From: Jimgerdemannia flammicorona
Lineage: Eukaryota
Assembly (NCBI GenBank): GCA_003990765.1
Contig: RBNJ01000094.1
Coordinates: 1-42,170 of the forward strand
Direction of reading: 5' to 3'
Length of the DNA stretch: 42,170 nt
This document shows, one piece after another, positions 1 through 42,170 of this stretch (position 1 is its first letter; each line of letters starts with the position of its first letter). The notes below the pieces were generated by a model. The model had not been told where the DNA came from. It saw nothing but the letters and a program-made list of their open reading frames with translations, and did no database searches. The translations under genes were made by a program, and so were the position numbers.

Positions 1-215
1 CTCCCTGCCAGGGAGATGTGTCGACCCCCCCAGCTTTTTAGAGCCTCTCCCCAAATGGCCACCCTCCTCTCCCACCATAACCATGGTAGGACTGATCCAT
101 ATACAGAGAGGAAGATGCCAAGGTACCTCACCATCTCTCCTGCAGGGACAATTGTTCCAATGACATCCCCTCCCACTAGCCCATTCCCTAGCACCATTGT
201 CTCACACTTATGCCA

Positions 216-1188
216 GTGGTTTCGTGGGGCCTAAGCCAGAGCCAGAACTATTCATACGTTGGGTGCAGAATGGAATCTTCAATCCCAGGTTTAGCATTCA
301 TTCGTGGAATTCGGATCACACTATCACGGAGCCATGGATGGTAAGATCGTTGCACTGAGCTATTAAATGATATACTCAACATTAGAAGCTCTTGTCAAAC
401 ATTCTCACCATTTACAATCATTCGCAATGATATATACAGTATCCCTCCATCCTTCCGACCATCCGTTCCTCCATCCATTTCCGCTACCGCCTCATCCCTC
501 ACATATATTCCCTCTACATCGAGTTTCACCGCACAGGCCACCCAATTATTCGCCCACTCTTTTACCATTTCCAAAATGACCCGGCGACGTACACCAATCC
601 TTTGACTTCATGCTCAGTTCCACTATGCTCATTGTCTCTGTTTACAAGCCTGCCGCTACCACACGCAAGGTTTATCTGCCCACAGGCTCTAACTGGTACC
701 ACTTTCAGACTGGCTGTCATCACACGGGTGGACAGGAGGTGGAGCTCCCAGCCCCACTCAAGGACACACACTCCCTGTTCCTGATGCTCGAAGGTGCACT
801 CCTCCCGCTCGGCAAGGTGATGCAGCATGTAGGAGAGCAAAGGGACGATGAGCGGGTTGTACAAATGTACCCACCGCCACTCATGGCCAAATATGTCAAA
901 AAGCGATTCGAAGTGACGATGGTAGAAGATGATGGGGTGTCCACGAACCATATGGAAAAGGGCGAGTACGCGGAACTGATAGTGTGGATGGTATGCGATT
1001 TCAACGAGATCAAGGTGGGTGTGTGTATCGTTCATGTACAGTATAAGCCCAAGTATGACGTCGTGTGGTTTGTGGTCATGGTGAAGGGTGAGACCAGGAA
1101 GGTGGTCAGAGGTAAAGACAGTTTGACTAAAGTGGATACTGTAGGGAGGATGATGGTGGGTGTTCCCTTGATATTTGCACCTTACTAA
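216..1188 (+). pseudogene. Glycoside hydrolase family 31 (alpha-glucosidase), 3' exons; apparent 1-bp frameshift near 590-600
   Basis: Exon ~216-340 reads GFVGPKPEPELFIRWVQNGIFNPRFSIHSWNSDHTITEPWM. Intron 341-439 (GTAAGA..TACAG). Exon from 440 reads YPSILPTIRSSIHFRYRLIPHIYSL..HPIIRPLFYHFQND, then shifts frame into FDFML..RKVYLPTGSNWY (ORF 610-1188). These are typical GH31 C-terminal motifs. Pseudogene versus sequencing error cannot be resolved. Confidence 0.85.
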
Positions 1189-1285
1189 GATTCGTACAAA
1201 CATTCGTTTAATATGTACCACACCATTTACTAAACATTGTATTGACATGTTTTGGTTGTTATAATTCGACAGAAACAATCTCATC
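1189..1285 (+). repeat. Diverged direct copy of 2505-2607
   Basis: TTCGTACAA..ATATGTAC.ACA..ATTTAC.AA.CAT.GTATTGACATGTTT...TTGTT.TAAT..GACAGAAA..ACAATCTCATC is shared between the two positions. Confidence 0.8.
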
Positions 1286-1675
1286 CCCATTCCCCCCCCC
1301 AAAAAAAAAAAAATAACCAAATGTGTGATACTGGTATTAAGAACTGTACAATATATATGTGATAGGTGGTAATACGCATTATATGACTTTGGTGTATAGT
1401 TATCCATGCTTACATTAAATTAAACTACCTATCTGTGATTTAATATACAGTTTTGTCAACCATGTACCATAATACCGAGTTGTAATCTTCTATCACACGC
1501 ATAAATATATTAAACTGAAATCCAATTCTGAAGAATTATAGATGTTTCATTTTGTTGTATTCACGATGCATTCAGACTGATTGTAAATGGGAAACACAAT
1601 GACACAATCATACGACATAGTTTGTATGATGAATTAATACCGAATTGTGATCTTTGTACTGTTACATTGTAAAGC

Positions 1676-2623
1676 ATGCCCAAAGTACAAGTAAGAAAGT
1701 CGTATAACCTGCGATCTAACAAGCTGCTACCACTACCACCAATACCAACACCAACACCAACACTAGCAGACGAATATATTCCTGTCAAATTTTCGATAAA
1801 TGAAAATGGCGAAGTCTGTTTCATTCTGATGAATACACCTAAATTCATCCAAATGATCTACAAAACAATAGAAGAAGTCAACACAAAACATGTTGATCTT
1901 CGAACTCAAATACATCAATATCTACTAAATGCATTCCCACCCGACGAAGGCGCCAATCTTGACCTGAGGCCACTTTATCATGAGTTTAGAAAAACACCAA
2001 TTTTCGAATTGAAAGTTGTAATCGATCAACTAGTTTGCAACAAGATATTTTTCCAGGATAGACAACACCAGTATTCATGGACTGAGCAAACTATTGTATC
2101 GACATCAGCACATATTACCGATTTCAAAGAATTGGAACTCCTCATACTAGATTTTTTGAGGGTTCAATTAGACGAGCGTGACATTAGCGAGACGGATGTA
2201 GACATGCTATATACAGAATTTGATATGAGGGGTGATGTAATCTTGGCATTACAACAACTGTATCACCAAGGCCTGATCCAAGATGTCGAAATTGATAAAA
2301 ATGAGAAACCCCGAATTCGTTTGTCTAGAGAACTAGTTGAAAGACTAGATGTTGAGCTAGCAGAGCCATTGACACCAGATAAAATAAAAATGCGACGGTT
2401 GTACATGACCGCCATATACAATCACATACCATTTGCACCATTCCACCCATGCAAAATATCGATAGTAGAAGACATTATTTCAATGATTAATGGTGAATTA
2501 CACCGGTTCGTACAAGATCACTTGATATGTACTACAATATTTACCAACCATCGTATTGACATGTTTGTTTGTTGTAATCTGACAGAAATGTGCATAACAA
2601 TCTCATCACAAATGGTCATTTGA
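1676..2623 (+). CDS. Hypothetical protein with two probable winged-helix domains (first resembles RPA32 C-terminal wHTH)
   Basis: Intact 315-aa ORF. LRTQIHQYLLNAFPPDEGANLDLRPLYHEFRKTPIFELKVVIDQLVCNKIFFQDRQHQYSWT and LELLILDFLR..DVILALQQLYHQGLIQDVE follow the helix-helix-helix-wing pattern. Confidence 0.5.
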   Translation: MPKVQVRKSYNLRSNKLLPLPPIPTPTPTLADEYIPVKFSINENGEVCFILMNTPKFIQMIYKTIEEVNTKHVDLRTQIHQYLLNAFPPDEGANLDLRPLYHEFRKTPIFELKVVIDQLVCNKIFFQDRQHQYSWTEQTIVSTSAHITDFKELELLILDFLRVQLDERDISETDVDMLYTEFDMRGDVILALQQLYHQGLIQDVEIDKNEKPRIRLSRELVERLDVELAEPLTPDKIKMRRLYMTAIYNHIPFAPFHPCKISIVEDIISMINGELHRFVQDHLICTTIFTNHRIDMFVCCNLTEMCITISSQMVI

Positions 2624-2925
2624 AATGCATCCCTGACAAACGAAACATGCGACATTGGTACTATGGTCACGCTAAATTTATATCTAGTTCTTAATGACCG
2701 TAATTATCTGCAATCAGCTTATGTTAAAATAAACAAATTTTTCCAAACACCATTATGTCAACTAACTTATTACTATGTCACACGTTTCACATAATTCTTC
2801 CATTGCGATTACATTGCAGTAGTAGCATCTTGTTTGGAGTATATTTCGTTGAACATAATATATCACGTCACTATTATAAATAATATAAGTCTAGTTGCGC
2901 CAACAGTCATCCAAAACATCCAGCA

Positions 2926-4410
2926 ATGTCGCAACTAGACCTCAACATGTTACATCTCAACATCTTACCCATACTACGTTTGAACAAATTCTTCATGCAA
3001 ATTATGGCTATTCTAAACCTAAATCCATATACACAGATGACATTGAAAGAAATCTTTACTGCAATTGGACAATACAACCTACCACATGTAGCCGGTACTA
3101 TGCAGGGTGCTATTCTCACTGCACATTCTATAGCTCGTTATAATGGTGTACCAGATCCTTTCGATGTCCAAGTATACCAAAGTGGATATATCCTCTTATC
3201 CATTGCCAAACATGTCCTCCCCGACAACGTTGTGGCGTCCTCACCGACAGCGGACGACAGCTGTGGATTATATACGACAAGTCCTAAGTGTACAGCCAGT
3301 AATATCACATACATTTCATCCGATACAAACTCCTCGATCAGTGTTGTGACTTCTTCGACCTCATCTATTGATTCAACAACTTACATGACAGCATCACGTT
3401 TTGCGATCGCCCAGCAAACCGGCTACATGTACCCATGCCTCCGTTCCGCGGGTCATACAAAGATTCTTCGAAATCAATGCGAAGATGTATTTTGTGTTGC
3501 TGATCTAAAATGATCAACAGCAATGACCACATTCGGACAGCTATTCGTGTTGGCAGATGGACATGGTGGTCGCGGGTGTACGCAGTTCTTTGTCAACACG
3601 ATCCCTAGTGCGATTGCAGAGCTGTGTGGTGGGTACGATTTGGAGGAGTTGGGTGACGCTAATATATAGCAATTGATAGCACACGAGATCAAGGAGCTAG
3701 TTAGGAGGCTTGATGACGAGTATTTGCATGGGTTGCACAACGGCGATGGGTGTACACTTATGCTGGCTATATTTCTGGGTGACTCGTGGCTCGTGCAGGC
3801 AAACGTGGGTGACTCACGCACTATCCTCATGTCTGCACCAGATGGTGTCCACAATCTTGATATCAACTTCGCCTCACAAGACCACAAACCATACCTCGGA
3901 TATATTGCCAAAAACGTACTAGCGAATGGCGGCGAATTCGTAGATGTATAGAATCGGGTCATCAATGTCAATTCTAAACATTTCCAAGGTGGTATCAATA
4001 CAATAGCCACACTCCGGAATGTACGTATCAGGGTATCCAAGAATGGGACATCGATAAATGTGGGGAGATCATGTGGTGATGCTGTGTTCAAACAGAATCC
4101 GACTGCAAGGATCATATCATGCAAACCAGATATCACGTTTATTGACATTGGTGGATGACAGCAGCAACAGTGACAACAGTGGTTCCTGCTCATGAGTAGC
4201 GATGGTCTGATAGATCACCTAGGATGTGGACATGTTGTCGACACACAGAATAAATGTATCGCAATGGCTGTCGAGGACCTTGTTGAGGCTGGTGAGGAGT
4301 GTGGTTATATTGTTAAATATCTTTGTAATCACGAGGGCAATCCCAACTTCTTTTCGTCTGTAATTCAAGCATATGATGATTGTACTGTTATATTAGTTGA
4401 GATAGTATAG
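2926..4410 (+). pseudogene. PP2C/PPM-family Ser/Thr phosphatase with N-terminal extension, 5 in-frame stops
   Basis: Single frame joining ORFs 2926, 3673 and 4192. Motifs: CED, LFVLADGHGG, DGCT, ANVGDSR, DHKP, VGRSCGD, LLMSSDGL, DDCTVILV. Stops at 3511 TGA, 3667 TAG, 3949 TAG, 4156 TGA, 4171 TGA. Confidence 0.92.
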
Positions 4411-4419
4411 TGAATTTAC

Positions 4420-4506
4420 TGTAACATCAGTGTCGGGAAAAGTGCATTCACGTGGATGGGATAATCCCGTCCACGTGAATGCACTTTCCCCGACGCTGAT
4501 GTCACA
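4420..4506. repeat. Dispersed palindrome copy 1 (87 bp, centre 4463)
   Basis: TGTAACATCAGTGTCGGGAAAAGTGCATTCACGTGGATGGGAT-A-ATCCCGTCCACGTGAATGCACTTTCCCCGACGCTGATGTCACA. Confidence 0.97.
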
Positions 4507-4554
4507 AGATAAGATATAACGAATGCATTTTCGTTGAATAAATCTTCCAAAACA

Positions 4555-5530
4555 ATGACTAACCAATGTGGATGCTACTGTTTTGAAAGCAGCTACAAAC
4601 TATGTCCGATCTCCAAACCGGTCCCTCTAGGTGTTGTTCGTACTCGCGCTGGAGCCAAAGGTGAGAGTTGTGTGTTATACTATTGTCTAGCCCTTTATTT
4701 ATTTCAATACTCCAGGTGTACAACCCTATAGATATCTTGAGGTGAATACCGCAATACAACTTCTGAATGAATGACTTGGGCATGGCTGGTCCTGCAAATA
4801 CAATGTAGATCATAGGATTGAGGTATTTGTTATGATGTCAATCCGTAAATTCATGTGGTCACGAAATACTAATCCAAATGTAGATGTTCCACAAATCCAC
4901 GGGATTGTGGGAGATTTATGTCGAAGTGACTGCCAAGTCCAAATACATCACGCCAAGCAACCAAACAATAGAACACGAAGTATGTATTTAGCTTACAACA
5001 GCTTCAACTACAACCACTGCTCCATCTAACATAATCTCAGGAATGTGGTGGATTTACACAATCCTCGCGGGTAAAAGGTACAGCGATGACAAATGCTAGA
5101 AAATCGGCCAACTCTGATGCGCTAAAACGAATTGCCGCAACATTCGGCATTACCGTTGTGGGCGAATCCGGCGATAATGATAACTATGTTGTTTGTGATA
5201 CGTTACATATGGCGGAGTTCCCATGCTCACACCTCGTTAATTTAAACATAATAGATACTGATCCCACCCCCCGTCTCTCCTCGCCCAAGTCAAGGTATTT
5301 GTCTCTTTCTTTTATATGTAGCTGTTTCATTTATATCCCATTATTAAGCTATACACATATTATTTTAGGATTGAACCGTATATTGATAGTGTTCAACAAC
5401 ATAGCACACACAGTACATACAGTAAGTATATATTGTACAAAATTAATAGAGCCGTATGGATATTAATTTTCCCACCACTTTCAAAATAGAATCCGATTCA
5501 GTTGATTATATAAATTACAACTGTCAATAA
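4555..5530 (+). pseudogene. Rad52/Rad22-family single-strand annealing protein, 6 exons, one premature TGA (4772-4774)
   Basis: Exons 4555-4660, 4716-4822, 4884-4979, 5041-5294, 5369-5421, 5490-5530 with phase-consistent GT-AG introns. Protein includes VVRTRAGAKGVQPYRYLEVNTAIQLLNE*LGHGWS..GLWEIYVEVTAK..NQTIEHEECGG..AMTNARKSANSDALKRIAATFGI, matching the Rad52 N-domain pattern (R.G..G....Y......I...NE.FG..GW..HED.G.G..KARKEA.TD.LKRA...FG). Confidence 0.85.
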
Positions 5531-5616
5531 ATAATATGTTTGGACATATGATCACAAATAAAGAAGACTTATAAACAGCTTGTAATTGAACAGCTTTATA
5601 CGTTGTTCACTACAAT

Positions 5617-7179
5617 ATGTCAACTCTCGCAGAAACACTATCTATGCCATTTATGGCTTTCAAACTCAATACAACAAATCCTATGATCAGCTCAGACAAT
5701 CTCACCAAACTCATCACTAGCAATAATGATATATGGACACTGTTGCCAAAAATGTTTCAGAAGATAGAGGAATTGTATCAAATTCGCACTTTTACTGCTG
5801 ATGGTAAAGTGACCTTTAGATATGGCGGGGACACGCCTTCGATGACTATCATCGTAAATACCATGGGTGCATATCAGACAACAACCAATGCCATGTCGCC
5901 AGGTACCAACGCAATTTACCAATCTATGGTACAGAAGCCATATGCATACCCATATGAGTCCCCATTCCCGAGGACCTCTGATGGATATGACGATGACCTA
6001 TTACATATGACAATGTCTCAACCTGTTGATGACATGGACATCGATCTGGTGGAGGTTTCCGTTGAAGAATCGCTACACGAGGATTCCGCTACAGAATTGC
6101 TACACGAGGATTCCGCTGCAGAATTGCTACATGAGGTTTCCGCCACAGAATCGCTACACGAGGTTTTCCCAGCTGATACAGAATTGCTACACGAGGTTTC
6201 CCCAGCTGACGCAGAATTGCTACATGAGGTTTCCACCGCAGAATTGCTATACGAGGTTTCCGCCACAGAATTGCTACACGAGGTTTTCCCAGCTGATGCA
6301 GAATTGTTACATGAGGTTTCTGCCACAGAATTGCTACACGAGGTTTCCACCAGAGAATCGCTACACGAGGTTTTCCCGGCCGATGCAGAATCACTACACG
6401 AGATTTTCTCAGCTGACACAGAATCGCTACATGAGGTTTTCCCAGCCGCAGAATTGCTACACGAGGTTTCACAAGTCAAAACAACACCCAGACATGGGCT
6501 CAGAACTCAGAGAGAAACTGCTACCAAAAGAGCAGATGACCCAACCAGAGCACGCCATAGACGACGACATGTTACAAACGGCCGGAGACAAATTAGTTGC
6601 AATTCGAATGAGACATCTTCAGAATCTGAGACAAGAAGTGACACAACAGCAGAGGAGGAGGAGTGTTTGTAGATGCTGCAAATTTTACATGCTATATATA
6701 CACACGCCAGGTGTATAGATCCAGACCAACCATTGGCCACCAGGATACGGCCAGAGAAGTTTATCAAATTGCCCATAGTGCAATCTGCGAGGTCTATCTT
6801 GGACAATGTGATGAATTGGTATAATCAGTTAGCGTCCAAATGTATTTTGGGTAGTATAGGGTTACGCCTTTATAGTATGAGCATCTGTGTCAAATATCTA
6901 CTATATCCGACTGATCTGAACAATTATCAATTGGGGTCATGGAGGGCGGTGTCCAATCAGCTCACCATACAGTACAATCAGCGCAACGCCAACGAGCTTG
7001 GTAAGTGGATTAGGTGTGGGTGGTGGTATCTCGTCTTGGCCAAGCTCTTCAACAGTGTATCTGTTGCGGCGTCATTGTGGAGAGCCACTCATATGTCAAA
7101 GATAACAAATTCAGAATTTAATGAACTGGTGACATATCTACGAATGGAGGACTGTGTTGTAGGTATATTTTTTTTATAG
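5617..7179 (+). pseudogene. Hypothetical protein with acidic tandem repeats and C-terminal helical domain; one in-frame TAG (6670-6672)
   Basis: ORFs 5617-6672 and 6673-7179 are in the same frame, separated only by a TAG. Confidence 0.65.
6064..6472 (+). repeat. Coding minisatellite, 14 copies of E(L/S)L(H/Y)E(V/D/I) units of 27, 30 or 33 bp
   Basis: Core CAGAAT(T/C)GCTACA(C/T)GAGGTTT repeated; all unit lengths are multiples of 3. Confidence 0.95.
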
Positions 7180-7746
7180 TCATTTGGACTTTGTCATTTA
7201 TTACCAGTCCAATGTTAAATATACATTCTCCTCCCACTACTCGATTTCCATAGGCAACCCAAGCAAATACCACCTCCCCCCCCAACCATGTCGTAAGTAT
7301 ACTATATAATACGTATAGTGAGGATGATGTGTGGTCGACAGTAAAGGATTGTGTGAGTGCAGAGGATGTTGATGCAGCTAGTAGTGTTATTACATGAGTG
7401 TTGGAAGAAAACTCACTTGAACACCTACTAGCGATATACATATAATAATAATAATAAATAATAAAGTTTTAAATCTCTCTGTGGAAAACTGTAAATTTAT
7501 TACAACAATTATCACATTACTTGTGTTGGACCACAATCGATACAGAAAGTAACAGAGCTGTCGAGTCATACACGTATTTATAAAAACTATCCTCAAAACC
7601 TATTGGTGATATACCCATAGACTAGAGTTATAAAATATATCATTTTATAAAATGATCTTTTCTGCGACAAGACCCTTTTTTATGGACACGGCATGCCACA
7701 CATTTTTCACTCCTGTGATCAGCTTTGAAAGAAACTGAGAGTCTTG

Positions 7747-8850
7747 CTAAATTGTCAAACATTCAACTCCAAATAATTTTACCGGAATACATCCAAGCAC
7801 AAGTGGTATCAAGGGCTGTAGTTGTGGGGCAGACTCACCCACACGCCACATGTCAGTGTGCACAACAACTAGATTACCATGAAAGATCTGTTCGAGGATC
7901 GCATTGAATACAGAGTGTGCCACCGTGCCGAGATCTGTGTCGTGACTCTGCATAACATATTGTGGTACTTTGTTGTTAGCACAGGCCAACCACACATGAC
8001 CGCGTGCAATTTCAGGAAATGCGGCATTGTGGGGCAATTCGTTGTGGTACTCATTGTCATATGCACAGGACTCGAGCAGCTGTGGTTGTGAGCATTTGCG
8101 GACCACTGCAGTAAACAACAAAGCCATGCTACAGACAGTGCAGAATGCCAGCCCAGCCTGCAGCTGTGTATGGTACTGTGGTAGAATCATCCCATCAGGT
8201 GCCCGCGTGTATGGGACCTTAGCATCGACCAGAACAGATGCGAAGAAGTTGGGATCCTGGTCTCGAGGACACATCATCCCATCCACATTGTATCCCATCA
8301 CCACAAGTGCATCAGGTGAGTACCGACAGTGCTGTACGACCTGTAGACACGTGCCACGACCCATGATGTCACAGCAGTACTGTAGCTGCATATACGCGAA
8401 TGCCAGATCCTCTAACATCCGGCCCCATCCACACGCGCGTCTGCCAAACTCGCTGAACGCTTGTATTATGCCTGTCTTCAGGCTGACCAGGCTGCGGAAT
8501 GCCGCAGAGTTTGTAGGCGACGTTGCTGCGAGTGCATCGGAGCCTCCGAGTATGTGTCTAATCAGTTCATACCACTCGGGCGAGTGCTGCACCAGCGGCG
8601 GAAACATATTGACAAATTCGATGAGAATTTGTCGCAGCATGGCTCTAATGGGCGCTGTTGCTGTGGTGCAAAGGCAGACATTGCCAATGGTCTCCAATAT
8701 GCTGCTGTCGTCATGTGACCACCCAGACGTTGTTATCAGTGAACGCGTCTCCTGCATTAGCACCGTGAGCAGATGCTGATCGATCAGCAACAGAATCGTG
8801 TGGGGATGCACATCCAAGTTGATTGGTACGAATTTCTGCATTGCAAACAA
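7747..8850 (-). CDS. Hypothetical protein (~365 aa; may extend past the TAG at 7747 to ~7645)
   Basis: Long GC-richer ORF immediately downstream of the EME1-like gene. No motif recognised. Confidence 0.5.
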   Translation of the reverse strand: MFAMQKFVPINLDVHPHTILLLIDQHLLTVLMQETRSLITTSGWSHDDSSILETIGNVCLCTTATAPIRAMLRQILIEFVNMFPPLVQHSPEWYELIRHILGGSDALAATSPTNSAAFRSLVSLKTGIIQAFSEFGRRACGWGRMLEDLAFAYMQLQYCCDIMGRGTCLQVVQHCRYSPDALVVMGYNVDGMMCPRDQDPNFFASVLVDAKVPYTRAPDGMILPQYHTQLQAGLAFCTVCSMALLFTAVVRKCSQPQLLESCAYDNEYHNELPHNAAFPEIARGHVWLACANNKVPQYVMQSHDTDLGTVAHSVFNAILEQIFHGNLVVVHTDMWRVGESAPQLQPLIPLVLGCIPVKLFGVECLTI

Positions 8851-8868
8851 ATTTTATTATGTATGTAA

Positions 8869-9702
8869 TTAAGTTGCTTTAAATACACGTCGTACTCGAA
8901 AAACATCAAGTATGCGCTGCATGATCTTGTCATGCAATCTCGTCCGGCTGACTACTACATGCACTAGCTTCTGCCGCACGGATATGTCATTGTGAGTATC
9001 GACAAATGTGTAAAATGAATAAAGGTCATGGAATTCGGCGACAAACGCAACAGCAGTTGCATGTGATATGTCTGGAATCTGTATCAGAAAATCTCGAAAT
9101 GCATGCTGACCGAGTCGTGTCTTGGGGACATGGACTATGGCCAGATAATCCTCAGGCAATGCCTTTGACCGATCCTTTTGAGCACATTTCAGCAGCCGTG
9201 CAACTGTGGTTGCTGTGTCTGCAATTGTTGTAGTTCTACACACGACAACATCATCACAACATAACTCCAATGAGATTGTTATGTGGTCGATATCTACAGA
9301 TGCACCCTCGAACAACAGGTAGATCTGCTGATTGGGGAATCGCATTTTTAGATTGTTGACATCGGTTGTCAGCCTATCGTGTGTTGTGTAGAGAATGACA
9401 ATGACACCCTTTTGTCGTGTGTCATTGTTGTTGTCACCACAATCCCAGCAAAGTATGCAGTAGAATGATGGTGATGGCCCATCGAGTTTGCGCCATTCGA
9501 ATACATCCACGTGCACACGTATTTTCGCTTCCAGTATCGACACTGCAGGTGTGTAAAATAGAGTGGGTGTCTGTGTGTGGGCAATGGCAGTGGTAGTGGT
9601 AGCAATACCAACAATGGTTGATGACACTCGAGAGTAAAAATGGCCCCCTCTTAAAACCTCTTCAGGGGATGGAAATTCAAAGTCGTCATCATCATCCGAC
9701 AT
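8869..9702 (-). CDS. EME1/Mms4-like protein (ERCC4-type fold without catalytic motif, plus C-terminal HhH region)
   Basis: Starts MSDDDDDFEFPSPEEVL. Core LKMRFPNQQIYLLFEG..VVVCRTTTIADTATTV. C-terminal FLIQIPDISHATAVAFVAEF..L...Y..RTRLHDKIMQRILDVF matches the EME1/MUS81 HhH pattern. No ERK motif. Confidence 0.7.
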   Translation of the reverse strand: MSDDDDDFEFPSPEEVLRGGHFYSRVSSTIVGIATTTTAIAHTQTPTLFYTPAVSILEAKIRVHVDVFEWRKLDGPSPSFYCILCWDCGDNNNDTRQKGVIVILYTTHDRLTTDVNNLKMRFPNQQIYLLFEGASVDIDHITISLELCCDDVVVCRTTTIADTATTVARLLKCAQKDRSKALPEDYLAIVHVPKTRLGQHAFRDFLIQIPDISHATAVAFVAEFHDLYSFYTFVDTHNDISVRQKLVHVVVSRTRLHDKIMQRILDVFRVRRVFKAT

Positions 9703-10231
9703 CTTGTATATTGAACGACTACTAGTGATTACTGGATATATATGTGTATGTGTGTGTATTGACAAAATAGGATCGTTGACTAGACGCAAGCCATTCAACT
9801 TGTGCAGGTTATGATCGGTTCAACAGTTTATTCATTTGATAGAATGATTTGATACTACTATAAAATGGTACCACATAGACCTGTAGCCACAGCAGCTACA
9901 GCTTGTAACAATAGTAGCATTGTTGCATTTGTTGACAATGTGTGTATCATTTCATTCATGGTTAAATACACTAAGTCATTGGAGTTAATATGCTCAGGTT
10001 GTGCCATAGGGGTGTAGTGGAGACTGAGTGGTGTGAATTTATATACATACATACCATTAGTCTACATGACATACTGAGTAATATTATATAAAAATAAATA
10101 CGATGACATTATACACATATTAGATTCCAAACACGTCTTGTCCCCGACGATGGTGTCATTATAAATTTGAAATGCGGTCACAACATGTAAAGAAATATAA
10201 ACCATGGTAAACTGTCTTAAAAAGCTACAAG

Positions 10232-10696
10232 ATGGCAATACAACGGAGACAAGCGATTGTTACTGGGGTGGATTCAACAACAATCCTTCAACCAACAGAT
10301 GCAATGATGGGGTCAAAATTAGGAGACCATCTCTGCAGTCATCTTGCCACAGAACTGTTGGAGTTTCAACGACTGGATGATTTTCTGCAGGTGTTTAAAT
10401 ACAAACTCAGATGGCAAATGTCTGGTGGGAATAGGAAACCCGGTGTTATCATCATGCTAGACAAGAAGGAGTATTGGAAATTCATCTGTCGCGGTATGCA
10501 AGTTGTCGATGATCTCGCAGACCTGAAAGCGACATTTCCAGACCACTGTATATGTATAATTCTGCAGGGTTTGACTAAATCTGTAAGAATAAACCAACGG
10601 ATAGTTGACGAGTGTAATGCCCATGAAATCGTTATTGAGAGGTCAAGAAATTCTCCAATAACGATTGAACGGGTCATCCAGTATTTGGCAATGTAG
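10232..10696 (+). CDS. Second, stand-alone ERCC4/EME1-like domain protein
   Basis: KPGVIIMLD..DDLADLKATFPDHCICIILQG aligns with KGVIVILYT..DVNNLKMRFPNQQIYLLFEG of the neighbouring gene. Confidence 0.55.
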   Translation: MAIQRRQAIVTGVDSTTILQPTDAMMGSKLGDHLCSHLATELLEFQRLDDFLQVFKYKLRWQMSGGNRKPGVIIMLDKKEYWKFICRGMQVVDDLADLKATFPDHCICIILQGLTKSVRINQRIVDECNAHEIVIERSRNSPITIERVIQYLAM

Positions 10697-10792
10697 TCCA
10701 ACAATTGTATATACTATGTAATAAATGGTGTTTATACATCACAGCCTCATCATATCTCAACTGCGACACACCACGATGCGCCTTTCACAACG

Positions 10793-11335
10793 ATGTCAAT
10801 TACAACCCAATTCAAAGATGATCTGGCAGCAATAATCAACGACATAGTGCTGCACGATGCATCCGTGGTCTGTGCCAATGGGCAGGTCATCGGTGTGTAT
10901 AGTGCGGTACTTGCTGTCTGTTGTCCACTGTTCTGAACTATGTTTTATGGCAATGTACATTCCAAGCAGGTCCTGCTGGACGATGTGTCTGTCGACATGT
11001 TACACTACATCCTGCACTTCTTGCATGCTGAGCGACTGCCAAAGATCATGGATACTGACATCGCTGAACTCTATTGTGTCACAGTTCATCTAGATCTGCA
11101 CAAGCTACAAACGCAGCTTGTGGTGCGACTGATTGCCAAATTGAATGGCGAGGGTGGTAGTGTGCGTGCAAGTGAGCTTTTCGACAGGGCTATTGCATTA
11201 CGAATTGATCCAATACGTACACGCAAATTCTATGATACGCTCATCCAGGCTCTACCAGCGCAAAATATTACAACTGTCCAGTTACAGGCACTGGCGGGGT
11301 TAATCAATAATATAGGTGTGATCAGAGGACAATGA
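10793..11335 (+). pseudogene. BTB/POZ-domain protein, in-frame TGA at 10934-10936
   Basis: DLAAIINDIVLHDASVVCANGQVIGVYSAVLAVCCPLF*TMFYG..VLLDDVSVDMLHYILHFLH. Confidence 0.85.
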
Positions 11336-11586
11336 GATGTGGCAACCCAGACAAATGAAGATGGTTGATACATGTATATATTTGTATAGATCTTGTACTC
11401 TGTCTGGCTGTATGTGTGATTTAACTATCCTATTACATGTATTGCAAAACTTGTGAATCACATTTAATATACAAACTCGAGACATTGTTATGTGTCATAA
11501 CGTCCCTTGTACAATGGCGACTCGAAAATAGTAAAAGTGATATATAAAATATAAAATACAACATTTATTTGCTCCCAACGACTACC

Positions 11587-13441
11587 TTAGTTGGTATTGG
11601 TTAACGCCATCAATCCCTATACATTGCCCATGGTCTGCCACTGAATTGACTCATATCCACACAACATGCAATCATACTACACAACAACACCATCATCTGC
11701 ATAAACAAAGGCAATGCTAGCAGTGTTATCCAATACAGATAGGAATGCATCACCATGCTTGATATTATCTGCTAATATTTCATCCATTTTGTGCTCATAG
11801 ACAACACTTGATGTGTCATTCCTGTCCATATCCCAGATTCATATAGTGATACGAACAGTGTTACTTGCTTATTCTAGGGTGTGTATATCGATTGTCATGA
11901 TGTATGTTTTGTTATTTCTGGTAATAAAGAGTACTTCCATTGGCATAGTATTGGTCCCCGTCCATCCTACCGCAGTGAACACTGGACGCAAATCGGTGGT
12001 TGACAGTACTACTAATTTACTGCCGTCGTGGAATGCAATGTGGGTTTTGTCCAGGTTCATGGCAATTTTACAGAACATAGCCATTGACAGTCTAAACGTC
12101 TTGCCCTTGTCATGGTTGTCAGCTACGATCATCGTCGCCTGGTCATTAGCACCATACCAAATAAATGCACCCTTTCCGACTTGTACAAGCGGCAGTCTGT
12201 CACGTCTGGTTGTATCAGAACATCCAATCCCAAAATGGGCGACGATGTCATTGTTGTGGATGGATGATTTGATAACTCCAAGTGTGTTAAGATCTACAAT
12301 ATAGAATGTTGTCCAACTGACAACGATCGCCTGTATACCATCACCCAGCATAGCAATGTCGCCTGTAATTGGCTCATCACTATCATCAAGAAGAATCGAT
12401 GGTTGGTTACCAAACCATCGATATTTGGTTTCAAAATGTATAAGTATCGATCCTGTGGTAGCAAAGAGTTGTGATATCTACCTAGCAAAATTGCCGAGTT
12501 TGGTGTGTCTGATATTGCCATGCTGATTGTATCATATATGTTCATATCAGAGTCAAATATAGTAGTAGTCGGTAATGCGAATTCTTTGCAAGTAATTGAG
12601 GTCTTAAACATGGGTGATTTTGTTGATATATCCCATATAGACACACAGCCATCACCGCCACTGAAATAGACGGCCGTCATACAATCGTGTGTTGTGGTAA
12701 AATATCCAATTTGCATTTGGTGTGGGCTGGTTGTATCCTTAACAGGAGGTCCAAAATTACATGGTCCGGTGAATTGCGTCTGTATAGTGTTGCTGGGGAC
12801 ATCATCGAGGACTGTAATTTTCACATCGCCATGGTTTCCAGCAAAGTATATAACTGGATAAATAAGACATCGAGGCTTGTTTTTAAAAATTTCACAGATC
12901 TCTCCATTGATATTGCTTTATAGAAATGTAGAGCTGCTTGAATCATTGCAACTCATGCCAAACCCAATGGTGAGGTTGATTGGAAACATGTTGTAAGTAG
13001 TGCCATCAAAGTCTAAATGACCTGTTTTAAAGTCAAATTGATGAATCCATCCACGAACTAACCAAGCGAAAAACAGGAATATTATTATCAAATATATTAA
13101 AATTCATGCTCTAATGGGTTGCATCTAGTAATTACCAATTTCTGGCACAGAACATTTGGCTATAAACCACCGTTTGGTAACCACTCCTAAAATAACACCT
13201 CTGTAGAGAAGATAAGGTGTTATTAAATTATTCAAAGCTGATGTACTACATATATTGTCCACCAAACATACTGGATTAATTGTTCTTCTGTTAGCGTAAT
13301 TGTAAAGTAAAATGCCGTCAGAGGCTCTGGAAGATTTAGTTTTGTGTGTGGGGGTTTTGGTTTTTGAATTAGTTACACGATGCTATCTGTAATCGTGTAC
13401 ACTTCACCGACATCGAAGAGGGTTATTGAAGTGGGTTCCAT
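11587..13441 (-). pseudogene. Degraded beta-propeller (WD40-like) protein, possibly with N-terminal F-box; introns, stops and a frameshift
   Basis: ORF pieces 12294-12824 (YFSGGDGCVSIWDI) and 11869-12351 are beta-strand rich. Upstream exon from ATG 13441 contains LNLPEPLTAFYF. Exact gene model uncertain. Confidence 0.45.
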
Positions 13442-13717
13442 GGTAGTTGGTTGGCATTACAAATTGTGTATTCGACTGGCTATTTATGCCATGACATACT
13501 GTAACAATGATGGTCCAAAACACTCACACGTCCCCAACGCTGACGTCATACACATTATTTTGCTACAGATTTAACTACAACAATTTACATCAATTCCAAC
13601 AATATCCAATTCTGCAGAACTCTGGGTGGTATTATGCGATGTTCTGAGAGATGTTTAATTGTGTGTTAGGGATTAGTTACCAAATTGTAAAGGCAGGTCT
13701 ATCCGTTGACACCTAAG

Positions 13718-13795
13718 TGTGATGTTGTCGTTGGGGAAAGTACATTCACGTGGACAGGATTATCCCATCCACGTGAATGCACTTTCCCCGACGCT
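13718..13795. repeat. Dispersed palindrome copy 2 (centre 13761; right arm shorter)
   Basis: TGTGATGTTGTCGTTGGGGAAAGTACATTCACGTGGACAGGAT-T-ATCCCATCCACGTGAATGCACTTTCCCCGACGCT. Confidence 0.97.
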
Positions 13796-14006
13796 ATTTA
13801 ATTAATTATATTTGAAATTGGTAATATAGATGTGATATTAAATAGCATATATGATATCATTGCAAGAGCATGTTGTAATTGATATCGTATTTAGCCAGCT
13901 AAACTATCCTTAATGTGTAAACAGACGGTAACCAATGACTCGGACTTGAGGTTGTACTAATTGTACAATATAACAATCCCTGCCCCAACTATAGTGACAA
14001 ACAAAA

Positions 14007-14771
14007 ATGACACACTCCGCTACACAAGAGACAGTCTATGAAATGCTACTTCCGGGGTATGCCAAGGCAGCTCTACAGTCGTTGATTGTATGGGTGCAAT
14101 ACCAAGAGCTGCACCATGAGGATGGTTGTTGTGTACGCATCGTTCTATATGGGAGTGGCAAGGCCACGTTGGAGCTAGAATATTTCGACGGCACCTGTAA
14201 TTCGTACACAGTATCGGCTGCCGGATATGTCCCGCTGTTGAGATGTAATTTATGTAAATGCACCGAAGCCTATTCAACTGCAGACAATGGCATACCAAAA
14301 CATGGCTCACGACTGGAATGTGGTCATTTTATATACACGGATTGTATGAAGTCCATCTGGATCAACAATGGTCGCTGTCTCGATTGCAATCAACAGCTTG
14401 TACAAGGAGATCCAACGCATGTCACCCTAATTCAACAAAATAAGTTTCTCAGAATGATACTGAAGCATCAAAATATCGAATTTCCTGACCCCTTCCACCA
14501 TGACGAATGGTGGCATAAGTTCCGAATGCGCCACCTGATGGGAGCAGACAATGACGTCGCCACCACTGCTGTGGTCGTTGCCTCATCCACAACAACTACA
14601 GCGACGAACAGCAGTGAGCTGTCGTCACCACACATACAGCAACAAATATACTCTCCATCATGTAAGTCTATCGTTGGCGAGCCACAGGAGTCCAAAGGCA
14701 AAGGTAGCAAACTATCCACACCCACACCCACACCACCGTCTGGTGACAAGGACGCAGACGCAGTGCCATAA
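14007..14771 (+). CDS. RING-H2-like zinc-finger protein (putative E3 ligase; one His ligand is Tyr)
   Basis: CNLC...RLECGHFIYTDCMKSIW..GRCLDC. Confidence 0.75.
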   Translation: MTHSATQETVYEMLLPGYAKAALQSLIVWVQYQELHHEDGCCVRIVLYGSGKATLELEYFDGTCNSYTVSAAGYVPLLRCNLCKCTEAYSTADNGIPKHGSRLECGHFIYTDCMKSIWINNGRCLDCNQQLVQGDPTHVTLIQQNKFLRMILKHQNIEFPDPFHHDEWWHKFRMRHLMGADNDVATTAVVVASSTTTTATNSSELSSPHIQQQIYSPSCKSIVGEPQESKGKGSKLSTPTPTPPSGDKDADAVP

Positions 14772-14904
14772 ATTTCACTGGTGCGATCTGCAACCCAGGG
14801 CTGTGCCCCTCCAGAATATGGAGACAAATACGAGCATATTCCACTCAGCAGGCCAAAAAAGATCGATATTATCGGTGCATTACAATGCACAATGCATGTG
14901 AAGA

Positions 14905-15446
14905 ATGGACCCATTCAGCGAGTTGATCTCACCACAGGTGACTGCCCCGCAAACTGAGCAACAGTGGCAGCTCAGTTTGAGGCAGCAACAGATACAACAG
15001 CTGCCAAGGCGATTATTGCATACAAACACGCCGGCAGACACATTAATGAATACACCAAAACCCTCATCTGTTCCAACGATCGGAATGCTGTGATATCTGC
15101 AAACAAGTGGTACAAACATGAACTGTCGGCTCTGAATTTATCCGTTAACATCAACCATATCCATATTGCGCGAACAGTATATCAGCTATTCTGTGATATC
15201 GATGATGAGATATTAGGCAGGCTGCACGGCATCACAATTGGCAGACTCAAAGGACTCACACACCACGACAGATTACGTATATGTAATCAGATCAAGACAC
15301 TAATGATGACAGCCAAATCCTCTGCCAAGCCTGCCTCTGACATGGATGTCGACATGGAGCTCAATGTGCATTTCGACAGCCTCCCCTTCACAACTACACA
15401 GACTGTCACAACACTGTATACAACTGTCATAGGCATAGTGGCATAG
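14905..15446 (+). pseudogene. Small helical hypothetical protein, probably frameshifted near 14960
   Basis: ATG at 14905 is in one frame and the body is in ORF 14964-15446, containing IARTVYQLF..ILGRLHGITIGRLKGLT. Confidence 0.5.
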
Positions 15447-15907
15447 GCTGCTATTGTTTGGAAAGATATTGAGTTATTTGGGATATTATCTATTATAATG
15501 GCCAAAATCTGTACTTGAAATATTACGTTGGCAAAATAAATAACTATTAAAATCTGTTTGTTTAAGACATTATTTATTTTGAGTGTGATCACAAGCTCCT
15601 AGATGTAACTAATAATGTTCAGAAAATGGAATTTCATTAGGAGATGTCTATATATTGATCATAAATAAAATTCTGCCTGCTGAACTCTGTTTATTGAATA
15701 TGAGATTAAATTGATATGCATTTTATATAATTCATCTTATAATAGTCATAGTATTATCCTATTTTATAGTAACGAATATCATACCTCGTCTTATTCGAAT
15801 TATATAATATGTTTACAATTCATACATATTTATAAATAAAACATAGTTATTTGGCTTAAAATGCATCACAACATAGTTCATATATCATAGATGTAATTCA
15901 CGAGCAG

Positions 15908-17164
15908 TTACATTAAATATGCTCCAAATTCAGCAGAACAGCGATTCAACTGTTGCACTTTCAACATACCCATTAGATGTATGTTGTAGTGGTCTGCGAT
16001 CTTGGTGTTCTTGAGATAGCGATAGTGATTTACAAGCCATTTCAACACAGATGCTGTGTTTGCACTGTCGGTGTTTATGCTGGTGTTTAGCAAATCTGAT
16101 AGCAACTGTTCCAGTAGCTCACCAATCTGCTGGATCGATTGTTGGGTGTTACAGTTGGTGAGCACAGTGCAGAGCACGTTCATGACTCGAAGTTCCCTGG
16201 TAAAGGTTGCATTGGCCACCGTCTGCAATGTCGACACCAGCCGAGTGCGGAACTGAAGCACTGGTCGATGGGTATTGTCATGTAAACGTAAAGCACTGTC
16301 CATGGTATCGATCGCGCATGGGTCGCAGTCCTGGGCAACCTGTAACACAGTCCAGTATATTGCGAGTGTGATGCTGATCTGTATGTGTATGCCAGGTTCT
16401 TCGCGCACTTGTGCCAGCGCCTGTCGCCTATATTCGTCACATTTTGCAAGGCGATCTGTGTGGTAGTAGAACACACACAGATCTACTAATGTGTTATCAT
16501 ATGGCTCTTGTTTGGACAGTTTGTCCTGCATAGACCATACCAAAAGGCACTCTGTATCGTCGTTCTTCCTTTGTCGTGTGTATATTATGGCAAGGCAGGT
16601 TGTGATGTGCGGAATCAGTGGATGGTTTATATGGTGTGCGTTGCTGTCCAGCAACATCAGGGCATTCTGGAGGCGGACTGAGGCATCCGCATCGCAACCA
16701 GGTTGTTCAGCAAGCATGCAGCCATAGTTTGCAAACACCTCCACCTTTACAAGGGGGGACATAGTGGTAATATTTGTCAGCATCTCAAGATACTGGAAGA
16801 TGGCACCAGCCTTGACTACATCTCCATCCAGTCACCAGGTATTGGCCATCATAATTCGCACAGCTACAATAAAATGGTTGGTACGTGGATAGCTGATCCG
16901 CAGAATTGCGACCACATAGTTCCACATTTCTCGTGCAAAAGAATATAATCTACGACTACCGAACAGCTCTGCTATGTCCCGCAGTACAAAAGCTGTTATC
17001 TGTCCACCCTGCTGTCTGATTATAGTCCTTATTTCAGCATACACAGCTGCATTGCATTTGCTCAGTTTTGTAAAGGAGTCATTGATACACTGTTGTAGGA
17101 CTTGTGGATTCGACAGCGGATTCGACAGCCACCATAGAGGTGGCATAATTGAGTTGGAATACAT
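15908..17164 (-). pseudogene. TPR-repeat-like protein, in-frame TGA at 16832-16834
   Basis: ORFs 16832-17164 and 15908-16783 are in the same frame. HPLIPHITTCLAIIYTRQRKNDDTECLL and NTASVLKWLVNHYRYL resemble kinesin-light-chain-type TPRs. Confidence 0.6.
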
Positions 17165-17347
17165 AAAACACCCTTCGGATAATAAATATATATATCAGGA
17201 TTATGTTACATGGTACTAGTATTAGATTAATCATATGTTTGTGACTACCATCATTATATCTAGTCTCATTATTATTAAAACGGTTTGCTACATCCTAACA
17301 TATATATCCCAAGATGATTAAACAACACAAATCATAACTCTATTAAA

Positions 17348-20300
17348 ATGCCAAATAATAAGCAACCGCAACAATTTGATGATAGTAAAAACAGACGGAT
17401 ACGACACAACTCCAACCAACCACCGCTGCTACTACACCGCCTGCATTGGATGTGCCCACAGGCTCCGATCATAAACTGTGAGAGCGATGAACTCATGTTT
17501 CAGCAGATGGATATTCGCGTAGAGTTTTGCAATGGCGAGGAGATCGTGATCATGATTGGAACAACTATTGAGGGGTATAGTGTTATGTGTCGGGTGTGCG
17601 GATTTAGACTATATTTTTATATCTGCGCGCCCAACACTGTCCAACGGGACAATCTACCATTGTTGGTAGCATGGCTGCAATGGTATGTAAATGTGTCTGT
17701 GTGCAACTGTAGGATTGTTGATAGTAGAGACATATACAACTACACAGGGTCAGGCTTGGAACCATTCATTAGGTTCACCACTGCAACGGACGCCACTAGA
17801 CAACAACTGGTGAATTTTATACAGAATTGAACAGTCTTTGGTCCGCCCAGTTGCACCATTGTGCGTGATGGCAAATTGTATAAAAGCGATGTGAGTCCGG
17901 ATCTGCGATTCATGGTCGACCACACGATAACCAGGGCCGGATGGGTGCGAATCCCTGCTGGAAATTACATGTTGTGTGTCTCACGGACATCACACTGTCG
18001 GTATGAAGTCGAAACAGACGTCAACGCAATCCAGAGCGTGCCCTACAACTCCTGTGACGCGGGTTCATGCATCGCGCCCTTGCGGGTACTGAGCTTCGAT
18101 ATCGAGTGTCGCGGTCACAAGGGCATTTTTCCGGAGCCCGAACATGACCCTGTCATACAGATTGGCTGTGCTGTGGCTGTGTTGGGTGTGGCAGACCCAC
18201 CCAAACGCGTTGTGTTTGTGCTGGGGGGGTGCACCATGCCACTCGACGATTGCGAAGTGCGGGTACACACCTCTGAGAAGGCACTCCTGCTCGACTGGTA
18301 CCGGTTTGTGGTGTACGAGGTCGATCCAGACGTGCTGACAGGCTACATGATTACCAAGTTCGACATCCCATATCTGATTAACCGTGTGTGTGCATTGGGT
18401 ATTGAGCATACATTCGCACAGCTGGGCCAGATTGTCGACAGGGAAACCACAATCAACCAGAATGTTACAAAGACCAAGGCATATAGTATCAACAACACAA
18501 ACAAAATCGACATCGCGGGCCATCTACTGCATGATATCTATGATATGGTCTGTCTCGATTACAAGCTCCCTGGTGGAAACAAACTCAATGACATCTGCAA
18601 GCACTACCTTGATGGTGAAATGAAGGTGGACCTACACCACAGCATGATCACGCCGCTGCACGACGGCAGTAGCGATGACAGACGAAAACTAGCCGAGTAC
18701 TGCATATAGGACGCGACACTACCATTACTACTGATGGCGCGATTTGCGAGTATGACTAAGTATATTGAGCTGGCGTGCATCACAGGTGTACCATTCGCAT
18801 ATTTGTTACTGCACAGCCAGCAGATCCGGGCCATGTCACAATTCTATCGAAAGACACGTGAACTGAACTATCTCATTCCTGTATCCGATCCTGTCAAGGG
18901 TGTTATCGCAAATGGGCCACAGTACCAGGGCGCGAAGGTGCTCGACGCGACCCCTGGCTACTACCAAGTGCCAATCTGCATGCTTGACTACAGCTCGCTG
19001 TACCCGACCATCATGATCGACAACAATCTGTGCTACAGCACAATCGTCGACACTACCACGATTGTGCGTCTGCAGCTTGTCAAGGATGTAGACTACATTA
19101 CAATCAGGGGTAACGAAGCTGATGCCACAACCGACCATCACTTTGTAACCCCATTACAATGCAGGGGCGTCGTGCCACAGATTCTTACAACACTACTTGA
19201 CTGCAGGAACGCGGTCAAGAAAGAGCTTAAAGACGAAGGCGACGCTCTGAAACGTGCAATTTTAGATGCGCGCCAGCAGGCAATGAAGCTCTGTGCAAAC
19301 TCACTCTACGAGCTGACAGGCGTTGCCGGCGGAAAGCTTGCAAGTCTTGCAGTCGCCACCAGTGTTACAGCGAGTGGTCAAGGCATGATCAAACGGGCGA
19401 AATCGATGATTGAATTTACCTTTACCATCACAAAAGGCGAGAAACACGATGCCCAGGTGGTGTATGGCGACACAGACTCTGTGATGGTTAATTTTGGACC
19501 AATATCAGTTGCAGACACAATCGAACTCAGCAAACGTGCTGCAGGATTGCTGTCCAACATACCCGGTCATCGCGAGACGTTGAACTTCGAATGGGCATTC
19601 ATGCCATTCCTGCTTGTTGGTAAAAAGTGCTATGCAGGGCTGACGGGGGTCAATAACAGTTTGGTCATCAAAGGCATCCAGACTGTAAAGCACGACACAA
19701 GTGAGTATATTGCCACGACCGTTGAACGGTGTCTTGAGATCCTGTTTGCCAGCCCACAAGGTGGGCTCGATGCAATGACAATGCACATCAAGGACAAGAT
19801 CTGGGTGCTATTGCAAGATGAGCTTGATCCCGCTGTATTTGCTATTACAAAACAGTGGAATGCATCTCTGGTGTCGATGGCCCCAGGCCGACATGCACCG
19901 GGCCTAACAAATGGCACAGGCCCGCGCCAGAGAATCATGAAGGCTATGAGTTCAAAAATCCAACTACTGCTACAAGCAGATGTTCAACAGCAGCAGCCAC
20001 ACATCGCTGCTACCATCAGGAGTAGGTTAGTTGATGCGCCCGAATGTGGTGATCATGTCACATATGTGATTACAGCCAAAGCTGGAGGTGAGTGAGTGAA
20101 ATATACTAGTGTGATTATATATGAATATATATATATATGTGTATACTAATATTCAATAGTAAAATGTATAAGCAACAGGGCTGTACTGCTCCAGAGTGTG
20201 CTCGAGGATTGTCTGCCGATAGATCAGGACTACTACCTCCAGAGTTTGATACGACTACTGCTGACGATGTTCTCACCCGTGTTTGGTGGTGAAAAACGAA

Positions 20301-20392
20301 TGCATCGTGAAATATGTAAGTTTGCAGAATTTCGCAAATTCGCATGTATTTCATTCACTAATAATAATAATCATCATCAACATCACTGGTAA
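17348..20392 (+). pseudogene. Family B DNA polymerase, Pol-delta-like catalytic subunit; two in-frame stops (17828 TGA, 18707 TAG), one intron 20088-20159
   Basis: ExoI LSFDIECRGHKGIFPEPEHDPVIQI, ExoII PDVLTGYMITKFDIPYL, ExoIII YCI*DA, region II YQGAKVL..LDYSSLYPTIMIDNNLCYST, region III QQAMKLCANSLYELTG, region I YGDTDSVMV, and C-terminal VLEDCLPIDQDYYL. All in one frame. Confidence 0.96.
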
Positions 20393-20788
20393 TAGTCATG
20401 GGTGACCATATGCATAGTGGCGGTCAGTCTTCGCTCAGAGATTTCTGGACAACTACTTCCTCTCAATAGTTGTAATCATACCACAGGTTTAAACTTCACG
20501 GCCTGAGGATAACATATTTGTACTATTATATTGAAAGTGTGAGGAAATGGTAGTGATTATCTAATATCTATATTGTTGTTACATTTCATTCATAAGAGTC
20601 TTCTGACTATTCACGACCAAGACCAGTCTTCCCTCTATTGTTTTGCATATGTATAACAAATTTGAGATATATAAAATATCGTTGAAATAATTATCGAACT
20701 CACTAATATAAACATTTGCAAATAATGGATATTTATTTGTTCATTTATAACATCTCTTGATAATACAAATTTATTCGAGATCCAAACT

Positions 20789-21202
20789 CTATTCATTTAC
20801 TATTGAGATATACCACTGTGCATTGTTATCTTCCTTAGATGTGAATATACAGTTGCCATCATCACTGCGTGCAATAATATCCCTATTGTAGGAGGCAGGC
20901 ACAATTTTCACAGCATCTCCTGAGATGATAGGGTATCCGTGTCCAAACAGGGTTGTTTTTTCCAACACCCATTTATCCAAATCATTCAACGTTTTTGGTG
21001 CTAATCCACACAGAACAGAAATAGGAAATGAAACAGTTTCACTGCGATAAAGATAGATCCCATCCTTAACAATATGGATGCACTCGCCATATAGGATTCC
21101 CGAGGAGTGTGGGGTTGTGTAATGCAGAGTCCATGGTATTTTGTCATTTGTAGTTGTTATGCGTGGATGTGTTGGGTCAAACTTGGTTTCCGATACAGTC
21201 AC
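20789..21202 (-). CDS. Hypothetical beta-rich protein (possible beta-trefoil); probable upstream exon near 21269-21348
   Basis: 137-codon ORF preceded by an intron-like sequence (CTAAC..TAG) and ending in AQWYI. The upstream exon phase does not fit, so the model is uncertain. Confidence 0.35.
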   Translation of the reverse strand: MTVSETKFDPTHPRITTTNDKIPWTLHYTTPHSSGILYGECIHIVKDGIYLYRSETVSFPISVLCGLAPKTLNDLDKWVLEKTTLFGHGYPIISGDAVKIVPASYNRDIIARSDDGNCIFTSKEDNNAQWYISIVNE

Positions 21203-21442
21203 TATTGATACAATAATCAGTTAGTAAAACAAAATGGAATTTATATCTTTAAGTTGCATTATACATACAGTATATCACACTCTGGATTTTGCAAGTTTAG
21301 TGGTTGTGTAGTAAAATACACCTTGTTACCAGAGCTAATTTGTGCCATAGAGGTTGATAGTAGCTCAGAGCATAGGTAGGCGAGAACTACCTTAGATATG
21401 AAATACTTTAATGACATACTGAGTAATTATAAAGTGTGTCAT

Positions 21443-21525
21443 TCACGTCATCGTCAGGGAAAGTGCATTTATGTGGATGGGATTATCCCGTCCACATGAA
21501 TGCACTTTCCCCGACAATGACGTGA
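21443..21525. repeat. Dispersed palindrome copy 3 (83 bp, centre 21484)
   Basis: TCACGTCATCGTCAGGGAAAGTGCATTTATGTGGATGGGAT-T-ATCCCGTCCACATGAATGCACTTTCCCCGACAATGACGTGA. Confidence 0.97.
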
Positions 21526-21772
21526 CCGCCTTGTGTGCCTAATGGCTGTTGAGTTATCACTATTATCCTTCTTTAGAAGTACTATCATTCACGTACAACA
21601 CATATTGGGAAGATCAACATTGCTATTAAGACATGTGGCGAATGCTTTGCATTTGTGTCTATACATAGTACCGAGTTATATAGTTATACCATAGTATTGA
21701 CAGTCCCTAAGCTGACCATGGTTTACAATAAATAGCAGGTGTAGATATGCCGGAATCAACACTAACACCACC

Positions 21773-22503
21773 ATGCAAACCTCAGTGTGCCTCCTAGCTG
21801 AAATCTGTGCCTTCATCATCAACGATTTTAAATATATAGATCTGCTTCACTGCATGGATATTTCACCCACATTCTACTCTGAGGCAACTAGACATCTATG
21901 CATACAGCATGGCTTTGATCAAGACTCTGACCCAGAACTCTATCGGGCATTGAGGGCAGTCATTATACAAACAAAGGTCAGCATGCAGGGGGTAATGAAG
22001 CAGCGTTTGAATGCCTTTCTTGATCGCATGGTGTGCGAACAGTCATTTTGCGATGTACAAGTGACGAGGCAGTCGCAGCTGCCATGAGGATCATCTATAC
22101 GTTTGGGCCATTTGTGATGTAACTATACAAATGCGACCCATCAATGTACAGCCGAATTCGGTGGTGTCTGTACCACATAGCCAACCTCAAGGCGTTTGCT
22201 GTCGCCAGGTACCGCATCACCCATGAAAAATGCCACCTAGAGTATGACTTTGTTGATATACACAAACAAATTAACGCCAACAACAATCTGTCATTTTGGC
22301 TGTACTTTTTGGGTGATACTGAAACATCACAAATTATGTGTGCTAAATATAGAATAGTTCAGAGCTCCCCAGAATACATTTTCGGGAAGAGTGTTGATGT
22401 ATCAGAACTAGTATTTGATTGTGAGAGAACACTCCGCCGTATTACCCAATTGATTGCTCTTATTGACAAAAAAATGACAACCATCATATCAAACAATGAA
22501 TGA
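21773..22503 (+). pseudogene. F-box-like protein, frameshifted
   Basis: CLLAEICAFIINDFKYIDLLHCMDISPTFYSEATRHL fits an F-box (P>L). Continuation in ORF 22144-22503 is in another frame. Confidence 0.55.
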
Positions 22504-22701
22504 TGGTGGAGATTTGACAGAGTGTGTATATATGTACCTGAATGTCATTCTCTATCTCACTGTCGCAATGGACAAAGCATCATCACAAGGTACTTGTGTG
22601 AGATTTGTATCTGAACTGCATAGTATATATGTTAAGATATATATTTATAAATATATATAATATTCCCACATTTAGTAGTACCATCTACATTTGAACTGCT
22701 A

Positions 22702-23928
22702 GTGCTCCCACTCAAAATTATTCGGGAGATCTGGAAATGCATACAGACCGACCTCTCATTTGACCAGCTTGATTATCTGGCATTTTTGTTAGTTTCCTTT
22801 ACATGGTGGAATGCTACTCAGGATATTCAACTACCAAATCGTGTCTGGGAACTCAGTACATCACCGGTGCATCTTCAGAGGATTCTCGAAGAGAACAAGC
22901 ATCATAGATTCGGCTACAACACACAGATTAGCAGACATGCGATTGACCTCACTGGTATAATGCAAGATCACGATGTGTGTACAAGGGTGTGGCTCGATGC
23001 GCAGGTGGCCGTCCTGCAGATGCTGCCGAATTTACAGGTGTTGACAATCTCATGGACAACTCCTATCAGGCGGGAGCTGTATGCGATTGTGCAGCAATAT
23101 TTCAGTAGCATCGTCAATGCATGTCACACACATCTGACCCATCTGGAGTTCCACGGCCCACCCACTGGAGACTCTGTCAAACTTCCACACTCACTTATTG
23201 ATTCTTTTGCAAGCAAGCTGCGATGTCTCGAATTCCACAATCTTCCATTTCCCAACACCCGCGATGGTGTGCTAACCAATTGCATGAACTTGCAGGAGTT
23301 TACAATCTGCAATATTCAAACTGATTTGGATCCATCCATTGTTGTCCACTGGCCAAATCTCCAATGTCTTACCATTACCCAACATCCAGATGACCCGCAT
23401 GACCCCTACAGCTCTGATATCTTTCATCCGACAATTAGTGATGAAAATCAGCAGTATCTTTTGGAGAATCTTACAGGGTGCATCCATCTGCATCATTTTA
23501 AAATGTACTATGCTGGTGCATTCGCCGCCATGTGGGACATCGGACCATCCAGCAAATCAATTTGCGACCTTGTCGTGCATTGACAGTTTGATATATTCTG
23601 CATCTACAGCTAATATATTGACAATGATGTCATCTTAGCATTGGCAATAACCCAGCAGCACTATCTTCATTACCTCAAGCTAGGAAATAATTGCTATTCG
23701 GATCAGATGGATACCTGAGAAGCCAACTGGGGCTGGCCAGAATTGGAAGAACTGGATTTCGAGCATTTTAATGTGTCCGAGTCGTTTCTGGTCCAAGTTA
23801 TACAAAGTTGTACAAGGTTGACACATGTACGGCCATTGATTTCGGAAGATGCCCCAGATACAGCATTGCGCAATCTGGGGTTTGTTAATGAGTCCACCAG
23901 CGGATTCTATATGCATCATATTGTGTAA
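22702..23928 (+). pseudogene. F-box/LRR protein with three in-frame stops from 23581 onward
   Basis: LPLKIIREIW..LLVSFTWWNA F-box. LRR-type LPNLQVLTI, CMNLQEFTI, WPNLQCLTI, WPELEELDF, CTRLTHV continue in the same frame to TAA 23926-23928. Confidence 0.8.
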
Positions 23929-24229
23929 TATATACCCAATAAATATATTTGTCGAGTGATACTCATGGCCATGAGTCCATATTTGGTATTTTACAACCAG
24001 AGTTTATTGAACAGATATGAAATGTGTCTGACACAGTGTTAATGAATTTTTGGTGTTAAATATAATTTACTACAAGTATACCTACATCTATATACACAAA
24101 CTAAACTTCTGAAACATCGGATTACATTGGGAAATTAGCCAGAATACATTCGATGAGTTGTAGATAAATCATGACTGCTTTTCATGTGGTGCACCGAGTC
24201 TGGACTCGATGCTGTATTGAGTGTGTCAT

Positions 24230-24312
24230 CCATGTCATCGTTGGGGAAAGTGCATTCACGTGGATGGGATTATCCCATCTACGTGAATGCACTTTTCCCA
24301 ACAATGACATGG
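24230..24312. repeat. Dispersed palindrome copy 4 (83 bp, centre 24271)
   Basis: CCATGTCATCGTTGGGGAAAGTGCATTCACGTGGATGGGAT-T-ATCCCATCTACGTGAATGCACTTTTCCCAACAATGACATGG. Confidence 0.97.
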
Positions 24313-24575
24313 CATTCTATATGCTAACTCTAAACTATACGTAATTGAAATAGTGTTTGTGTAATATTATAAGCAACACCAATAGATGGAGCACCTCCGA
24401 CTGCTGAACGTCAATCTGCACAAACCGCTACAACTAACTTATAATGTTAGTATGTGCAATGCGTAGTTCTAGCCATGTCTATTGATCACGTGAGTATATG
24501 TCCACATGTCCACATATGCATACAAACATTACAATACATACTCACTCACTTACTCACTCACTTACTCTTTGAAAT

Positions 24576-24986
24576 ATGAAGAAACTACCGCAGTCTGTCA
24601 AACAACCACGTCAAACCAATGAGACCAAACAGTCTGCTGTAAGTAGAGGTATTAGTCCTGTTTAGTGCTACATGTCATACACACACACACACACACTGCT
24701 AAATCCGGATTTGTGCATTCTCCAGAACTGTATTGCCACAAGAAAAAGTAGGATGCGAATAAAGCAATGTACTCAAGAACAGAATAAACATATTGGAGTT
24801 CTGGAAGCCAAGATTATAGATCTTCTCAAAAAGAATGAAGAGTATCGTATACAGTTATCGACTGTGTTGACAGAAAATCATCTGTTTAAAACAACTATAA
24901 TGCCAATTGTCAAACATATTGTATTTGATCTCGAGAGAGATCAGGTTCCATCCCCATGTGACATGGCGCTGTTTGGGTTGTATTAG
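24576..24986 (+). CDS. Small bZIP transcription factor (2 exons; intron 24639-24725)
   Basis: Exon 1 MKKLPQSVKQPRQTNETKQSA, phase-0 GTAAGT..CAG intron, then NCIATRKSRMRIK (N-x7-R basic motif) and a heptad zipper LEAKIIDLLKKNEEYRIQLSTVLTENHLF. Confidence 0.75.
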
Positions 24987-25043
24987 GATAAATGTCAAAA
25001 TAAAATGGTATAACCCATTGGACAAATACTCTTAAACTATACA

Positions 25044-26093
25044 ATGGCTGTTGCAATGCGAAGTATGAGAGCAAGAACGCGGTCGCAGATGCGTGGACAA
25101 CCATGGATTGCAAGCTATGATGTTCTATCTAAGAAGCGAGTGTGGCAACGTCAGGTAACACTGTTGCAAACTGATAATACAGTTGATGATATTGCAATGA
25201 CAGTCATTGCAACGCCAATGACGATATCAACAATACACCCATTACCGTCACCACCAAGCATCTGTACAACCGATACCACAACAATCTGCATTGTGGCTAT
25301 TATGGCGGTTACAACAATATGCGCTGCTACTCCGGCAGTTATAACAATATGCACTGCTACTCTAGCAGTTACAACAATATGCGCTGCTACTCCAGCAGTT
25401 ACAACAATATGCGCTGCTACTCTGGCAGTTACAACAATATGTGCTGCTAATATAGCAGCTACAATAATATGCACTGATACTTCTGTAGCTACAACAACAA
25501 CAGACACTGCTACTACAGCTACAACAAAAAAAGTCCAAAGACAAACCCAGTTGTTAACCAGACTGCATAATATACACGACAGGTTGAGTATAGATCCCAC
25601 CATTAACAATACCATTGTTAACGATCACAATGTGGGCATCATTCGGGCAAATCTATACAACATTCGACTAGCTGCATACATTGCACAATATCAATATTTG
25701 CATAATATCAATACGCTAACTCCGAGACAGAAGGGTTGTATGTTCTTTGAGGCAGAAAGGACGTTTCGCGACACACAGTTGAAGAGCACAGACAAACCTA
25801 TGGAAATATATAACTTTGATAGCAAGTATCGCAGTGCCCGAGCAACATATCTTCGTTTTGTTCAGCAGTTTGGATTTGGTGTTGTGCTTATCTCCAAAAC
25901 CACCATAGGCAGTTTTGTTGATATATCACAGACATTACTGGATGCAAATATGCCCAATACTACAGTAGTATCACAATATTATATGAAATTTACTAGTGCA
26001 CATTGTAGAACAGCTATTATTGGGGAGCTAGTGAAGATCATCAATGATCTGACTAAAGTTGAAGCTGAGTTTGTAATGATGTTTGGTATATAG
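25044..26093 (+). CDS. Hypothetical protein with Thr/Ala repeats and C-terminal helical domain
   Basis: Intact 349-aa ORF. Confidence 0.6.
   Translation: MAVAMRSMRARTRSQMRGQPWIASYDVLSKKRVWQRQVTLLQTDNTVDDIAMTVIATPMTISTIHPLPSPPSICTTDTTTICIVAIMAVTTICAATPAVITICTATLAVTTICAATPAVTTICAATLAVTTICAANIAATIICTDTSVATTTTDTATTATTKKVQRQTQLLTRLHNIHDRLSIDPTINNTIVNDHNVGIIRANLYNIRLAAYIAQYQYLHNINTLTPRQKGCMFFEAERTFRDTQLKSTDKPMEIYNFDSKYRSARATYLRFVQQFGFGVVLISKTTIGSFVDISQTLLDANMPNTTVVSQYYMKFTSAHCRTAIIGELVKIINDLTKVEAEFVMMFGI
25304..25500 (+). repeat. Coding minisatellite, 30-bp unit (AVTTICAATP/L), about 6 copies
   Basis: GCAGTTACAACAATATGCGCTGCTACTC.. in tandem. Confidence 0.9.
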
Positions 26094-26305
26094 ATATGTA
26101 ACTGACCTATATATGGAACAAACCTTTTGGTACCAAATATTATGAGATCATCAATATTGAATAAATTACCTATCATGCAGTGTGAATCTGTTAAGTTTAA
26201 TCCAGAATCTTTAGTGGGTGGGTCCAGTTTGTATAGGACGTGTTATCACGTGAATTATCCTATTAATTCATACTCTTTTGTTCTGGACAATCATTTGCAC
26301 TATCA

Positions 26306-27016
26306 ATGGCATACTGTACGAGATTCACAACTCAGAAGGTGGCTATCGCAGCGGGGTGTAAAAATGGAACTTGTAGTCCATCCCCCGCTATCTTAGCAGG
26401 GGGTAAAAAAAGAACTCGTAGTTCACCCCCTGCTATCTTAGTGGGTGAAAAATGAACTCGTAGTTCACCGCCAGTAGATGATGACAATGACGGTTCACAA
26501 TCACATATCAGTGAAACTCCATCCAAAGAGTTTGATGTTAACCACACAACACAAAGTGAGTATATATATATATATATTATATATACATAATTATTGGTAC
26601 ATATTATCTAATTCTAACATATATTCATAGACCGAGATCTAAACAGAAACCAACTAGCTGATGAAATACAAGAATTGAAGAATATCATCACATCTATCAA
26701 CAATCGGAATTTGAACGTGGGAAAACAAATGGCTAAACTACGTGGAAGAATACAGAGCCTGGAACGCATAATTGCCAAATCTCAGTATACGGAGATAGAG
26801 ATAGACTTAAATCGTGAAGATGTGGATATATTTAAAACACACACCCTTGCAAGTTTGGAATATGCGAATACACGTGCGACAAGGATTTTAAATCGGCTAG
26901 ATTATATAGAAACACGAATTGATGACCTAGAGAGTACGAGCCACTCTGAGTTGTCAGGTACTATAGATGATAATGATACTGAGAGTAGTTACAGATCAAA
27001 ATGCCAACAAAAATAA
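26306..27016 (+). pseudogene. Coiled-coil protein with 3x ~45-bp repeat (AILAGGKKRTRSSPP); intron 26556-26630; in-frame TGA 26453-26455
   Basis: ATG 26306; a phase-1 GTGAGT..CATAG intron splices in frame to ORF 26675-27016 (heptad pattern). The stop lies where the adjacent repeat has Arg. Confidence 0.6.
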
Positions 27017-27343
27017 TCACCAATATCATCATTACCTATACATATAATCGATTATATAACATAGTGATTTTGTGGTTTATACAATATAACACATATTTTA
27101 GCATGTTTAACAACTGTTGCATACAATATTTACTGTATTTGATACTGTAGTTCTAACTTTGTTGGAGTGAGTGTACTTGTGAAGAATGCAATTCGTATAT
27201 ACTGGTGATGTACAGATGTATCGGGAAAATAACAAGTATTGGAATGTGGTGAATTTGTCTAATATTTTGAATATTATATTATATATGAATAGATAGAAGA
27301 GGCTATTTGTATATGGTAGATTATTATTAATTTTACAATGCTG

Positions 27344-30062
27344 TCATTCAGAAGTTTGTTTGCGTTTTGTTTCTGCTGCGACATGATCTCTTTTTAAGAG
27401 TACCGTCATTCATCTACAACACATATCTGGAGTTCTACCTGGAATGTCCACCAAAATTGTTATCCAACTGCATCCATGCTCATTGTGACATTGGTGCAAC
27501 AGTATATCTTCGTCAGATGTCCATTGTGTCTTCTTCTTAATCGATACACCTAAAGCATTTTCTCATCTATATTGATAGTTATGACTCTCCTTCCCTGGAA
27601 TCGTAGATGCTATCTTCTCCCACTGACGACCATGTAGTGTATATGCCTTCCACAACAGTTTGTCATCATCCTTTGTCCATGTAGTAGTAGTTTTGATATC
27701 GCTTGTTACAGCTGTTGAGATATATCCTCTAGGCTTAGTACATAGATATCTGTAGATATTATACAATTACAAATTAGAATATAGGCATATATTATATTTC
27801 TGTAAAATTCAATAATAGCATACCTAACCAAGGCCTCTCTCTTTTGTATATTGGGAACTGTTTGAATAATATCATCAATTATAGTAGATGATACACCAAC
27901 AACGACTGGTCCATTTTCTATTAAAATTGTCGTAGCTCGTTGTTCAAGCTCTGCGGCAGTTGTCTGTTTAGATATCTCATAATGTTCAAGTTTGAGTGTG
28001 CGCACTCTTATAAACCACAATAGCTTTTGGTATTGTTTGAGCAGATCAGGTGCCTCTTTGGTCTAATAAATAGTAAGAGAGTGTATATATATGTGAGGAG
28101 ATGATGATGATGTATTAGATATTCTAAAAAAATAAAACCCTTACTAGATAGTGCCATCTTCGTATCCCTAACGGATTTAGTTTTTTTTTTAATTTAGCTA
28201 CATCTTCCTTCCATTTAATGATGGTAGTATCTGTCTCTTAGAGTCGCTGTTGAGTTGTCTTGGATTGAAGTACAGGTGATGGGATCTGTACTAGTGGAGC
28301 CCTGAATGCAATCACATCATCGTGATGTTGTGCTGAGGCATCAGAACCTAACATCGCTCCCATTATGTTAACACCTACTGGTCGTGTATAGTACATATGT
28401 AACATATTAGATTTGGGTGAGTGATATAGTGCTTGCTTTGCTTTGGCATCTCCAACCCTCTTGGAAATTGCATCAGCTGCACTTCGGTGAAACATATAGG
28501 CTGAAAATGACTCTATATAAACAGAGTTCTTATTAGAAATATGAACATAGATTAATATACCATATATATACATTATTATATATACCTGCATATCCAGCCT
28601 TTTGTGCGATAAGTGATAAAAAACTATCAAACAAATTTGTTGTAAGAGGACTATTTCCAGCAGCATTCTGAAATACTGTAGTGTTCAGTATCTCTGGTGC
28701 CCATTCAATAGTGGTATATTTAGACTGAAATAGATCTTCCAGAGTTGTGAATGCTTTAAAGGCACTACATCGAATAGCCCAGGTGATAAGCATAATGATA
28801 GGACACAGGTCTAGTTTTTGGGCATCCTGTACTGGTTGTATAATCCATGAAAGTCTGTGTAATAATAATAATAATAATAATAAATTAATATAATATAAAT
28901 ATTTACATAGACCAATTATAAATATTATACATACGGTGCTTTGCCTCCTTTCACAGTACGAAATACTATTGTTGCATGGAAAACTGGACCCAGTTTATCT
29001 AATCCCTCATATGTCAGCTTGATGTCCTATATCAAATCATATATCAATATCTCTCAAATAATATTGTGTGTGTGTGTATGTGTTAATAAATAAATAAATA
29101 AAATACCAAACATACACTCCATTTCAAGGCTCTGTCATGTTGATGGTGTATAGTACTTGAAATAAGAGATCCTGGCCAGACGGCTGTAAACATCATTAAC
29201 AGCCACAGTGTAATGTGTTTAAATGTAAGATCCCAGTCACGGTTATTTTTGTGTGCCTCCTGCACCAAAACATGAAGCTCTGATTCACCAATAAATGTTT
29301 TAGGCTTTTGAGTTGTTGTAAGATTGCGCTGAGTTGCAATCATATCAACTGCCTGCAAAATAATATATGTATTTAATTTAGTTGATATGTATATATAATA
29401 AAACATCTCTATAAGTAATAATAATAACAATTATTCATACTTGGGTAATTTGTATTTTATCACCATCAGAGAGTTGAAAGTGTTCGACATCTTTCCATAG
29501 CTATAATAACAAATATTAGAACAAGTCTAAATAATATTATAAATAAAAAAACGAATTGGATAATATACATACTAGTTTTAGTAATAACGTCTTAGTTGTC
29601 ACTAAATATTCCTTCGACATAGGTGTTTTATTCGGGCTTAATGTTGTCATTGCTTTCGCAATCAGGAAGCTCTTTATATTGTCTGAGAATGAAATATAAT
29701 GTTAGTAAAAATAAATAAATAAATAAATATATGAGATGCTCGCAGATGTCAGCAATTATATTTTACATACCCACAGTCGCATGTTGAATAGTCCATGCTG
29801 CCGCCTTTGAAACTCCATTAGCTTCCATATACTCGTTCCATTGTCTAGTAACTAGGTCGTGGTTCCGTTTGGTTAATGGTGATCTCGTATCAAAGTCGTT
29901 GGCTTGTGTACTTAGAGTCTTGATTTCCGTGAGTTCGCTGGCACCCAGGAGTGCAAATTTGTTCAATCGTCTTGCACCGGGGGGTTTGGGGCTCACCCGT
30001 CTCGCCGCACGGGACAATTCTGTGCTCTTGGTTGAAGATCCTCTCTGTTTTACAGGAGCCAT
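27344..30062 (-). pseudogene. Multi-exon tyrosine recombinase, DUF3435/Starship captain-like, with two C-terminal Myb/SANT repeats; inactivated
   Basis: Motifs in order: LLMMFTAVWPGSL (R>W of RPG), ALKWS|DIKL, FRTVKGGK, LDLCPIIMLITWAIRCSAF, SAYMFHRSAA, ALYHSPKSNMLHMYY. Then WTKDDDKLLWKAYTLHGRQWEKIASTIPGK..YR*ENAL and WTSDEDILL..HGCSWITI..IPGRTPDMCCR*. Introns 28513-28585, 28063-28144 and 27729-27823 are phase-consistent. Three in-frame stops. Confidence 0.8.
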
Positions 30063-30073
30063 AGTTGGAAGAG

Positions 30074-30123
30074 GTGGCAGTGGTGGTGGTGGTGGTGGTG
30101 GTGGCGGTGGTGGCGGCGGTGGT
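30074..30123. repeat. (GGT/GGC)n microsatellite just upstream of the recombinase ATG
   Basis: About 16 trinucleotide units. Confidence 0.95.
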
Positions 30124-30158
30124 AGTAAAGAGTAAACAACTATCCTTGTGGAAATAAA

Positions 30159-30273
30159 ACATCCGGTCCACATCCCCGTGCATACTGGGGCACACGCCGG
30201 ATGTGCCGGTGTAATCCGGATTACGAACACGTGTCCGCAATATTGCGGACTACTACGATTAATCTGACCCGGG
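30159..30273. promoter_or_regulatory. CpG-rich cluster of adjacent short palindromes upstream of the recombinase
   Basis: ACATCCGG(30159)..CCGGATGT(30197), GTAATCCGGATTAC 30211-30224, ACACGTGT 30227-30234, GTCCGCAATATTGCGGAC 30233-30250, GATTAATC 30257-30264, CCCGGG 30268-30273. Regulatory function is inferred. Confidence 0.55.
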
Positions 30274-30642
30274 ACCCACGGGTGTCGCGGGTGTCTCAAA
30301 ACTTCAGGCTCGAGTTTGGGAATGGTGTCGTGAGTCGGAATGTGTGTCGCGGATGTGTTGGTGGAATAGGAATGGATGGGAAATCAGTTTATAATTTCAT
30401 TTTGTAAGAGTGTTGGAAGCGATGGGACACATTATGAAATCGGCGCTTTGATTTAAAGTGCGTGAGTCGGGGACGACTTTAAGAAACTTTCAAACAAGAG
30501 TTATTACCTTCCCGCCCACTCATTTGGACGGTCGATTTTGGTGAGTTAGACTGATATTGTATAATGGATAATGCATATGTGCAGATAAAATCGTCACACC
30601 GTTATTGCAGGCCAATTAAATAAAAATAGCATACAATTACAT

Positions 30643-32549
30643 CTAAATCTGCTTCACTTTCTTCATAGGCTGGTTCACAATTCCCATCAACATCCTCGCA
30701 ACCTGAACCAGTGCGCTTCCTATTCCAAACACTGTTCCAACCAATGCTATCATCAATACCGCATACAAATCGTAATTCCCGGCTTTCCACCACGTCATAC
30801 TCTTATCCGGCGATTGCAAGTGCATTAACCCAGTTCCTCCATACATCACCTCCTCCACTATATCCGCCCCACGCTCTACCCGCCGTGACCCGATCTGTGC
30901 CAGCGCCTGCATCCGGCTCATGTTTCCCGCGAAAAATCCTTCGGGGTCCTCGACCAACCGCCGGATCTTCTCAGTCACCTCCGTCACCGTCGCCGTGTCA
31001 CGATCAATTTGTAGCGCCACACCGGCGCGATGGAGTTTGACCGCATTCATAGGCTGATCTCCGAAGTATGGTTGCACCAGTAGCGGGGTCCCAGTATACA
31101 ACGCCTCGTGCGTCGACTCCACGCCGCCATGCGAGATGAAGAGCCGAGTCGACGTGTGGTTTAGGATTGCCTGCTGTGGTGCCCATGACGTGAAATGGAA
31201 CGCCGGATGTCCGTTCGCCAGCAGGTCCGCTGTCTTCAGCTCGATCGTCCCGTTCACATTTCCGCTCACCACAGTGATCGTCAATGGAAAATCGGCCGAC
31301 CGCGTCTGCACAATCGCCCAGATCACGCCGTCTACCACGCCCGTGTGGACAGAGGTTGCCAGGGCCGTTAGGAGCACGCCCAAAGTTCGCGAGGACGGAG
31401 GGACTTTTTGGCCGAAGGCAACATAGATTACGCGACTGTGTTTCGTGAGGAAGGTGCTTAATGGGGGAGTGAGGCTCGGGTATGCATCACCCATCACAGG
31501 GCCAATGAGGTGCACAAGGGGACCAATTGGGCGGGGAACCTGGAGGATGTAGGAGGTTTGCACATCGGGAGAAAAGTAGGGTGACGAGGTCAAACACTAA
31601 TTCAATCTGTTTCGAACCAAAAAGATGAGAACAAATCTGTTACCTCGAAACCAAAGAACGTATTAACTAGTTTCACGCTATTCTCCCACCGCCCAGTCAA
31701 CACGCCCCACACTGGCGGGACGCCCATCTTGACACGTTGCTTGTTCAGCTCCGCTATGCTGGGATAGAAATAATACAACGCTTGGGTGGGCATAATGATC
31801 TGGGAGTACAACCGTTGCAGGAGGTTCTGGTTCTTGGTCGTCGGCTCGATTGATAAAACATTATTGGTGTAGGGCGCGCTGCCGTCTGTAGAACGAACGA
31901 GATCGAGACGGACGGATCAATAAAAGACATATCGCATGAGCGAACCATATTGAAGGGGCGGAGGAATGGAAAATCCTGTCCATTACGTACCTGGAGACAT
32001 TATTACAGATGTCAAGATCACGAACGGAATCCCTGCCATATGCGCTGCATCAAAACAAACCTCAAGCATGCTCTCACACAACACGACGTCTGGCTTAATC
32101 TCGTCAAATATTTTTCTATACCCCAAATAGAGCCGTTCATACGCCGCATTCATATCCCTCATCATCGTGCTCAGTTGCCGCACATCCAAATTCCTCCCCT
32201 CGTCAAACATTAATTTCCGAATTTTTTCCTTATCAATGACCAACGGCCCGATTGACACAGTCGGGAGACCCCACGGACGAGCGAGATTCAGCTGCCCGTC
32301 GTTAGTCACGTACGTGACCTGGTACCCGCGCTCGCGCAGGATCACTCCGATGTCGAAGCCCGCCTTAATGTGCGAGATTCCACCCGTTTGGGACGATATC
32401 ATCACATGCTTGGAAGTGCGGTAGGAACCGGACACGAGGCCGTGCGCCGCGCTGGGAGTGGGGGCTCGGAAGAGGAGGAGGAGGAGGAGGAACAGGAGTG
32501 GTAGGATACGCAGGTGGCGCGGCCAGGTTGACCAATGTTGGATGGGCAT
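30643..32549 (-). CDS. UDP-glycosyltransferase (GT1/UDPGT) with signal peptide and C-terminal TM helix; exons 32549-31991, 31885-31644, 31539-30643
   Basis: Signature WAPQQAILNHTSTRLFISHGGVESTHEALYTGTPLLVQPYFGDQ, N-terminal GGISH..LRERGYQVTYV, hydrophobic leader and KKVKQI tail. No stops; CpG-rich. Confidence 0.95.
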
Positions 32550-33649
32550 TTGTGAAAATGCTGTTAGGAGAAAGATATTGGTGTTTGTTTTGTTTGAAAG
32601 CATGCAATGTGCTGTATATATATACTTTACAGAAATCGAAGTTCTCGTACATCGGGTTCGCGCCCCATGAGTCATGTTTAGGAGACGGCTACTAATTAGC
32701 CGAGCCGCGGTGCGGAAGCACGGATATTTCTGGCTGGCCAAGTCGACGTTTTTTCATATTGCCCTTTCTATCTCGTGAGTCTAGCTATATCGTGAGTCAG
32801 GGTCAGGGTCTTCACTGACCGAGAGCACCGCACTCGCCCACATCGGTCGTAAATGATTGGTTGTGGTCATTTTGCTCGAGTGGCGCGACCTTTACGACGT
32901 ATAATATTCGAGAACCTCATCTGATAAGTCGTCTGTTTTCGCTTATCAGATTGCGTCTGATAATTTTAATTATCGCCTATGTTTCCAGTATATTTCTTTT
33001 CCGTGCCGGGGATGCCCTACATTGGGTGTCACAAAATTATCTGATCACGTTATGACCTCGAATCAAATTTACTGGAAGCTTCAAATGCTGTCCCCAATTT
33101 CCTATCCGCTATAATTTGTCGGTCACAGTTACTCATTGTAGCTTTTTGACTACTGCGACACGCAGCTCCGGTTTAGCAAATTATAAATCTCAAACCTCAC
33201 AAACTATAATTGTGACATGAATACGCCCACCGAATTCGCGAACCTATAAACAATGCGGACTACCTCGGAAACATGTTTTGACCCTTTTTCGCTGGCTCTC
33301 CATTTCACGCTCTTCCCGTGTGTGTCACTGATCTTCCCCTCTTGTGTAGCAGCCTTTTGCAATCCACTGCCAGTGTCCTGGGAGTCGGTTTTCTGCTTTT
33401 TCAGAGATGCCTTATGTTTGAGATCATCATTGGAATCATTTTGTCAAGTATTCTTTCTTTTTGTACAGTGTGGGGATGACCTGGAATTGCTGGTCTTCTC
33501 AGAAGTATCCCTGAATATATCTTGCAGTCATTTGGGCTGTAGAAAGGTTTCACTACTATCTCACAGGAAGGTACTTCACTATTCAGACAGACTATTCAGC
33601 TCTTACTTAGCTGCTAACTACAAGTGAGGTTAATGGAATCTATGCTAGA

Positions 33650-35329
33650 CAGATAATAAAGCTTTAAGCCTATAATATAACTACTTAGAAAGAATCAATG
33701 CCAATATATGTAGATACATTCTTACAGATACTCCAAAGAACTCACATCTAACAAAGACAATATGAATAAAGAGCTTTACTATAGAATCATTACCTATCTG
33801 AGATAGTATGAGATGTCTCAATATCTGGAAAAATAGACTCAAATAATTATTAATAGAACCTGGAAACAATTTGAAACTAATAGAAAAATAGTTAAAAAAG
33901 AAAAGCTACTAGTTATATCTAAGTATAAAAAGAAGTAAGTAATAAAGTCAGAATATGAACTTAGTCATCTAGGAGAAATAAATATCTATAATAAAGTCAG
34001 AAGAACAATATAGTTGTCAGAAATATATAGAAAAAGATATCTGATAATTTGTCAGGATTTATGATAAATATTAGAAACAAAGGTAAGACTAATAGAATTA
34101 AGCTCCAGAATTAGCAGATATTAAACTAACCCTATTTACTCATATTGTAAAATAAATCTTTATTTATAATATTAACTAAAAATCAATATATTATTATTAT
34201 TATAAATATCTTTATTAAATAGATAGAAGCAGAACTCCTCAAGAAAGTCAATATATAATCAATTACTGATTTCTTCTATAGAGAAATTATCTACTAATTT
34301 AAGACTCTAAAATAAGTAACAATAGATATAAGAATAGAATTTATAAACCAGCTCTTTGAGGTTCTTTACAAAAAGTATAAGACTTAGTATATTTAAACTA
34401 CAGCTTATTTCATATCTATAAGAAAATAGACAGATAGAAAGAATTAACAAAACTCTTAAGAATATTATTACTAAGATTGGTAATAACTATATAAATTGAT
34501 ATTATTATCTACTAATAATATTATCTACTCTCTGTAATATATAATTATAAAGTATCTATTTTACTCTTTGGAAATTACTATTTAGAGAAGAAATTTCTGA
34601 AGGAAGCTTATTAACTAATAGAGATATGGTATAGAAGTATATAGATATAAAGATATAGAGACTATATTAGATAAGAAAAAAGGCTAATAATTATATAACT
34701 AAGATATAGACACTATAATGAAATAATATAAAAAGATATATAAGTCTCTAAAGATTATGAAGATAGGAGACAAAGTTCTGATATATTAGAATATAATAAA
34801 AGCTTCATAGTTACAAAACTAGAGTCCAGGCAGAAAAGATCTTATCATGTATAAAATATATATATATAAATAAATAAAAAATACTTTTTGGTTATAAAAA
34901 CTCTTAAATATAATTACTCTTATTACTATTTATCAAAACTAACTCAAGAAATACTATAATTAATAAATAAAGCACAACTATAGCCCTCAAAATCACTAGT
35001 ACTATCTAATAAACTATAGAAATACAATAGTATTCTACTGAGCTCTCAACTATAGAGGAGTTCTTTGATAGTATATAAAGTATTATATAGATCTATCTAT
35101 TATAAATATTCCATTTTAGAGTATATTAATACTGTATATAATTTCAATAGTACTTTAAGTTAAAATAACCTTTTAGCTAATAATCTAACAAGGTAAAAGA
35201 AGAATAAATATAATCTGTTAGATCTCTTATACTCAGATAATTATTACTAAATAAATCTACAAACTATTCAAAAATAATAAACCAGCTATAGCCCACTTCA
35301 ATAGAGTAGTACTAAATAATTTTATATAG
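33650..35329 (+). mobile_element. Extremely AT-decayed Ty3/gypsy pol relic (RNase H and integrase remnants)
   Basis: Ghost motifs after reverting transitions: integrase Zn region (H.G..Y..WP..DI..FVR..D.CQ) around 33960-34080 and TAYHP..NGQ.ER.NKTL around 34395-34460. Confidence 0.65.
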
Positions 35330-36906
35330 TGTAACAGACCAAAATGTACCACCTGAATTATAACTTAGCCAGATGACGCGAACAATTAGCATACTTACTC
35401 AGCATGATGTGACTTCCAGTGTATCATAGTTACTCATGCCCGCCACACTTATAATTAGCCAAGACACCAGATCAGGATTGTTTACCTGTGTTCTGAGGAC
35501 ACACTTATGTCCAGCGAATACACTCATATCCTGCAGACACACTCATGTCCTGTGGACACACTCATGTCCTGTGGACACATCTGTACCCAGAGGACATACC
35601 CAAACATTACCAAAGATAGCAAATCTATAGTTAGCCACATAGTAACCAGATAGCAACCAACTTGTATAAATTACCCCAGAGGTGAGAGTGAATAAAACCT
35701 CAGTCTGAAATACAAATACCAAAGAAGCCTCTAAAGATTGAGCATTGGTCCCCTTTCTACTCTGGTCCACTTTCCGATATAAAGCTGATTTTGCTGCCAA
35801 GTTCAAGAAAGAACTTCACCACCTTTGGAACTATTGGTTTGCTTGCCAGATAAGCCTGAAGATTTGCCGCCTAAGTTCAAGGAGAACTTCGCTGCCTTTT
35901 GAAGAACCTGCCACTTAAAGGAATAAGCTGCACTATTGGTATGCTTGCCAGATAAGCCTGAAGAACCCTATCCTCCATCTTCTCAAGAAAGCTGCCTTGC
36001 TCAAGCCAGTTTCTGATTCAACTTCGCAGTGATCTGTTCATGCAAATGAAGCCAGTCTTTGACACAACTTTGCCAAGAGACCCTTTCCAAGAATGCTGCC
36101 AGTAGTTCGTATTCCCAGTTGAAGCCACCGATTTAGAAGAATCTGCGCCACCTGAGTTATTTCCCAGAAGCCCGCCGATTTAGGAAGAATCCGCGCCATC
36201 CCGTTTTCCAGTTAGAACCCTGCCAATTCAGGAAGAATCTGTGCCATCCGAGTTAATTCCCAGTTAAGCCGCCATTTTCAAGAAGTCTGCTGATTCAGGA
36301 AGAATCTGCGTCATTCGCTGTTTTCAAGTTATCTGCATTCCCAGAGAATCTGCGCCACCCGAGTCGTTGTTCCCAGAGGAGCCCAACTAGCAACATCCGA
36401 GTTATTTGTCATTCCCAGTGAGCCCGGAAGAATCCACCACTTGTACTATTTCCAGTAACAAGAACCTGTGCCATATATTCCCAGTGAGCCAAATCGGGTT
36501 ATCTGCTGAATTATCAGAACATCTGCATAAGAAACCCGTCACACTACACAGAGATCATCATGCAGAAATCACATAAGGAGAACCGTTAAATTGCCAGACC
36601 GTCATGCACAAGGAGATCGTCGCATTACACAGAAATTTCCCGTCACTCAAGAAAGAAACCGCTTGTGCTACACACAGAAATTGTGCCATTCCCAGTTGAC
36701 CCAAGAAGGAAAAGACATACAAATCACCACTACACCCAGAGAACTGTCCCAATAAGGAAATCGCTCGCACAGTATTCAGATCTTGACTATTATACCACTA
36801 AACACCAAGAACATTTTGTTGCTTTTAACAAAGTAACTGGGGGCTCAAGCCAAACTACATCAACCCCCCACCTTGTAATTTGCCTCCATTGAGCCGGTAC
36901 ATTACA
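35330..36906 (+). mobile_element. Solo LTR (1577 bp) inserted in the decayed relic, 4-bp TSD ATAG
   Basis: Begins TGTAA and ends TTACA. ATAG at 35326-35329 and 36907-36910. Sharp GC step at both ends, TATA-like GATATAAAG near 35777, internal repeats and no credible ORF. Confidence 0.85.
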
Positions 36907-36910
36907 ATAG

Positions 36911-38400
36911 ATAACAAAATATCATTAGGGAAATATAATTAAGAAATTTTATAGTATATGATCTTATAAAAAGTAAAAGTTTGAAAGTTTAAATTAATAT
37001 TTTAGAGACAAAATTATCTTTTTAGAAAAGTTATAATAGTTGATCTAAATTAGAATAAAATTAAGAGAATAGATATTTAATTATAGTATCTGAATCTAAT
37101 TTTCAAATATAATATAGTATATATTATAGATATAAGATAACTTATAGCTTATATAGCTACTACATATATAGCTAGTAAATCTATATAAATAATTCAGTAT
37201 TTAGAGTAAATAAACCTCAGATTAAAATAGTTCAAAATAAAAAAAACTAATAAGCCTACAAGTAAGTCTTTTGAGATTCTTATGATAGATAGTTCTGTTT
37301 TTTTTTTTTTTTTTAGCAAACATCATTCTGAATGATCTTTATTTAGTAAAGGTTACAGAAGTATTTGAAATTTCCCATAGGATCTCAGATAAGCAGAAAT
37401 TCTAATTGATAGAGTTAACTTAGACAAGTTCTTTCTTTATAGTCTAGTTCATTCACTCTATTATTTTATAAGTTTGAAGATAGTACAATATAGTTCTTTT
37501 TAGATAAATCTTATAAATTTATATATAAGTTATAACTAACTTATAAATGAATTTTCTATACCTCAGTCAGAGATAAGTTCTTTTGAAGATATATATATAT
37601 TGAAGTGTAAGACTATAAAAGAGGACAATAATAATCAAGACATTAGTAATTTCTATTGAGAAGACTTTGGGCCATTTGATCAAATTTTCTATAAATACTA
37701 AAATATATTTTTTCTTTTATCAGAAAAAAAAACTTCAGTTTACATTTACTAGTTCATATTTATAGCTATTTGAGTTTATATTATTTAATATAGTTCAAGT
37801 TTACAGCTTTTAGTTCATATTACTATATATTTCGATCTATATATTTACTATTTAGTTCATATGGCTGTATCTTTAAGAAAATAAATCTGTTAGTATCTAT
37901 TAGTTTATATCTACAGTTATTCAAGTTTATATCATAAAATTATGGTTTGTATATTGTGTTTCTCTGTCTCTATTCTTAGTAATTTAGTTCATAAAATATG
38001 TAGAAATTTGAGACTTAGTTCTGAACTGACAAGTATGGCAATACATATCTAAATAAGAAAAATGATAAACAACTAGAGAATATATCTGTGACTCAATTAT
38101 TCTAATTTCCTAATAATATTCTTAATACTATCAATAAAATCCAGATATTTATTACTATTGTAATGGTGACCCCAGAATGATGACATCAGCACAGGAGACA
38201 GCCTTTCTTTACAAGCCACCAGATCAGAGTACAAGAAGATCATACAGTATATGAGATGAGCAATAATGACCAACTGTGAGTAATTGTGACTACAGCACAA
38301 GCATCCTGAAGAATATAAAAGAAGGATCAAGGAACTGCAGTAGTAGCAACCAATAAGAACCACCAATCCCAAAATAGCTCAAAGACTTACTACAAACAAA
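36911..38400. other. AT-rich decayed TE sequence, probably continuing the relic
   Basis: Same C/G-depleted composition as 33650-35329, grading into less-decayed sequence after ~38160. Confidence 0.45.
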
Positions 38401-39205
38401 ATGCCTGCTGCCCGCCAAACCTCAAGGTCAAGGAATCATCAAGGTATCTCGGTCGAGGAAAGAATGTTCCAAGACATCAGAAGAGCCATGAGGAACCACT
38501 CAAGAAGGACTCCTAGTGTTAACCTGGGTACTGCAGACCCCTATCACTTCATTCTCTACCGCCGCGAAATGGAAACAAGGATCACCATCGCCACCAAATG
38601 CCTCCAAATGTGGCAGGAGTACAAAATAGGAAACCTCCTCTGCCAGGAGTTCCCACAGGCCAGCCCTCAAGAGCTACAAGATGCCACCCCCATGGACCTA
38701 CATAAGGCAAGGACAGCAAAGAAGATCTATCAGATCTTCAGACATGCACCATGGTCGATCCCCAACTTAGAGTATGTTAGAGTCTCAGACTTCAGAGACC
38801 TGTCATCTGGCCGTATCAATGCACTAAAAGCCAGGGTAGCTACAGAAGCCCAGTCCACCATCACCCTCAACAGCGAAGAAGTAGAAGACTTCTGGCACCC
38901 TATCCTTCAGGACAACTCAGACCAATTCCTGCAAGGATTGATCTCAGTATTCCAAGACCCAAGCATCTGGGTTAGATCTCCCCAAGACCCCACATTTGTC
39001 CCCTATTTTGTGGAAGAGAACCTCATAGACTGGAGAGCCCCAGACCTTGTTCCCGACTTCTCCGCCACAGCCGAACGTGATGACGTCATTGATGACATCA
39101 TCCCGCGCAACATCAAAGCATGCGAAAATGACGAAGTACATGAGATGCACGGCCTGCATGACGAATTCGTGGACCTCATCTCCTTCAGTGATGATGATGA
39201 TGATA

Positions 39206-39249
<44 letters not shown>

Positions 39250-39279
39250 GCTCCTATGATCCTGAACTTTCTGCTCTAA
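38401..39279 (+). CDS. Retroelement-associated accessory ORF: helical domain plus poly-Asp tail
   Basis: Intact 292-aa ORF with ARTAKKIYQIF..IPNLEYVRVSDFRDLS and a (GAT)n run at ~39190-39246. Ends 6 bp before the LTR-like repeats. Confidence 0.65.
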
Positions 39280-39285
39280 GTTCTT

Positions 39286-39722
39286 TGTTATACTGGATAA
39301 TGCCAGCATCGGTATTCTCATGTAACACTGGATAATGCCAGCACTGGTATTCTGAGGTGACGCGAAATTGTTCCAGTACTGGCATTTTGATGTGATACTA
39401 AATAATGCCAGCCCTGGAACTCAGTAGTTTTAGTTATTGGAATTTATATTTAGCTTTATATCTTAGCAACCATTGAATTATATTTTGTATAAATACCTCT
39501 CTTATTTCCTCTGAAATAAAGTCAGTCAAGTTCACCTACACATACTTCCTTGCAAGCAATCTAAGAGATAACAAGACAGTTAAAGATAAGAAGTTTGAGG
39601 ACTATAAGACCTTGGGAAGGCACTCCAATAAGAACTTACTTATAACAACTTGAGTTAGTCTAAGAGATATACCTTGAAGAGAATCTGGCATATTTGAAGG
39701 ACTCAGCGACCACTACGTGACA
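39286..39722 (+). repeat. 5' LTR of a younger LTR retrotransposon (left edge uncertain)
   Basis: TG start candidates at 39286, 39321 and 39391. TATAAATA ~39488, AATAAA ~39515. Ends GTGACA at 39722, followed after 3 bp by PBS-like TGGTGCCCATTGG. Confidence 0.65.
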
Positions 39723-39725
39723 ACT

Positions 39726-39742
39726 TGGTGCCCATTGGCTGG
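39726..39742 (+). promoter_or_regulatory. Primer-binding site (tRNA not identified)
   Basis: TGG.. immediately after the LTR-terminal CA and upstream of gag. Confidence 0.55.
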
Positions 39743-39842
39743 TGATTCAAGATGAATCCCTCACTTTCAAGCTGAAAAACGAACAACTCCCACAACAACT
39801 ACCCTGACTACAAGAGTCACCCCTGCAAGAATTCAAGACAAG

Positions 39843-42170
39843 ATGGAAATGTGTCCCCCCACATTCTATGAATATACTACTGAAGAGTCAATCCTGACCT
39901 TCATTGAAGACTTTGAACAATTCACCACCATACGAGCCCTTGGTGTGGATGCTCAATTGGCTCTTCTACCAGTCAGTCTCAGAGGACCTGCTAGAGACAA
40001 GTTCAATGCAGCCACCATTACTGATGCTGGTGCAGCCAAACTTGCCAACATGAAGGCCTTCCTCAGAACAACATATTATACTGAAGAGATCAAGCAAGCT
40101 CTCAAGGATCAACTCAATACTATCTGCCAGAAACTTAGTGAAGATCCCAACTCATTCTATACCCGAATTTGCCACCAGATTGTCTTGGCTGGCTATGATG
40201 ACCGCCTCAAGGAACAAATAGCAGATTCAACCTTCCTCAAAGGAGTTTACCCTGAAATTGCCCTAACAATCCGGTCTACCCCAGCTGTACTGACCCTTGA
40301 TCAGAAAGTGGTCTTTGCACAGAGATATTGGACAGCCAGACACCCTGCCAAACACTTAATGGAGAAAATAACTGGCATCAAGATGGAGCCATCAAAGCCA
40401 ACTAGTATCTTACCTGCCACAGTTGTAAACAGACAACCAACCTCACCTACCCCCAAGACAGCCAAAGCTGACCCAGTGGAAGAACTTGCCAAGCAGTTCG
40501 CTGAGATGACTGCACACCTTGGTGATGTTGTTAGAGAAGTCCGAAGTGCCAATAGGAGACTAGTGCAGAGATTTGCAGCTGCTACAGAAGAACGCAATAA
40601 CATCACATGCTTCAGATGTGGAGAAGAAGGCCACTATACAAAGAATTGCATGACTGAAACAAGATGCAAAGCCCAACCAAGCAATGCTAGCAGAACCAGA
40701 GAACAAACCAATGCAGTAGTCATCAAGGAGATCAGTGACACAGATGATGAAGAATACTATGAGGAGCTCGAATTCTACCCTGCTACTGAAGGTACCAGAA
40801 CCCGGTCCAAGCCCTATGACAAGAAGAGCAACAGCAAGCCAGTTGGAAGACCAAAAAAGACTCCAGCTATCACTATTCAAAGCAAGACCCAACATGAGGA
40901 GATTGATCAAGACATGGAGTTAGATGAGGCAGCCCACCAAATTATCGAAGGCACTACTCCAGTCTCAGGAGAAAGCGAGAGCAAGAAGGAACAGAAGCTG
41001 TGCAAGACCAAGATCCACCAGTATGACATCTACAAGGACCTTAAGGAACAGAAGGTCAATGCCACTTTTGGGCAGCTAGCTGAAGTCCCTGCCTTCAGAC
41101 AGTAGTTGAGAGTAGGACTTACAACCACTGTCAAGAATCAAGAGTACAAGATTATAGAAGCTCACAATGCACAAGAAGAATCTGAGAACTCAGGTGAAGA
41201 ATCCGAAGACCAGTACAAGACATCAGCCTATACCCCCTGCCAGATTGAAGACTGTATCTTTGATGCCATCATTGATACTGGTGCTGGAGGATGCCTCATG
41301 AGCAAGAAGGCAATTGACCACCTAGGTTGGGATATTGAAGAGTCCACCAAGATGGTCTATGTCACAGCAGACGGTACATGAGCTACCCCCCTTGGCAAAA
41401 TCTGAGAAGTCCCCATCAAGATAGGAGGAGCTACCATCCCAGTAGATGTGATTGTTACAAGCACCACCAACTATGACATCCTCATTGGCAATCAATGGCT
41501 TCACAAGGCCAAGGCCATCATTGACCTCAATGCCCAGAAGATGCAGATCAACTACAGAGGGAGAAAGGTATGAGTTTCTATCAATGTCCACAAAGGAGTC
41601 CTGTCAGACATGGAGGAAGGAGATGAAGAAGACACAGAGGTCTTCAGGCACTTGGTGAACAAGAACAAGAACAAGACACCCAAGCTCACAGATGAGCAGT
41701 GGTACAACAAGATCATTGACAGCTATGCCCCTCAAGGAAGATGCCCCCATGGTACTAGGATGTACTGCTCCAAACACCTGAATGACTGCTGGTCCTGCAT
41801 CAGCGAAGTCAGGAAAATCCACCAACAGAAACATGAGCAAGAAGCCACCAAAGCAAAAAAGAAAGCTGAAGAAGATGACCAGCCCCCAGAGCTTCAAGCT
41901 GACAGTGACGATGAGGAGGAACAAGAACCAGACATCACTCTCAAGGTCAAGAAGTTTCACCCTGAAGCTAAGATCCCAGAATACAAGACTGAAGGAGCCA
42001 TAGGAATAGACCTTGCCAGCATCCAAGATGCTACCCTCGAACCACAGACCACCACCCTACTTGGCACTGGAATTGGAGTCAAGTTGCCAGAAAACCATGC
42101 CGGAATTATCAAGACCAGGAGCAGTCTGGCCAAAAGTGAAATCTCAGTTGAAGGAGGAGTAATTGACCCT
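39843..42170 (+). mobile_element. Ty3/gypsy-type gag-protease-dUTPase polyprotein (single frame, 3 in-frame stops), truncated by window end
   Basis: Gag with zinc knuckle CFRCGEEGHYTKNC; aspartic protease DAIIDTGAG..YDILIGNQWL; dUTPase from ~41931 (GAIGIDL, KTRSSLA, EGGVIDP). Stops at 41103 TAG, 41379 TGA, 41403 TGA. RT is outside the window. Confidence 0.9.

What the first reader, a model, noticed from the sequence alone, without database searches (positions are those of the whole stretch)
1189..30500. Candidate self-replicating giant element: captain-like tyrosine recombinase plus Pol-delta-like polymerase, Rad52, ERCC4 pair and dispersed palindromic origin-like repeats
Seen: a terminal inward-facing YR gene, PolB, a Rad52-like gene, two EME1-like genes, a wHTH protein, several ubiquitin-system genes and four long palindromes, all between two ordinary enzyme genes. 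Known: Starships place a DUF3435 YR as first gene and are described mainly from Pezizomycotina; Polintons use a protein-primed PolB with a DDE integrase; large DNA viruses combine RNA-primed PolB, annealase, resolvase and ubiquitin adaptors. Inference: this is a YR-integrating element that could replicate as an excised circle by recombination-dependent replication, i.e. an intermediate between a Starship and an endogenous DNA virus/plasmid. I know of no described element with this combination. No capsid, packaging ATPase or helicase was recognised.
Basis: partly seen in the sequence, partly recalled or inferred. Interest (0 to 1): 0.95.

Follow-up and report, generated by a model that had tools for sequence, protein, structure and literature searches.

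The report
Decayed giant recombinase element with own polymerase
A 29-kb island in a mycorrhizal fungus joins a Starship/Crypton-type recombinase gene to its own DNA-polymerase and recombination genes and four matching palindromes, a combination not described before, but this copy is riddled with stop codons and is dead.

Summary
Named protein hits label the window a whole 42,170-bp contig of Jimgerdemannia flammicorona (Endogonales, Mucoromycota). Between a GH31 gene and a UGT gene lies a ~29-kb AT-richer island. At its right edge is an inward-facing, seven-exon DUF3435 tyrosine recombinase gene (Pfam E=2e-11) that runs on into two Myb repeats. The island also holds:
- a Pol-delta-like PolB without the C-terminal zinc module;
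- a Rad52-like gene;
- a lambda-Exo/YqaJ-like exonuclease;
- one or two EME1-like ORFs;
- PP2C, BTB and weak bZIP genes;
- four 65-87-nt palindromes found nowhere else in the contig.

Twelve homology-supported in-frame stops hit PP2C (5), Rad52 (1), BTB (1), PolB (2) and YR-Myb (3). PolB motif B is mutated, and the first catalytic arginine of the recombinase appears to be tryptophan.

The recombinase and PolB each have a second copy on other short contigs of the same species (88% and 86% identical), so this is repeated DNA. The PolB falls with eukaryotic Pol delta, not with sampled viral PolBs.

Element ends, an empty site, a second full copy and circles could not be tested. The "self-replicating Starship-virus intermediate" reading is therefore only partly supported.

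The parts
431..1188 (+). Left flank: 3' end of a GH31 glycoside hydrolase gene (host-like, GC 45-56%)
   Evidence: Pfam Glyco_hydro_31_3rd E=1e-10; composition
1191..1275 (+). 85-nt stretch just after the GH31 stop codon, repeated at 2507-2588 (80% identity); meaning unknown
   Evidence: self-BLAST E=1.3e-9; repeat families D1, D4, D5
1673..2620 (+). 316-aa ORF of no known family; its last codons overlap the second copy of the 85-nt repeat
   Evidence: no Pfam, PHROG or NCBIfam hit
2884..4407 (+). PP2C phosphatase pseudogene with 5 in-frame stops (3511, 3667, 3949, 4156, 4171)
   Evidence: Pfam PP2C E=1.8e-18 read through with X; stop positions
4420..4506 (.). Palindrome P1 (43-nt arms, 91% complementary), 48 nt upstream of the Rad52-like ATG
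   Evidence: DNA hairpin -42.4 kcal/mol, z -13.3
4555..5466 (+). Rad52-like annealase gene, several exons, in-frame TGA at 4772 inside the conserved N-terminal domain
   Evidence: Pfam Rad52_Rad22 profile 29-54 (E=0.071) and 91-128 (E=1.5e-4) in collinear exons; TIGR00607 E=0.0034; frames read
5590..7179 (+). ORF with about 14 tandem 9-11-aa repeats (ELLHEVS...), one in-frame TAG at 6670; no family
7750..8841 (-). Lambda-Exo/YqaJ-type PD-(D/E)XK exonuclease ORF (364 aa) with a weak BTB-like C-terminus
   Evidence: Pfam YqaJ E=0.005, profile 1-145 of 150; PHROG_434 RecE-like exonuclease E=1.6e-4; TIGR03033 E=6.9e-4; ESM Atlas YqaJ clusters 0.96
8872..9705 (-). EME1/MUS81-C-like ORF (278 aa), intact
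   Evidence: ESM Atlas EME1-MUS81_C clusters, 0.93 with 198 shared features; no Pfam or PDB sequence hit
10232..11335 (+). Second, weaker EME1-like ORF (to 10693), then a BTB/POZ domain in the same frame (10850-11135); in-frame stops at 10694 and 10934
   Evidence: BLASTP against 8872-9705, E=1e-4; Pfam BTB E=1.4e-10; stops
11872..13382 (-). ORFs of unknown family
   Evidence: no family hit
13729..13793 (.). Palindrome P2 (32-nt arms, 88% complementary)
13998..15446 (+).
15911..17194 (-). 428-aa helical ORF with a weak TPR hit and one in-frame TGA (16832)
   Evidence: TPR_12 E=0.039; stop
17348..20469 (+). Pol-delta-like family-B DNA polymerase. Three exons (17348-20088, 20173-20315, 20396-20469). 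In-frame TGA at 17828 and TAG at 18707. Motif B glycine replaced by glutamate. Ends about 25 residues after GDH, with no CysA/CysB module
20792..21220 (-). 143-aa ORF of unknown family
21443..21525 (.). Palindrome P3 (41-nt arms, 90% complementary)
21716..23583 (+). ORFs with a weak LRR hit only
   Evidence: LRR_4 E=0.037
24230..24312 (.). Palindrome P4 (41-nt arms, 93% complementary), upstream of the bZIP-like ORF
24666..26093 (+). bZIP-like ORF (weak hit), then an ORF with 10-aa tandem repeats
   Evidence: bZIP_2 E=0.0053; repeat family D1
26342..26472 (.). Three tandem 42-45-nt repeats, each with an internal inverted repeat
27386..27679 (-). Two Myb/SANT repeats, each with a TGA where the repeat's last conserved tryptophan is expected (27563, 27410). 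Probably the C-terminal exons of the recombinase gene
   Evidence: Pfam Myb_DNA-binding E=5.3e-13, 2 stretches; frames; stops; P0123 reads on from the recombinase towards this region
28238..30062 (-). DUF3435 tyrosine recombinase gene. Seven exons (30062-29771, 29682-29573, 29500-29441, 29352-29116, 29026-28935, 28854-28586, 28512-28238), 444 aa. It ends at a TAA where the second copy has Gln. The box I arginine position appears to be Trp
30643..32753 (-). Right flank: UDP-glycosyltransferase gene (host-like, GC 51-62%, CpG o/e about 1.0)
   Evidence: Pfam UDPGT E=3.7e-24

Best explanation
Window 1.2-30.5 kb is a dead copy of a repeated, roughly 29-kb nuclear mobile element of Jimgerdemannia flammicorona.

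Architecture. One end carries an inward-facing DUF3435 (Starship/Crypton-type) tyrosine recombinase fused to Myb DNA-binding repeats. The body carries a private recombination and DNA-synthesis kit:
- a 5'-3' lambda-Exo/YqaJ-type exonuclease;
- a Rad52-type annealase;
- one or two EME1/Mus81-C-like proteins;
- a Pol-delta-like polymerase that has lost the C-terminal module through which cellular Pol delta binds its partner subunits.
It also carries regulators and adaptors (bZIP-like, BTB, PP2C).

Palindromes. Four conserved 65-87-nt palindromes with CACGTG/ACGTCA cores each lie upstream of a plus-strand ORF.

Inferred mechanism for intact relatives. The recombinase excises and integrates the element. 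The exonuclease, annealase, EME1-like nuclease and polymerase then copy it by recombination-primed (break-induced-replication-like) synthesis. That mode needs no primase or replicative helicase of the element's own. The palindromes serve as shared promoter/enhancer sites, probably bound by the element's bZIP or Myb proteins, and possibly also as origins.

Shown: gene identities, introns, palindromes, pseudogenisation, and at least two copies each of the recombinase and the PolB in the species.
Inferred: that the island is one mobile unit, its ends, and the whole replication mechanism.
For: Recombinase:
- DUF3435 E=2.2e-11 on P0122, the contig's own protein. Collinear exon-level hits at profile 99-158 and 193-254.
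- It is the outermost gene, transcribed inward from the UGT side.

Multi-copy status:
- P0123, on a 2,444-bp contig, differs at 24 of 194 aligned residues from the window's recombinase.
- P0124, on a 1,543-bp contig, differs at 37 of 270 residues from the window's PolB.
- These are 88% and 86% identity. Similar divergence is what co-mobilised genes would show.

Recombination and synthesis kit:
- PolB.
- YqaJ/lambda-Exo in three libraries over the same stretch, plus the Atlas.
- Rad52.
- EME1-like.
- No zf-C4pol hit in the window. The spliced 3' exons stop about 25 residues after GDH.

Palindromes:
- 8 arm matches against 0.00 expected.
- Hairpin z-scores from -9.9 to -13.3.
- 9 of 48 symmetric positions changed on both arms; covariation score reached by 4 of 500 shuffles.

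Other:
- All recognisable multi-exon genes use GTATGT/GTAAGT...YAG introns. This fits nuclear expression.
- The island is compositionally distinct: GC 30-45% against 50-60% in the two flanking genes.
- From established yeast genetics (recalled, not from a call): break-induced replication uses end resection, Rad52, Pol delta and Mus81-Mms4/Eme1. That is the set encoded here.
Against: - No termini, target-site repeats or empty site could be defined. No tRNA or Rfam gene lies at either edge.
- No second full-length copy was seen. The two paralogs sit on separate short contigs, so linkage of the recombinase and PolB elsewhere is unproven.
- The recombinase-plus-DNA-binding-domain gene on its own matches the layout of a small CryptonF element (Kojima & Jurka 2011, PMC3212892, passages read). 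It may be an unrelated neighbour.
- The copy is dead: 12 homology-supported stops.
- No helicase, primase, origin-binding protein or capsid was found.
- Palindrome covariation rests on four sequences. The count of pairs changed on both sides is reached by 45 of 500 shuffles.
- No relatives were found in IMG/VR or JGI metagenomes for the palindrome arm or for close PolB relatives.
- An AU test cannot reject a simple origin of the polymerase from fungal Pol delta (p=0.3 and 0.4). The repair genes could be captured host paralogs with no role in element replication.
Confidence: 0.45

Rival explanations
1. Composite locus. A small Crypton-type transposon (the recombinase-Myb gene, about 3 kb) inserted beside an unrelated island of decayed, duplicated host-derived genes (Pol-delta paralog, Rad52, EME1, PP2C, BTB). 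The recombinase does not move the rest, and the repair genes have nothing to do with element replication.
For: - CryptonF elements encode one protein with a recombinase domain and a C-terminal DNA-binding domain. They occur in Zygomycota (PMC3212892, passages read). The gene here has that layout.
- The recombinase paralog P0123 lies on a 2.4-kb contig, as expected of a short high-copy repeat.
- No palindrome lies in the 26-30.5 kb part.
- The AU test does not reject a fungal Pol delta origin of the polymerase.
- PP2C, BTB and EME1 are ordinary eukaryotic families.
Against: - The PolB is itself multi-copy, and at a divergence similar to that of the recombinase (86% against 88%).
- Four near-identical palindromes are dispersed through the island and occur nowhere else in the contig. 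This argues that the 4-24 kb part is one co-evolving unit and not a set of random paralogs.
- The YqaJ-type exonuclease has no detectable cellular homolog (0 hits). Its nearest Atlas clusters are viral.
- The recombinase is exactly the terminal gene and faces inward.
Confidence: 0.27
2. A fragment of an endogenous large DNA virus of an unknown or Nucleocytoviricota-like lineage, integrated by a recombinase, later invaded by introns, and now decaying.
For: - Of the 6 ESM Atlas rows shown for the exonuclease, 5 are clusters labelled mostly Nucleocytoviricota and 1 mostly Uroviricota (scores 0.95-0.96).
- A dispersed family of palindromes between genes recalls baculovirus hr elements and herpesvirus origins (recalled knowledge).
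- A polymerase together with an exonuclease and an annealase is a typical viral replication-recombination module.
- BTB, PP2C, bZIP and Myb genes are common in giant viruses (recalled).
- Decay with many stops is typical of endogenous viral elements.
Against: - No capsid, packaging ATPase, viral transcription factor, primase or helicase family was found in six-frame read-through scans or ORF scans.
- The PolB groups with eukaryotic Pol delta. It is 33-39% identical to the listed cellular hits against 26-30% for the best 80 of 577 confirmed IMG/VR viral PolBs. The viral sequences form the other side of a 100%-supported branch.
- Fungal-type spliceosomal introns are present in every recognisable multi-exon gene.
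- The island is only 29 kb, between two host genes.
Confidence: 0.13
3. An ordinary host region of lineage-specific paralogs and pseudogenes, with no mobility at all.
For: - No ends or empty site were shown.
- All the families are eukaryotic or could be host-derived.
Against: - The DUF3435 recombinase, multi-copy genes on short contigs, the palindrome family and the compositional contrast with both flanking genes.
Confidence: 0.08

Closest known systems
Starship giant transposons (DUF3435 'captain' tyrosine recombinase; Pezizomycotina)
   Same: - A DUF3435-family recombinase as the outermost, inward-facing gene of a multi-gene island of tens of kb.
- Cargo of eukaryote-type genes.
- Repeated in the genome.
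   Different: - The host is an Endogonales (Mucoromycota) fungus. The literature read states that Starships seem unique to filamentous Dikarya and were discovered in Pezizomycotina (PMC13465315, passages). The founding survey queried only Basidiomycotina, Saccharomycotina and Pezizomycotina (PMC9156397, passages).
- No DUF3723, FRE, PLP or NLR genes were found.
- It carries a DNA polymerase and a recombination kit. The term 'DNA polymerase' has 0 occurrences in PMC9156397.
- Ends and captain-clade membership were not tested.
CryptonF DNA transposons (recombinase plus GCR1_C DNA-binding domain, 6-bp terminal direct repeats)
   Same: - An intron-containing recombinase gene with a C-terminal DNA-binding domain.
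- Known from Zygomycota (Rhizopus), according to PMC3212892.
   Different: - The DNA-binding part here is two Myb repeats, not GCR1_C.
- Cryptons as drawn in that paper encode the YR protein and at most one extra protein (DDE transposase or C48 peptidase). Here about 26 kb of further genes lie inboard of the recombinase.
Self-synthesising transposons (Polintons/Mavericks, casposons)
   Same: An integrase or recombinase combined with the element's own family-B DNA polymerase.
   Different: - Those use protein-primed PolB with an rve integrase or Cas1, and Polintons also have capsid genes (recalled).
- Here the polymerase is Pol-delta-like. PF03175 was not hit in the window, and the best hits are PF00136 and PF03104.
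- The integrase here is a tyrosine recombinase. No capsid was found.
Viral and phage two-component recombinases and viral palindromic origins/enhancers (lambda Exo-Beta, RecET; herpesvirus UL12-ICP8; baculovirus hr, HSV ori)
   Same: - A YqaJ/lambda-Exo-type exonuclease next to a single-strand annealing protein and a polymerase.
- A dispersed family of long palindromes between genes.
   Different: - The annealase is of the eukaryotic Rad52 type.
- The genes have spliceosomal introns.
- No origin function has been shown; the resemblance is recalled, not tested.
Cellular break-induced replication machinery (resection nuclease, Rad52, Pol delta, Mus81-Eme1/Mms4)
   Same: The same four activities are encoded side by side within about 16 kb.
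   Different: - All are highly diverged. PolB is 33-39% identical to the listed cellular Pol delta hits, and the exonuclease has no cellular homolog found.
- The polymerase lacks the CysA/CysB module.
- The genes are multi-copy and pseudogenised.

Membership tests
Starship | Captain: a tyrosine recombinase of Pfam family DUF3435 | tested here: met
   P0122 (window exons 6-7) scores DUF3435 E=2.2e-11, 43.8 bits against a cut-off of 25.8. P0123 scores E=2.4e-6.
Starship | Captain is the first gene at the 5' end and is transcribed into the element | tested here: inconclusive
   The recombinase is the outermost gene of the AT-rich island and faces inward. The true element end is undefined.
Starship | Defined ends (direct repeats, sometimes TIRs) and an empty site in relatives | not testable with these tools
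   No genome is held. No eukaryotic genome collection is searchable. No terminal repeat pair linking 1.2 kb with 30.1-30.6 kb was found.
Starship | Captain falls in the monophyletic captain clade, apart from Crypton recombinases | not tested
Starship | Frequent accessory genes (DUF3723, FRE, PLP, NLR) | tested here: not met
   None was found in ORF scans or six-frame read-through Pfam scans. These genes are common in Starships but not obligatory.
CryptonF | A single protein with a recombinase domain and a GCR1_C DNA-binding domain | tested here: not met
   The recombinase is present, but the C-terminal DNA-binding part is Myb (E=5.3e-13). There is no GCR1_C hit.
CryptonF | Short element flanked by roughly 6-bp direct repeats | not testable with these tools
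   This needs several aligned copies. The DNA of the second copy could not be fetched.
Polinton/Maverick | Protein-primed PolB (PF03175), rve integrase, capsid and packaging ATPase | tested here: not met
   The polymerase matches PF00136 and PF03104 and Pol delta structures. No rve, capsid or ATPase family was found.
Nucleocytoviricota endogenous element | Hallmark genes (major capsid protein, A32 ATPase, VLTF3, D5 primase-helicase) and a viral-clade PolB | tested here: not met
   No hallmark family was found. The PolB lies on the cellular Pol delta side of a 100%-supported branch, away from the sampled IMG/VR PolBs.
DNA polymerase delta catalytic subunit (POLD1/Pol3) | Exonuclease and polymerase domains plus the C-terminal CysA/CysB zinc/Fe-S module (PF14260) | tested here: not met
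   The exonuclease and polymerase domains are present. No PF14260 hit. The spliced 3' exons end about 25 residues after GDH. The paralog family P0273 also lacks it.
Rad52/Rad22 family | N-terminal annealing domain (PF04098) | tested here: met
   One exon scores E=1.5e-4, 22.2 bits against a cut-off of 20.3. An upstream exon hits profile 29-54. TIGR00607 scores E=0.0034.
YqaJ / lambda exonuclease family | PD-(D/E)XK exonuclease domain | tested here: inconclusive
   Three libraries hit the same region over nearly the whole profile, but each is below its curated cut-off (17.5 against 22 bits; 19.7 against 68 bits). The Atlas score is 0.96. The AlphaFold model failed, pLDDT 35.
EME1/MUS81 C-terminal family | ERCC4-like nuclease fold plus (HhH)2 | tested here: inconclusive
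   Only language-model similarity supports it (0.93). There is no Pfam or PDB sequence hit.

The most novel reading that the evidence does not exclude
Intact relatives of this island form a new class of eukaryotic mobile element. It would be a tyrosine-recombinase-integrating, Starship-like element of early-diverging fungi that copies itself with its own Pol-delta-derived polymerase and a private break-induced-replication kit (exonuclease, Rad52, EME1-like). Replication and expression would run from a family of palindromic origin/enhancer sites. That makes it a recombinase-based counterpart of the self-synthesising Polintons and casposons, and a possible plasmid- or virus-like stage of giant fungal transposons. 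The second family of C-terminally truncated, multi-copy Pol-delta-like genes in the same species (P0273/P0126) and the unnamed metagenomic P0014, which form one clade with it (99% local support; 90% SH-aLRT), would be further members.
Probability: 0.25. Interest if true: 0.9.

Novelty: new variant of a known kind. Interest (0 to 1): 0.68.

Why it matters
The literature read here confines giant cargo-carrying recombinase elements (Starships) to Pezizomycotina, and none is described with its own replicase. Suppose the linkage seen here recurs in intact copies. That would extend giant recombinase elements to Mucoromycota. It would also show a eukaryotic transposon that brings its own recombination-dependent DNA synthesis machinery, and it would give a concrete candidate for the transposon-plasmid-virus continuum in fungi. 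Even the conservative reading has value. It documents multi-copy, C-terminally truncated Pol-delta-like polymerases and a YqaJ-type exonuclease in a fungal genome. It also warns annotators that these 'DNA repair genes' are repeats and pseudogenes, not host machinery.

Tried and rejected
- Whole-genome search: no genome is held for the window.
- Sequencing runs for 14000-23999: none was listed. No RNA holder was listed, so expression, splicing and the reality of the stop codons could not be checked with reads.
- Earlier findings of this scan: nothing by place, sequence, words or relatives.
- Homologs of the exonuclease ORF by the word-indexed search: 0 of 2,069 candidates scored.
- Palindrome arm in IMG/VR and JGI metagenomes: 0 matches.
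- Close PolB relatives in metagenomes: 17 pattern matches, none confirmed.
- AlphaFold2 on the exonuclease ORF without an alignment: mean pLDDT 35.3, unusable. No fold search was run. The second structure job was not spent, because no orphan has an alignment.
- PDB sequence search with the EME1-like ORF: 0 hits. With the exonuclease ORF: 2 chance-level hits.
- A codon-usage score to pick coding strands did not separate sense from antisense ORFs. It was dropped.
- My early idea that all four palindromes lie between divergent genes was rejected. The ORF 3477-4214(-) is the antisense of the PP2C pseudogene, so P1 lies between two plus-strand genes. What holds is that each palindrome lies upstream of a plus-strand ORF.
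- Alternative genetic code for the in-frame TGA/TAG codons: rejected. Several ORFs end at TAG or TGA, including the exonuclease ORF and the PolB. The paralog P0123 has Gln where the window has TAA.
- RIP as the cause of decay: not claimed. RIP-type dinucleotide indices are unremarkable in the island (TpA/ApT 0.58-0.91). Only an excess of GC-to-AT over AT-to-GC differences against the paralogs was seen, 34 against 14.
- tRNA, 5S or other RNA genes as integration targets: none.
- Literature: 7 searches listed no paper that joins Jimgerdemannia with giant viruses or Starships. None described a tyrosine-recombinase element carrying a Pol-delta-like polymerase. Supplementary files were not seen and may list DUF3435 hits in Mucoromycota.

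Full report
**What the window is.** The 42,170-base window has no N and looks eukaryotic. It has GT...AG introns with fungal-type branch sites and many split ORFs. A search with recombinase exon 6 returned a 189-aa protein that is 100% identical. The source names it a hypothetical protein of Jimgerdemannia flammicorona, and its longest contig is 42,170 bp. The window is therefore a whole contig of that Endogonales (Mucoromycota) fungus. No whole genome is held for it.

**Flanks and composition.** The left flank is the 3' end of a GH31 gene (Glyco_hydro_31_3rd E=1e-10). The right flank is a UDP-glycosyltransferase gene on the minus strand (UDPGT E=3.7e-24). The two genes converge. They have GC of 45-62%, and CpG o/e is about 1.0 in the UGT part. 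The 29 kb between them has GC mostly 30-45% and CpG o/e of 0.56-0.93.

**The recombinase.**
- On the minus strand an open seven-exon gene of 444 codons runs from 30062 to 28238, with GTATGT/GTATGA/GTATAT donors.
- Exons 6 and 7, scanned separately, hit DUF3435 collinearly at profile 99-158 and 193-254.
- The annotated two-exon protein P0122 scores E=2.2e-11, 43.8 bits against a cut-off of 25.8.
- A second copy in the same species, P0123 on a 2,444-bp contig, differs at 24 of 194 aligned residues. It has Gln where the window has the TAA that ends the ORF.
- P0123 continues into sequence that in the window leads, through one more intron, to two Myb repeats (Myb_DNA-binding E=5.3e-13, 2 stretches, read through with X).
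- Both Myb repeats carry a TGA where the last conserved tryptophan of the repeat is expected (27563, 27410). The motif position is recalled.
- In the box I region the window reads TAVWPGSL. From recalled recombinase motifs (T-G-x-R-x-x-E-L), the catalytic arginine appears to be replaced by Trp, which a CGG-to-TGG change would give. This is an inference, because no family alignment could be made.

**The polymerase.**
- The reading frame 17348-20088 matches the family-B exonuclease domain (E=3.6e-44) and the polymerase domain (E=2.8e-77).
- It contains an in-frame TGA at 17828 and an in-frame TAG at 18707.
- Two short 3' exons (20173-20315 and 20396-20469) restore the conserved ...LPID..YYL...F.P..G...GDH... 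tail. They stop about 25 residues later, and there is no CysA/CysB module.
- Motif B reads NSLYELTG in the window. The second copy P0124 reads NSLYGLTG.
- The word-indexed search scored 7,999 candidates. 902 had E<=0.001, and the 120 listed are Pol-delta-type proteins at 33-39% identity.
- The full HMMER scan gave 12,691 hits at E<=0.001, of which 150 are listed. One close relative stands out: P0124, 313 aa, 86% identical, on a 1,543-bp contig of the same species. All the others are at 41% or less.
- Two further J. flammicorona proteins, P0273 and P0126, are 88% identical to each other. They are only 47-49% identical to Mucorales Pol delta, whereas Phycomyces and Botryobasidium Pol delta share 64%. 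They are 37-38% identical to the element's PolB. P0273 has no zinc-module hit.
- They are therefore a second diverged, multi-copy Pol-delta-like family and not the housekeeping gene.

**Polymerase phylogeny.**
- The best 80 of 577 confirmed IMG/VR viral PolBs are 26-30% identical to the element's PolB.
- Three trees were built, with 30, 153 and 32 rows. In each, the sampled viral PolBs form one side of a 100%-supported branch.
- The element's PolB groups with P0273/P0126 in all three trees. The unnamed metagenomic P0014 joins them in the two larger trees. Support: 92% SH-aLRT for element plus P0273/P0126 in the 30-row tree (where P0014 stayed unresolved), 99% local support in the 153-row FastTree, and 90% SH-aLRT in the 32-row tree.
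- The tool flagged the first join as a meeting of long branches.
- AU tests do not reject placing this group with Mucoromycota (p=0.3) or with all fungi (p=0.4).
- The polymerase is thus Pol-delta-derived. Whether it was captured from a fungal host or comes from an older mobile lineage is open.
- Rows were chosen by me from the hits, and P0124 was left out of the two later trees.

**Recombination genes.**
- ORF 7750-8841(-) hits YqaJ (E=0.005, profile 1-145 of 150), PHROG_434 RecE-like exonuclease (E=1.6e-4) and TIGR03033 lambda-exonuclease family (E=6.9e-4), all over the same residues of about 72-246. All three are below the curated cut-offs.
- The ESM Atlas places this ORF at 0.95-0.96 with YqaJ clusters labelled mostly Nucleocytoviricota. 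The word-indexed search found no homolog, and a single-sequence fold failed.
- The Rad52-like gene (from ATG 4555) has at least three introns. Its conserved motifs lie in collinear exons, and a TGA at 4772 sits inside 'LLNE*LGHGW'.
- ORF 8872-9705(-) resembles EME1-MUS81_C clusters (0.93). ORF 10211-10693(+) is a weak paralog of it (E=1e-4).

**Other genes, found by six-frame read-through scans.**
- A PP2C pseudogene with five in-frame stops (E=1.8e-18).
- A BTB domain with one in-frame stop (E=1.4e-10).
- No capsid, packaging ATPase, helicase, primase, rve or Starship accessory family appeared.

**State of the copy.**
- Twelve in-frame stops are supported by homology on both sides: PP2C 5, Rad52 1, BTB 1, PolB 2 and recombinase-Myb 3.
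- Three more single stops separate same-frame ORFs, at 6670, 10694 and 16832.
- Eleven of the twelve are TGA or TAG, and one is TAA where the paralog has Gln.
- Where a single base change explains a difference from the paralogs, 34 are G/C in the paralog and A/T in the window, against 14 the other way.
- This copy is a pseudogenised relic.

**Palindromes.**
- Four palindromes (P1-P4) share a core of about 57 nt, GGGAAAGTGCATTCACGTGGATGGGAT.ATCCC.TCCACGTGAATGCACTTTCCCC.
- The arm motif occurs 8 times and nowhere else in the 42 kb, against 0.00 expected.
- As single strands they fold at -28 to -42 kcal/mol, with z from -9.9 to -13.3.
- Across the four copies, 84.9% of symmetric positions pair. 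Nine of 48 pairs changed on both arms, a count reached by 45 of 500 shuffles. The covariation score of 0.226 was reached by 4 of 500 shuffles. This is a modest sign that symmetry itself is kept.
- Each palindrome lies upstream of a plus-strand ORF. P1 lies 48 nt before the Rad52-like ATG, and P4 lies before the bZIP-like ORF.
- The cores CACGTG and ACGTCA are bZIP/bHLH-type sites (recalled). Shared regulatory sites are therefore the simplest reading. An origin function, as in baculovirus hr or herpesvirus ori palindromes, is possible but untested.

**Interpretation.**
- The gene set (resection exonuclease, Rad52, EME1-like and Pol delta) is the set used in break-induced replication in yeast (recalled knowledge).
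- The set is multi-copy, and a common palindrome family ties it together.
- A Starship/Crypton-type recombinase closes it at one end.
- I therefore favour (0.45) a single large mobile element whose intact relatives move by recombinase action and copy themselves by recombination-primed synthesis.
- The main rival (0.27) is a small Crypton-like recombinase-Myb transposon lying beside an unrelated island. CryptonF elements have exactly such a one-gene layout and occur in Zygomycota (PMC3212892, passages).
- An endogenous large-virus fragment (0.13) is disfavoured by the polymerase placement, the introns and the lack of virion genes.

**Novelty.**
- The literature I could read states that Starships seem unique to filamentous Dikarya and were discovered in Pezizomycotina (PMC13465315, passages).
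- The founding survey queried only Dikarya proteomes and does not mention DNA polymerase (PMC9156397, passages).
- Seven full-text searches listed no paper describing a recombinase element with a Pol-delta-like polymerase, or any such element in Jimgerdemannia.
- Supplements were closed.
- The linkage is therefore unreported as far as these searches go, but it rests on one dead copy.

Noticed in passing
window 38347-42170: Part of a retrotransposon runs off the contig end: a Gag-like ORF with a CCHC zinc knuckle (E=9.6e-5) and an ORF with a dUTPase domain (E=1.6e-12). CpG o/e is 0.13-0.33, far below the rest of the contig, which suggests methylation-linked C-to-T decay.
   Followed up: no
window 33000-38000: A very AT-rich stretch (GC 28-39%) lies between the UGT gene and the retroelement, with no long ORFs. 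CpG o/e is 0.17 at 34-36 kb. Several short tandem repeat families lie at 35.8-36.4 kb.
   Followed up: no
window 1191-1275 and 2507-2588: The 85 nt right after the GH31 stop codon recur 1.3 kb downstream at 80% identity (E=1.3e-9). The two copies bracket most of the orphan ORF 1673-2620. This may be an old duplication of the target or a separate small insertion. It is unexplained.
   Followed up: partly
proteins P0273, P0126 (J. flammicorona) and P0014 (unnamed ENA metagenome, 6.5-kb contig): A second family of diverged Pol-delta-like polymerases. P0273 and P0126 are 88% identical to each other and 47-49% identical to Mucorales Pol delta. No zinc-module hit was found in P0273, P0126 or P0014. 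They form a clade with the element's PolB. Their genomic context could not be read.
   Followed up: partly
window 26342-26472: Three tandem 42-45-nt units (GGGG.GTAAAAA.GAACT.GTAGT.CA.CCCC), each internally inverted-repeat-like. They lie between the repeat-protein ORF and the coiled-coil ORF. They could be protein-binding sites or an internal boundary.
   Followed up: no
window 6052-6470 and 25266-25527: Two ORFs contain long in-frame tandem repeats: 27-33-nt units coding ELLHEVS-type repeats, and 30-nt units coding TTICAA-type repeats. Neither has a family.
   Followed up: no
window 30073-30120: A (GGT/GGC)n microsatellite lies directly upstream of the recombinase start codon. On the minus strand it reads as a proline run within an upstream ORF. 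This part (29.8-30.4 kb) has GC of 49-55%, unlike the rest of the island.
   Followed up: no
window 7750-8841(-) and 10232-11335(+): Both nuclease-type ORFs are followed by a BTB-type segment: the exonuclease by a weak BTB-like stretch within the same ORF, the weaker EME1-like ORF by a solid BTB domain in the same frame across single stop codons. This hints at nuclease-BTB fusion proteins in the intact element.
   Followed up: partly

Follow-up and report, generated by a model that had tools for sequence, protein, structure and literature searches.

Genes of the carrier element

The window, meaning the whole 42,170-nt stretch of Jimgerdemannia flammicorona DNA that was analysed (RBNJ01000094.1:1-42170), contains an element of about 26 kb in which multiple genes are accompanied by four palindromes. 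Several of its genes are interrupted by in-frame stops, and the element in this copy is dead. A Pol-delta-like family B DNA polymerase gene lies on the plus strand at 17318-20092 (Pfam PF03104, E 4e-44; PF00136, E 3e-77); its roughly 925 codons form a single frame without introns that is broken by two in-frame stop codons, TGA at 17828 and TAG at 18707. Cellular Pol delta comes nearest to the encoded enzyme (E 1e-80, compared with 5e-24 for herpesvirus polymerases). On the same strand, a Rad52-like gene at 4555-5463 is in three ORF pieces (4513-4728, 4775-5026, and 5035-5463). The minus-strand ORF at 7750-8853 resembles RecE/YqaJ exonucleases (PF09588, E 0.005; phrog_434, E 1.6e-4) and shares its frame with the ORF at 8872-9819; a search for homologues of the exonuclease-like ORF found none.

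A small gene at 24576-24983 on the plus strand, consisting of exon 1 (24576-24638), a GTAAGT...CAG intron, and exon 2 (24726-24983), encodes a bZIP-like protein that is a candidate binder of the palindromes. The criteria for a bZIP protein were a basic region of the form N-x2-A-x3-S/C-R followed by a leucine heptad zipper, and the Pfam gathering score. By eye, exon 2 has the basic-region signature NCIATRKSRMRIKQ, noted as NCIATRKSR with a heptad zipper behind it, and the match to PF07716 (E 0.0053) reaches 17.3 bits against a cut-off of 22.3. Among solved structures, the best match is to the zipper only and is not significant (E 0.39). Of the gene identities proposed in a preliminary description of this DNA, Rad52 stands (PF04098, 22.2 bits with a cut-off of 20.3), but bZIP is below cut-off, and RING and F-box, which lack any Pfam match at E ≤ 0.05, are based on patterns recognised by eye.

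A probable tyrosine recombinase of the Crypton/DUF3435 type is encoded on the minus strand at 28330-30150, in a gene split by AT-rich introns. Recombinases were judged by the catalytic tetrad R...H-x-x-R...Y together with a family profile match; here box I has Trp in place of the expected Arg, box II reads HRSAA...LYH...MYY with the terminal Y, and PF11917 matches below its cut-off (E 0.0036). The atlas score to the DUF3435 cluster is 0.96, with 174 shared features, and a word search for homologues found none. A DUF3435-like recombinase gene at one end, transcribed inward with cargo behind it, is an arrangement shared with Crypton- and Starship-type elements. According to PMC13465315, Cryptons are present in Mucoromycota and are simple elements that carry, besides a recombinase, no more than one other gene; in contrast, the carrier described here has multiple genes, and its boundaries and mobility are putative. 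No Crypton-like element with a family B polymerase was found among the titles and abstract openings of the literature searched.

Anatomy and placement of the palindromes

Each of the four palindromes is 80-87 bp long, has a 1-nt centre, and is without an assigned strand. The centre nucleotide is A in copy 1 (position 4463) and T in copies 2-4 (13761, 21484, and 24271). Palindrome 1 (4420-4506) has 43-nt arms at 4420-4462 and 4464-4506 that are 91% complementary. Palindrome 2 (13718-13797) is self-complementary across 13729-13793, with 32-nt arms (13729-13760 and 13762-13793; 88%); its left outer arm at 13718-13728 is a decayed form of the outer box of copy 1, and its right outer arm is lost beyond about 13797. 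Palindrome 3 (21443-21525; arms 21443-21483 and 21485-21525, 41 nt, 90%) and palindrome 4 (24230-24312; arms 24230-24270 and 24272-24312, 41 nt, 93%) have in common a left extension of about 15 nt, present on one side only, with which they span 21428-21525 and 24215-24312. The preliminary description had reported four near-perfect palindromes with a 1-nt centre, none of them outside the element, and all four copies lie where it placed them. A half-site profile finds exactly eight arms in the window (E 6e-15 to 5e-12, the next match having E 0.11), so the family has no further members there and no copy lies outside the element within this window. Folded as single-stranded DNA, the copies have energies between -28 and -42 kcal/mol, with z scores from -9.5 down to -14, which none of 200 shuffles equalled for any copy. 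They are much the longest local palindromes of the window, whose runner-up inverted repeat measures 27 nt and is 78% complementary. The whole window has no match in Rfam 15 at gathering score, and a tRNA search found none. The core pattern has no match in viral and metagenome collections, which hold no fungal genomes and are therefore uninformative on this point.

Short, non-coding, fully self-complementary units with several near-identical ancestral copies in gene-near non-coding DNA resemble hairpin (foldback) MITEs, and MITEs commonly insert near genes. The copies could then derive from a non-autonomous transposon that entered the gaps of the element four times during a single burst and afterwards decayed. 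Features in agreement with this are a discrete unit of about 85-97 bp, a strong hairpin, two subfamilies (copies 1/2 and copies 3/4, which differ in their outer boxes), and eight arms equidistant from a single ancestral sequence, as after a burst. Beyond ±43 nt the flanks are unrelated between copies (best score 25, null 95th percentile 24), which fits a discrete unit but is also counted here against a transposon. However, the target site duplication (TSD), of which none had been evident in the preliminary description, is indeed no better than chance: flanking direct repeats measure at most 3, 3, 5, and 4 nt when ±6 nt of slack is allowed, no different from 500 random positions, where 3-4 nt is the commonest outcome. 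Conservation peaks at the palindrome centre and drops outward, the reverse of a unit with conserved ends, and sharp termini common to all copies were not found, since the arms are 43, 32, 41, and 41 nt and the outer boxes are unlike. A MITE origin is considered rather unlikely, although it is the strongest of the alternatives to the reading given below.

The single-nucleotide centre bears on a further suggestion, that the palindromes are recombination or resolution sites for the tyrosine recombinase of the element or for a hairpin-telomere resolvase. Recombinase sites show dyad symmetry, and the probable recombinase gene lies at 28.3-30.2 kb. Sites of the lox, FRT, and dif type have 11-13-bp arms and a 6-8-bp asymmetric spacer, compared with arms of 41-43 nt here, and the 1-nt centre in place of such a spacer makes a recombinase site very unlikely. 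In addition, with four internal sites in mixed contexts the element would undergo fragmentation or inversion, neither presumed end near the recombinase gene carries a copy, and Cryptons are reported to lack terminal inverted repeats (PMC13465315).

The palindromes had been described as intergenic, and all four, together with both of the solo modules described below, sit in stretches without long ORFs, which make up 22-35% of 2884-30400. The probability of four sites falling in ORF-free gaps is about 0.003-0.016, an argument that is partly circular because insertion would itself break an ORF. With hand-made gene models, the distance from the palindrome end to the next plus-strand ATG is 48, 209, 247, and 263 nt for copies 1-4. 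Palindrome 1 starts 9 nt past the stop of a PP2C-like frame and ends ahead of the Rad52-like ATG at 4555; palindrome 2 precedes the ATG at 14007 of a Cys/His-rich, RING-like ORF; palindrome 3 precedes the ATG at 21773; and palindrome 4 precedes the ATG at 24576 of the bZIP-like gene. The flanks are AT-rich. To the left of copies 2-4 there are minus-strand ORFs for which neither an ATG nor family support was found, which leaves a divergent-promoter layout hypothetical.

Decay of the arms

The core differs from its majority sequence at 18 places, all of them transitions, and all 20 changes relative to a CpG-intact core are G:C>A:T, 15 of them in CpG; this agrees with the C>T/G>A mismatches reported previously. 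The core has lost 15 of its 32 CpGs. The pattern is star-like, with an arm distance of 3.5 within a copy and 3.75 between copies, and changes matched in both arms of the same copy number 3 compared with 2.6 expected (P 0.52). Arms of the same copy are thus no more alike than arms of different copies, which points to a core decaying independently and without maintenance, contrary to the earlier proposal of maintenance at the level of structure. Star-like decay of initially identical copies would also be expected after a burst of MITE insertions. For the outer arms, which had been described as differing between copies yet self-complementary in copies 1, 3, and 4, only two mirrored transversions between copy 1 and copies 3/4 indicate former symmetry, and copy 2 is asymmetric at one of the two sites.

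The mismatches also bear on a reading of the palindromes as transcribed RNA hairpins that serve as terminators, processing signals, or small-RNA precursors, for which the start of copy 1 so close behind the PP2C-like stop codon and the very stable hairpins could speak. Arm mismatches show no strand bias (7 G-T and 9 A-C on the plus strand), so the hairpin of neither strand has been spared. Copies 2-4 do not adjoin the 3' end of any upstream plus-strand ORF, and there is the lack of an Rfam family match; a role as RNA is therefore given only a slim chance.

Box content and proposed role

Each arm consists of ACGT-core boxes with dyad symmetry: CACGTG lies nearest the centre, a CCCCGACG block follows, and a TGACGTCA-like box is outermost. 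Counting outward, CACGTG occupies positions 9-14 and the outer box positions 34-41. In every arm the boxes are either intact or altered by transitions only; the outer box variant of copies 3/4 is ATGACGTGA, and decayed forms include TGATGTCA. The whole palindrome has the layout of an arm module doubled head-to-head and would consequently offer four dyad-symmetric ACGT-core sites. Over the window as a whole, neither CACGTG (12 occurrences, 7.6 expected) nor TGACGT (15, 17.3 expected) is enriched.

The outer 17-nt module has five matches at ≤3 mismatches where 0.05 are expected, a number reached in none of 100 shuffles, and two of the five lie outside the palindromes (10142-10158 and 13532-13548) as partial solo copies in other gaps of promoter-like character, both preceded by CACGTC. 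The solo arm-like module at 10132-10158 on the plus strand reads CACGTC, a 4-nt linker, CCCCGACG, AT, and GGTGTCA; it is followed by TATAAAT and then, 73 nt past the module, by the ATG at 10232 of a BTB-like frame with two in-frame stops, a succession that counts for a promoter. The second, at 13526-13549 on the plus strand and about 170 nt to the left of palindrome 2, has CACGTC joined straight to CCCCAACG, then CT and GACGTCA. Linkers of 4 and 0 nt, not the 11 nt of the palindromes, amount to a motif grammar rather than copies of one unit, and truncation of a single unit, by which a MITE explanation would account for the solo modules, fails to explain them. An exact 17-mer, ATGACATACTGAGTAAT, also counts for a promoter and against a MITE: it lies on the plus strand both at 10066-10082, just upstream of the solo module at 10132, and at 21411-21427, ending 15 nt ahead of palindrome 3. 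The solo module at 13526 likewise has a 12-nt part of it upstream, at 13490.

The reading favoured here, with roughly even chances of being right, is that the palindromes are relics of hr-like promoter/enhancer modules of the element, possibly bound by the bZIP-like protein that it encodes. Baculovirus hrs, to which the preliminary description had compared the palindromes, are dispersed palindrome-bearing enhancers and origins with CRE-like and CANNTG motifs, given as TGA(TG/CA)TCA and CANNTG in the text and Table 2 of PMC13513840. On its enhancer/promoter side the analogy is supported by the ACGT-core boxes, solo modules, ORF-free gaps, lack of a TSD, and blurred ends. In both cases, a single DNA element has several homologous palindromic non-coding units scattered among its genes, here in ORF-free gaps at 4.4, 13.7, 21.4, and 24.2 kb, and CRE-like/TRE-like (bZIP) motifs are combined with E-boxes, present here in every arm as CACGTG and TGACGTCA or the decayed TGATGTCA. 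There are also differences. In an hr, 1-8 units of about 70 bp stand in tandem, and each unit contains an imperfect palindrome of 30 bp (PMC13513840), whereas the palindromes here are single and neither TRF nor a repeat search finds a tandem array at any copy; hr motifs stand between palindromes, but the boxes here are inside the arms. In sequence the palindromes do not resemble hrs, Pfam scans of 28 ATG-started and 106 stop-to-stop ORFs revealed no IE-1-like protein, the host is fungal, and a viral nature of the carrier would be conjecture.

A comparison can also be made with herpesvirus lytic origins, where a viral bZIP protein acts (Zta at oriLyt in EBV) or palindromes are found (oriL and oriS in HSV). 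Like those viruses, the element has a family B polymerase gene of its own and perhaps one for a bZIP protein, with palindromic or ACGT-type sites between genes; in contrast to them, no hallmark genes were found in it, the polymerase is nearer to cellular Pol delta, and the bZIP match is weak. The HSV palindromes and the baculovirus hr origins are the models for replication origins as the main role, in which cruciform-prone palindromes in AT-rich DNA would be start sites for the element polymerase. A family B polymerase, a Rad52-like annealase, and a RecE/YqaJ-like exonuclease in one element, palindromes long and stable enough for extrusion, and AT-rich flanks are consistent with this, and baculovirus hrs serve as origins (PMC13513840). 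However, no primase, helicase, or origin-binding protein was found among the element ORFs, a Pol-delta-like enzyme requires a primer, and four in 20 kb is a high count; with sequence features that fail to tell an origin from an enhancer, this role is regarded as improbable.

As promoter/enhancer modules, the palindromes in a live element would have recruited dimeric bZIP or bHLH factors, which bind ACGT-core sites of this type, and would have driven the flanking genes, possibly in both directions, in the manner of hr enhancers. Candidate factors are the small bZIP-like protein, whose gene begins 263 nt past copy 4, or factors of the host. After silencing of the element, the eight arms would have decayed independently by cytosine deamination, chiefly at CpG, with methylation as the probable cause. 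The CpG observed/expected ratio is 0.70 in the element and 1.14 in the adjoining UDP-glycosyltransferase gene.

Anatomy of the four palindromes

Copies 1 to 4 of the palindrome lie at 4420-4506, 13718-13795, 21443-21525, and 24230-24312, where the preliminary description had placed them; they are genuine, do not arise by chance, and have more structure than that description gave them. In a repeat search the arms are 43, 32, 41, and 41 nt long, respectively, with 88-93% complementarity, and each copy has one base between its arms (A in copy 1, T in copies 2-4). A profile of the eight half-sites, searched against the window (42,170 bases), recovers the eight arms with E-values of 6e-15 to 5e-12 and has no further match there better than E 0.11. 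Folded as single-stranded DNA, the copies reach -28 to -42 kcal/mol (z -9.5 to -14), and for every copy none of 200 shuffles folds as well as the real sequence; no other local inverted repeat in the window exceeds 27 nt (78%).

With positions numbered from the palindrome centre towards the outside, each arm comprises an inner box, CACGTG, at positions 9-14, a middle block, CCCCGACG, at positions 25-32 and, past a 2-nt linker, an outer box with an ACGT core at positions 34-41. The outer box is TGACGTCA or a transition-decayed form of it in copies 1 and 2, and the variant ATGACGTGA in copies 3 and 4. Since CACGTG and TGACGTCA are each palindromic, the full unit has four dyad-symmetric sites, which by what is known of the bZIP and bHLH families would suit their dimeric members.

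Beyond ±43 nt the flanks of the copies have no similarity above the shuffled null (best score 25; null 95th percentile 24), which rules out segmental duplication of the flanks; the exception is a repeat of about 15 nt (family D6) common to the left sides of copies 3 and 4. Tandem arrays like those of the baculovirus homologous regions (hrs) are also ruled out, none being found at any of copies 1-4. Target-site duplications (TSDs) were searched for at the copies and none was found, in agreement with the preliminary description.

Decay of the arms

Changes in the arms were counted against a CpG-intact core, the right arm of copy 1. Over eight 32-nt arms there are 20 changes and all 20 are G:C>A:T, which bears out the earlier reading of the core mismatches as C>T/G>A; 15 of the 20 are at CpG positions, and 15 of 32 CpGs are lost. 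An identical change in both arms of one copy is observed three times, with 2.6 expected under random dealing (P 0.52), the mean arm distance is 3.5 within a copy versus 3.75 between copies, and the arm mismatches on the plus strand are seven G-T, nine A-C, and three others. The eight arms have therefore drifted independently from one sequence, and the mismatch pattern (G-T and A-C in like numbers) indicates that the hairpin of neither strand was spared. Independent arm changes rule out ongoing compensatory maintenance of the core, and the absence of strand bias among the mismatches rules out strand-specific selection on a hairpin. A function as an RNA hairpin is unlikely, both because of this lack of strand bias and because there is no Rfam match, which excludes a known RNA family. 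The structure-level maintenance proposed earlier is thus not upheld for the core, and stands only as a trace of the past in the outer arm, where copy 1 differs from copies 3 and 4 by two transversions that are mirrored in both arms; copy 2 breaks the mirroring at one of these two sites.

The palindromes have lost 47% of their CpGs, which is comparable in size to the CpG depletion across the element, the carrier of about 26 kb that holds the palindromes and a polymerase gene; this would fit palindromes older than the silencing of the element. The observed/expected CpG ratio is 0.70 in the element, 1.14 in a flanking UDP-glycosyltransferase gene, and 0.13-0.33 in an LTR retrotransposon at the right end. 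Being all G:C>A:T, mostly at CpG, and alike in kind across the eight arms, the decay provides an internal clock, and it suggests that silenced elements in Endogonales are cytosine-methylated.

Solo modules, gene setting, and candidate functions

The outer 17-nt module of the arm has five matches in the window at three or fewer mismatches, versus 0.05 expected, and five were reached in none of 100 shuffles. Two of the five, at 10142-10158 and 13532-13548, are outside the palindromes, in solo modules spanning 10132-10158 and 13526-13549. Each is preceded by CACGTC, with linkers of 4 nt (10142) and 0 nt (13532) versus 11 nt in the palindromes. On the 3' side of the solo module at 10132-10158 is TATAAAT and, 73 nt further on, the ATG of a BTB-like frame. 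An exact 17-mer is found just upstream of both palindrome 3 and this solo module, and a 12-nt part of it is found upstream of the solo module at 13532-13548. All four palindromes and both solo modules are in parts of the element without long ORFs, which make up 22-35% of it, and the distances from the palindrome end to the next plus-strand ATG are 48, 209, 247, and 263 nt for copies 1-4. Copy 4 is upstream of a small two-exon gene (24576-24983, plus strand), exon 2 of which has a bZIP-like basic region and zipper; the Pfam score for this call is below the cut-off, and there is no significant match among solved structures. No window-wide enrichment of CACGTG or TGACGT was found.

Cis-regulatory modules that belong to the element are the favoured reading, given a motif grammar with linkers of variable length, a promoter-like setting, outer ends that are not sharp, and no TSD; the palindrome would be the doubled, symmetric form of such a module. 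With moderate confidence, the palindromes are most likely decayed regulatory palindromes of a dead element, of a novel type in which a family B polymerase is combined with a tyrosine recombinase. A hairpin MITE (miniature transposon) is less likely: it accounts for the discrete unit and the star-like decay, but it leaves unexplained the solo modules with other linkers and the variable ends. Should the palindromes prove to be a MITE, there would be nothing out of the ordinary in them. With a centre of 1 nt and arms of 41-43 nt, they are unlikely to be a recombinase site. By sequence, the function of a replication origin is inseparable from that of an enhancer, and no primase or helicase was found.

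Baculovirus hrs are described in PMC13513840 as dispersed units that contain palindromes together with CRE-like and CANNTG motifs. By analogy, the palindromes would be closest in function to the enhancer side of the hrs, but the 70-bp/30-bp tandem architecture is absent and any hr activity is putative here, which places them outside the hr family. It is improbable, in our estimation, that the palindromes are hr-type enhancers and origins of an undescribed self-replicating fungal element or virus-like integrant, of a class with a Crypton-like recombinase, a Pol-delta-like polymerase, and an exonuclease/annealase, whose own small bZIP protein reads palindromic ACGT-box modules. If true, hr-like systems would for the first time be known from outside the large DNA viruses of arthropods. 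If the regulatory reading is right, the sequence provides a ready and testable cis/trans pair from an undescribed fungal mobile element or virus-like integrant, the cis part being a module of 87 bp with boxes of known types and the trans part an adjoining bZIP-like gene of about 107 codons; we know of no control elements of such mobile or virus-like elements in early-diverging fungi.

The carrier element and its genes

The carrier (putative extent 2884-30400) looks, from its gene content, like an undescribed kind of element with a probable recombinase, a polymerase, a Rad52-like gene, and an exonuclease, and it may itself be more novel than the palindromes. The Pol-delta-like family B polymerase (17318-20092, plus strand; PF03104, 4e-44; PF00136, 3e-77) has Pol delta as its nearest solved relative (E 1e-80), with herpesvirus polymerases at 5e-24. 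In databases its ORF is best matched by a protein listed by NCBI under Jimgerdemannia flammicorona (Endogonales). A second polymerase fragment, 86% identical, comes from a different contig of this species, which gives the element family two copies or more. The Rad52-like gene (4555-5463, plus strand) matches PF04098 above the cut-off. The RecE/YqaJ-like exonuclease (7750-8853, minus strand; Pfam E 0.005; PHROG E 1.6e-4) is all that a PHROGs search of 33 ORFs added, and a homologue search with its ORF found none. The probable Crypton/DUF3435-like tyrosine recombinase (about 28330-30150, minus strand; Pfam E 0.0036; atlas 0.96) is at one end of the element and transcribed inward; box II is present, and Trp occupies the expected position of the box I Arg. 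A search with the recombinase exon, among "longer" lengths only, found no homologues. Further small regulatory-type genes are bZIP-, Myb-, BTB-, RING-, and F-box-like, the Pfam calls at several loci being weak (Myb, E 1.3e-7; BTB; bZIP); the Myb-like protein is encoded at 27566-27766 on the minus strand. For the ORF at 15911-16831 an atlas look-up returned TPR-like leads only, of low recognition value.

In viral and metagenome contig collections the degenerate core pattern has no matches and no polymerase-related loci were confirmed. A profile of palindrome read-through peptides has four matches at E <= 0.001 among 1.84 billion representative proteins, all in proteins 601-1991 aa long, where 4-9 short segments each cover 8-12 positions of the profile; these are read as repetitive rather than as palindrome copies, and not as evidence that copies are absent. 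Titles and abstract openings of the literature on Jimgerdemannia viruses and Mucoromycota endogenous viruses, and on tyrosine recombinases with family B polymerases and Cryptons, do not mention this element.

The polymerase reads as one frame, about 925 codons long, that two stops interrupt (TGA 17828, TAG 18707), and the coordinates of several further neighbouring ORFs likewise put them in frame, parted only by stop codons. The element is thus present here as a pseudogenised relic, broken by point mutations and not indels; decay by transitions, the same process as in the palindromes, fits the interrupted frames. Single frames interrupted by stops without frameshifts are at 17318-20092, 10211-11332, 3670-4407, 5590-7176, 7750-9819, and 15911-17194. 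That at 3670-4407 is PP2C-like (PF00481, E 2.8e-6), has three in-frame stops, and ends 9 nt short of palindrome 1; being either element cargo or a decayed duplicate, it makes the left boundary of the element uncertain. At the right end of the window is an LTR-retrotransposon-like gag (zf-CCHC) and dUTPase frame (39756-42170 and 34001-38000), adjoined by AT-rich stretches of about 21% G+C.

At least two element genes have short spliceosomal-type introns (24639-24725; 28300-30150): that of the bZIP-like gene runs GTAAGT...CAG, and the recombinase is split by several AT-rich gaps, whereas the polymerase has no intron. In the gap downstream of the ORF at 25014-26090, three tandem 45-nt units (26342-26472) each have a G5...C5 inverted repeat. 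Two in-frame coding repeats, both inside long plus-strand ORFs of the element, are at 6025-6475 (27/33-nt period, about 14 copies, ELLHEVS-like peptides) and at 25266-25527 (30-nt period, about six copies).

Follow-up and report, generated by a model that had tools for sequence, protein, structure and literature searches.

How do giant fungal transposons survive off the chromosome, reach several copies and gain cargo? This question is raised by a locus of Jimgerdemannia flammicorona, which we take to be an Endogonales fungus of the Mucoromycota, where an intron-split gene for a Rad52-like protein lies within a large repeat. The window analyzed here is a whole contig (C94; 42,170 nucleotides) of a 231-Mb assembly. 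For the better-known giant elements of fungi, a preprint shows a circular Starship intermediate (10.64898/2026.09.21.753150), and a recent review states that what double-strand-break repair contributes when Starships excise and integrate "remains elusive" (PMC13451438).

A Rad52-type domain is encoded in split exons

The initial annotation described a six-exon gene that starts about 50 bp past a palindrome. In our model, 48 bases separate the 87-bp palindrome from the ATG at 4555, in agreement with that spacing. The gene comprises six exons and 218 codons and ends with TAA at 5528-5530 (Table 1). The five introns are all GT-AG, are 55 to 74 nt long and keep phase, and this part of the annotation stands. 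The frame itself is not open, with a TGA at codon 55, and the tail exons are uncertain.

Table 1. Coordinates of features in the window
Feature	Positions	Strand	Remarks
Palindrome	4420-4506		87 bp; arms of 43 nt, 91% complementary; between PP2C-like and Rad52-like genes
Rad52-like gene, exon 1	4555-4660	+	Start codon; Arg/Gly hairpin region; intron-1 junctions not unique by profile score alone
Rad52-like gene, exon 2	4716-4822	+	Tyr...Leu-Asn...Gly-Trp motif; PF04098 profile 29-54, E 0.045 (below cutoff)
In-frame TGA, codon 55	4772-4774	+	Makes the window copy a pseudogene; stop at the same codon in 3 of 5 copies
Rad52-like gene, exon 3	4884-4979	+	Beta-strand region; no Pfam match alone
Rad52-like gene, exon 4	5041-5294	+	Ala-x-Lys-x-Ala-x-Ser-Asp-Ala-Leu-Lys-Arg helix; PF04098 over cutoff
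Rad52-like gene, exon 5	5369-5421	+	Uncertain tail; GT-AG sites present in 4 of 4 copies covering them; no profile support
Rad52-like gene, exon 6	5490-5530	+	TAA at 5528-5530; frame differs in other copies
YqaJ/RecE-like (lambda-exonuclease-family) candidate	7750-8838	-	2.2 kb from Rad52-like gene; possible partner
Palindrome	13729-13793
Pol-delta-like family B polymerase	17348-20392	+	Two in-frame stops; nearly intronless
Palindrome	21443-21525
Palindrome	24230-24312
DUF3435-like tyrosine recombinase, intron-split	27413-30062	-	Two Myb repeats; faces into element
Right end of element	30250-30306		Last shared base 30306; six copies with the same end

The annotation's assignment to the Rad52 family was upheld by Pfam. 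Exon 4 alone matched PF04098 (Rad52_Rad22) at 24.5 bits (E 2.8e-5; curated cutoff, 20.3 bits), with profile positions 93-128 on amino acids 107-140, and exon 4 of the copy on contig C20771 reached 26.2 bits. Exon 2, with X at the stop, matched PF04098 alone among 24,736 families; this match is below the cutoff, and it falls on amino acids 40-64, in the right order and at the right spacing relative to the match in exon 4. Exons 1 and 3 gave no Pfam match by themselves, and the PF04098 match ends at position 128-131 of the 153 in the profile. The spliced model was also scored against a profile of nine phage Sak-type proteins, which gave a single match of 32 bits over amino acids 31-140 (none of 200 shuffles exceeded 1.6 bits), a test that is partly circular because three of the nine proteins were picked through their likeness to exon 4. 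The model ending at 5530 scored 31.7 bits. Skipping exon 3 lowered the score to 26.6 bits; this exon contributes 5.4 bits and makes the match continuous across both motif blocks.

Residues known to contact DNA were compared by hand. In the consulted part of PMC6137706, human RAD52 binds the single-stranded DNA (ssDNA) backbone through K152, R153 and R156 and stacks R55 on bases, and K102/K133 form an outer site. The inner-site residues K152/R153 align with K132/R133 of the spliced model, and the position of R156 is occupied by Ala. By an ungapped hand count, K133 of the outer site falls on R113; by a similar count, an Arg lies 11 residues before the Y65 equivalent, compared with 10 for human R55. 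The ESM Atlas gave a lead only: a Rad52 cluster ranked sixth for exon 4 (score 0.90; 148 shared features), behind three top matches that were unnamed clusters of 42 to 44 amino acids.

The junctions were examined among 1,497 three-intron models with at most one stop, where those of the six-exon model scored 33.0 bits and ranked fourth. The acceptor at 4883 and the intron at 4980-5040 were fixed across the 15 best models, and all 15 retained the TGA of codon 55, which falls inside the conserved helix-GW motif. Splicing around the stop was rejected: the best of 217 stop-free models scored 25.2 bits, and removal of the TGA costs the Gly-Trp motif. The splice model might be a chance construction, given that exons 1 and 3 have no Pfam match alone and that the tail exons are ambiguous. 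The two ordered Pfam matches, the gap between the Sak-profile score and those of the shuffles, and the conservation of the splice sites of introns 1 to 3 in 14 of 15 copy-intron cases argue against this, and we give it next to no weight; for exons 2 to 4, it is largely refuted.

Past about codon 150, the 3′ exons are ambiguous, and three models (218, 193 or 197 codons) fit. The last exon is covered by three other copies, and each of them carries an extra base near 5491 relative to the window. A GT donor at 5180 is present in three of the four other copies and absent from the window copy, and the 3′ part of exon 4 may hold a further intron (5180-5254) in these other copies. A model with an intron at 5188-5254 and a stop at 5466 was superseded by the one ending at 5530; the domain is identical in both. 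Since every tail model is short, ending within about 80 codons of the domain, the absence of a long mediator C terminus, as first proposed, holds.

The Rad52-like gene is multicopy and decayed

A search of the assembly with exon 4 returned five candidates, all of which belong to the Rad52-like family (the window, C19751, C20771, C352 and C18386), and all five sit behind copies of the same PP2C-like gene. Stops within the domain number one in the window, one in C19751, none in C20771, two in C352 and four in C18386, where the first donor is also lost. The window copy is a pseudogene, and four of the five copies have stops. A protein record, P0121, resembles a sixth, mis-modelled copy. The PP2C-like gene (2926-4410) carries six stops in the window and is an open frame of 458 codons in C20771.

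Between the window and C352, transitions account for 1,926 of 2,186 substitutions, 922 of them at CpG. Exon divergence exceeded intron divergence in all 10 copy pairs, with pN/pS of 0.47 to 1.07 over exons 1 to 4. As judged from these alignments, decay after insertion was probably driven by methylation (C to T) rather than by selection, of which there is no clear trace among the copies. The locus thus holds a Rad52-type domain with a short tail and spliceosomal introns, in several copies within a multicopy element and with neutral-looking decay. The five copies with the same neighbors support the earlier description of the annealase as element encoded. The locus is not the sole syntenic host RAD52: it has five copies, four with stops, a short tail and a position inside a repeat.

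The gene lies in a giant element with a recombinase at one end

Three contigs match the window at 76 to 88%: C352 (216-19029), C856 (6359-22667) and C2582 (20901-30078). C352 extends 12.9 kb further leftward and carries a palindrome site 5 kb or more outside the start of the window, so that the element unit is at least 35 kb long. The Rad52-like gene and the recombinase are linked on one contig only in the window. The match to C856 ends inside the neighboring gene, some 0.8 kb short of the Rad52-like gene. At about 15.6 kb of C856, a host class II tRNA-synthetase gene ends, and a truncated element copy starts a few bases past its stop codon. The left (second) end was not found on the contigs examined.

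Two exons of the recombinase matched DUF3435 in order, both below the cutoff (E 0.0012 and 0.12), and both of its Myb repeats were over the Pfam cutoff. The shared right end lies at 30306 in the window, at 12170 in C3107 and also on C11354, C2582 and C720. Beyond it, four of the six copies continue into one codon position of paralogous CHAT-domain genes. Seventeen uninterrupted paralogues out of 19 other loci were aligned, two being omitted for a match that started late or at a contig end; 40 of 104 candidates were scored. The insertion falls just before a Leu-Ala-Phe-Leu-Ser-Ala-Cys motif of CHAT-domain/STAND-NTPase genes, which form a large paralogue family. The apparent targets of this giant element are putative cell-death or immune genes.

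Candidate replication and recombination genes accompany the Rad52-like gene

The exonuclease candidate at 7750-8838 matched Pfam YqaJ across the profile with 17.5 bits (E 0.0052), below the cutoff of 22, and matched PHROG 434, a RecE-like exonuclease family, with E 1.5e-4. There was no useful match in the PDB. Single-sequence folds of this ORF and of 8872-9699 were unusable (pLDDT 37.8 and 38.9), a Foldseek search with predicted folds gave no match at E 0.001, and none of 67 metagenome pattern matches for the exonuclease candidate was confirmed. The polymerase gave Pfam matches of E 3.6e-44 and 2.8e-77; past the two closest records, its best matches are Pol delta at 40 to 44%. Neither a helicase nor a primase was identified in the window.

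Unrelated cargo of the element includes glycosyl hydrolase, PP2C, BTB and TPR genes. The ORFs at 8872-9699 and 10232-10693 resembled ERCC4 by eye, an identity that neither Pfam and PHROGs nor searches of the PDB and pairwise BLAST supported. ERCC4/MUS81 and SAE2 domains over the cutoff are present on other palindrome-bearing contigs, which did not overlap the window element in our comparisons. Four such contigs (C5154, C1102, C5283 and C10114) encode SAE2/CtIP, ERCC4-MUS81, AAA ATPase and RNase III domains, together with BTB, ankyrin, F-box, fungal kinase and Crinkler N-terminal domains, and are read as further segments or sister elements. The ORF at 5617-6672 contains a tandem array of 27- and 33-base units that encodes an acidic repeat and varies among copies.

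Palindromes mark intergenic sites of the element family

The window element contains four complete palindromes and three remnants, near 10138, 13532 and 17247, whose counterparts in another copy are complete; all seven lie between ORFs. Palindromes or remnants occur in the blocks matched by C352, C856 and C2582 alike, and the 60-bp core was scored at no fewer than 40 sites on 25 contigs. Ahead of the Rad52-like gene, the palindrome is complete in two of the five copies, shortened in one and without its core in two. It typifies the element family, marking many intergenic sites and not the Rad52-like gene specifically. A function as this gene's own promoter is unsupported, given the seven intergenic sites in the element and the 25 contigs. 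An inserted MITE is disfavored; one flank persists at most palindrome-free sites, as after hairpin deletion.

Each arm of the core contains CACGTG, and the core is often flanked by TGACGTCA-like words; we take these words in and around the core to be an E-box and CRE. A weak bZIP-like ORF lies in the element at 24666-24986. The palindrome core had no match in viral contigs of IMG/VR. The hrs of baculoviruses are repeats that are likewise palindromic and dispersed, contain CRE-like motifs and act as enhancers (PMC13513840), and by analogy the palindromes of the element might perhaps act as enhancers or origins. On contigs C6027, C7158, C9738 and C1343, palindromes delimit recurring blocks of some 700 bases whose order and orientation vary between contigs, as if the palindromes were rearrangement points. 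Behind the Rad52-like gene, a 63-base intergenic piece (5521-5583) is 89% similar to 6063-6125 of C6027, a palindrome-bearing contig that is otherwise unrelated to the window.

A second Rad52-like family and the origin of the gene

A second Rad52-like family was found on contigs C27147, C335 (about 17.5-23.7 kb), C2478 and C18594. Like the window family, it has a Rad52 domain and is multicopy and decayed. It differs in its neighbors and is closer to cellular RAD52: its annotated protein P0124 is nearest yeast and human RAD52 (E 2.4e-12 and 9.4e-10), whereas the two families score only 11 to 12 bits pairwise. In both families (checked in two of two copies of the second), the homologous exon 2 has a phase-1 start and a phase-0 end, the latter exactly 13 codons past the Gly in Gly-Trp. 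This shared exon boundary favors descent from an intron-bearing fungal gene over a recent phage origin. Most likely, the window gene descends from an intron-bearing fungal Rad52-family gene acquired long ago. The second family adjoins a long broken frame with helicase-like motifs, seen by eye, and a PHROG "replication" family match (E 3.7e-8); this family is perhaps carried by another self-replicating element. The presence in a single genome of two unrelated, repeat-borne Rad52-like families suggests that such an association arose more than once.

A canonical host RAD52 was not found with PF04098, a phage protein, P0124 or short-motif queries, and all seven candidates from the PF04098 search of the assembly belong to the two repeat families. 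This result does not amount to absence, because the assembly is fragmented and was searched exon by exon. Yeast Rad52 matched the exon 4 profile with only E 0.71. Beyond one near-copy, no relative of exon 4 turned up: none of four candidates held up, and a search of 1.84 billion representatives gave three matches, the near-copy P0121 and two low-complexity chance matches. Pattern searches with exon 4 yielded no confirmed match among 406 in metagenomes and 76 in viral contigs (IMG/VR).

Comparison with known systems

The N-terminal domain of eukaryotic RAD52 (human 1KN0/5XRZ, yeast 8G3G; PF04098) resembles the window protein in its ordered motif blocks and K152/R153 equivalents, and the window gene, too, has spliceosomal introns. 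In contrast to eukaryotic RAD52, the window gene has a short, acidic tail of about 50 to 75 residues instead of a long C-terminal region, Ala at R156 and no match to the last part of the profile, and it is broken and multicopy in an element. Yeast Rad59 and Mgm101 are short Rad52 paralogues that likewise have a Rad52 domain without the Rad51-mediator tail, but they are single-copy cellular genes.

Phage Sak and Rad52-like annealases (Tank gp61, Thermus phage MN1) are of similar length. The best pairwise score, 22 bits in a set of 10, was with gp61 of Arthrobacter phage Tank, a "RAD52-like DNA recombinase," and an annotated exonuclease adjoins the annealase in two of the three phage loci viewed with wide flanks. 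Unlike these, the window gene has five introns and a fungal context, and its exonuclease candidate is not adjacent. The similarity is weak (exon 4 tblastn, E 0.8 or worse), and the phage set was chosen by that likeness. Rad52-superfamily annealases are well known on phages, and Erf and Red-beta have a Rad52-like fold but belong to other classes, as stated in part of PMC9870868. The analogy with phage Sak, Erf and Red-beta that was drawn initially holds for the predicted fold and the likely chemistry; it does not extend to origin.

Lambda Red alpha/beta, RecET, SXT Exo/Bet and herpes simplex virus (HSV) UL12/ICP8 also combine an annealase with an exonuclease on one mobile DNA, as the window does with its lambda-exonuclease-family candidate. 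In the window, by contrast, the two genes are not adjacent, the exonuclease match is weak and the context is eukaryotic and intron bearing. Roles proposed for such pairs, in the section of PMC11611040 consulted, are replication, concatemer formation and break repair.

The element resembles Starships in its inward-facing DUF3435-like recombinase at one end with a Myb fusion, its sharp boundary, its preferred target site (four of six copies at one CHAT position) and its large cargo. Its Rad52-like gene, replicative polymerase and dispersed palindromes have no reported Starship counterpart in the texts covered, and its DUF3435 match is below the cutoff. DUF3435/MYB hybrids are listed in PMC12256816, the main text of which does not contain "Rad52," "polymerase" or "palindrom." Starship recombinases are reported only from Dikarya in the portions of PMC11162782, PMC13465315 and PMC13451438 that were available.

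Possible roles of the Rad52-like gene

We lean, by a modest preference, towards a fossil gene for a Rad52-superfamily single-strand annealing protein (SSAP) that came from the DNA-handling kit of a giant, recombinase-tipped element. Judging from its family, the intact protein would have formed rings, bound ssDNA and annealed it without ATP, and it would have lacked the long Rad51-loading region. The gene's context suggests a two-part system, as in lambda Red or HSV UL12/ICP8, in which the candidate 5′-3′ exonuclease would resect and the Rad52-like protein would anneal. Such a pair might repair or join the ends of the excised element, and annealing might prime recombination-dependent copying, to be extended by the element's Pol-delta-like enzyme. 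The role in replication, circularization or cargo capture named in the initial annotation is one that we infer. The stops in the domain of four of five copies, the lack of a clear selection signal, the Ala at R156 with the incomplete Pfam match, and the below-cutoff Pfam matches of the exonuclease and recombinase count against membership in such a kit. So do the linkage to the recombinase on the window contig alone, the many unrelated cargo genes and the failure to identify a helicase or primase in the window. A wider scenario, which we consider rather doubtful as a whole, is a self-copying, Starship-like tyrosine-recombinase giant transposon outside Dikarya, whose polymerase would derive from Pol delta and whose exonuclease and annealase, built from fungal genes, would form a phage-style pair. 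Its excised circle would be amplified by recombination-dependent replication from the dispersed palindromes, as a eukaryotic counterpart of replicating bacterial ICEs, and the Rad52-like protein could also bring in cargo by annealing host DNA into the element.

The gene might instead be a host Rad52/Rad59-type gene captured by a Starship-like element as incidental cargo, with no part in replication or movement. Its introns, one at a position common to another fungal Rad52-like family, the mixed unrelated cargo and the lack of a selection signal among copies fit such a capture, as does the description of the Starship captain as necessary and sufficient for transposition in part of PMC11162782. 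We think it unlikely; a polymerase and an exonuclease candidate co-occur with the gene, which has diverged very far from cellular RAD52, as is more typical of genes that have long resided in an element than of newly captured ones. Still less probable is an integrated large DNA virus or a Teratorn-like virus-transposon composite, in which the annealase and exonuclease would serve recombination-dependent replication and the palindromes would be hr-like origins or enhancers. The nearly intronless polymerase, the exonuclease candidate, the BTB, ankyrin and F-box genes and the dispersed intergenic palindromes, akin to baculovirus hrs, speak for a virus. Against it, no capsid, packaging or RNA-polymerase match was found among the scanned ORFs of this incomplete element, the polymerase is nearest cellular Pol delta, the Rad52-like gene has five introns, and neither the palindrome nor exon 4 was matched in IMG/VR. 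Spread of a host RAD52, RAD59 or MGM101 paralogue by ordinary segmental duplication would sit well with the failure to find a canonical host RAD52 in the fragmented assembly. The sharp end of the repeat, tipped by a recombinase, its differing flanks and the broken state of most neighbors of the Rad52-like gene, such as the PP2C-like frame, make it very improbable.

Under the SSAP reading, the intron-bearing, Rad52-type annealase gene of the element, together with the exonuclease candidate and the polymerase, provides concrete candidates for the job of maintaining, multiplying and loading a giant transposon. These genes hint at an element that was formerly in charge of recombining its own DNA. 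The window copy is dead and its function inferred, and most of the novelty lies with the element rather than with the Rad52-like gene alone. Our literature search found no Rad52-type gene in a fungal giant element within the texts covered; supplementary Starship cargo tables may hold such domains.

Sequences beyond the right end

Two features lie outside the element. A UDP-glycosyltransferase gene at 30643-32753 is likely a host gene, and the repeat at 38150-42170, which carries zinc-knuckle and dUTPase ORFs, is probably an LTR retrotransposon.

What the first reader, a model, noticed from the sequence alone, without database searches (positions are those of the whole stretch)
17348..20392. 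Nearly intronless Pol-delta-like polymerase without an obvious C-terminal CysA/CysB domain
Seen: all exonuclease and polymerase motifs, a single 3' intron, a divergent thumb region, and an end shortly after PID..YYL with no paired CxxC clusters. Known: cellular Pol3 uses CysA/CysB to bind accessory subunits, whereas viral PolBs lack them; it is not a protein-primed Polinton-type enzyme. Inference: a captured, streamlined Pol delta that evolved as an element replicase before inactivation.
Basis: partly seen in the sequence, partly recalled or inferred. Interest (0 to 1): 0.75.

Follow-up and report, generated by a model that had tools for sequence, protein, structure and literature searches.

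The report
Decayed tail-less Pol-delta-like polymerase copy
This is a broken copy of a repeated fungal gene for a DNA polymerase that descends from the cell's own polymerase delta but lacks the tail that docks the partner subunits, so it probably once worked alone, perhaps copying the repeated DNA that carries it.

Summary
Window 17348-20469 (+) holds a family-B DNA polymerase gene read in one frame, with two in-frame stops and two short predicted 3' introns. The spliced model is 989 aa. It is closest to cellular Pol delta (35-40% identity). The best of 577 viral relatives reach only 26-30%. The gene stops where the CysA/CysB tail should begin, and no such tail lies elsewhere in the window.

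It is not a neutral pseudogene of host POL3. It forms a supported clade with an intact, equally tail-less paralogue named Jimgerdemannia flammicorona and with two metagenomic sequences. This clade sits inside eukaryotic Pol delta but outside the fungal Pol3 orthologues. Both 3' introns sit at the same position and phase in a metagenomic relative. Neutral decay to 40% identity would give about 21-25 stops, not 2.

At least three other contigs named for that species hold fragments that are 72-87% identical. These differ almost only by transitions, half of them at CpG, so this is a silenced repeat family.

The 'element replicase' idea stays inferred. No termini, transposase or capsid gene were found. 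The context offers only a YqaJ-like exonuclease ORF, a weak Rad52 motif, dispersed palindromes and a Crypton-like recombinase.

The parts
17348..20087 (+). Exon 1 of the polymerase pseudogene. It covers the N-terminal region, the 3'-5' exonuclease domain, palm, fingers and most of the thumb: 913 codons plus one base, with no intron.
   Evidence: Translation and Pfam; tblastn with fungal Pol3; alignment A1.
17828..17830 (+). In-frame stop TGA (codon 161), at a column where most homologues have Gly.
18707..18709 (+). In-frame stop TAG (codon 454), inside the Exo III motif YC(L)K-DA.
19862..19987 (+). 42-aa insertion in the thumb. It is specific to this family: the copy P0124 has it too, and all 9 aligned homologues lack it.
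   Evidence: Alignment A1; P0124 sequence. Coordinates computed from residues 839-880.
20088..20159 (+). Predicted intron 1: 72 nt, GTGAGT ... TACTAAT ... AG, phase 1.
   Evidence: Sequence; spliced frame restores the homology; same position and phase in metagenomic relative L138. Inferred, no RNA data.
20160..20315 (+). Exon 2, carrying the LPID..YYL ... PVFGGEK stretch (end of the thumb).
20316..20395 (+). Predicted intron 2: 80 nt, GTAAGT ... ACTAAT ... AG, phase 1.
   Evidence: L138 has a GT at the same residue count after PVFGG and in the same phase, and its contig ends inside that intron. Inferred.
20396..20469 (+). Exon 3: F-MGDHMHSGGQSSLRDFWTTTSSQ, then stop TAG at 20467-20469. It ends where the CysA of Pol3 would start.
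   Evidence: In P0008 the aligned GDH ends at residue 957 and zf-C4pol starts at 981.
7750..8853 (-). Context: open 368-aa ORF resembling YqaJ/RecE-type PD-(D/E)XK recombination exonucleases.
   Evidence: Pfam YqaJ 5e-3, below cut-off; PHROG 434 RecE-like 1.6e-4; Atlas, 22 of 30 named hits are YqaJ clusters, score 0.96, mostly Nucleocytoviricota. No sequence homologue found and the fold failed.
5035..5160 (+). Context: short Rad52/Rad22-like motif (about 36 aa, KSAxSDALKR).
   Evidence: Pfam PF04098 at 22.2 bits, cut-off 20.3, E 1.5e-4; 17.1 bits in the long read-through; yeast Rad52 8g3g at E 1.5. Upstream pieces gave no Pfam hit. Weak.
4420..4506 (.). Context: copy 1 of 4 of an 86-nt palindrome with two CACGTG boxes. 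The other copies are at 13718-13795, 21443-21525 and 24230-24312. All four are intergenic.
27417..30383 (-). Context: Crypton-like unit made of tyrosine-recombinase (DUF3435-like) fragments and two Myb repeats. It may be a separate insertion.
   Evidence: Pfam DUF3435 at 3.5e-3 and 0.13, both below cut-off; Myb at 5.3e-13; CryptonF architecture from passages of PMC3212892.

Best explanation
The locus is a dead copy of a repeated gene family encoding a Pol-delta-derived family-B polymerase. The protein keeps the proofreading exonuclease and polymerase core but has no C-terminal CysA/CysB domain.

Shown: the lineage is an old, separate branch of Pol delta that includes an intact tail-less paralogue in the same named species. 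It kept an open frame while diverging to about 40% identity. It has a conserved gene structure of one long exon plus two small 3' introns. It exists in several copies that have since drifted apart by transitions, about half of them at CpG, as expected for methylated, silenced repeats. This copy picked up two stops and hits in catalytic motifs.

Inferred: without the tail the enzyme could not bind the Pol31/POLD2 B-subunit, a role the literature assigns to the CTD. It would therefore have acted as a stand-alone polymerase, as viral Pol-delta-like enzymes do. The most likely job of such a multi-copy, intron-poor gene was to replicate the repeated, probably mobile or virus-derived DNA that carried it.

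Confidence by part: about 0.8 for 'distinct tail-less Pol delta lineage, multi-copy, recently inactivated'; about 0.35 for 'replicase of a mobile element'.
For: Identity. Pfam exo and pol domains are present. Yeast Pol delta scores 1e-80 against zeta at 3e-25 and herpes at 5e-24. The top cellular hits are fungal Pol delta at 36-42% (803 hits among 7998 candidates, 120 listed).

Not viral-type. Of 598 pattern matches in viral contigs, 577 were relatives, and the 80 kept reach only 26-30% identity.

No tail; zf-C4pol is found in 2 of 2 controls and 0 of 4 clade members.

Clade. Window + P0270 + P0122 have SH-aLRT 99 (54 rows, LG+G4) and 98 (24 rows, LG+C20 PMSF). Without the window, P0270 + (P0122 + L138) has 98 and lies outside the fungal Pol3 clade (96). 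Forcing the clade to be sister to the Mucoromycota Pol3 stand-in costs 19.75 lnL, p-AU 0.037.

Selection before decay. In simulated neutral decay to 40% identity the median is 21-25 stops, and 0 of 200 runs have 2 or fewer. At 87% identity the median is 5-6.

Conserved intron positions and phases in L138.

Copies. P0124 is 87% identical, P0289 85%, P0285 74% and P0293 72%, on contigs of 1543, 29358 and 25278 bp, all named J. flammicorona. All were predicted only as fragments.

Decay spectrum. Of 109 amino-acid differences, 86 are single transitions, 9 transversions, 2 either and 12 multi-step. Of the 86 transitions, 44 are in CpG/TpG context. Differences fall almost as often on conserved columns (32/247) as on variable ones (77/413), OR 0.65, p 0.065.

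CTD role: introduction passages of PMC7544198.
Against: No element boundaries, terminal repeats, target duplications, transposase, integrase, primase, helicase, packaging or capsid gene were found in 1.2-30.5 kb.

The DNA of the other copies could not be fetched, so it is unknown whether more than the polymerase gene is repeated.

The intact paralogue P0270 could be an ordinary chromosomal gene, which would fit a host function.

The window sequence has a very long branch (1.49 and 2.65 changes per column), and the clade's position among eukaryotic Pol delta is unresolved. Elements plus fungi form one clade in the best tree, but with support of only 26.

The AU p-value of 0.037 is marginal. The host's own POL3 was not in the tree, so a Bifiguratus protein stood in for it.

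The viral outgroup was 12 loci (later 5) that I chose out of 80, and they form one tight clade. Herpes-, pox-, asfar- and mirusvirus enzymes and Pol zeta were not in the trees.
Confidence: 0.55

Rival explanations
1. Host paralogue family. A tail-less Pol delta paralogue arose by gene duplication in the fungal lineage for a cellular task such as repair or recombination-linked synthesis. This locus and the other fragments are ordinary duplicated pseudogenes lying in repeat-rich DNA, and no mobile element is involved.
For: P0270 is intact and carries POL3_N plus complete exo and pol domains. The clade lies within eukaryotic Pol delta and next to fungi and opisthokonts under the mixture model. 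It has spliceosomal introns with fungal-type signals. No transposition or virion genes were found. The neighbours (PP2C, BTB, RING-like, TPR-like, Myb) are common cellular domain types.
Against: There are at least four loci at 72-87% identity, all fragmented and with a methylated-repeat type of decay. A 2.7-kb intron-free exon is unusual when one Glomeromycota Pol3 model is labelled CDS:10 by its source. Other ORFs in the same 25 kb are broken in the same way by single in-frame stops. A YqaJ-like exonuclease whose nearest Atlas clusters are giant-virus ones lies 9 kb away.
Confidence: 0.27
2. Relic of an endogenous large DNA virus that had acquired a Pol delta gene. The 1.5-27 kb stretch would be a decayed fragment of an integrated viral genome, with the polymerase, a YqaJ recombinase, host-interaction proteins (BTB, RING, repeats) and hr-like palindromic repeats.
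For: The nearest Atlas clusters of the YqaJ-like ORF are mostly Nucleocytoviricota (22 of 30 named hits are YqaJ), and YqaJ recombinase is listed among giant-virus core genes in passages of PMC13533422. The genes are intron-poor and closely packed on both strands. Four dispersed intergenic palindromes are present. The polymerase is tail-less, like viral ones.
Against: The polymerase is far closer to cellular Pol delta than to any of 577 viral relatives and separates from them at support 100. No capsid, packaging ATPase, primase-helicase, VLTF3 or RNA-polymerase gene turned up in the six-frame Pfam scan. No close relative was found in viral contigs. A YqaJ domain is also the second ORF of ISL2EU transposons (passages of PMC4482050). 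Atlas taxa rest on few members.
Confidence: 0.13
3. Neutral processed pseudogene of the host's own POL3 that lost its 3' end.
For: It is nearly intron-free, has in-frame stops and damaged motifs, and its best database hits are fungal Pol delta.
Against: It retains two introns whose positions are shared with a distant relative. It has only 2 stops and no frameshift at about 40% identity, whereas simulated neutral decay gives 21-25 stops (0 of 200 runs with 2 or fewer). It groups with an intact tail-less paralogue and with metagenomic sequences rather than with Mucoromycota Pol3. No poly-A tract follows the stop.
Confidence: 0.02

Closest known systems
Eukaryotic DNA polymerase delta catalytic subunit (Pol3/POLD1; e.g. 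yeast 3iay)
   Same: It has the same exonuclease and polymerase core and motif order. It is 35-40% identical over about 900 aa to fungal Pol3. The clade falls inside eukaryotic Pol delta. The Pol-delta-specific POL3_N domain is detected in the relatives P0270 and P0122.
   Different: It has no CysA/CysB C-terminal domain. It carries a 42-aa thumb insert. It lies outside the fungal orthologue clade. It is multi-copy and decayed. Its gene structure is one long exon plus two 3' introns.
Pol-delta-like polymerases of large eukaryotic DNA viruses (NCLDV and herpesviruses; EukVir2/3 of PMC7544198)
   Same: These are stand-alone family-B enzymes related to Pol delta that lack the CTD (relationship read in passages of PMC7544198). 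That is how this enzyme would have had to work.
   Different: The best of 577 viral-contig relatives are only 26-30% identical, and herpes polymerase scores 5e-24 against 1e-80 for Pol delta. The viral rows separate from the clade at support 100. No viral hallmark genes lie nearby.
Self-synthesizing transposons (Polinton/Maverick, casposons) with their own family-B polymerase
   Same: They share the concept of a mobile element that carries its own PolB. These are named only from the search listing and from recall.
   Different: Those elements use protein-primed PolB plus an integrase or Cas1. Here there is no PF03175-type hit for the window protein and no integrase or Cas1, and the enzyme is an RNA/DNA-primed Pol delta type.
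Crypton and Starship tyrosine-recombinase elements of fungi
   Same: DUF3435-like recombinase fragments with Myb repeats lie 7-10 kb downstream on the opposite strand. CryptonF elements encode YR plus a DNA-binding domain (passages of PMC3212892).
   Different: The recombinase hits are below the Pfam cut-off, the unit has the size of a separate roughly 3-kb Crypton, and no link to the polymerase was shown. That Starship captains are DUF3435 proteins is recalled, not tested.

Membership tests
Pol delta catalytic subunit (Pol3/POLD1) | Family-B exonuclease and polymerase domains with Pol delta as nearest relative | tested here: met
   Pfam 3.6e-44 and 2.8e-77; 3iay at 1e-80 against zeta at 3e-25; inside the eukaryotic Pol delta clade at support 100 against viral rows.
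Pol delta catalytic subunit (Pol3/POLD1) | C-terminal domain with CysA (Zn) and CysB (Fe-S) motifs that binds the B-subunit (PF14260) | tested here: not met
   No tblastn hit to the Pol3 C-terminus in the window; no Cys-cluster ORF downstream; PF14260 found in the controls P0008 and P0022 but not in P0121, P0270, P0122 or P0125; the spliced model stops 19 aa after the GDH motif.
Pol delta catalytic subunit (Pol3/POLD1) | Orthology: branches with the Pol3 of its own taxon (fungi, Mucoromycota) | tested here: not met
   It lies outside the fungal Pol3 clade (99; 96). Sister position to Bifiguratus Pol3 gives p-AU 0.037. Caveats: long branch, and the host's own POL3 was not included.
Pol delta catalytic subunit (Pol3/POLD1) | Pol-delta-type N-terminal domain (POL3_N, PF24055) | tested here: inconclusive
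   Detected in P0270 (2.4e-5) and P0122 (1.6e-5) but not in the decayed window protein at E 0.01. The region does align to Pol3 from about residue 50.
Viral Pol-delta-like PolB (NCLDV, herpes) | Groups with viral polymerases and sits in a viral genome context | tested here: not met
   26-30% identity to the best 80 of 577 viral relatives; separated at support 100; no hallmark genes. Only one viral clade was sampled in the trees.
Protein-primed PolB of Polintons, casposons and linear plasmids | PF03175-type polymerase with terminal-protein regions, next to an integrase or Cas1 | tested here: not met
   No PF03175 hit for P0121; no integrase or Cas1 in the six-frame scan.
Processed (retro-copied) pseudogene | No introns, poly-A remnant, neutral decay since insertion | tested here: not met
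   Two introns conserved with L138; no poly-A tract; 2 stops against a simulated 21-25 at this divergence.
Repeat family silenced by cytosine methylation or RIP-like mutation | Copies differ mainly by C-to-T / G-to-A transitions, with a context bias | tested here: met
   86 transitions against 9 transversions among 109 differences; 44 of 86 at CpG/TpG. Classical RIP indices are not met: TpA/ApT is 0.66 and (CpA+TpG)/(ApC+GpT) is 1.31. Methylation itself is not testable here.
Mobile element (transposon or integrated virus) | Defined termini, target-site duplication, recombinase or capsid, polymorphic insertion | not testable with these tools
   The DNA of the other copies and of the second assembly could not be fetched: no genome is held, and no sequencing run was listed. 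Within the window no termini were found.

The most novel reading that the evidence does not exclude
Endogonales fungi harbour, or once harboured, a so far undescribed kind of large self-replicating DNA element or endogenous virus. Its replicase would be a Pol delta catalytic core stripped of its subunit-docking tail, working together with a YqaJ-type exonuclease (and possibly a Rad52-like annealase) and with dispersed CACGTG-bearing palindromes acting as origin- or enhancer-like repeats. The intact paralogue P0270 would then be either a still active copy or a domesticated one. This would be the first eukaryotic mobile element built around a cellular-type, primer-dependent replicative polymerase.
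Probability: 0.2. Interest if true: 0.85.

Novelty: new variant of a known kind. Interest (0 to 1): 0.58.

Why it matters
According to the review passages read (PMC7544198), all four eukaryotic replicative family-B polymerases carry a CysA/CysB tail. A eukaryotic Pol delta lineage that dropped the tail, kept an open frame for a long time and multiplied would therefore be a natural experiment in turning a holoenzyme subunit into a stand-alone polymerase. That is the same step assumed for the origin of viral Pol-delta-like enzymes.

If the carrier proves to be a mobile element or an integrated virus, it would add a new replication strategy to eukaryotic mobile DNA and a new virus-like lineage in early-diverging terrestrial fungi. 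If instead it is a host paralogue, it is a new fungal polymerase to characterise. In either case the intact relative P0270 makes the question testable at the bench.

My searches of the paper library found nothing describing it. Searches run: 'Jimgerdemannia' + 'virus'; 'Mucoromycota' + 'endogenous viral' + 'DNA polymerase', 0 papers; 'polymerase delta' / 'transposon' / 'fungi' / 'self-synthesizing'; 'B-family DNA polymerases' / 'Pol delta' / 'CysB' / 'viruses'. Supplementary files, such as the PolB trees of fungal endogenous viral elements in PMC13533422, could not be seen and may bear on this.

Tried and rejected
- Whole-genome search: no genome is held for this window.
- Sequencing runs: none was listed for 17348-20470 and no RNA holder was listed.
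- Close relatives in viral contigs with the read-through protein: none.
- Metagenome scan with alignment A2: of 592 pattern matches, 513 were relatives and 80 were kept. In 5 of the 80 the longest ORF was another gene. Of the other 75, 74 score higher to canonical Pol3 (P0008) than to the tail-less clade. Only L138, on a 2.5-kb contig, is closer to P0122, so no genomic context was gained.
- Homologue search for the exonuclease ORF: 0 hits among 2069 candidates.
- PDB sequence search for the exonuclease ORF: only chance-level hits at E 0.6.
- AlphaFold without an alignment for that ORF: mean pLDDT 35, unusable, so no fold search was run.
- Pfam on the pieces upstream of the Rad52 motif and on ORFs 8872-9819 and 10211-10693: nothing. 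My by-eye reading of a split Rad52 N-domain is therefore unsupported.
- PHROGs on 20 ORFs: only the RecE-like hit and two chance-level ones.
- The 54-row tree under the mixture model did not finish in two runs. I used LG+G4 for 54 rows and the mixture model for 24 rows.
- Classical RIP is rejected by the dinucleotide indices.
- Intron positions in canonical Pol3: the Ascomycota-like metagenomic genes inspected show an intron after ...GAQE in the thumb, which is a different place. They were not examined at the window's two positions, so this says nothing about a Mucoromycota POL3.
- Earlier findings of the scan: nothing for this genome. The three sequence look-alikes are archaeal PolB operons of no bearing.
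Full report
WHAT IS THERE. From the ATG at 17348 a single frame runs to 20087 and reads as a family-B DNA polymerase. Pfam gives DNA_pol_B_exo1 at 3.6e-44 and DNA_pol_B at 2.8e-77. The frame is interrupted by TGA at 17828-17830 and by TAG at 18707-18709, the latter inside the Exo III motif. Among solved structures the polymerase half matches yeast Pol delta at 1e-80. Pol zeta scores 3e-25 and herpes polymerase 5e-24. tblastn with four fungal Pol3 proteins gives one collinear match, 17441-20299, at 35-37% identity over about 980 residues. It gives nothing for the last 120 or so residues of Pol3 anywhere in the window.

THE 3' END. The sequence supports two short introns with fungal-type signals: 20088-20159 (GTGAGT...TACTAAT...AG) and 20316-20395 (GTAAGT...ACTAAT...AG), both phase 1. 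Splicing them gives an in-frame model of 989 codons. Its homology to Pol3 continues through LPID..YYL and PVFGGEK to a GDH motif, and it then stops at 20467-20469. In the control Pol3 protein P0008 the aligned GDH ends at residue 957 and the zinc-finger domain begins at 981. The gene therefore ends at the border of the missing tail. No + strand ORF between 20290 and 22700 has paired Cys clusters. Pfam zf-C4pol is found in both control Pol3 proteins and in none of the four members of this clade. The introns are predictions. Their best support is that locus L138, a metagenomic relative, has an intron at the same residue count before P-I-(D/N) and a GT at the same count after PVFGG, both in phase 1.

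STATE OF THE COPY. The catalytic carboxylates are present (FDIEC, DYSSLYP, YGDTDS), but several hallmark residues are altered (SLYE for SxYG, GYM for GYN, KKCY for KKRY, VKHD for VRRD). The window deviates at 45 of 178 columns that are invariant in nine other sequences. A 42-aa insert sits in the thumb. The copy P0124 shares it, so it is a family trait.

RELATIVES. A full HMMER pass over 1.84 billion representatives gave 12,696 hits. Of the 150 listed, only one exceeds 41% identity: P0124, at 87% over 268 residues. A word-based search among short proteins found 25 hits, 6 of them named Jimgerdemannia flammicorona by their source. Two of these are gene models of a contig of this window's length. 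The other four (P0124 87%, P0289 85%, P0285 74%, P0293 72%) lie on contigs of 1543, 29358 and 25278 bp. All are fragments, which suggests that these copies are broken as well.

More distant relatives are P0270 and P0125, named for the same species. P0270 is 902 aa and 39% identical, with all motifs intact and the DNA_pol_B profile covered from 1 to 453, and it ends 13 residues later. P0122 is 900 aa and comes from a metagenome contig. In viral contigs the best 80 of 577 relatives are 26-30% identical.

PHYLOGENY. All rows were chosen by me.
- With 54 rows (28 labelled Pol delta or clade proteins, 14 unlabelled representatives, 12 of the 80 viral loci) under LG+G4, window + P0270 + P0122 form a clade (SH-aLRT 99). 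It lies inside eukaryotic Pol delta (100 against the viral rows) and outside the 16-row fungal Pol3 clade (99).
- With 24 rows under LG+C20 PMSF the clade again has 98. It sits in a polytomy with fungi, an insect and Tritrichomonas.
- Clade plus fungi is one group in the best tree, but with support of only 26.
- Forcing the clade to be sister to the Mucoromycota stand-in (Bifiguratus) costs 19.75 lnL, p-AU 0.037.
- Leaving out the decayed window sequence and adding L138 gives P0270 + (P0122 + L138) at 98, still outside the fungal clade (96).

Caveats: the branches are long (window 1.49 and 2.65), only one viral clade was sampled, there is no Pol zeta, herpes or mirus row, the host POL3 is missing, and these were quick searches without bootstraps.

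NOT A NEUTRAL POL3 PSEUDOGENE. I mutated the window's own codons at random until amino-acid identity fell to 40%. The median was 21-25 stops, and 0 of 200 runs had 2 or fewer, at kappa 2 or 20. At 60% identity the median was 14-17. At 87% it was 5-6, with 9-20 of 200 runs at 2 or fewer. Two stops and no frameshift therefore fit neutral drift only since the copies separated. Most of the divergence from Pol delta accrued while the frame was kept open. The absence of CysA/B exons rules out the second.

HOW THE COPIES DECAYED. I compared the window's codons with the four copy fragments. Of 109 amino-acid differences, 86 need one transition, 9 one transversion, 2 either and 12 more than one change. 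Of the 86 transitions, 44 are in CpG/TpG context and 21 in CpA/TpA. The window is on the A/T side against P0124 (22 against 7), and the other three copies are on the A/T side against the window. This points to independent C-to-T decay in each copy. Differences hit conserved columns nearly as often as variable ones (32/247 against 77/413, p 0.065). Classical RIP indices are not met (TpA/ApT 0.66, (CpA+TpG)/(ApC+GpT) 1.31). CpG observed/expected is 0.57-0.86 across the surrounding 1.4-30.4 kb, against 1.10 in the neighbouring UDP-glycosyltransferase gene. The pattern fits deamination of methylated cytosines in silenced repeats. Methylation itself was not measured.

SURROUNDINGS. Host-like genes flank the region: a GH31 C-terminus at 431-1185 and a UDP-glycosyltransferase at 30646-32753. 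Between them lie closely packed, mostly intron-free ORFs on both strands, several broken by single in-frame stops (5590-6669|6673-7176 and 15911-16831|16835-17194). Recognisable domains and ORFs are:
- PP2C at about 3529-4263 (6.6e-17);
- BTB at about 10850-11134 (7.7e-9);
- a RING-like Cys/His pattern at 13998-14768, read by eye only;
- a TPR-like ORF next to the polymerase (Atlas 0.96, but low recognition);
- two Myb repeats at about 27417-27679 (5.3e-13);
- weak DUF3435 tyrosine-recombinase fragments at 28241-30383.

Two items bear on DNA metabolism. The first is an open 368-aa ORF at 7750-8853 (-). It matches YqaJ (Pfam 5e-3) and RecE-like PHROG 434 (1.6e-4) over the same stretch, and 22 of its 30 named Atlas neighbours are YqaJ clusters, mostly from giant viruses. 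The second is a 36-aa Rad52 motif at 5035-5160 (22.2 bits against a cut-off of 20.3), whose upstream part I could not confirm.

YqaJ proteins occur both as giant-virus core genes (passages of PMC13533422) and as the second ORF of ISL2EU transposons (passages of PMC4482050), so this ORF does not settle the carrier's nature. Nothing resembling a capsid, packaging ATPase, primase, helicase, integrase or DDE transposase was found. The recombinase-plus-Myb unit has the size and layout of a separate Crypton (passages of PMC3212892). Four copies of an 86-nt palindrome with two CACGTG boxes sit in intergenic gaps between 4.4 and 24.3 kb. They could be foldback MITEs or origin- or enhancer-like repeats.

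VERDICT. It is unproven on capture and on the role as an element's replicase. The best reading is a dead member of a repeated family of tail-less, Pol-delta-derived polymerases that forms an old separate branch with an intact relative in the same fungus. That a mobile or virus-derived element carried it is plausible (about one in three) but rests on multi-copy status, gene packing, the repeat-type decay and a YqaJ-like neighbour. I found no description of such a lineage in the paper searches run. Supplements were closed.

Noticed in passing
window 4420-4506, 13718-13795, 21443-21525, 24230-24312: Four copies of an approximately 86-nt near-perfect palindrome, each with two CACGTG boxes. All are intergenic and all lie inside the polymerase-bearing stretch. 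Three copies scored as self-palindromes, arms 90-93% complementary; copies are 66-86% alike; two copies' outer arms differ yet stay self-complementary. They could be foldback MITEs or origin- or enhancer-like repeats.
   Followed up: partly
window 27417-30383 (-): Crypton-like unit: DUF3435-like tyrosine-recombinase fragments in several frames or exons, followed by two Myb repeats. It abuts the UDP-glycosyltransferase gene.
   Followed up: partly
window 5590-7176 (+) and 15911-17194 (-): Two further long reading frames are each broken by one in-frame stop (at 6670-6672 and 16832-16834). This is the same style of damage as in the polymerase and suggests that the whole stretch decayed by point mutation without indels.
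   Followed up: no
window 6025-6446 and 25266-25527: Coding tandem repeats of 27 nt (ELLHEVS-type acidic repeat) and 30 nt (TTICAATPAV-type) inside two ORFs of unknown function.
   Followed up: no
window 38347-42170 (+): LTR-retrotransposon-like gag with a zinc knuckle, followed by a dUTPase domain that runs off the window. CpG observed/expected is 0.23, the strongest CpG depletion in the window.
   Followed up: no
window 20089-20292 (+): The source's own gene model (P0272, and likewise P0124 for another copy) continues after the first 3' intron in the alternative frame (...GGDKMYKQQGCTAPECARG...). It therefore misses the Pol3-homologous LPID..YYL exon.
   Followed up: yes
L138:400-560: The metagenomic relative L138 has its Exo I region (FDIEC) in another frame than the rest, which implies two compensating frameshifts about 150 nt apart. 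This is either a decayed copy or an assembly error.
   Followed up: no
window 34001-35000 and 37001-38000: Two very AT-rich kilobases (GC 0.21) flank the retrotransposon region.
   Followed up: no

Follow-up and report, generated by a model that had tools for sequence, protein, structure and literature searches.

A decayed DUF3435-family tyrosine recombinase gene of Jimgerdemannia flammicorona, probably fused to a C-terminal R2R3 Myb module

The question raised by this locus is whether a tyrosine recombinase and the tandem Myb repeats lying next to it belong to one gene, and what kind of gene family such a fusion would represent. The window analysed here is an entire contig of 42,170 bp from Jimgerdemannia flammicorona, an early-diverging soil fungus (Mucoromycota, Endogonales); the original prediction, made from the bare sequence, was right to place its host outside Ascomycota. 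The predicted span, 27344-30062, likewise coincides exactly with a multi-exon gene on the minus strand, from its ATG at 30062 to its stop codon at 27344. This gene comprises nine exons and eight introns, and the exons total 2073 nt in a single frame with a conceptual product of 690 aa. All eight introns are of the GT–AG type, 72–89 nt long, with a GC content of 11-26% against 34-49% in the exons, and intron 1 has the donor GTATGT and carries TACTAAC and CAG. The ATG at 30062 is given as a candidate start only, because the reading frame has no stop as far upstream as 30383. The exons, all on the minus strand, are listed below.

29771..30062, minus strand: exon 1, ATG at 30062; aa 1-98, basic N-terminus, 49% GC
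29573..29682, minus strand: exon 2, collinear with the N-terminus of the relative P0003
29441..29500, minus strand: exon 3, collinear with P0003
29116..29352, minus strand: exon 4, first catalytic box, 'AVWPGS' against 'AVRPGS' in P0003; 63% identity to P0003
28935..29026, minus strand: exon 5, beta-hairpin with 'TVKGGK'
28586..28854, minus strand: exon 6, 'LCPII' box; included in the public model P0001; PF11917 profile positions 99-158
28145..28512, minus strand: exon 7, 'YMFHR' box, His384, 'LHMYY' and post-catalytic helix; broken by a TAA
27824..28062, minus strand: exon 8, linker of 79 codons with an open frame and the donor GTATGC; included in the public model P0005
27344..27749, minus strand: exon 9, two Myb repeats (R2R3 type) and a basic tail; terminal TGA at 27346-27344

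Introns 6, 7 and 8 are in phases 1, 0 and 2, respectively, so that the three consecutive phase-consistent introns originally described as linking the catalytic exons to the repeats were recovered, but as part of a gene that has eight introns and not three. The acceptor of exon 9 lies at 27750 in the public model, and an alternative 21 nt downstream would let the exon start at 27728; both are in frame. The last intron as first drawn (27729-27823) is accordingly in frame, but uses the acceptor 21 nt downstream of the annotated one. The public annotation covers the locus with two adjacent models, each 100% identical to the window, namely P0001 (BC938DRAFT_483945), made of exons 6-7, and P0005 (BC938DRAFT_483944). 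Three further relatives, P0002, P0003 and P0004, are represented by protein sequences only, their contigs measuring 2444, 2122 and 1114 bp; the window copy was the only one compared as DNA.

Exons 4–7 correspond to a DUF3435 (PF11917) tyrosine recombinase. With a curated gathering cutoff of 25.8 bits, the PF11917 profile scored 43.8 bits for P0001, 50.1 for P0003, 27.2 for P0002 and 37.6 for P0004, and single exons taken alone stayed under the cutoff (16.7 and 11.6-12.2 bits). The ESM Atlas model of P0003 (pTM 0.72) showed a TM of 0.72 to a DUF3435 cluster and of 0.57-0.63 to Phage_integrase clusters. An AlphaFold model of the recombinase built from a 4-sequence alignment reached a pLDDT of only 38.5. 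A PDB sequence search with P0003 gave no meaningful match, and the best hit of a PDB profile search with the recombinase alignment was the integrase 3nkh_A at a non-significant E of 0.099. The profile scores and the Atlas comparison support the predicted identity of the encoded protein as a DUF3435-family tyrosine recombinase, as originally proposed.

Lys259, His384 and Tyr395, the last being the candidate nucleophile, are present in the window copy at what we take, from the surrounding motifs, to be catalytic positions. P0003 keeps all boxes (RPG, Y.YRR, H and Y), and the residues required for catalysis are complete in the family as represented by this protein and incomplete in the window copy, where Trp213 and His362 stand in for two of them. 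The recombinase motifs follow one another in the canonical order, as first reported, but RPG and Y..RR are not intact here (WPG and Y.FHR). The label 'captain-like' is loose, in that the PF11917 scores are modest (44-50 bits) and the search of the contig brought out neither a cargo element nor inverted or direct repeats.

The presence of tandem Myb repeats in exon 9 was confirmed by two comparisons. The Myb profile PF00249 matched in two stretches with a total of 62.2 bits when the in-frame TGA codons were read as X and with 64.2 bits when they were read as Trp, in which case the stretch 80-122 aligns with positions 2-45 of the 46 in the profile; comparison with the R2R3 region of c-Myb (1h88_C) gave an E of 1.1e-13 over both repeats. 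The Trp positions (W580-W599-*618 and W632-W651-*669) are spaced by 19/19 and 19/18 residues, which is canonical. Exon 9 therefore holds two adjacent repeats of the R2R3 type, the third Trp codon of each being TGA in this copy. Both TGAs fall on canonical third-Trp positions, and the first aligns with a c-Myb Trp, in agreement with the original description of the terminal Trp codons as TGA. An Atlas search with P0005 returned generic Myb clusters only, all with TM<0.4. The linker of exon 8 belongs to no known family and has no Pfam match.

The coding sequence is interrupted or altered at the five positions listed below, including a TAA between the catalytic part and the linker (28240-28238) that had been overlooked in the original prediction.

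29176..29178, minus strand: TGG, Trp213, at the Arg position of the RPG box (R in P0003); probable CGG>TGG
28487..28489, minus strand: CAC, His362, at a position of the conserved RR pair that is Arg in P0002, P0003 and P0004
28238..28240, minus strand: in-frame TAA, codon 445; Gln in P0002 and P0004
27563..27565, minus strand: in-frame TGA, codon 618, third Trp of Myb repeat 1, context AGA TGA
27410..27412, minus strand: in-frame TGA, codon 669, third Trp of Myb repeat 2, context AGA TGA

As judged from these three nonsense codons and two replaced conserved Arg residues, the window copy is a pseudogene and is catalytically dead; because of this, the TGAs are best regarded as damage and not as a feature of the gene. 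A short intron that would remove the TAA was considered and rejected, as P0002 and P0004 read through the stretch as coding. The damage extends to the relatives, the conserved RR pair being HR in the window copy, RQ in P0002 and intact in P0003. Between the window copy and P0002, 28 amino acid differences were counted, of which 23 can be explained by a single transition and 3 by a single transversion, the other 2 requiring several changes. With paralogue codons deduced from amino acids and not from DNA, all of the transitions that could be polarised (10 of 10; 6 in the window copy and 4 in P0002) were G:C→A:T, 5 of them at CpG. The CpG observed/expected ratio of the exons was 0.56 versus 1.03-1.12 in the neighbouring host gene region. 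RIP was rejected as the cause of the decay, the values of (CpA+TpG)/(ApC+GpT) (1.26) and TpA/ApT (0.89) in the gene, judged against the usual thresholds, being like those in the rest of the contig.

Exon 6 matched only 3 of 1,835,955,588 representative proteins at E<=0.001, one of them being the window's own model, and word-indexed searches of longer proteins yielded matches for 2 of 84 candidates with exon 7 and for 2 of 82 with exon 8. An intact full-length homologue carrying the same fusion, of the kind envisaged in the original prediction, was met in neither the protein nor the metagenome searches: none of the 7997 scored candidates of 574-2000 aa qualified at E<=0.001 in an alignment search, which is weak evidence, and in the metagenome scans 0 of 72 pattern matches were confirmed for the recombinase alignment and 0 of 151 for P0005. 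By their sequences, the window copy and its relatives form a small multi-copy family with damaged members.

Taking these results together, we consider it probable that what survives here is one pseudogenised member of a small, multi-copy family of tyrosine recombinases of the DNA-transposon type (DUF3435, to which the Starship captains belong), whose intact ancestor was a nine-exon recombinase-linker-R2R3 Myb gene. In that ancestor, exons 1-3 would have encoded the N-terminal and core-binding part and exons 4-7 the catalytic domain, followed by a helical linker of about 110 aa (the end of exon 7 plus exon 8) and the C-terminal R2R3 Myb pair (exon 9). The recombinase would cut and rejoin DNA via a phosphotyrosine intermediate, and the element would be excised and inserted by recombination between short identical sequences at its ends and in the target, a mode of movement demonstrated in Starships and suggested for Cryptons. 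By analogy, the Myb pair may tie the enzyme in a sequence-specific way to the ends of the element or to the target, a task parallel to that of GCR1_C in cis in CryptonF and to those suggested for two partners acting in trans, the Myb-like protein of Harbinger and the MYB/SANT gene of Starships. The nonsense codons and the Arg losses would have arisen by G:C>A:T transitions of the kind that cytosine deamination typically leaves in silenced repeats. That the family is mobile, and hence a 'transposon' rather than a 'gene family', is inferred, no element ends having been found.

The strongest competing account holds that the window copy is a dead member of a host gene family that descends from a recombinase transposon but has been domesticated and no longer moves, its products acting as DNA-binding or transcription factors, for which Gcr1 and Ndc10, both derived from CryptonF, provide precedent. 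The eight introns are indeed host-like, with positions common to the paralogue models, a conserved Arg has been lost in 2 of 3 copies, element ends were not found, and the Atlas feature neighbours of P0003 include a Mucoromycota NDC10_II cluster (score 0.94), although its 154 shared features fall short of the 170 usual within one family. Against such a host function, P0003 keeps RPG, Y..RR, H and Y, and the copies on different contigs decay independently, with G:C>A:T changes and nonsense codons that fit silenced repeats better. Introns are also reported from fungal Cryptons, in the original Crypton description. We accordingly regard domestication as unlikely, and prefer the decayed mobile family.

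Whether the recombinase and the Myb repeats might instead be two separate adjacent genes, as with the MYB/SANT genes of Starships or the two ORFs of Harbinger, depends on the two joins of the linker. That the public annotation splits the locus into P0001 and P0005 speaks for such an arrangement, as does the occurrence of separate MYB/SANT genes alongside DUF3435 captains in Pezizomycotina (PMC12256816). The split, however, falls exactly at the TAA. At this site P0002, which is encoded on another contig and is 82% identical, carries CAA (Gln) and runs from the catalytic region into the linker exon, reading ...QRLQETDTTIIKWKEDV...WHYL/AKETPDLL... past the site of the TAA and on over the boundary of exons 7 and 8; the first 43 aa of exon 8 are 84% identical to its end. 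P0004 (44% identical) also extends beyond the catalytic part. The join of recombinase to linker is in this way supported by a paralogous protein sequence. As for the second join, the exon 8/9 splice is a prediction, seen only in the window copy and its own public model, which leaves some room for two genes. Nevertheless, P0005 itself joins the linker to the Myb repeats; the donor that closes the linker exon fits the consensus and is in phase with the Myb exon; and there is no in-frame ATG before or inside the repeats, the first in-frame Met of exon 9 being residue 109, after both of them. The annotated start of P0005, which consists of five codons in another frame of exon 7 plus a mini-intron of 34 nt, is an artefact. 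The linker-to-Myb join is thus inferred from the predicted splicing together with the lack of an own ATG in the Myb exon. In addition, both parts lie on the same strand, are collinear and have matching phases. Because P0002 spans the TAA into the linker, the donor phase fits and the Myb exon has no ATG, recombinase and Myb module are most likely parts of one gene, and two independent genes appear improbable.

That the gene might be functional, with UGA read as Trp through a variant code, tRNA-Trp read-through or A-to-I editing (UGA to UGG), is scarcely credible: both TGAs do sit exactly on Trp positions in the same AGA-TGA context and Pfam gains 2 bits with W over X, but the other 18 Trp codons are all TGG, the gene's own stop is TGA, the in-frame TAA and the two lost arginines disable the copy as well, TGG>TGA repeats the G>A change seen in the other lineage-specific mutations, only TGG, CAA, CAG and CGA can turn into stops under G:C>A:T (18, 24, 10 and 7 of which, respectively, are left in the gene), and the public annotation uses the standard code. 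On this codon evidence, decay rather than a variant code explains the TGAs.

The surroundings of the gene were also inspected for the limits of an element. Neither inverted nor direct terminal repeats were found that match the flanks of the gene to another stretch of the contig, no second copy of the gene occurs within the window, and the neighbouring ORFs at 20-27 kb match no Pfam family above cutoff. At the 5' end of the gene the CpG observed/expected ratio shifts, with values of 0.4-0.9 on the left side and 1.0-1.2 on the right; a boundary there would fit this shift but is not demonstrated by it. On a rather doubtful reading, a cargo-bearing element headed by the gene might even have left its remains in the decayed 30 kb on the left.

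A fusion of this kind bears on the origin of the giant Starship transposons and on the role of the MYB/SANT gene at their far end. It is possible, if on balance rather doubtful, that the locus represents a Mucoromycota branch of the Starship-captain/CryptonF superfamily with its Myb partner in cis, which would make the partnership ancient or repeatedly assembled and would place DUF3435-type elements outside Dikarya. A DUF3435 recombinase with a built-in R2R3 Myb domain in Endogonales would provide an outgroup having both functions in one polypeptide, would support Myb as a module for end or target recognition, and would offer a compact system for testing it. The value of the present pseudogene copy is that of a pointer to the family, not of a working element.

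Among known systems, PIF/Harbinger elements resemble the present locus in that a Myb-like module serves the transposase by binding element ends (as cited in PMC12256816); their Myb-like protein is a separate ORF and their enzyme a DDE transposase, which makes the resemblance a functional analogy only.

CryptonF elements are closer in gene layout, being described as small elements with a single intron-containing gene in which the recombinase is followed by a C-terminal DNA-binding domain, and with short (about 6 bp) terminal direct repeats (PMC3212892). They are recorded there from the zygomycete Rhizopus oryzae and from Dikarya (PMC3212892), and their recombinases serve as outgroup to the Starship recombinases (PMC10104507, PMC9156397, PMC11162782). 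The C-terminus here differs in being an R2R3 Myb pair and not GCR1_C: the GCR1_C profile (PF12550) matched no exon or model at E<=1, or at E<=0.01 in the whole-model scan.

Starships are described as large cargo elements, bounded by direct and often also inverted repeats, with the captain at the 5' edge (PMC10104507, PMC9156397, PMC11162782), and a published survey places their recombinases only in Dikarya (PMC11162782). The captains (HhpA and relatives) belong to the same Pfam family as the present recombinase and have the catalytic boxes in the same order, and mobilisation, by recombination at short matching sequences, is presumably alike. They differ in standing at the edge of a repeat-bounded cargo element, no ends of which were found around the gene described here, and in that the present copy is catalytically dead.

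The nearest counterparts are found within the Starships themselves. A gene class termed 'DUF3435/MYB hybrid' is described from Pezizomycotina Starships, including Starship-Aory1, in PMC12256816, where separate MYB/SANT genes are also placed at the far edge of Starships and Myb is proposed, by analogy with Harbinger, to help recruit the recombinase to the element ends. The original prediction, which was not aware of Myb fusions in DUF3435 captains, is superseded on this point, such hybrids being already in print (PMC12256816). Among the papers listed by literature searches on DUF3435, Cryptons, Starship captains and Mucoromycota, none was seen to report a recombinase fused to Myb outside Pezizomycotina. 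The published hybrids and the present case differ in host, Pezizomycotina against Mucoromycota, and the gene in the window has modest PF11917 scores (44-50 bits), with no cargo element or repeats coming to light around it. What the locus presents is a known domain pairing in a phylum for which no earlier report was found: like the hybrids and the captain-MYB/SANT pairs, it associates a DUF3435 recombinase with a Myb/SANT module.

The recombinase-Myb gene was resolved on the minus strand into nine exons, totaling 2073 nt in one frame from an ATG at 30062 and specifying a conceptual product of 690 aa.

Exons of the recombinase-Myb gene
30062-29771, minus strand, exon 1
29682-29573, minus strand, exon 2
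29500-29441, minus strand, exon 3
29352-29116, minus strand, exon 4
29026-28935, minus strand, exon 5
28854-28586, minus strand, exon 6
28512-28145, minus strand, exon 7
28062-27824, minus strand, exon 8
27749-27344, minus strand, exon 9

All eight introns were 72-89 nt long and bounded by GT..AG, with GTATG or GTAAG donors in seven (GTATAT in intron 6), and their GC content was 11-26% versus 34-49% in the exons. Word-indexed protein searches with single-exon queries retrieved two public Jimgerdemannia flammicorona models 100% identical to the window, namely P0001 (BC938DRAFT_483945; exons 6-7) and the adjacent P0005 (BC938DRAFT_483944; linker and Myb). Two sequences known as proteins only were collinear with the gene: the relative P0003 over exon joins 2-3-4-5-6-7, and the paralogue P0002 over join 7-8. 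Alternative in-frame acceptors were found at 28501 in intron 6, where the public model takes 28513, and at 27729 in intron 8; the latter closes the intron originally proposed (27729-27823), the public model taking 27750 there. The true start codon is uncertain, since the frame is open upstream to 30383 and would there encode a poly-Pro run. A (GGT)n microsatellite lies immediately upstream of the ATG (30078-30125).

In Pfam scans, P0001 scored 43.8 bits against the Starship captain family DUF3435 (PF11917; cutoff 25.8), and P0003, P0002, and P0004, a further relative, scored 50.1, 27.2, and 37.6 bits, respectively. The Atlas structure of P0003 resembled a DUF3435 cluster with a TM of 0.72 and Phage_integrase clusters with TMs of 0.57-0.63. 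An AlphaFold model of the recombinase from a four-sequence alignment had a pLDDT of only 38.5, too low for use, and PDB sequence searches with the recombinase returned no significant match. Exon 9 was shown to comprise two Myb repeats (PF00249, 62.2 bits with the TGAs read as X) with Trp spacings of 19/19 and 19/18, to both of which c-Myb R2R3 could be aligned (E 1.1e-13). The ~110-aa linker, formed by the end of exon 7 and exon 8, matched no known family in Pfam scans or the Atlas search. A DUF3435-family tyrosine recombinase, tandem Myb repeats, and a host outside Ascomycota (Mucoromycota, Endogonales) were all borne out as originally predicted.

The public annotation, with its two models, would make the recombinase and Myb parts two genes. 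The break between P0001 and P0005, however, falls exactly on a TAA; P0002 (another contig, 82% identical) continues past this position and also crosses the exon 7/8 junction. As P0004 (44% identity) likewise continues beyond the catalytic part, the recombinase-linker join is independently supported. Furthermore, P0005 begins with five codons from another exon 7 frame and a 34-nt GT-AG mini-intron (28166-28214, minus strand), an artefact that the TAA brought into the annotation, and exon 9 has its first in-frame ATG only after the second Myb repeat. P0005 itself connects the linker with the first repeat; this join is predicted, and probably correct: the splice signals fit the consensus, the phases agree, the Myb part has no start codon of its own, and a gene prediction made on the same copy includes it. 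The fusion originally claimed is therefore probably right, although representative-protein and longer-protein searches and two metagenome scans yielded no intact fused homologue.

The window copy carries three in-frame stops (minus strand): TAA at 28240-28238, where P0002 and P0004 have Gln, and TGA at 27565-27563 and 27412-27410. Its first conserved Arg is Trp (TGG, 29178-29176; RPG in P0003), and the conserved RR pair is HR (CAC, 28489-28487; RR in P0003 and P0004, RQ in P0002). With these lesions, the copy is a dead pseudogene, a status overlooked by the otherwise largely correct original prediction.

To characterize the decay, window codons were compared with P0002 residues, the paralogue codons being deduced from residues and not read from DNA. 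Among 28 differences, 23 required one transition, three one transversion, and two more than one change. When polarized by P0003 or P0004, all six window-lineage changes and all four P0002-lineage transitions were G:C>A:T, five of the ten at CpG; CpG observed/expected was 0.56 in the exons versus 1.03-1.12 in the adjoining host UDP-glycosyltransferase region. TGG>TGA fits this G>A pattern, TGG encodes Trp at the other 18 Trp codons, and the gene ends in TGA; the two TGAs are therefore damage. Their symmetry between the repeats does not point to a variant code but is a coincidence, to which the AGA-TGG context common to both may have contributed. The RIP index, (CpA+TpG)/(ApC+GpT), was 1.26, so the decay is not RIP-like.

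The locus may be a Crypton-type element of small size, a larger element led by a captain, or a member of a gene family that does not move; that its copies decayed independently favours a repeat. Within the 42,170-bp window, neither a second gene copy nor terminal repeats pairing the gene flanks were found. A host-like UDP-glycosyltransferase gene (30643-31596) ends at 30643, ~580 bp upstream of the ATG, and the left-hand ORFs matched no known family in Pfam scans. CpG observed/expected rose from 0.4-0.9 across the 30 kb left of the ATG to 1.0-1.2 in the next 3 kb on the right, where the UDP-glycosyltransferase gene lies, a shift suggestive of an element boundary at the gene's 5' end but not evidence for one. 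Three tandem 45-bp units, each with a GAACT...AGTTC palindrome flanked by G5 and C5 runs, lie ~870 bp past the 3' end (26342-26472).

Elsewhere, a DNA polymerase delta catalytic-subunit-like frame (17831-20095, plus strand; PF03104 and PF00136; yeast Pol3 3iay_A, E 1e-80) is broken by an in-frame TAG (18707-18709) in the conserved exonuclease motif '...EYCI*DATLP...' and is thus a pseudogene copy unless the assembly is wrong here. Four copies of a dispersed palindrome of ~80 bp, which looks like a MITE, occur at 4427-4499, 13722-13795, 21433-21526, and 24220-24311 (arms 24230-24270 and 24272-24312, 93% complementary). Six tandem 30-bp units (25266-25527; repeated peptide ...ICAATPAVTT...) lie within a long ORF (25014-26093) matching no Pfam family. 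Retrotransposon-like genes (39756-42170, plus strand) comprise a gag carrying a zf-CCHC knuckle and, where the contig ends, a dUTPase; CpG observed/expected in this region is 0.07-0.2, far more depleted than in the recombinase gene.

As for known systems, PMC10104507 shows that Starships need a captain to move into their specific target consensus. In PMC11162782, Starship recombinases are rooted with CryptonF as the outgroup, and none is reported outside Dikarya. CryptonF, with hosts including Rhizopus, combines a recombinase with a C-terminal GCR1_C domain (PF12550) and 6-bp direct repeats (PMC3212892). In contrast, Pfam scans found no GCR1_C in the window gene, which instead has a C-terminal Myb pair. 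Myb fusions to DUF3435, not known of originally, are already listed as a 'DUF3435/MYB hybrid' class in PMC12256816. The literature searched contained no recombinase-Myb fusion outside Pezizomycotina. The recombinase-Myb pairing itself is thus already known; its phylum of occurrence is new.
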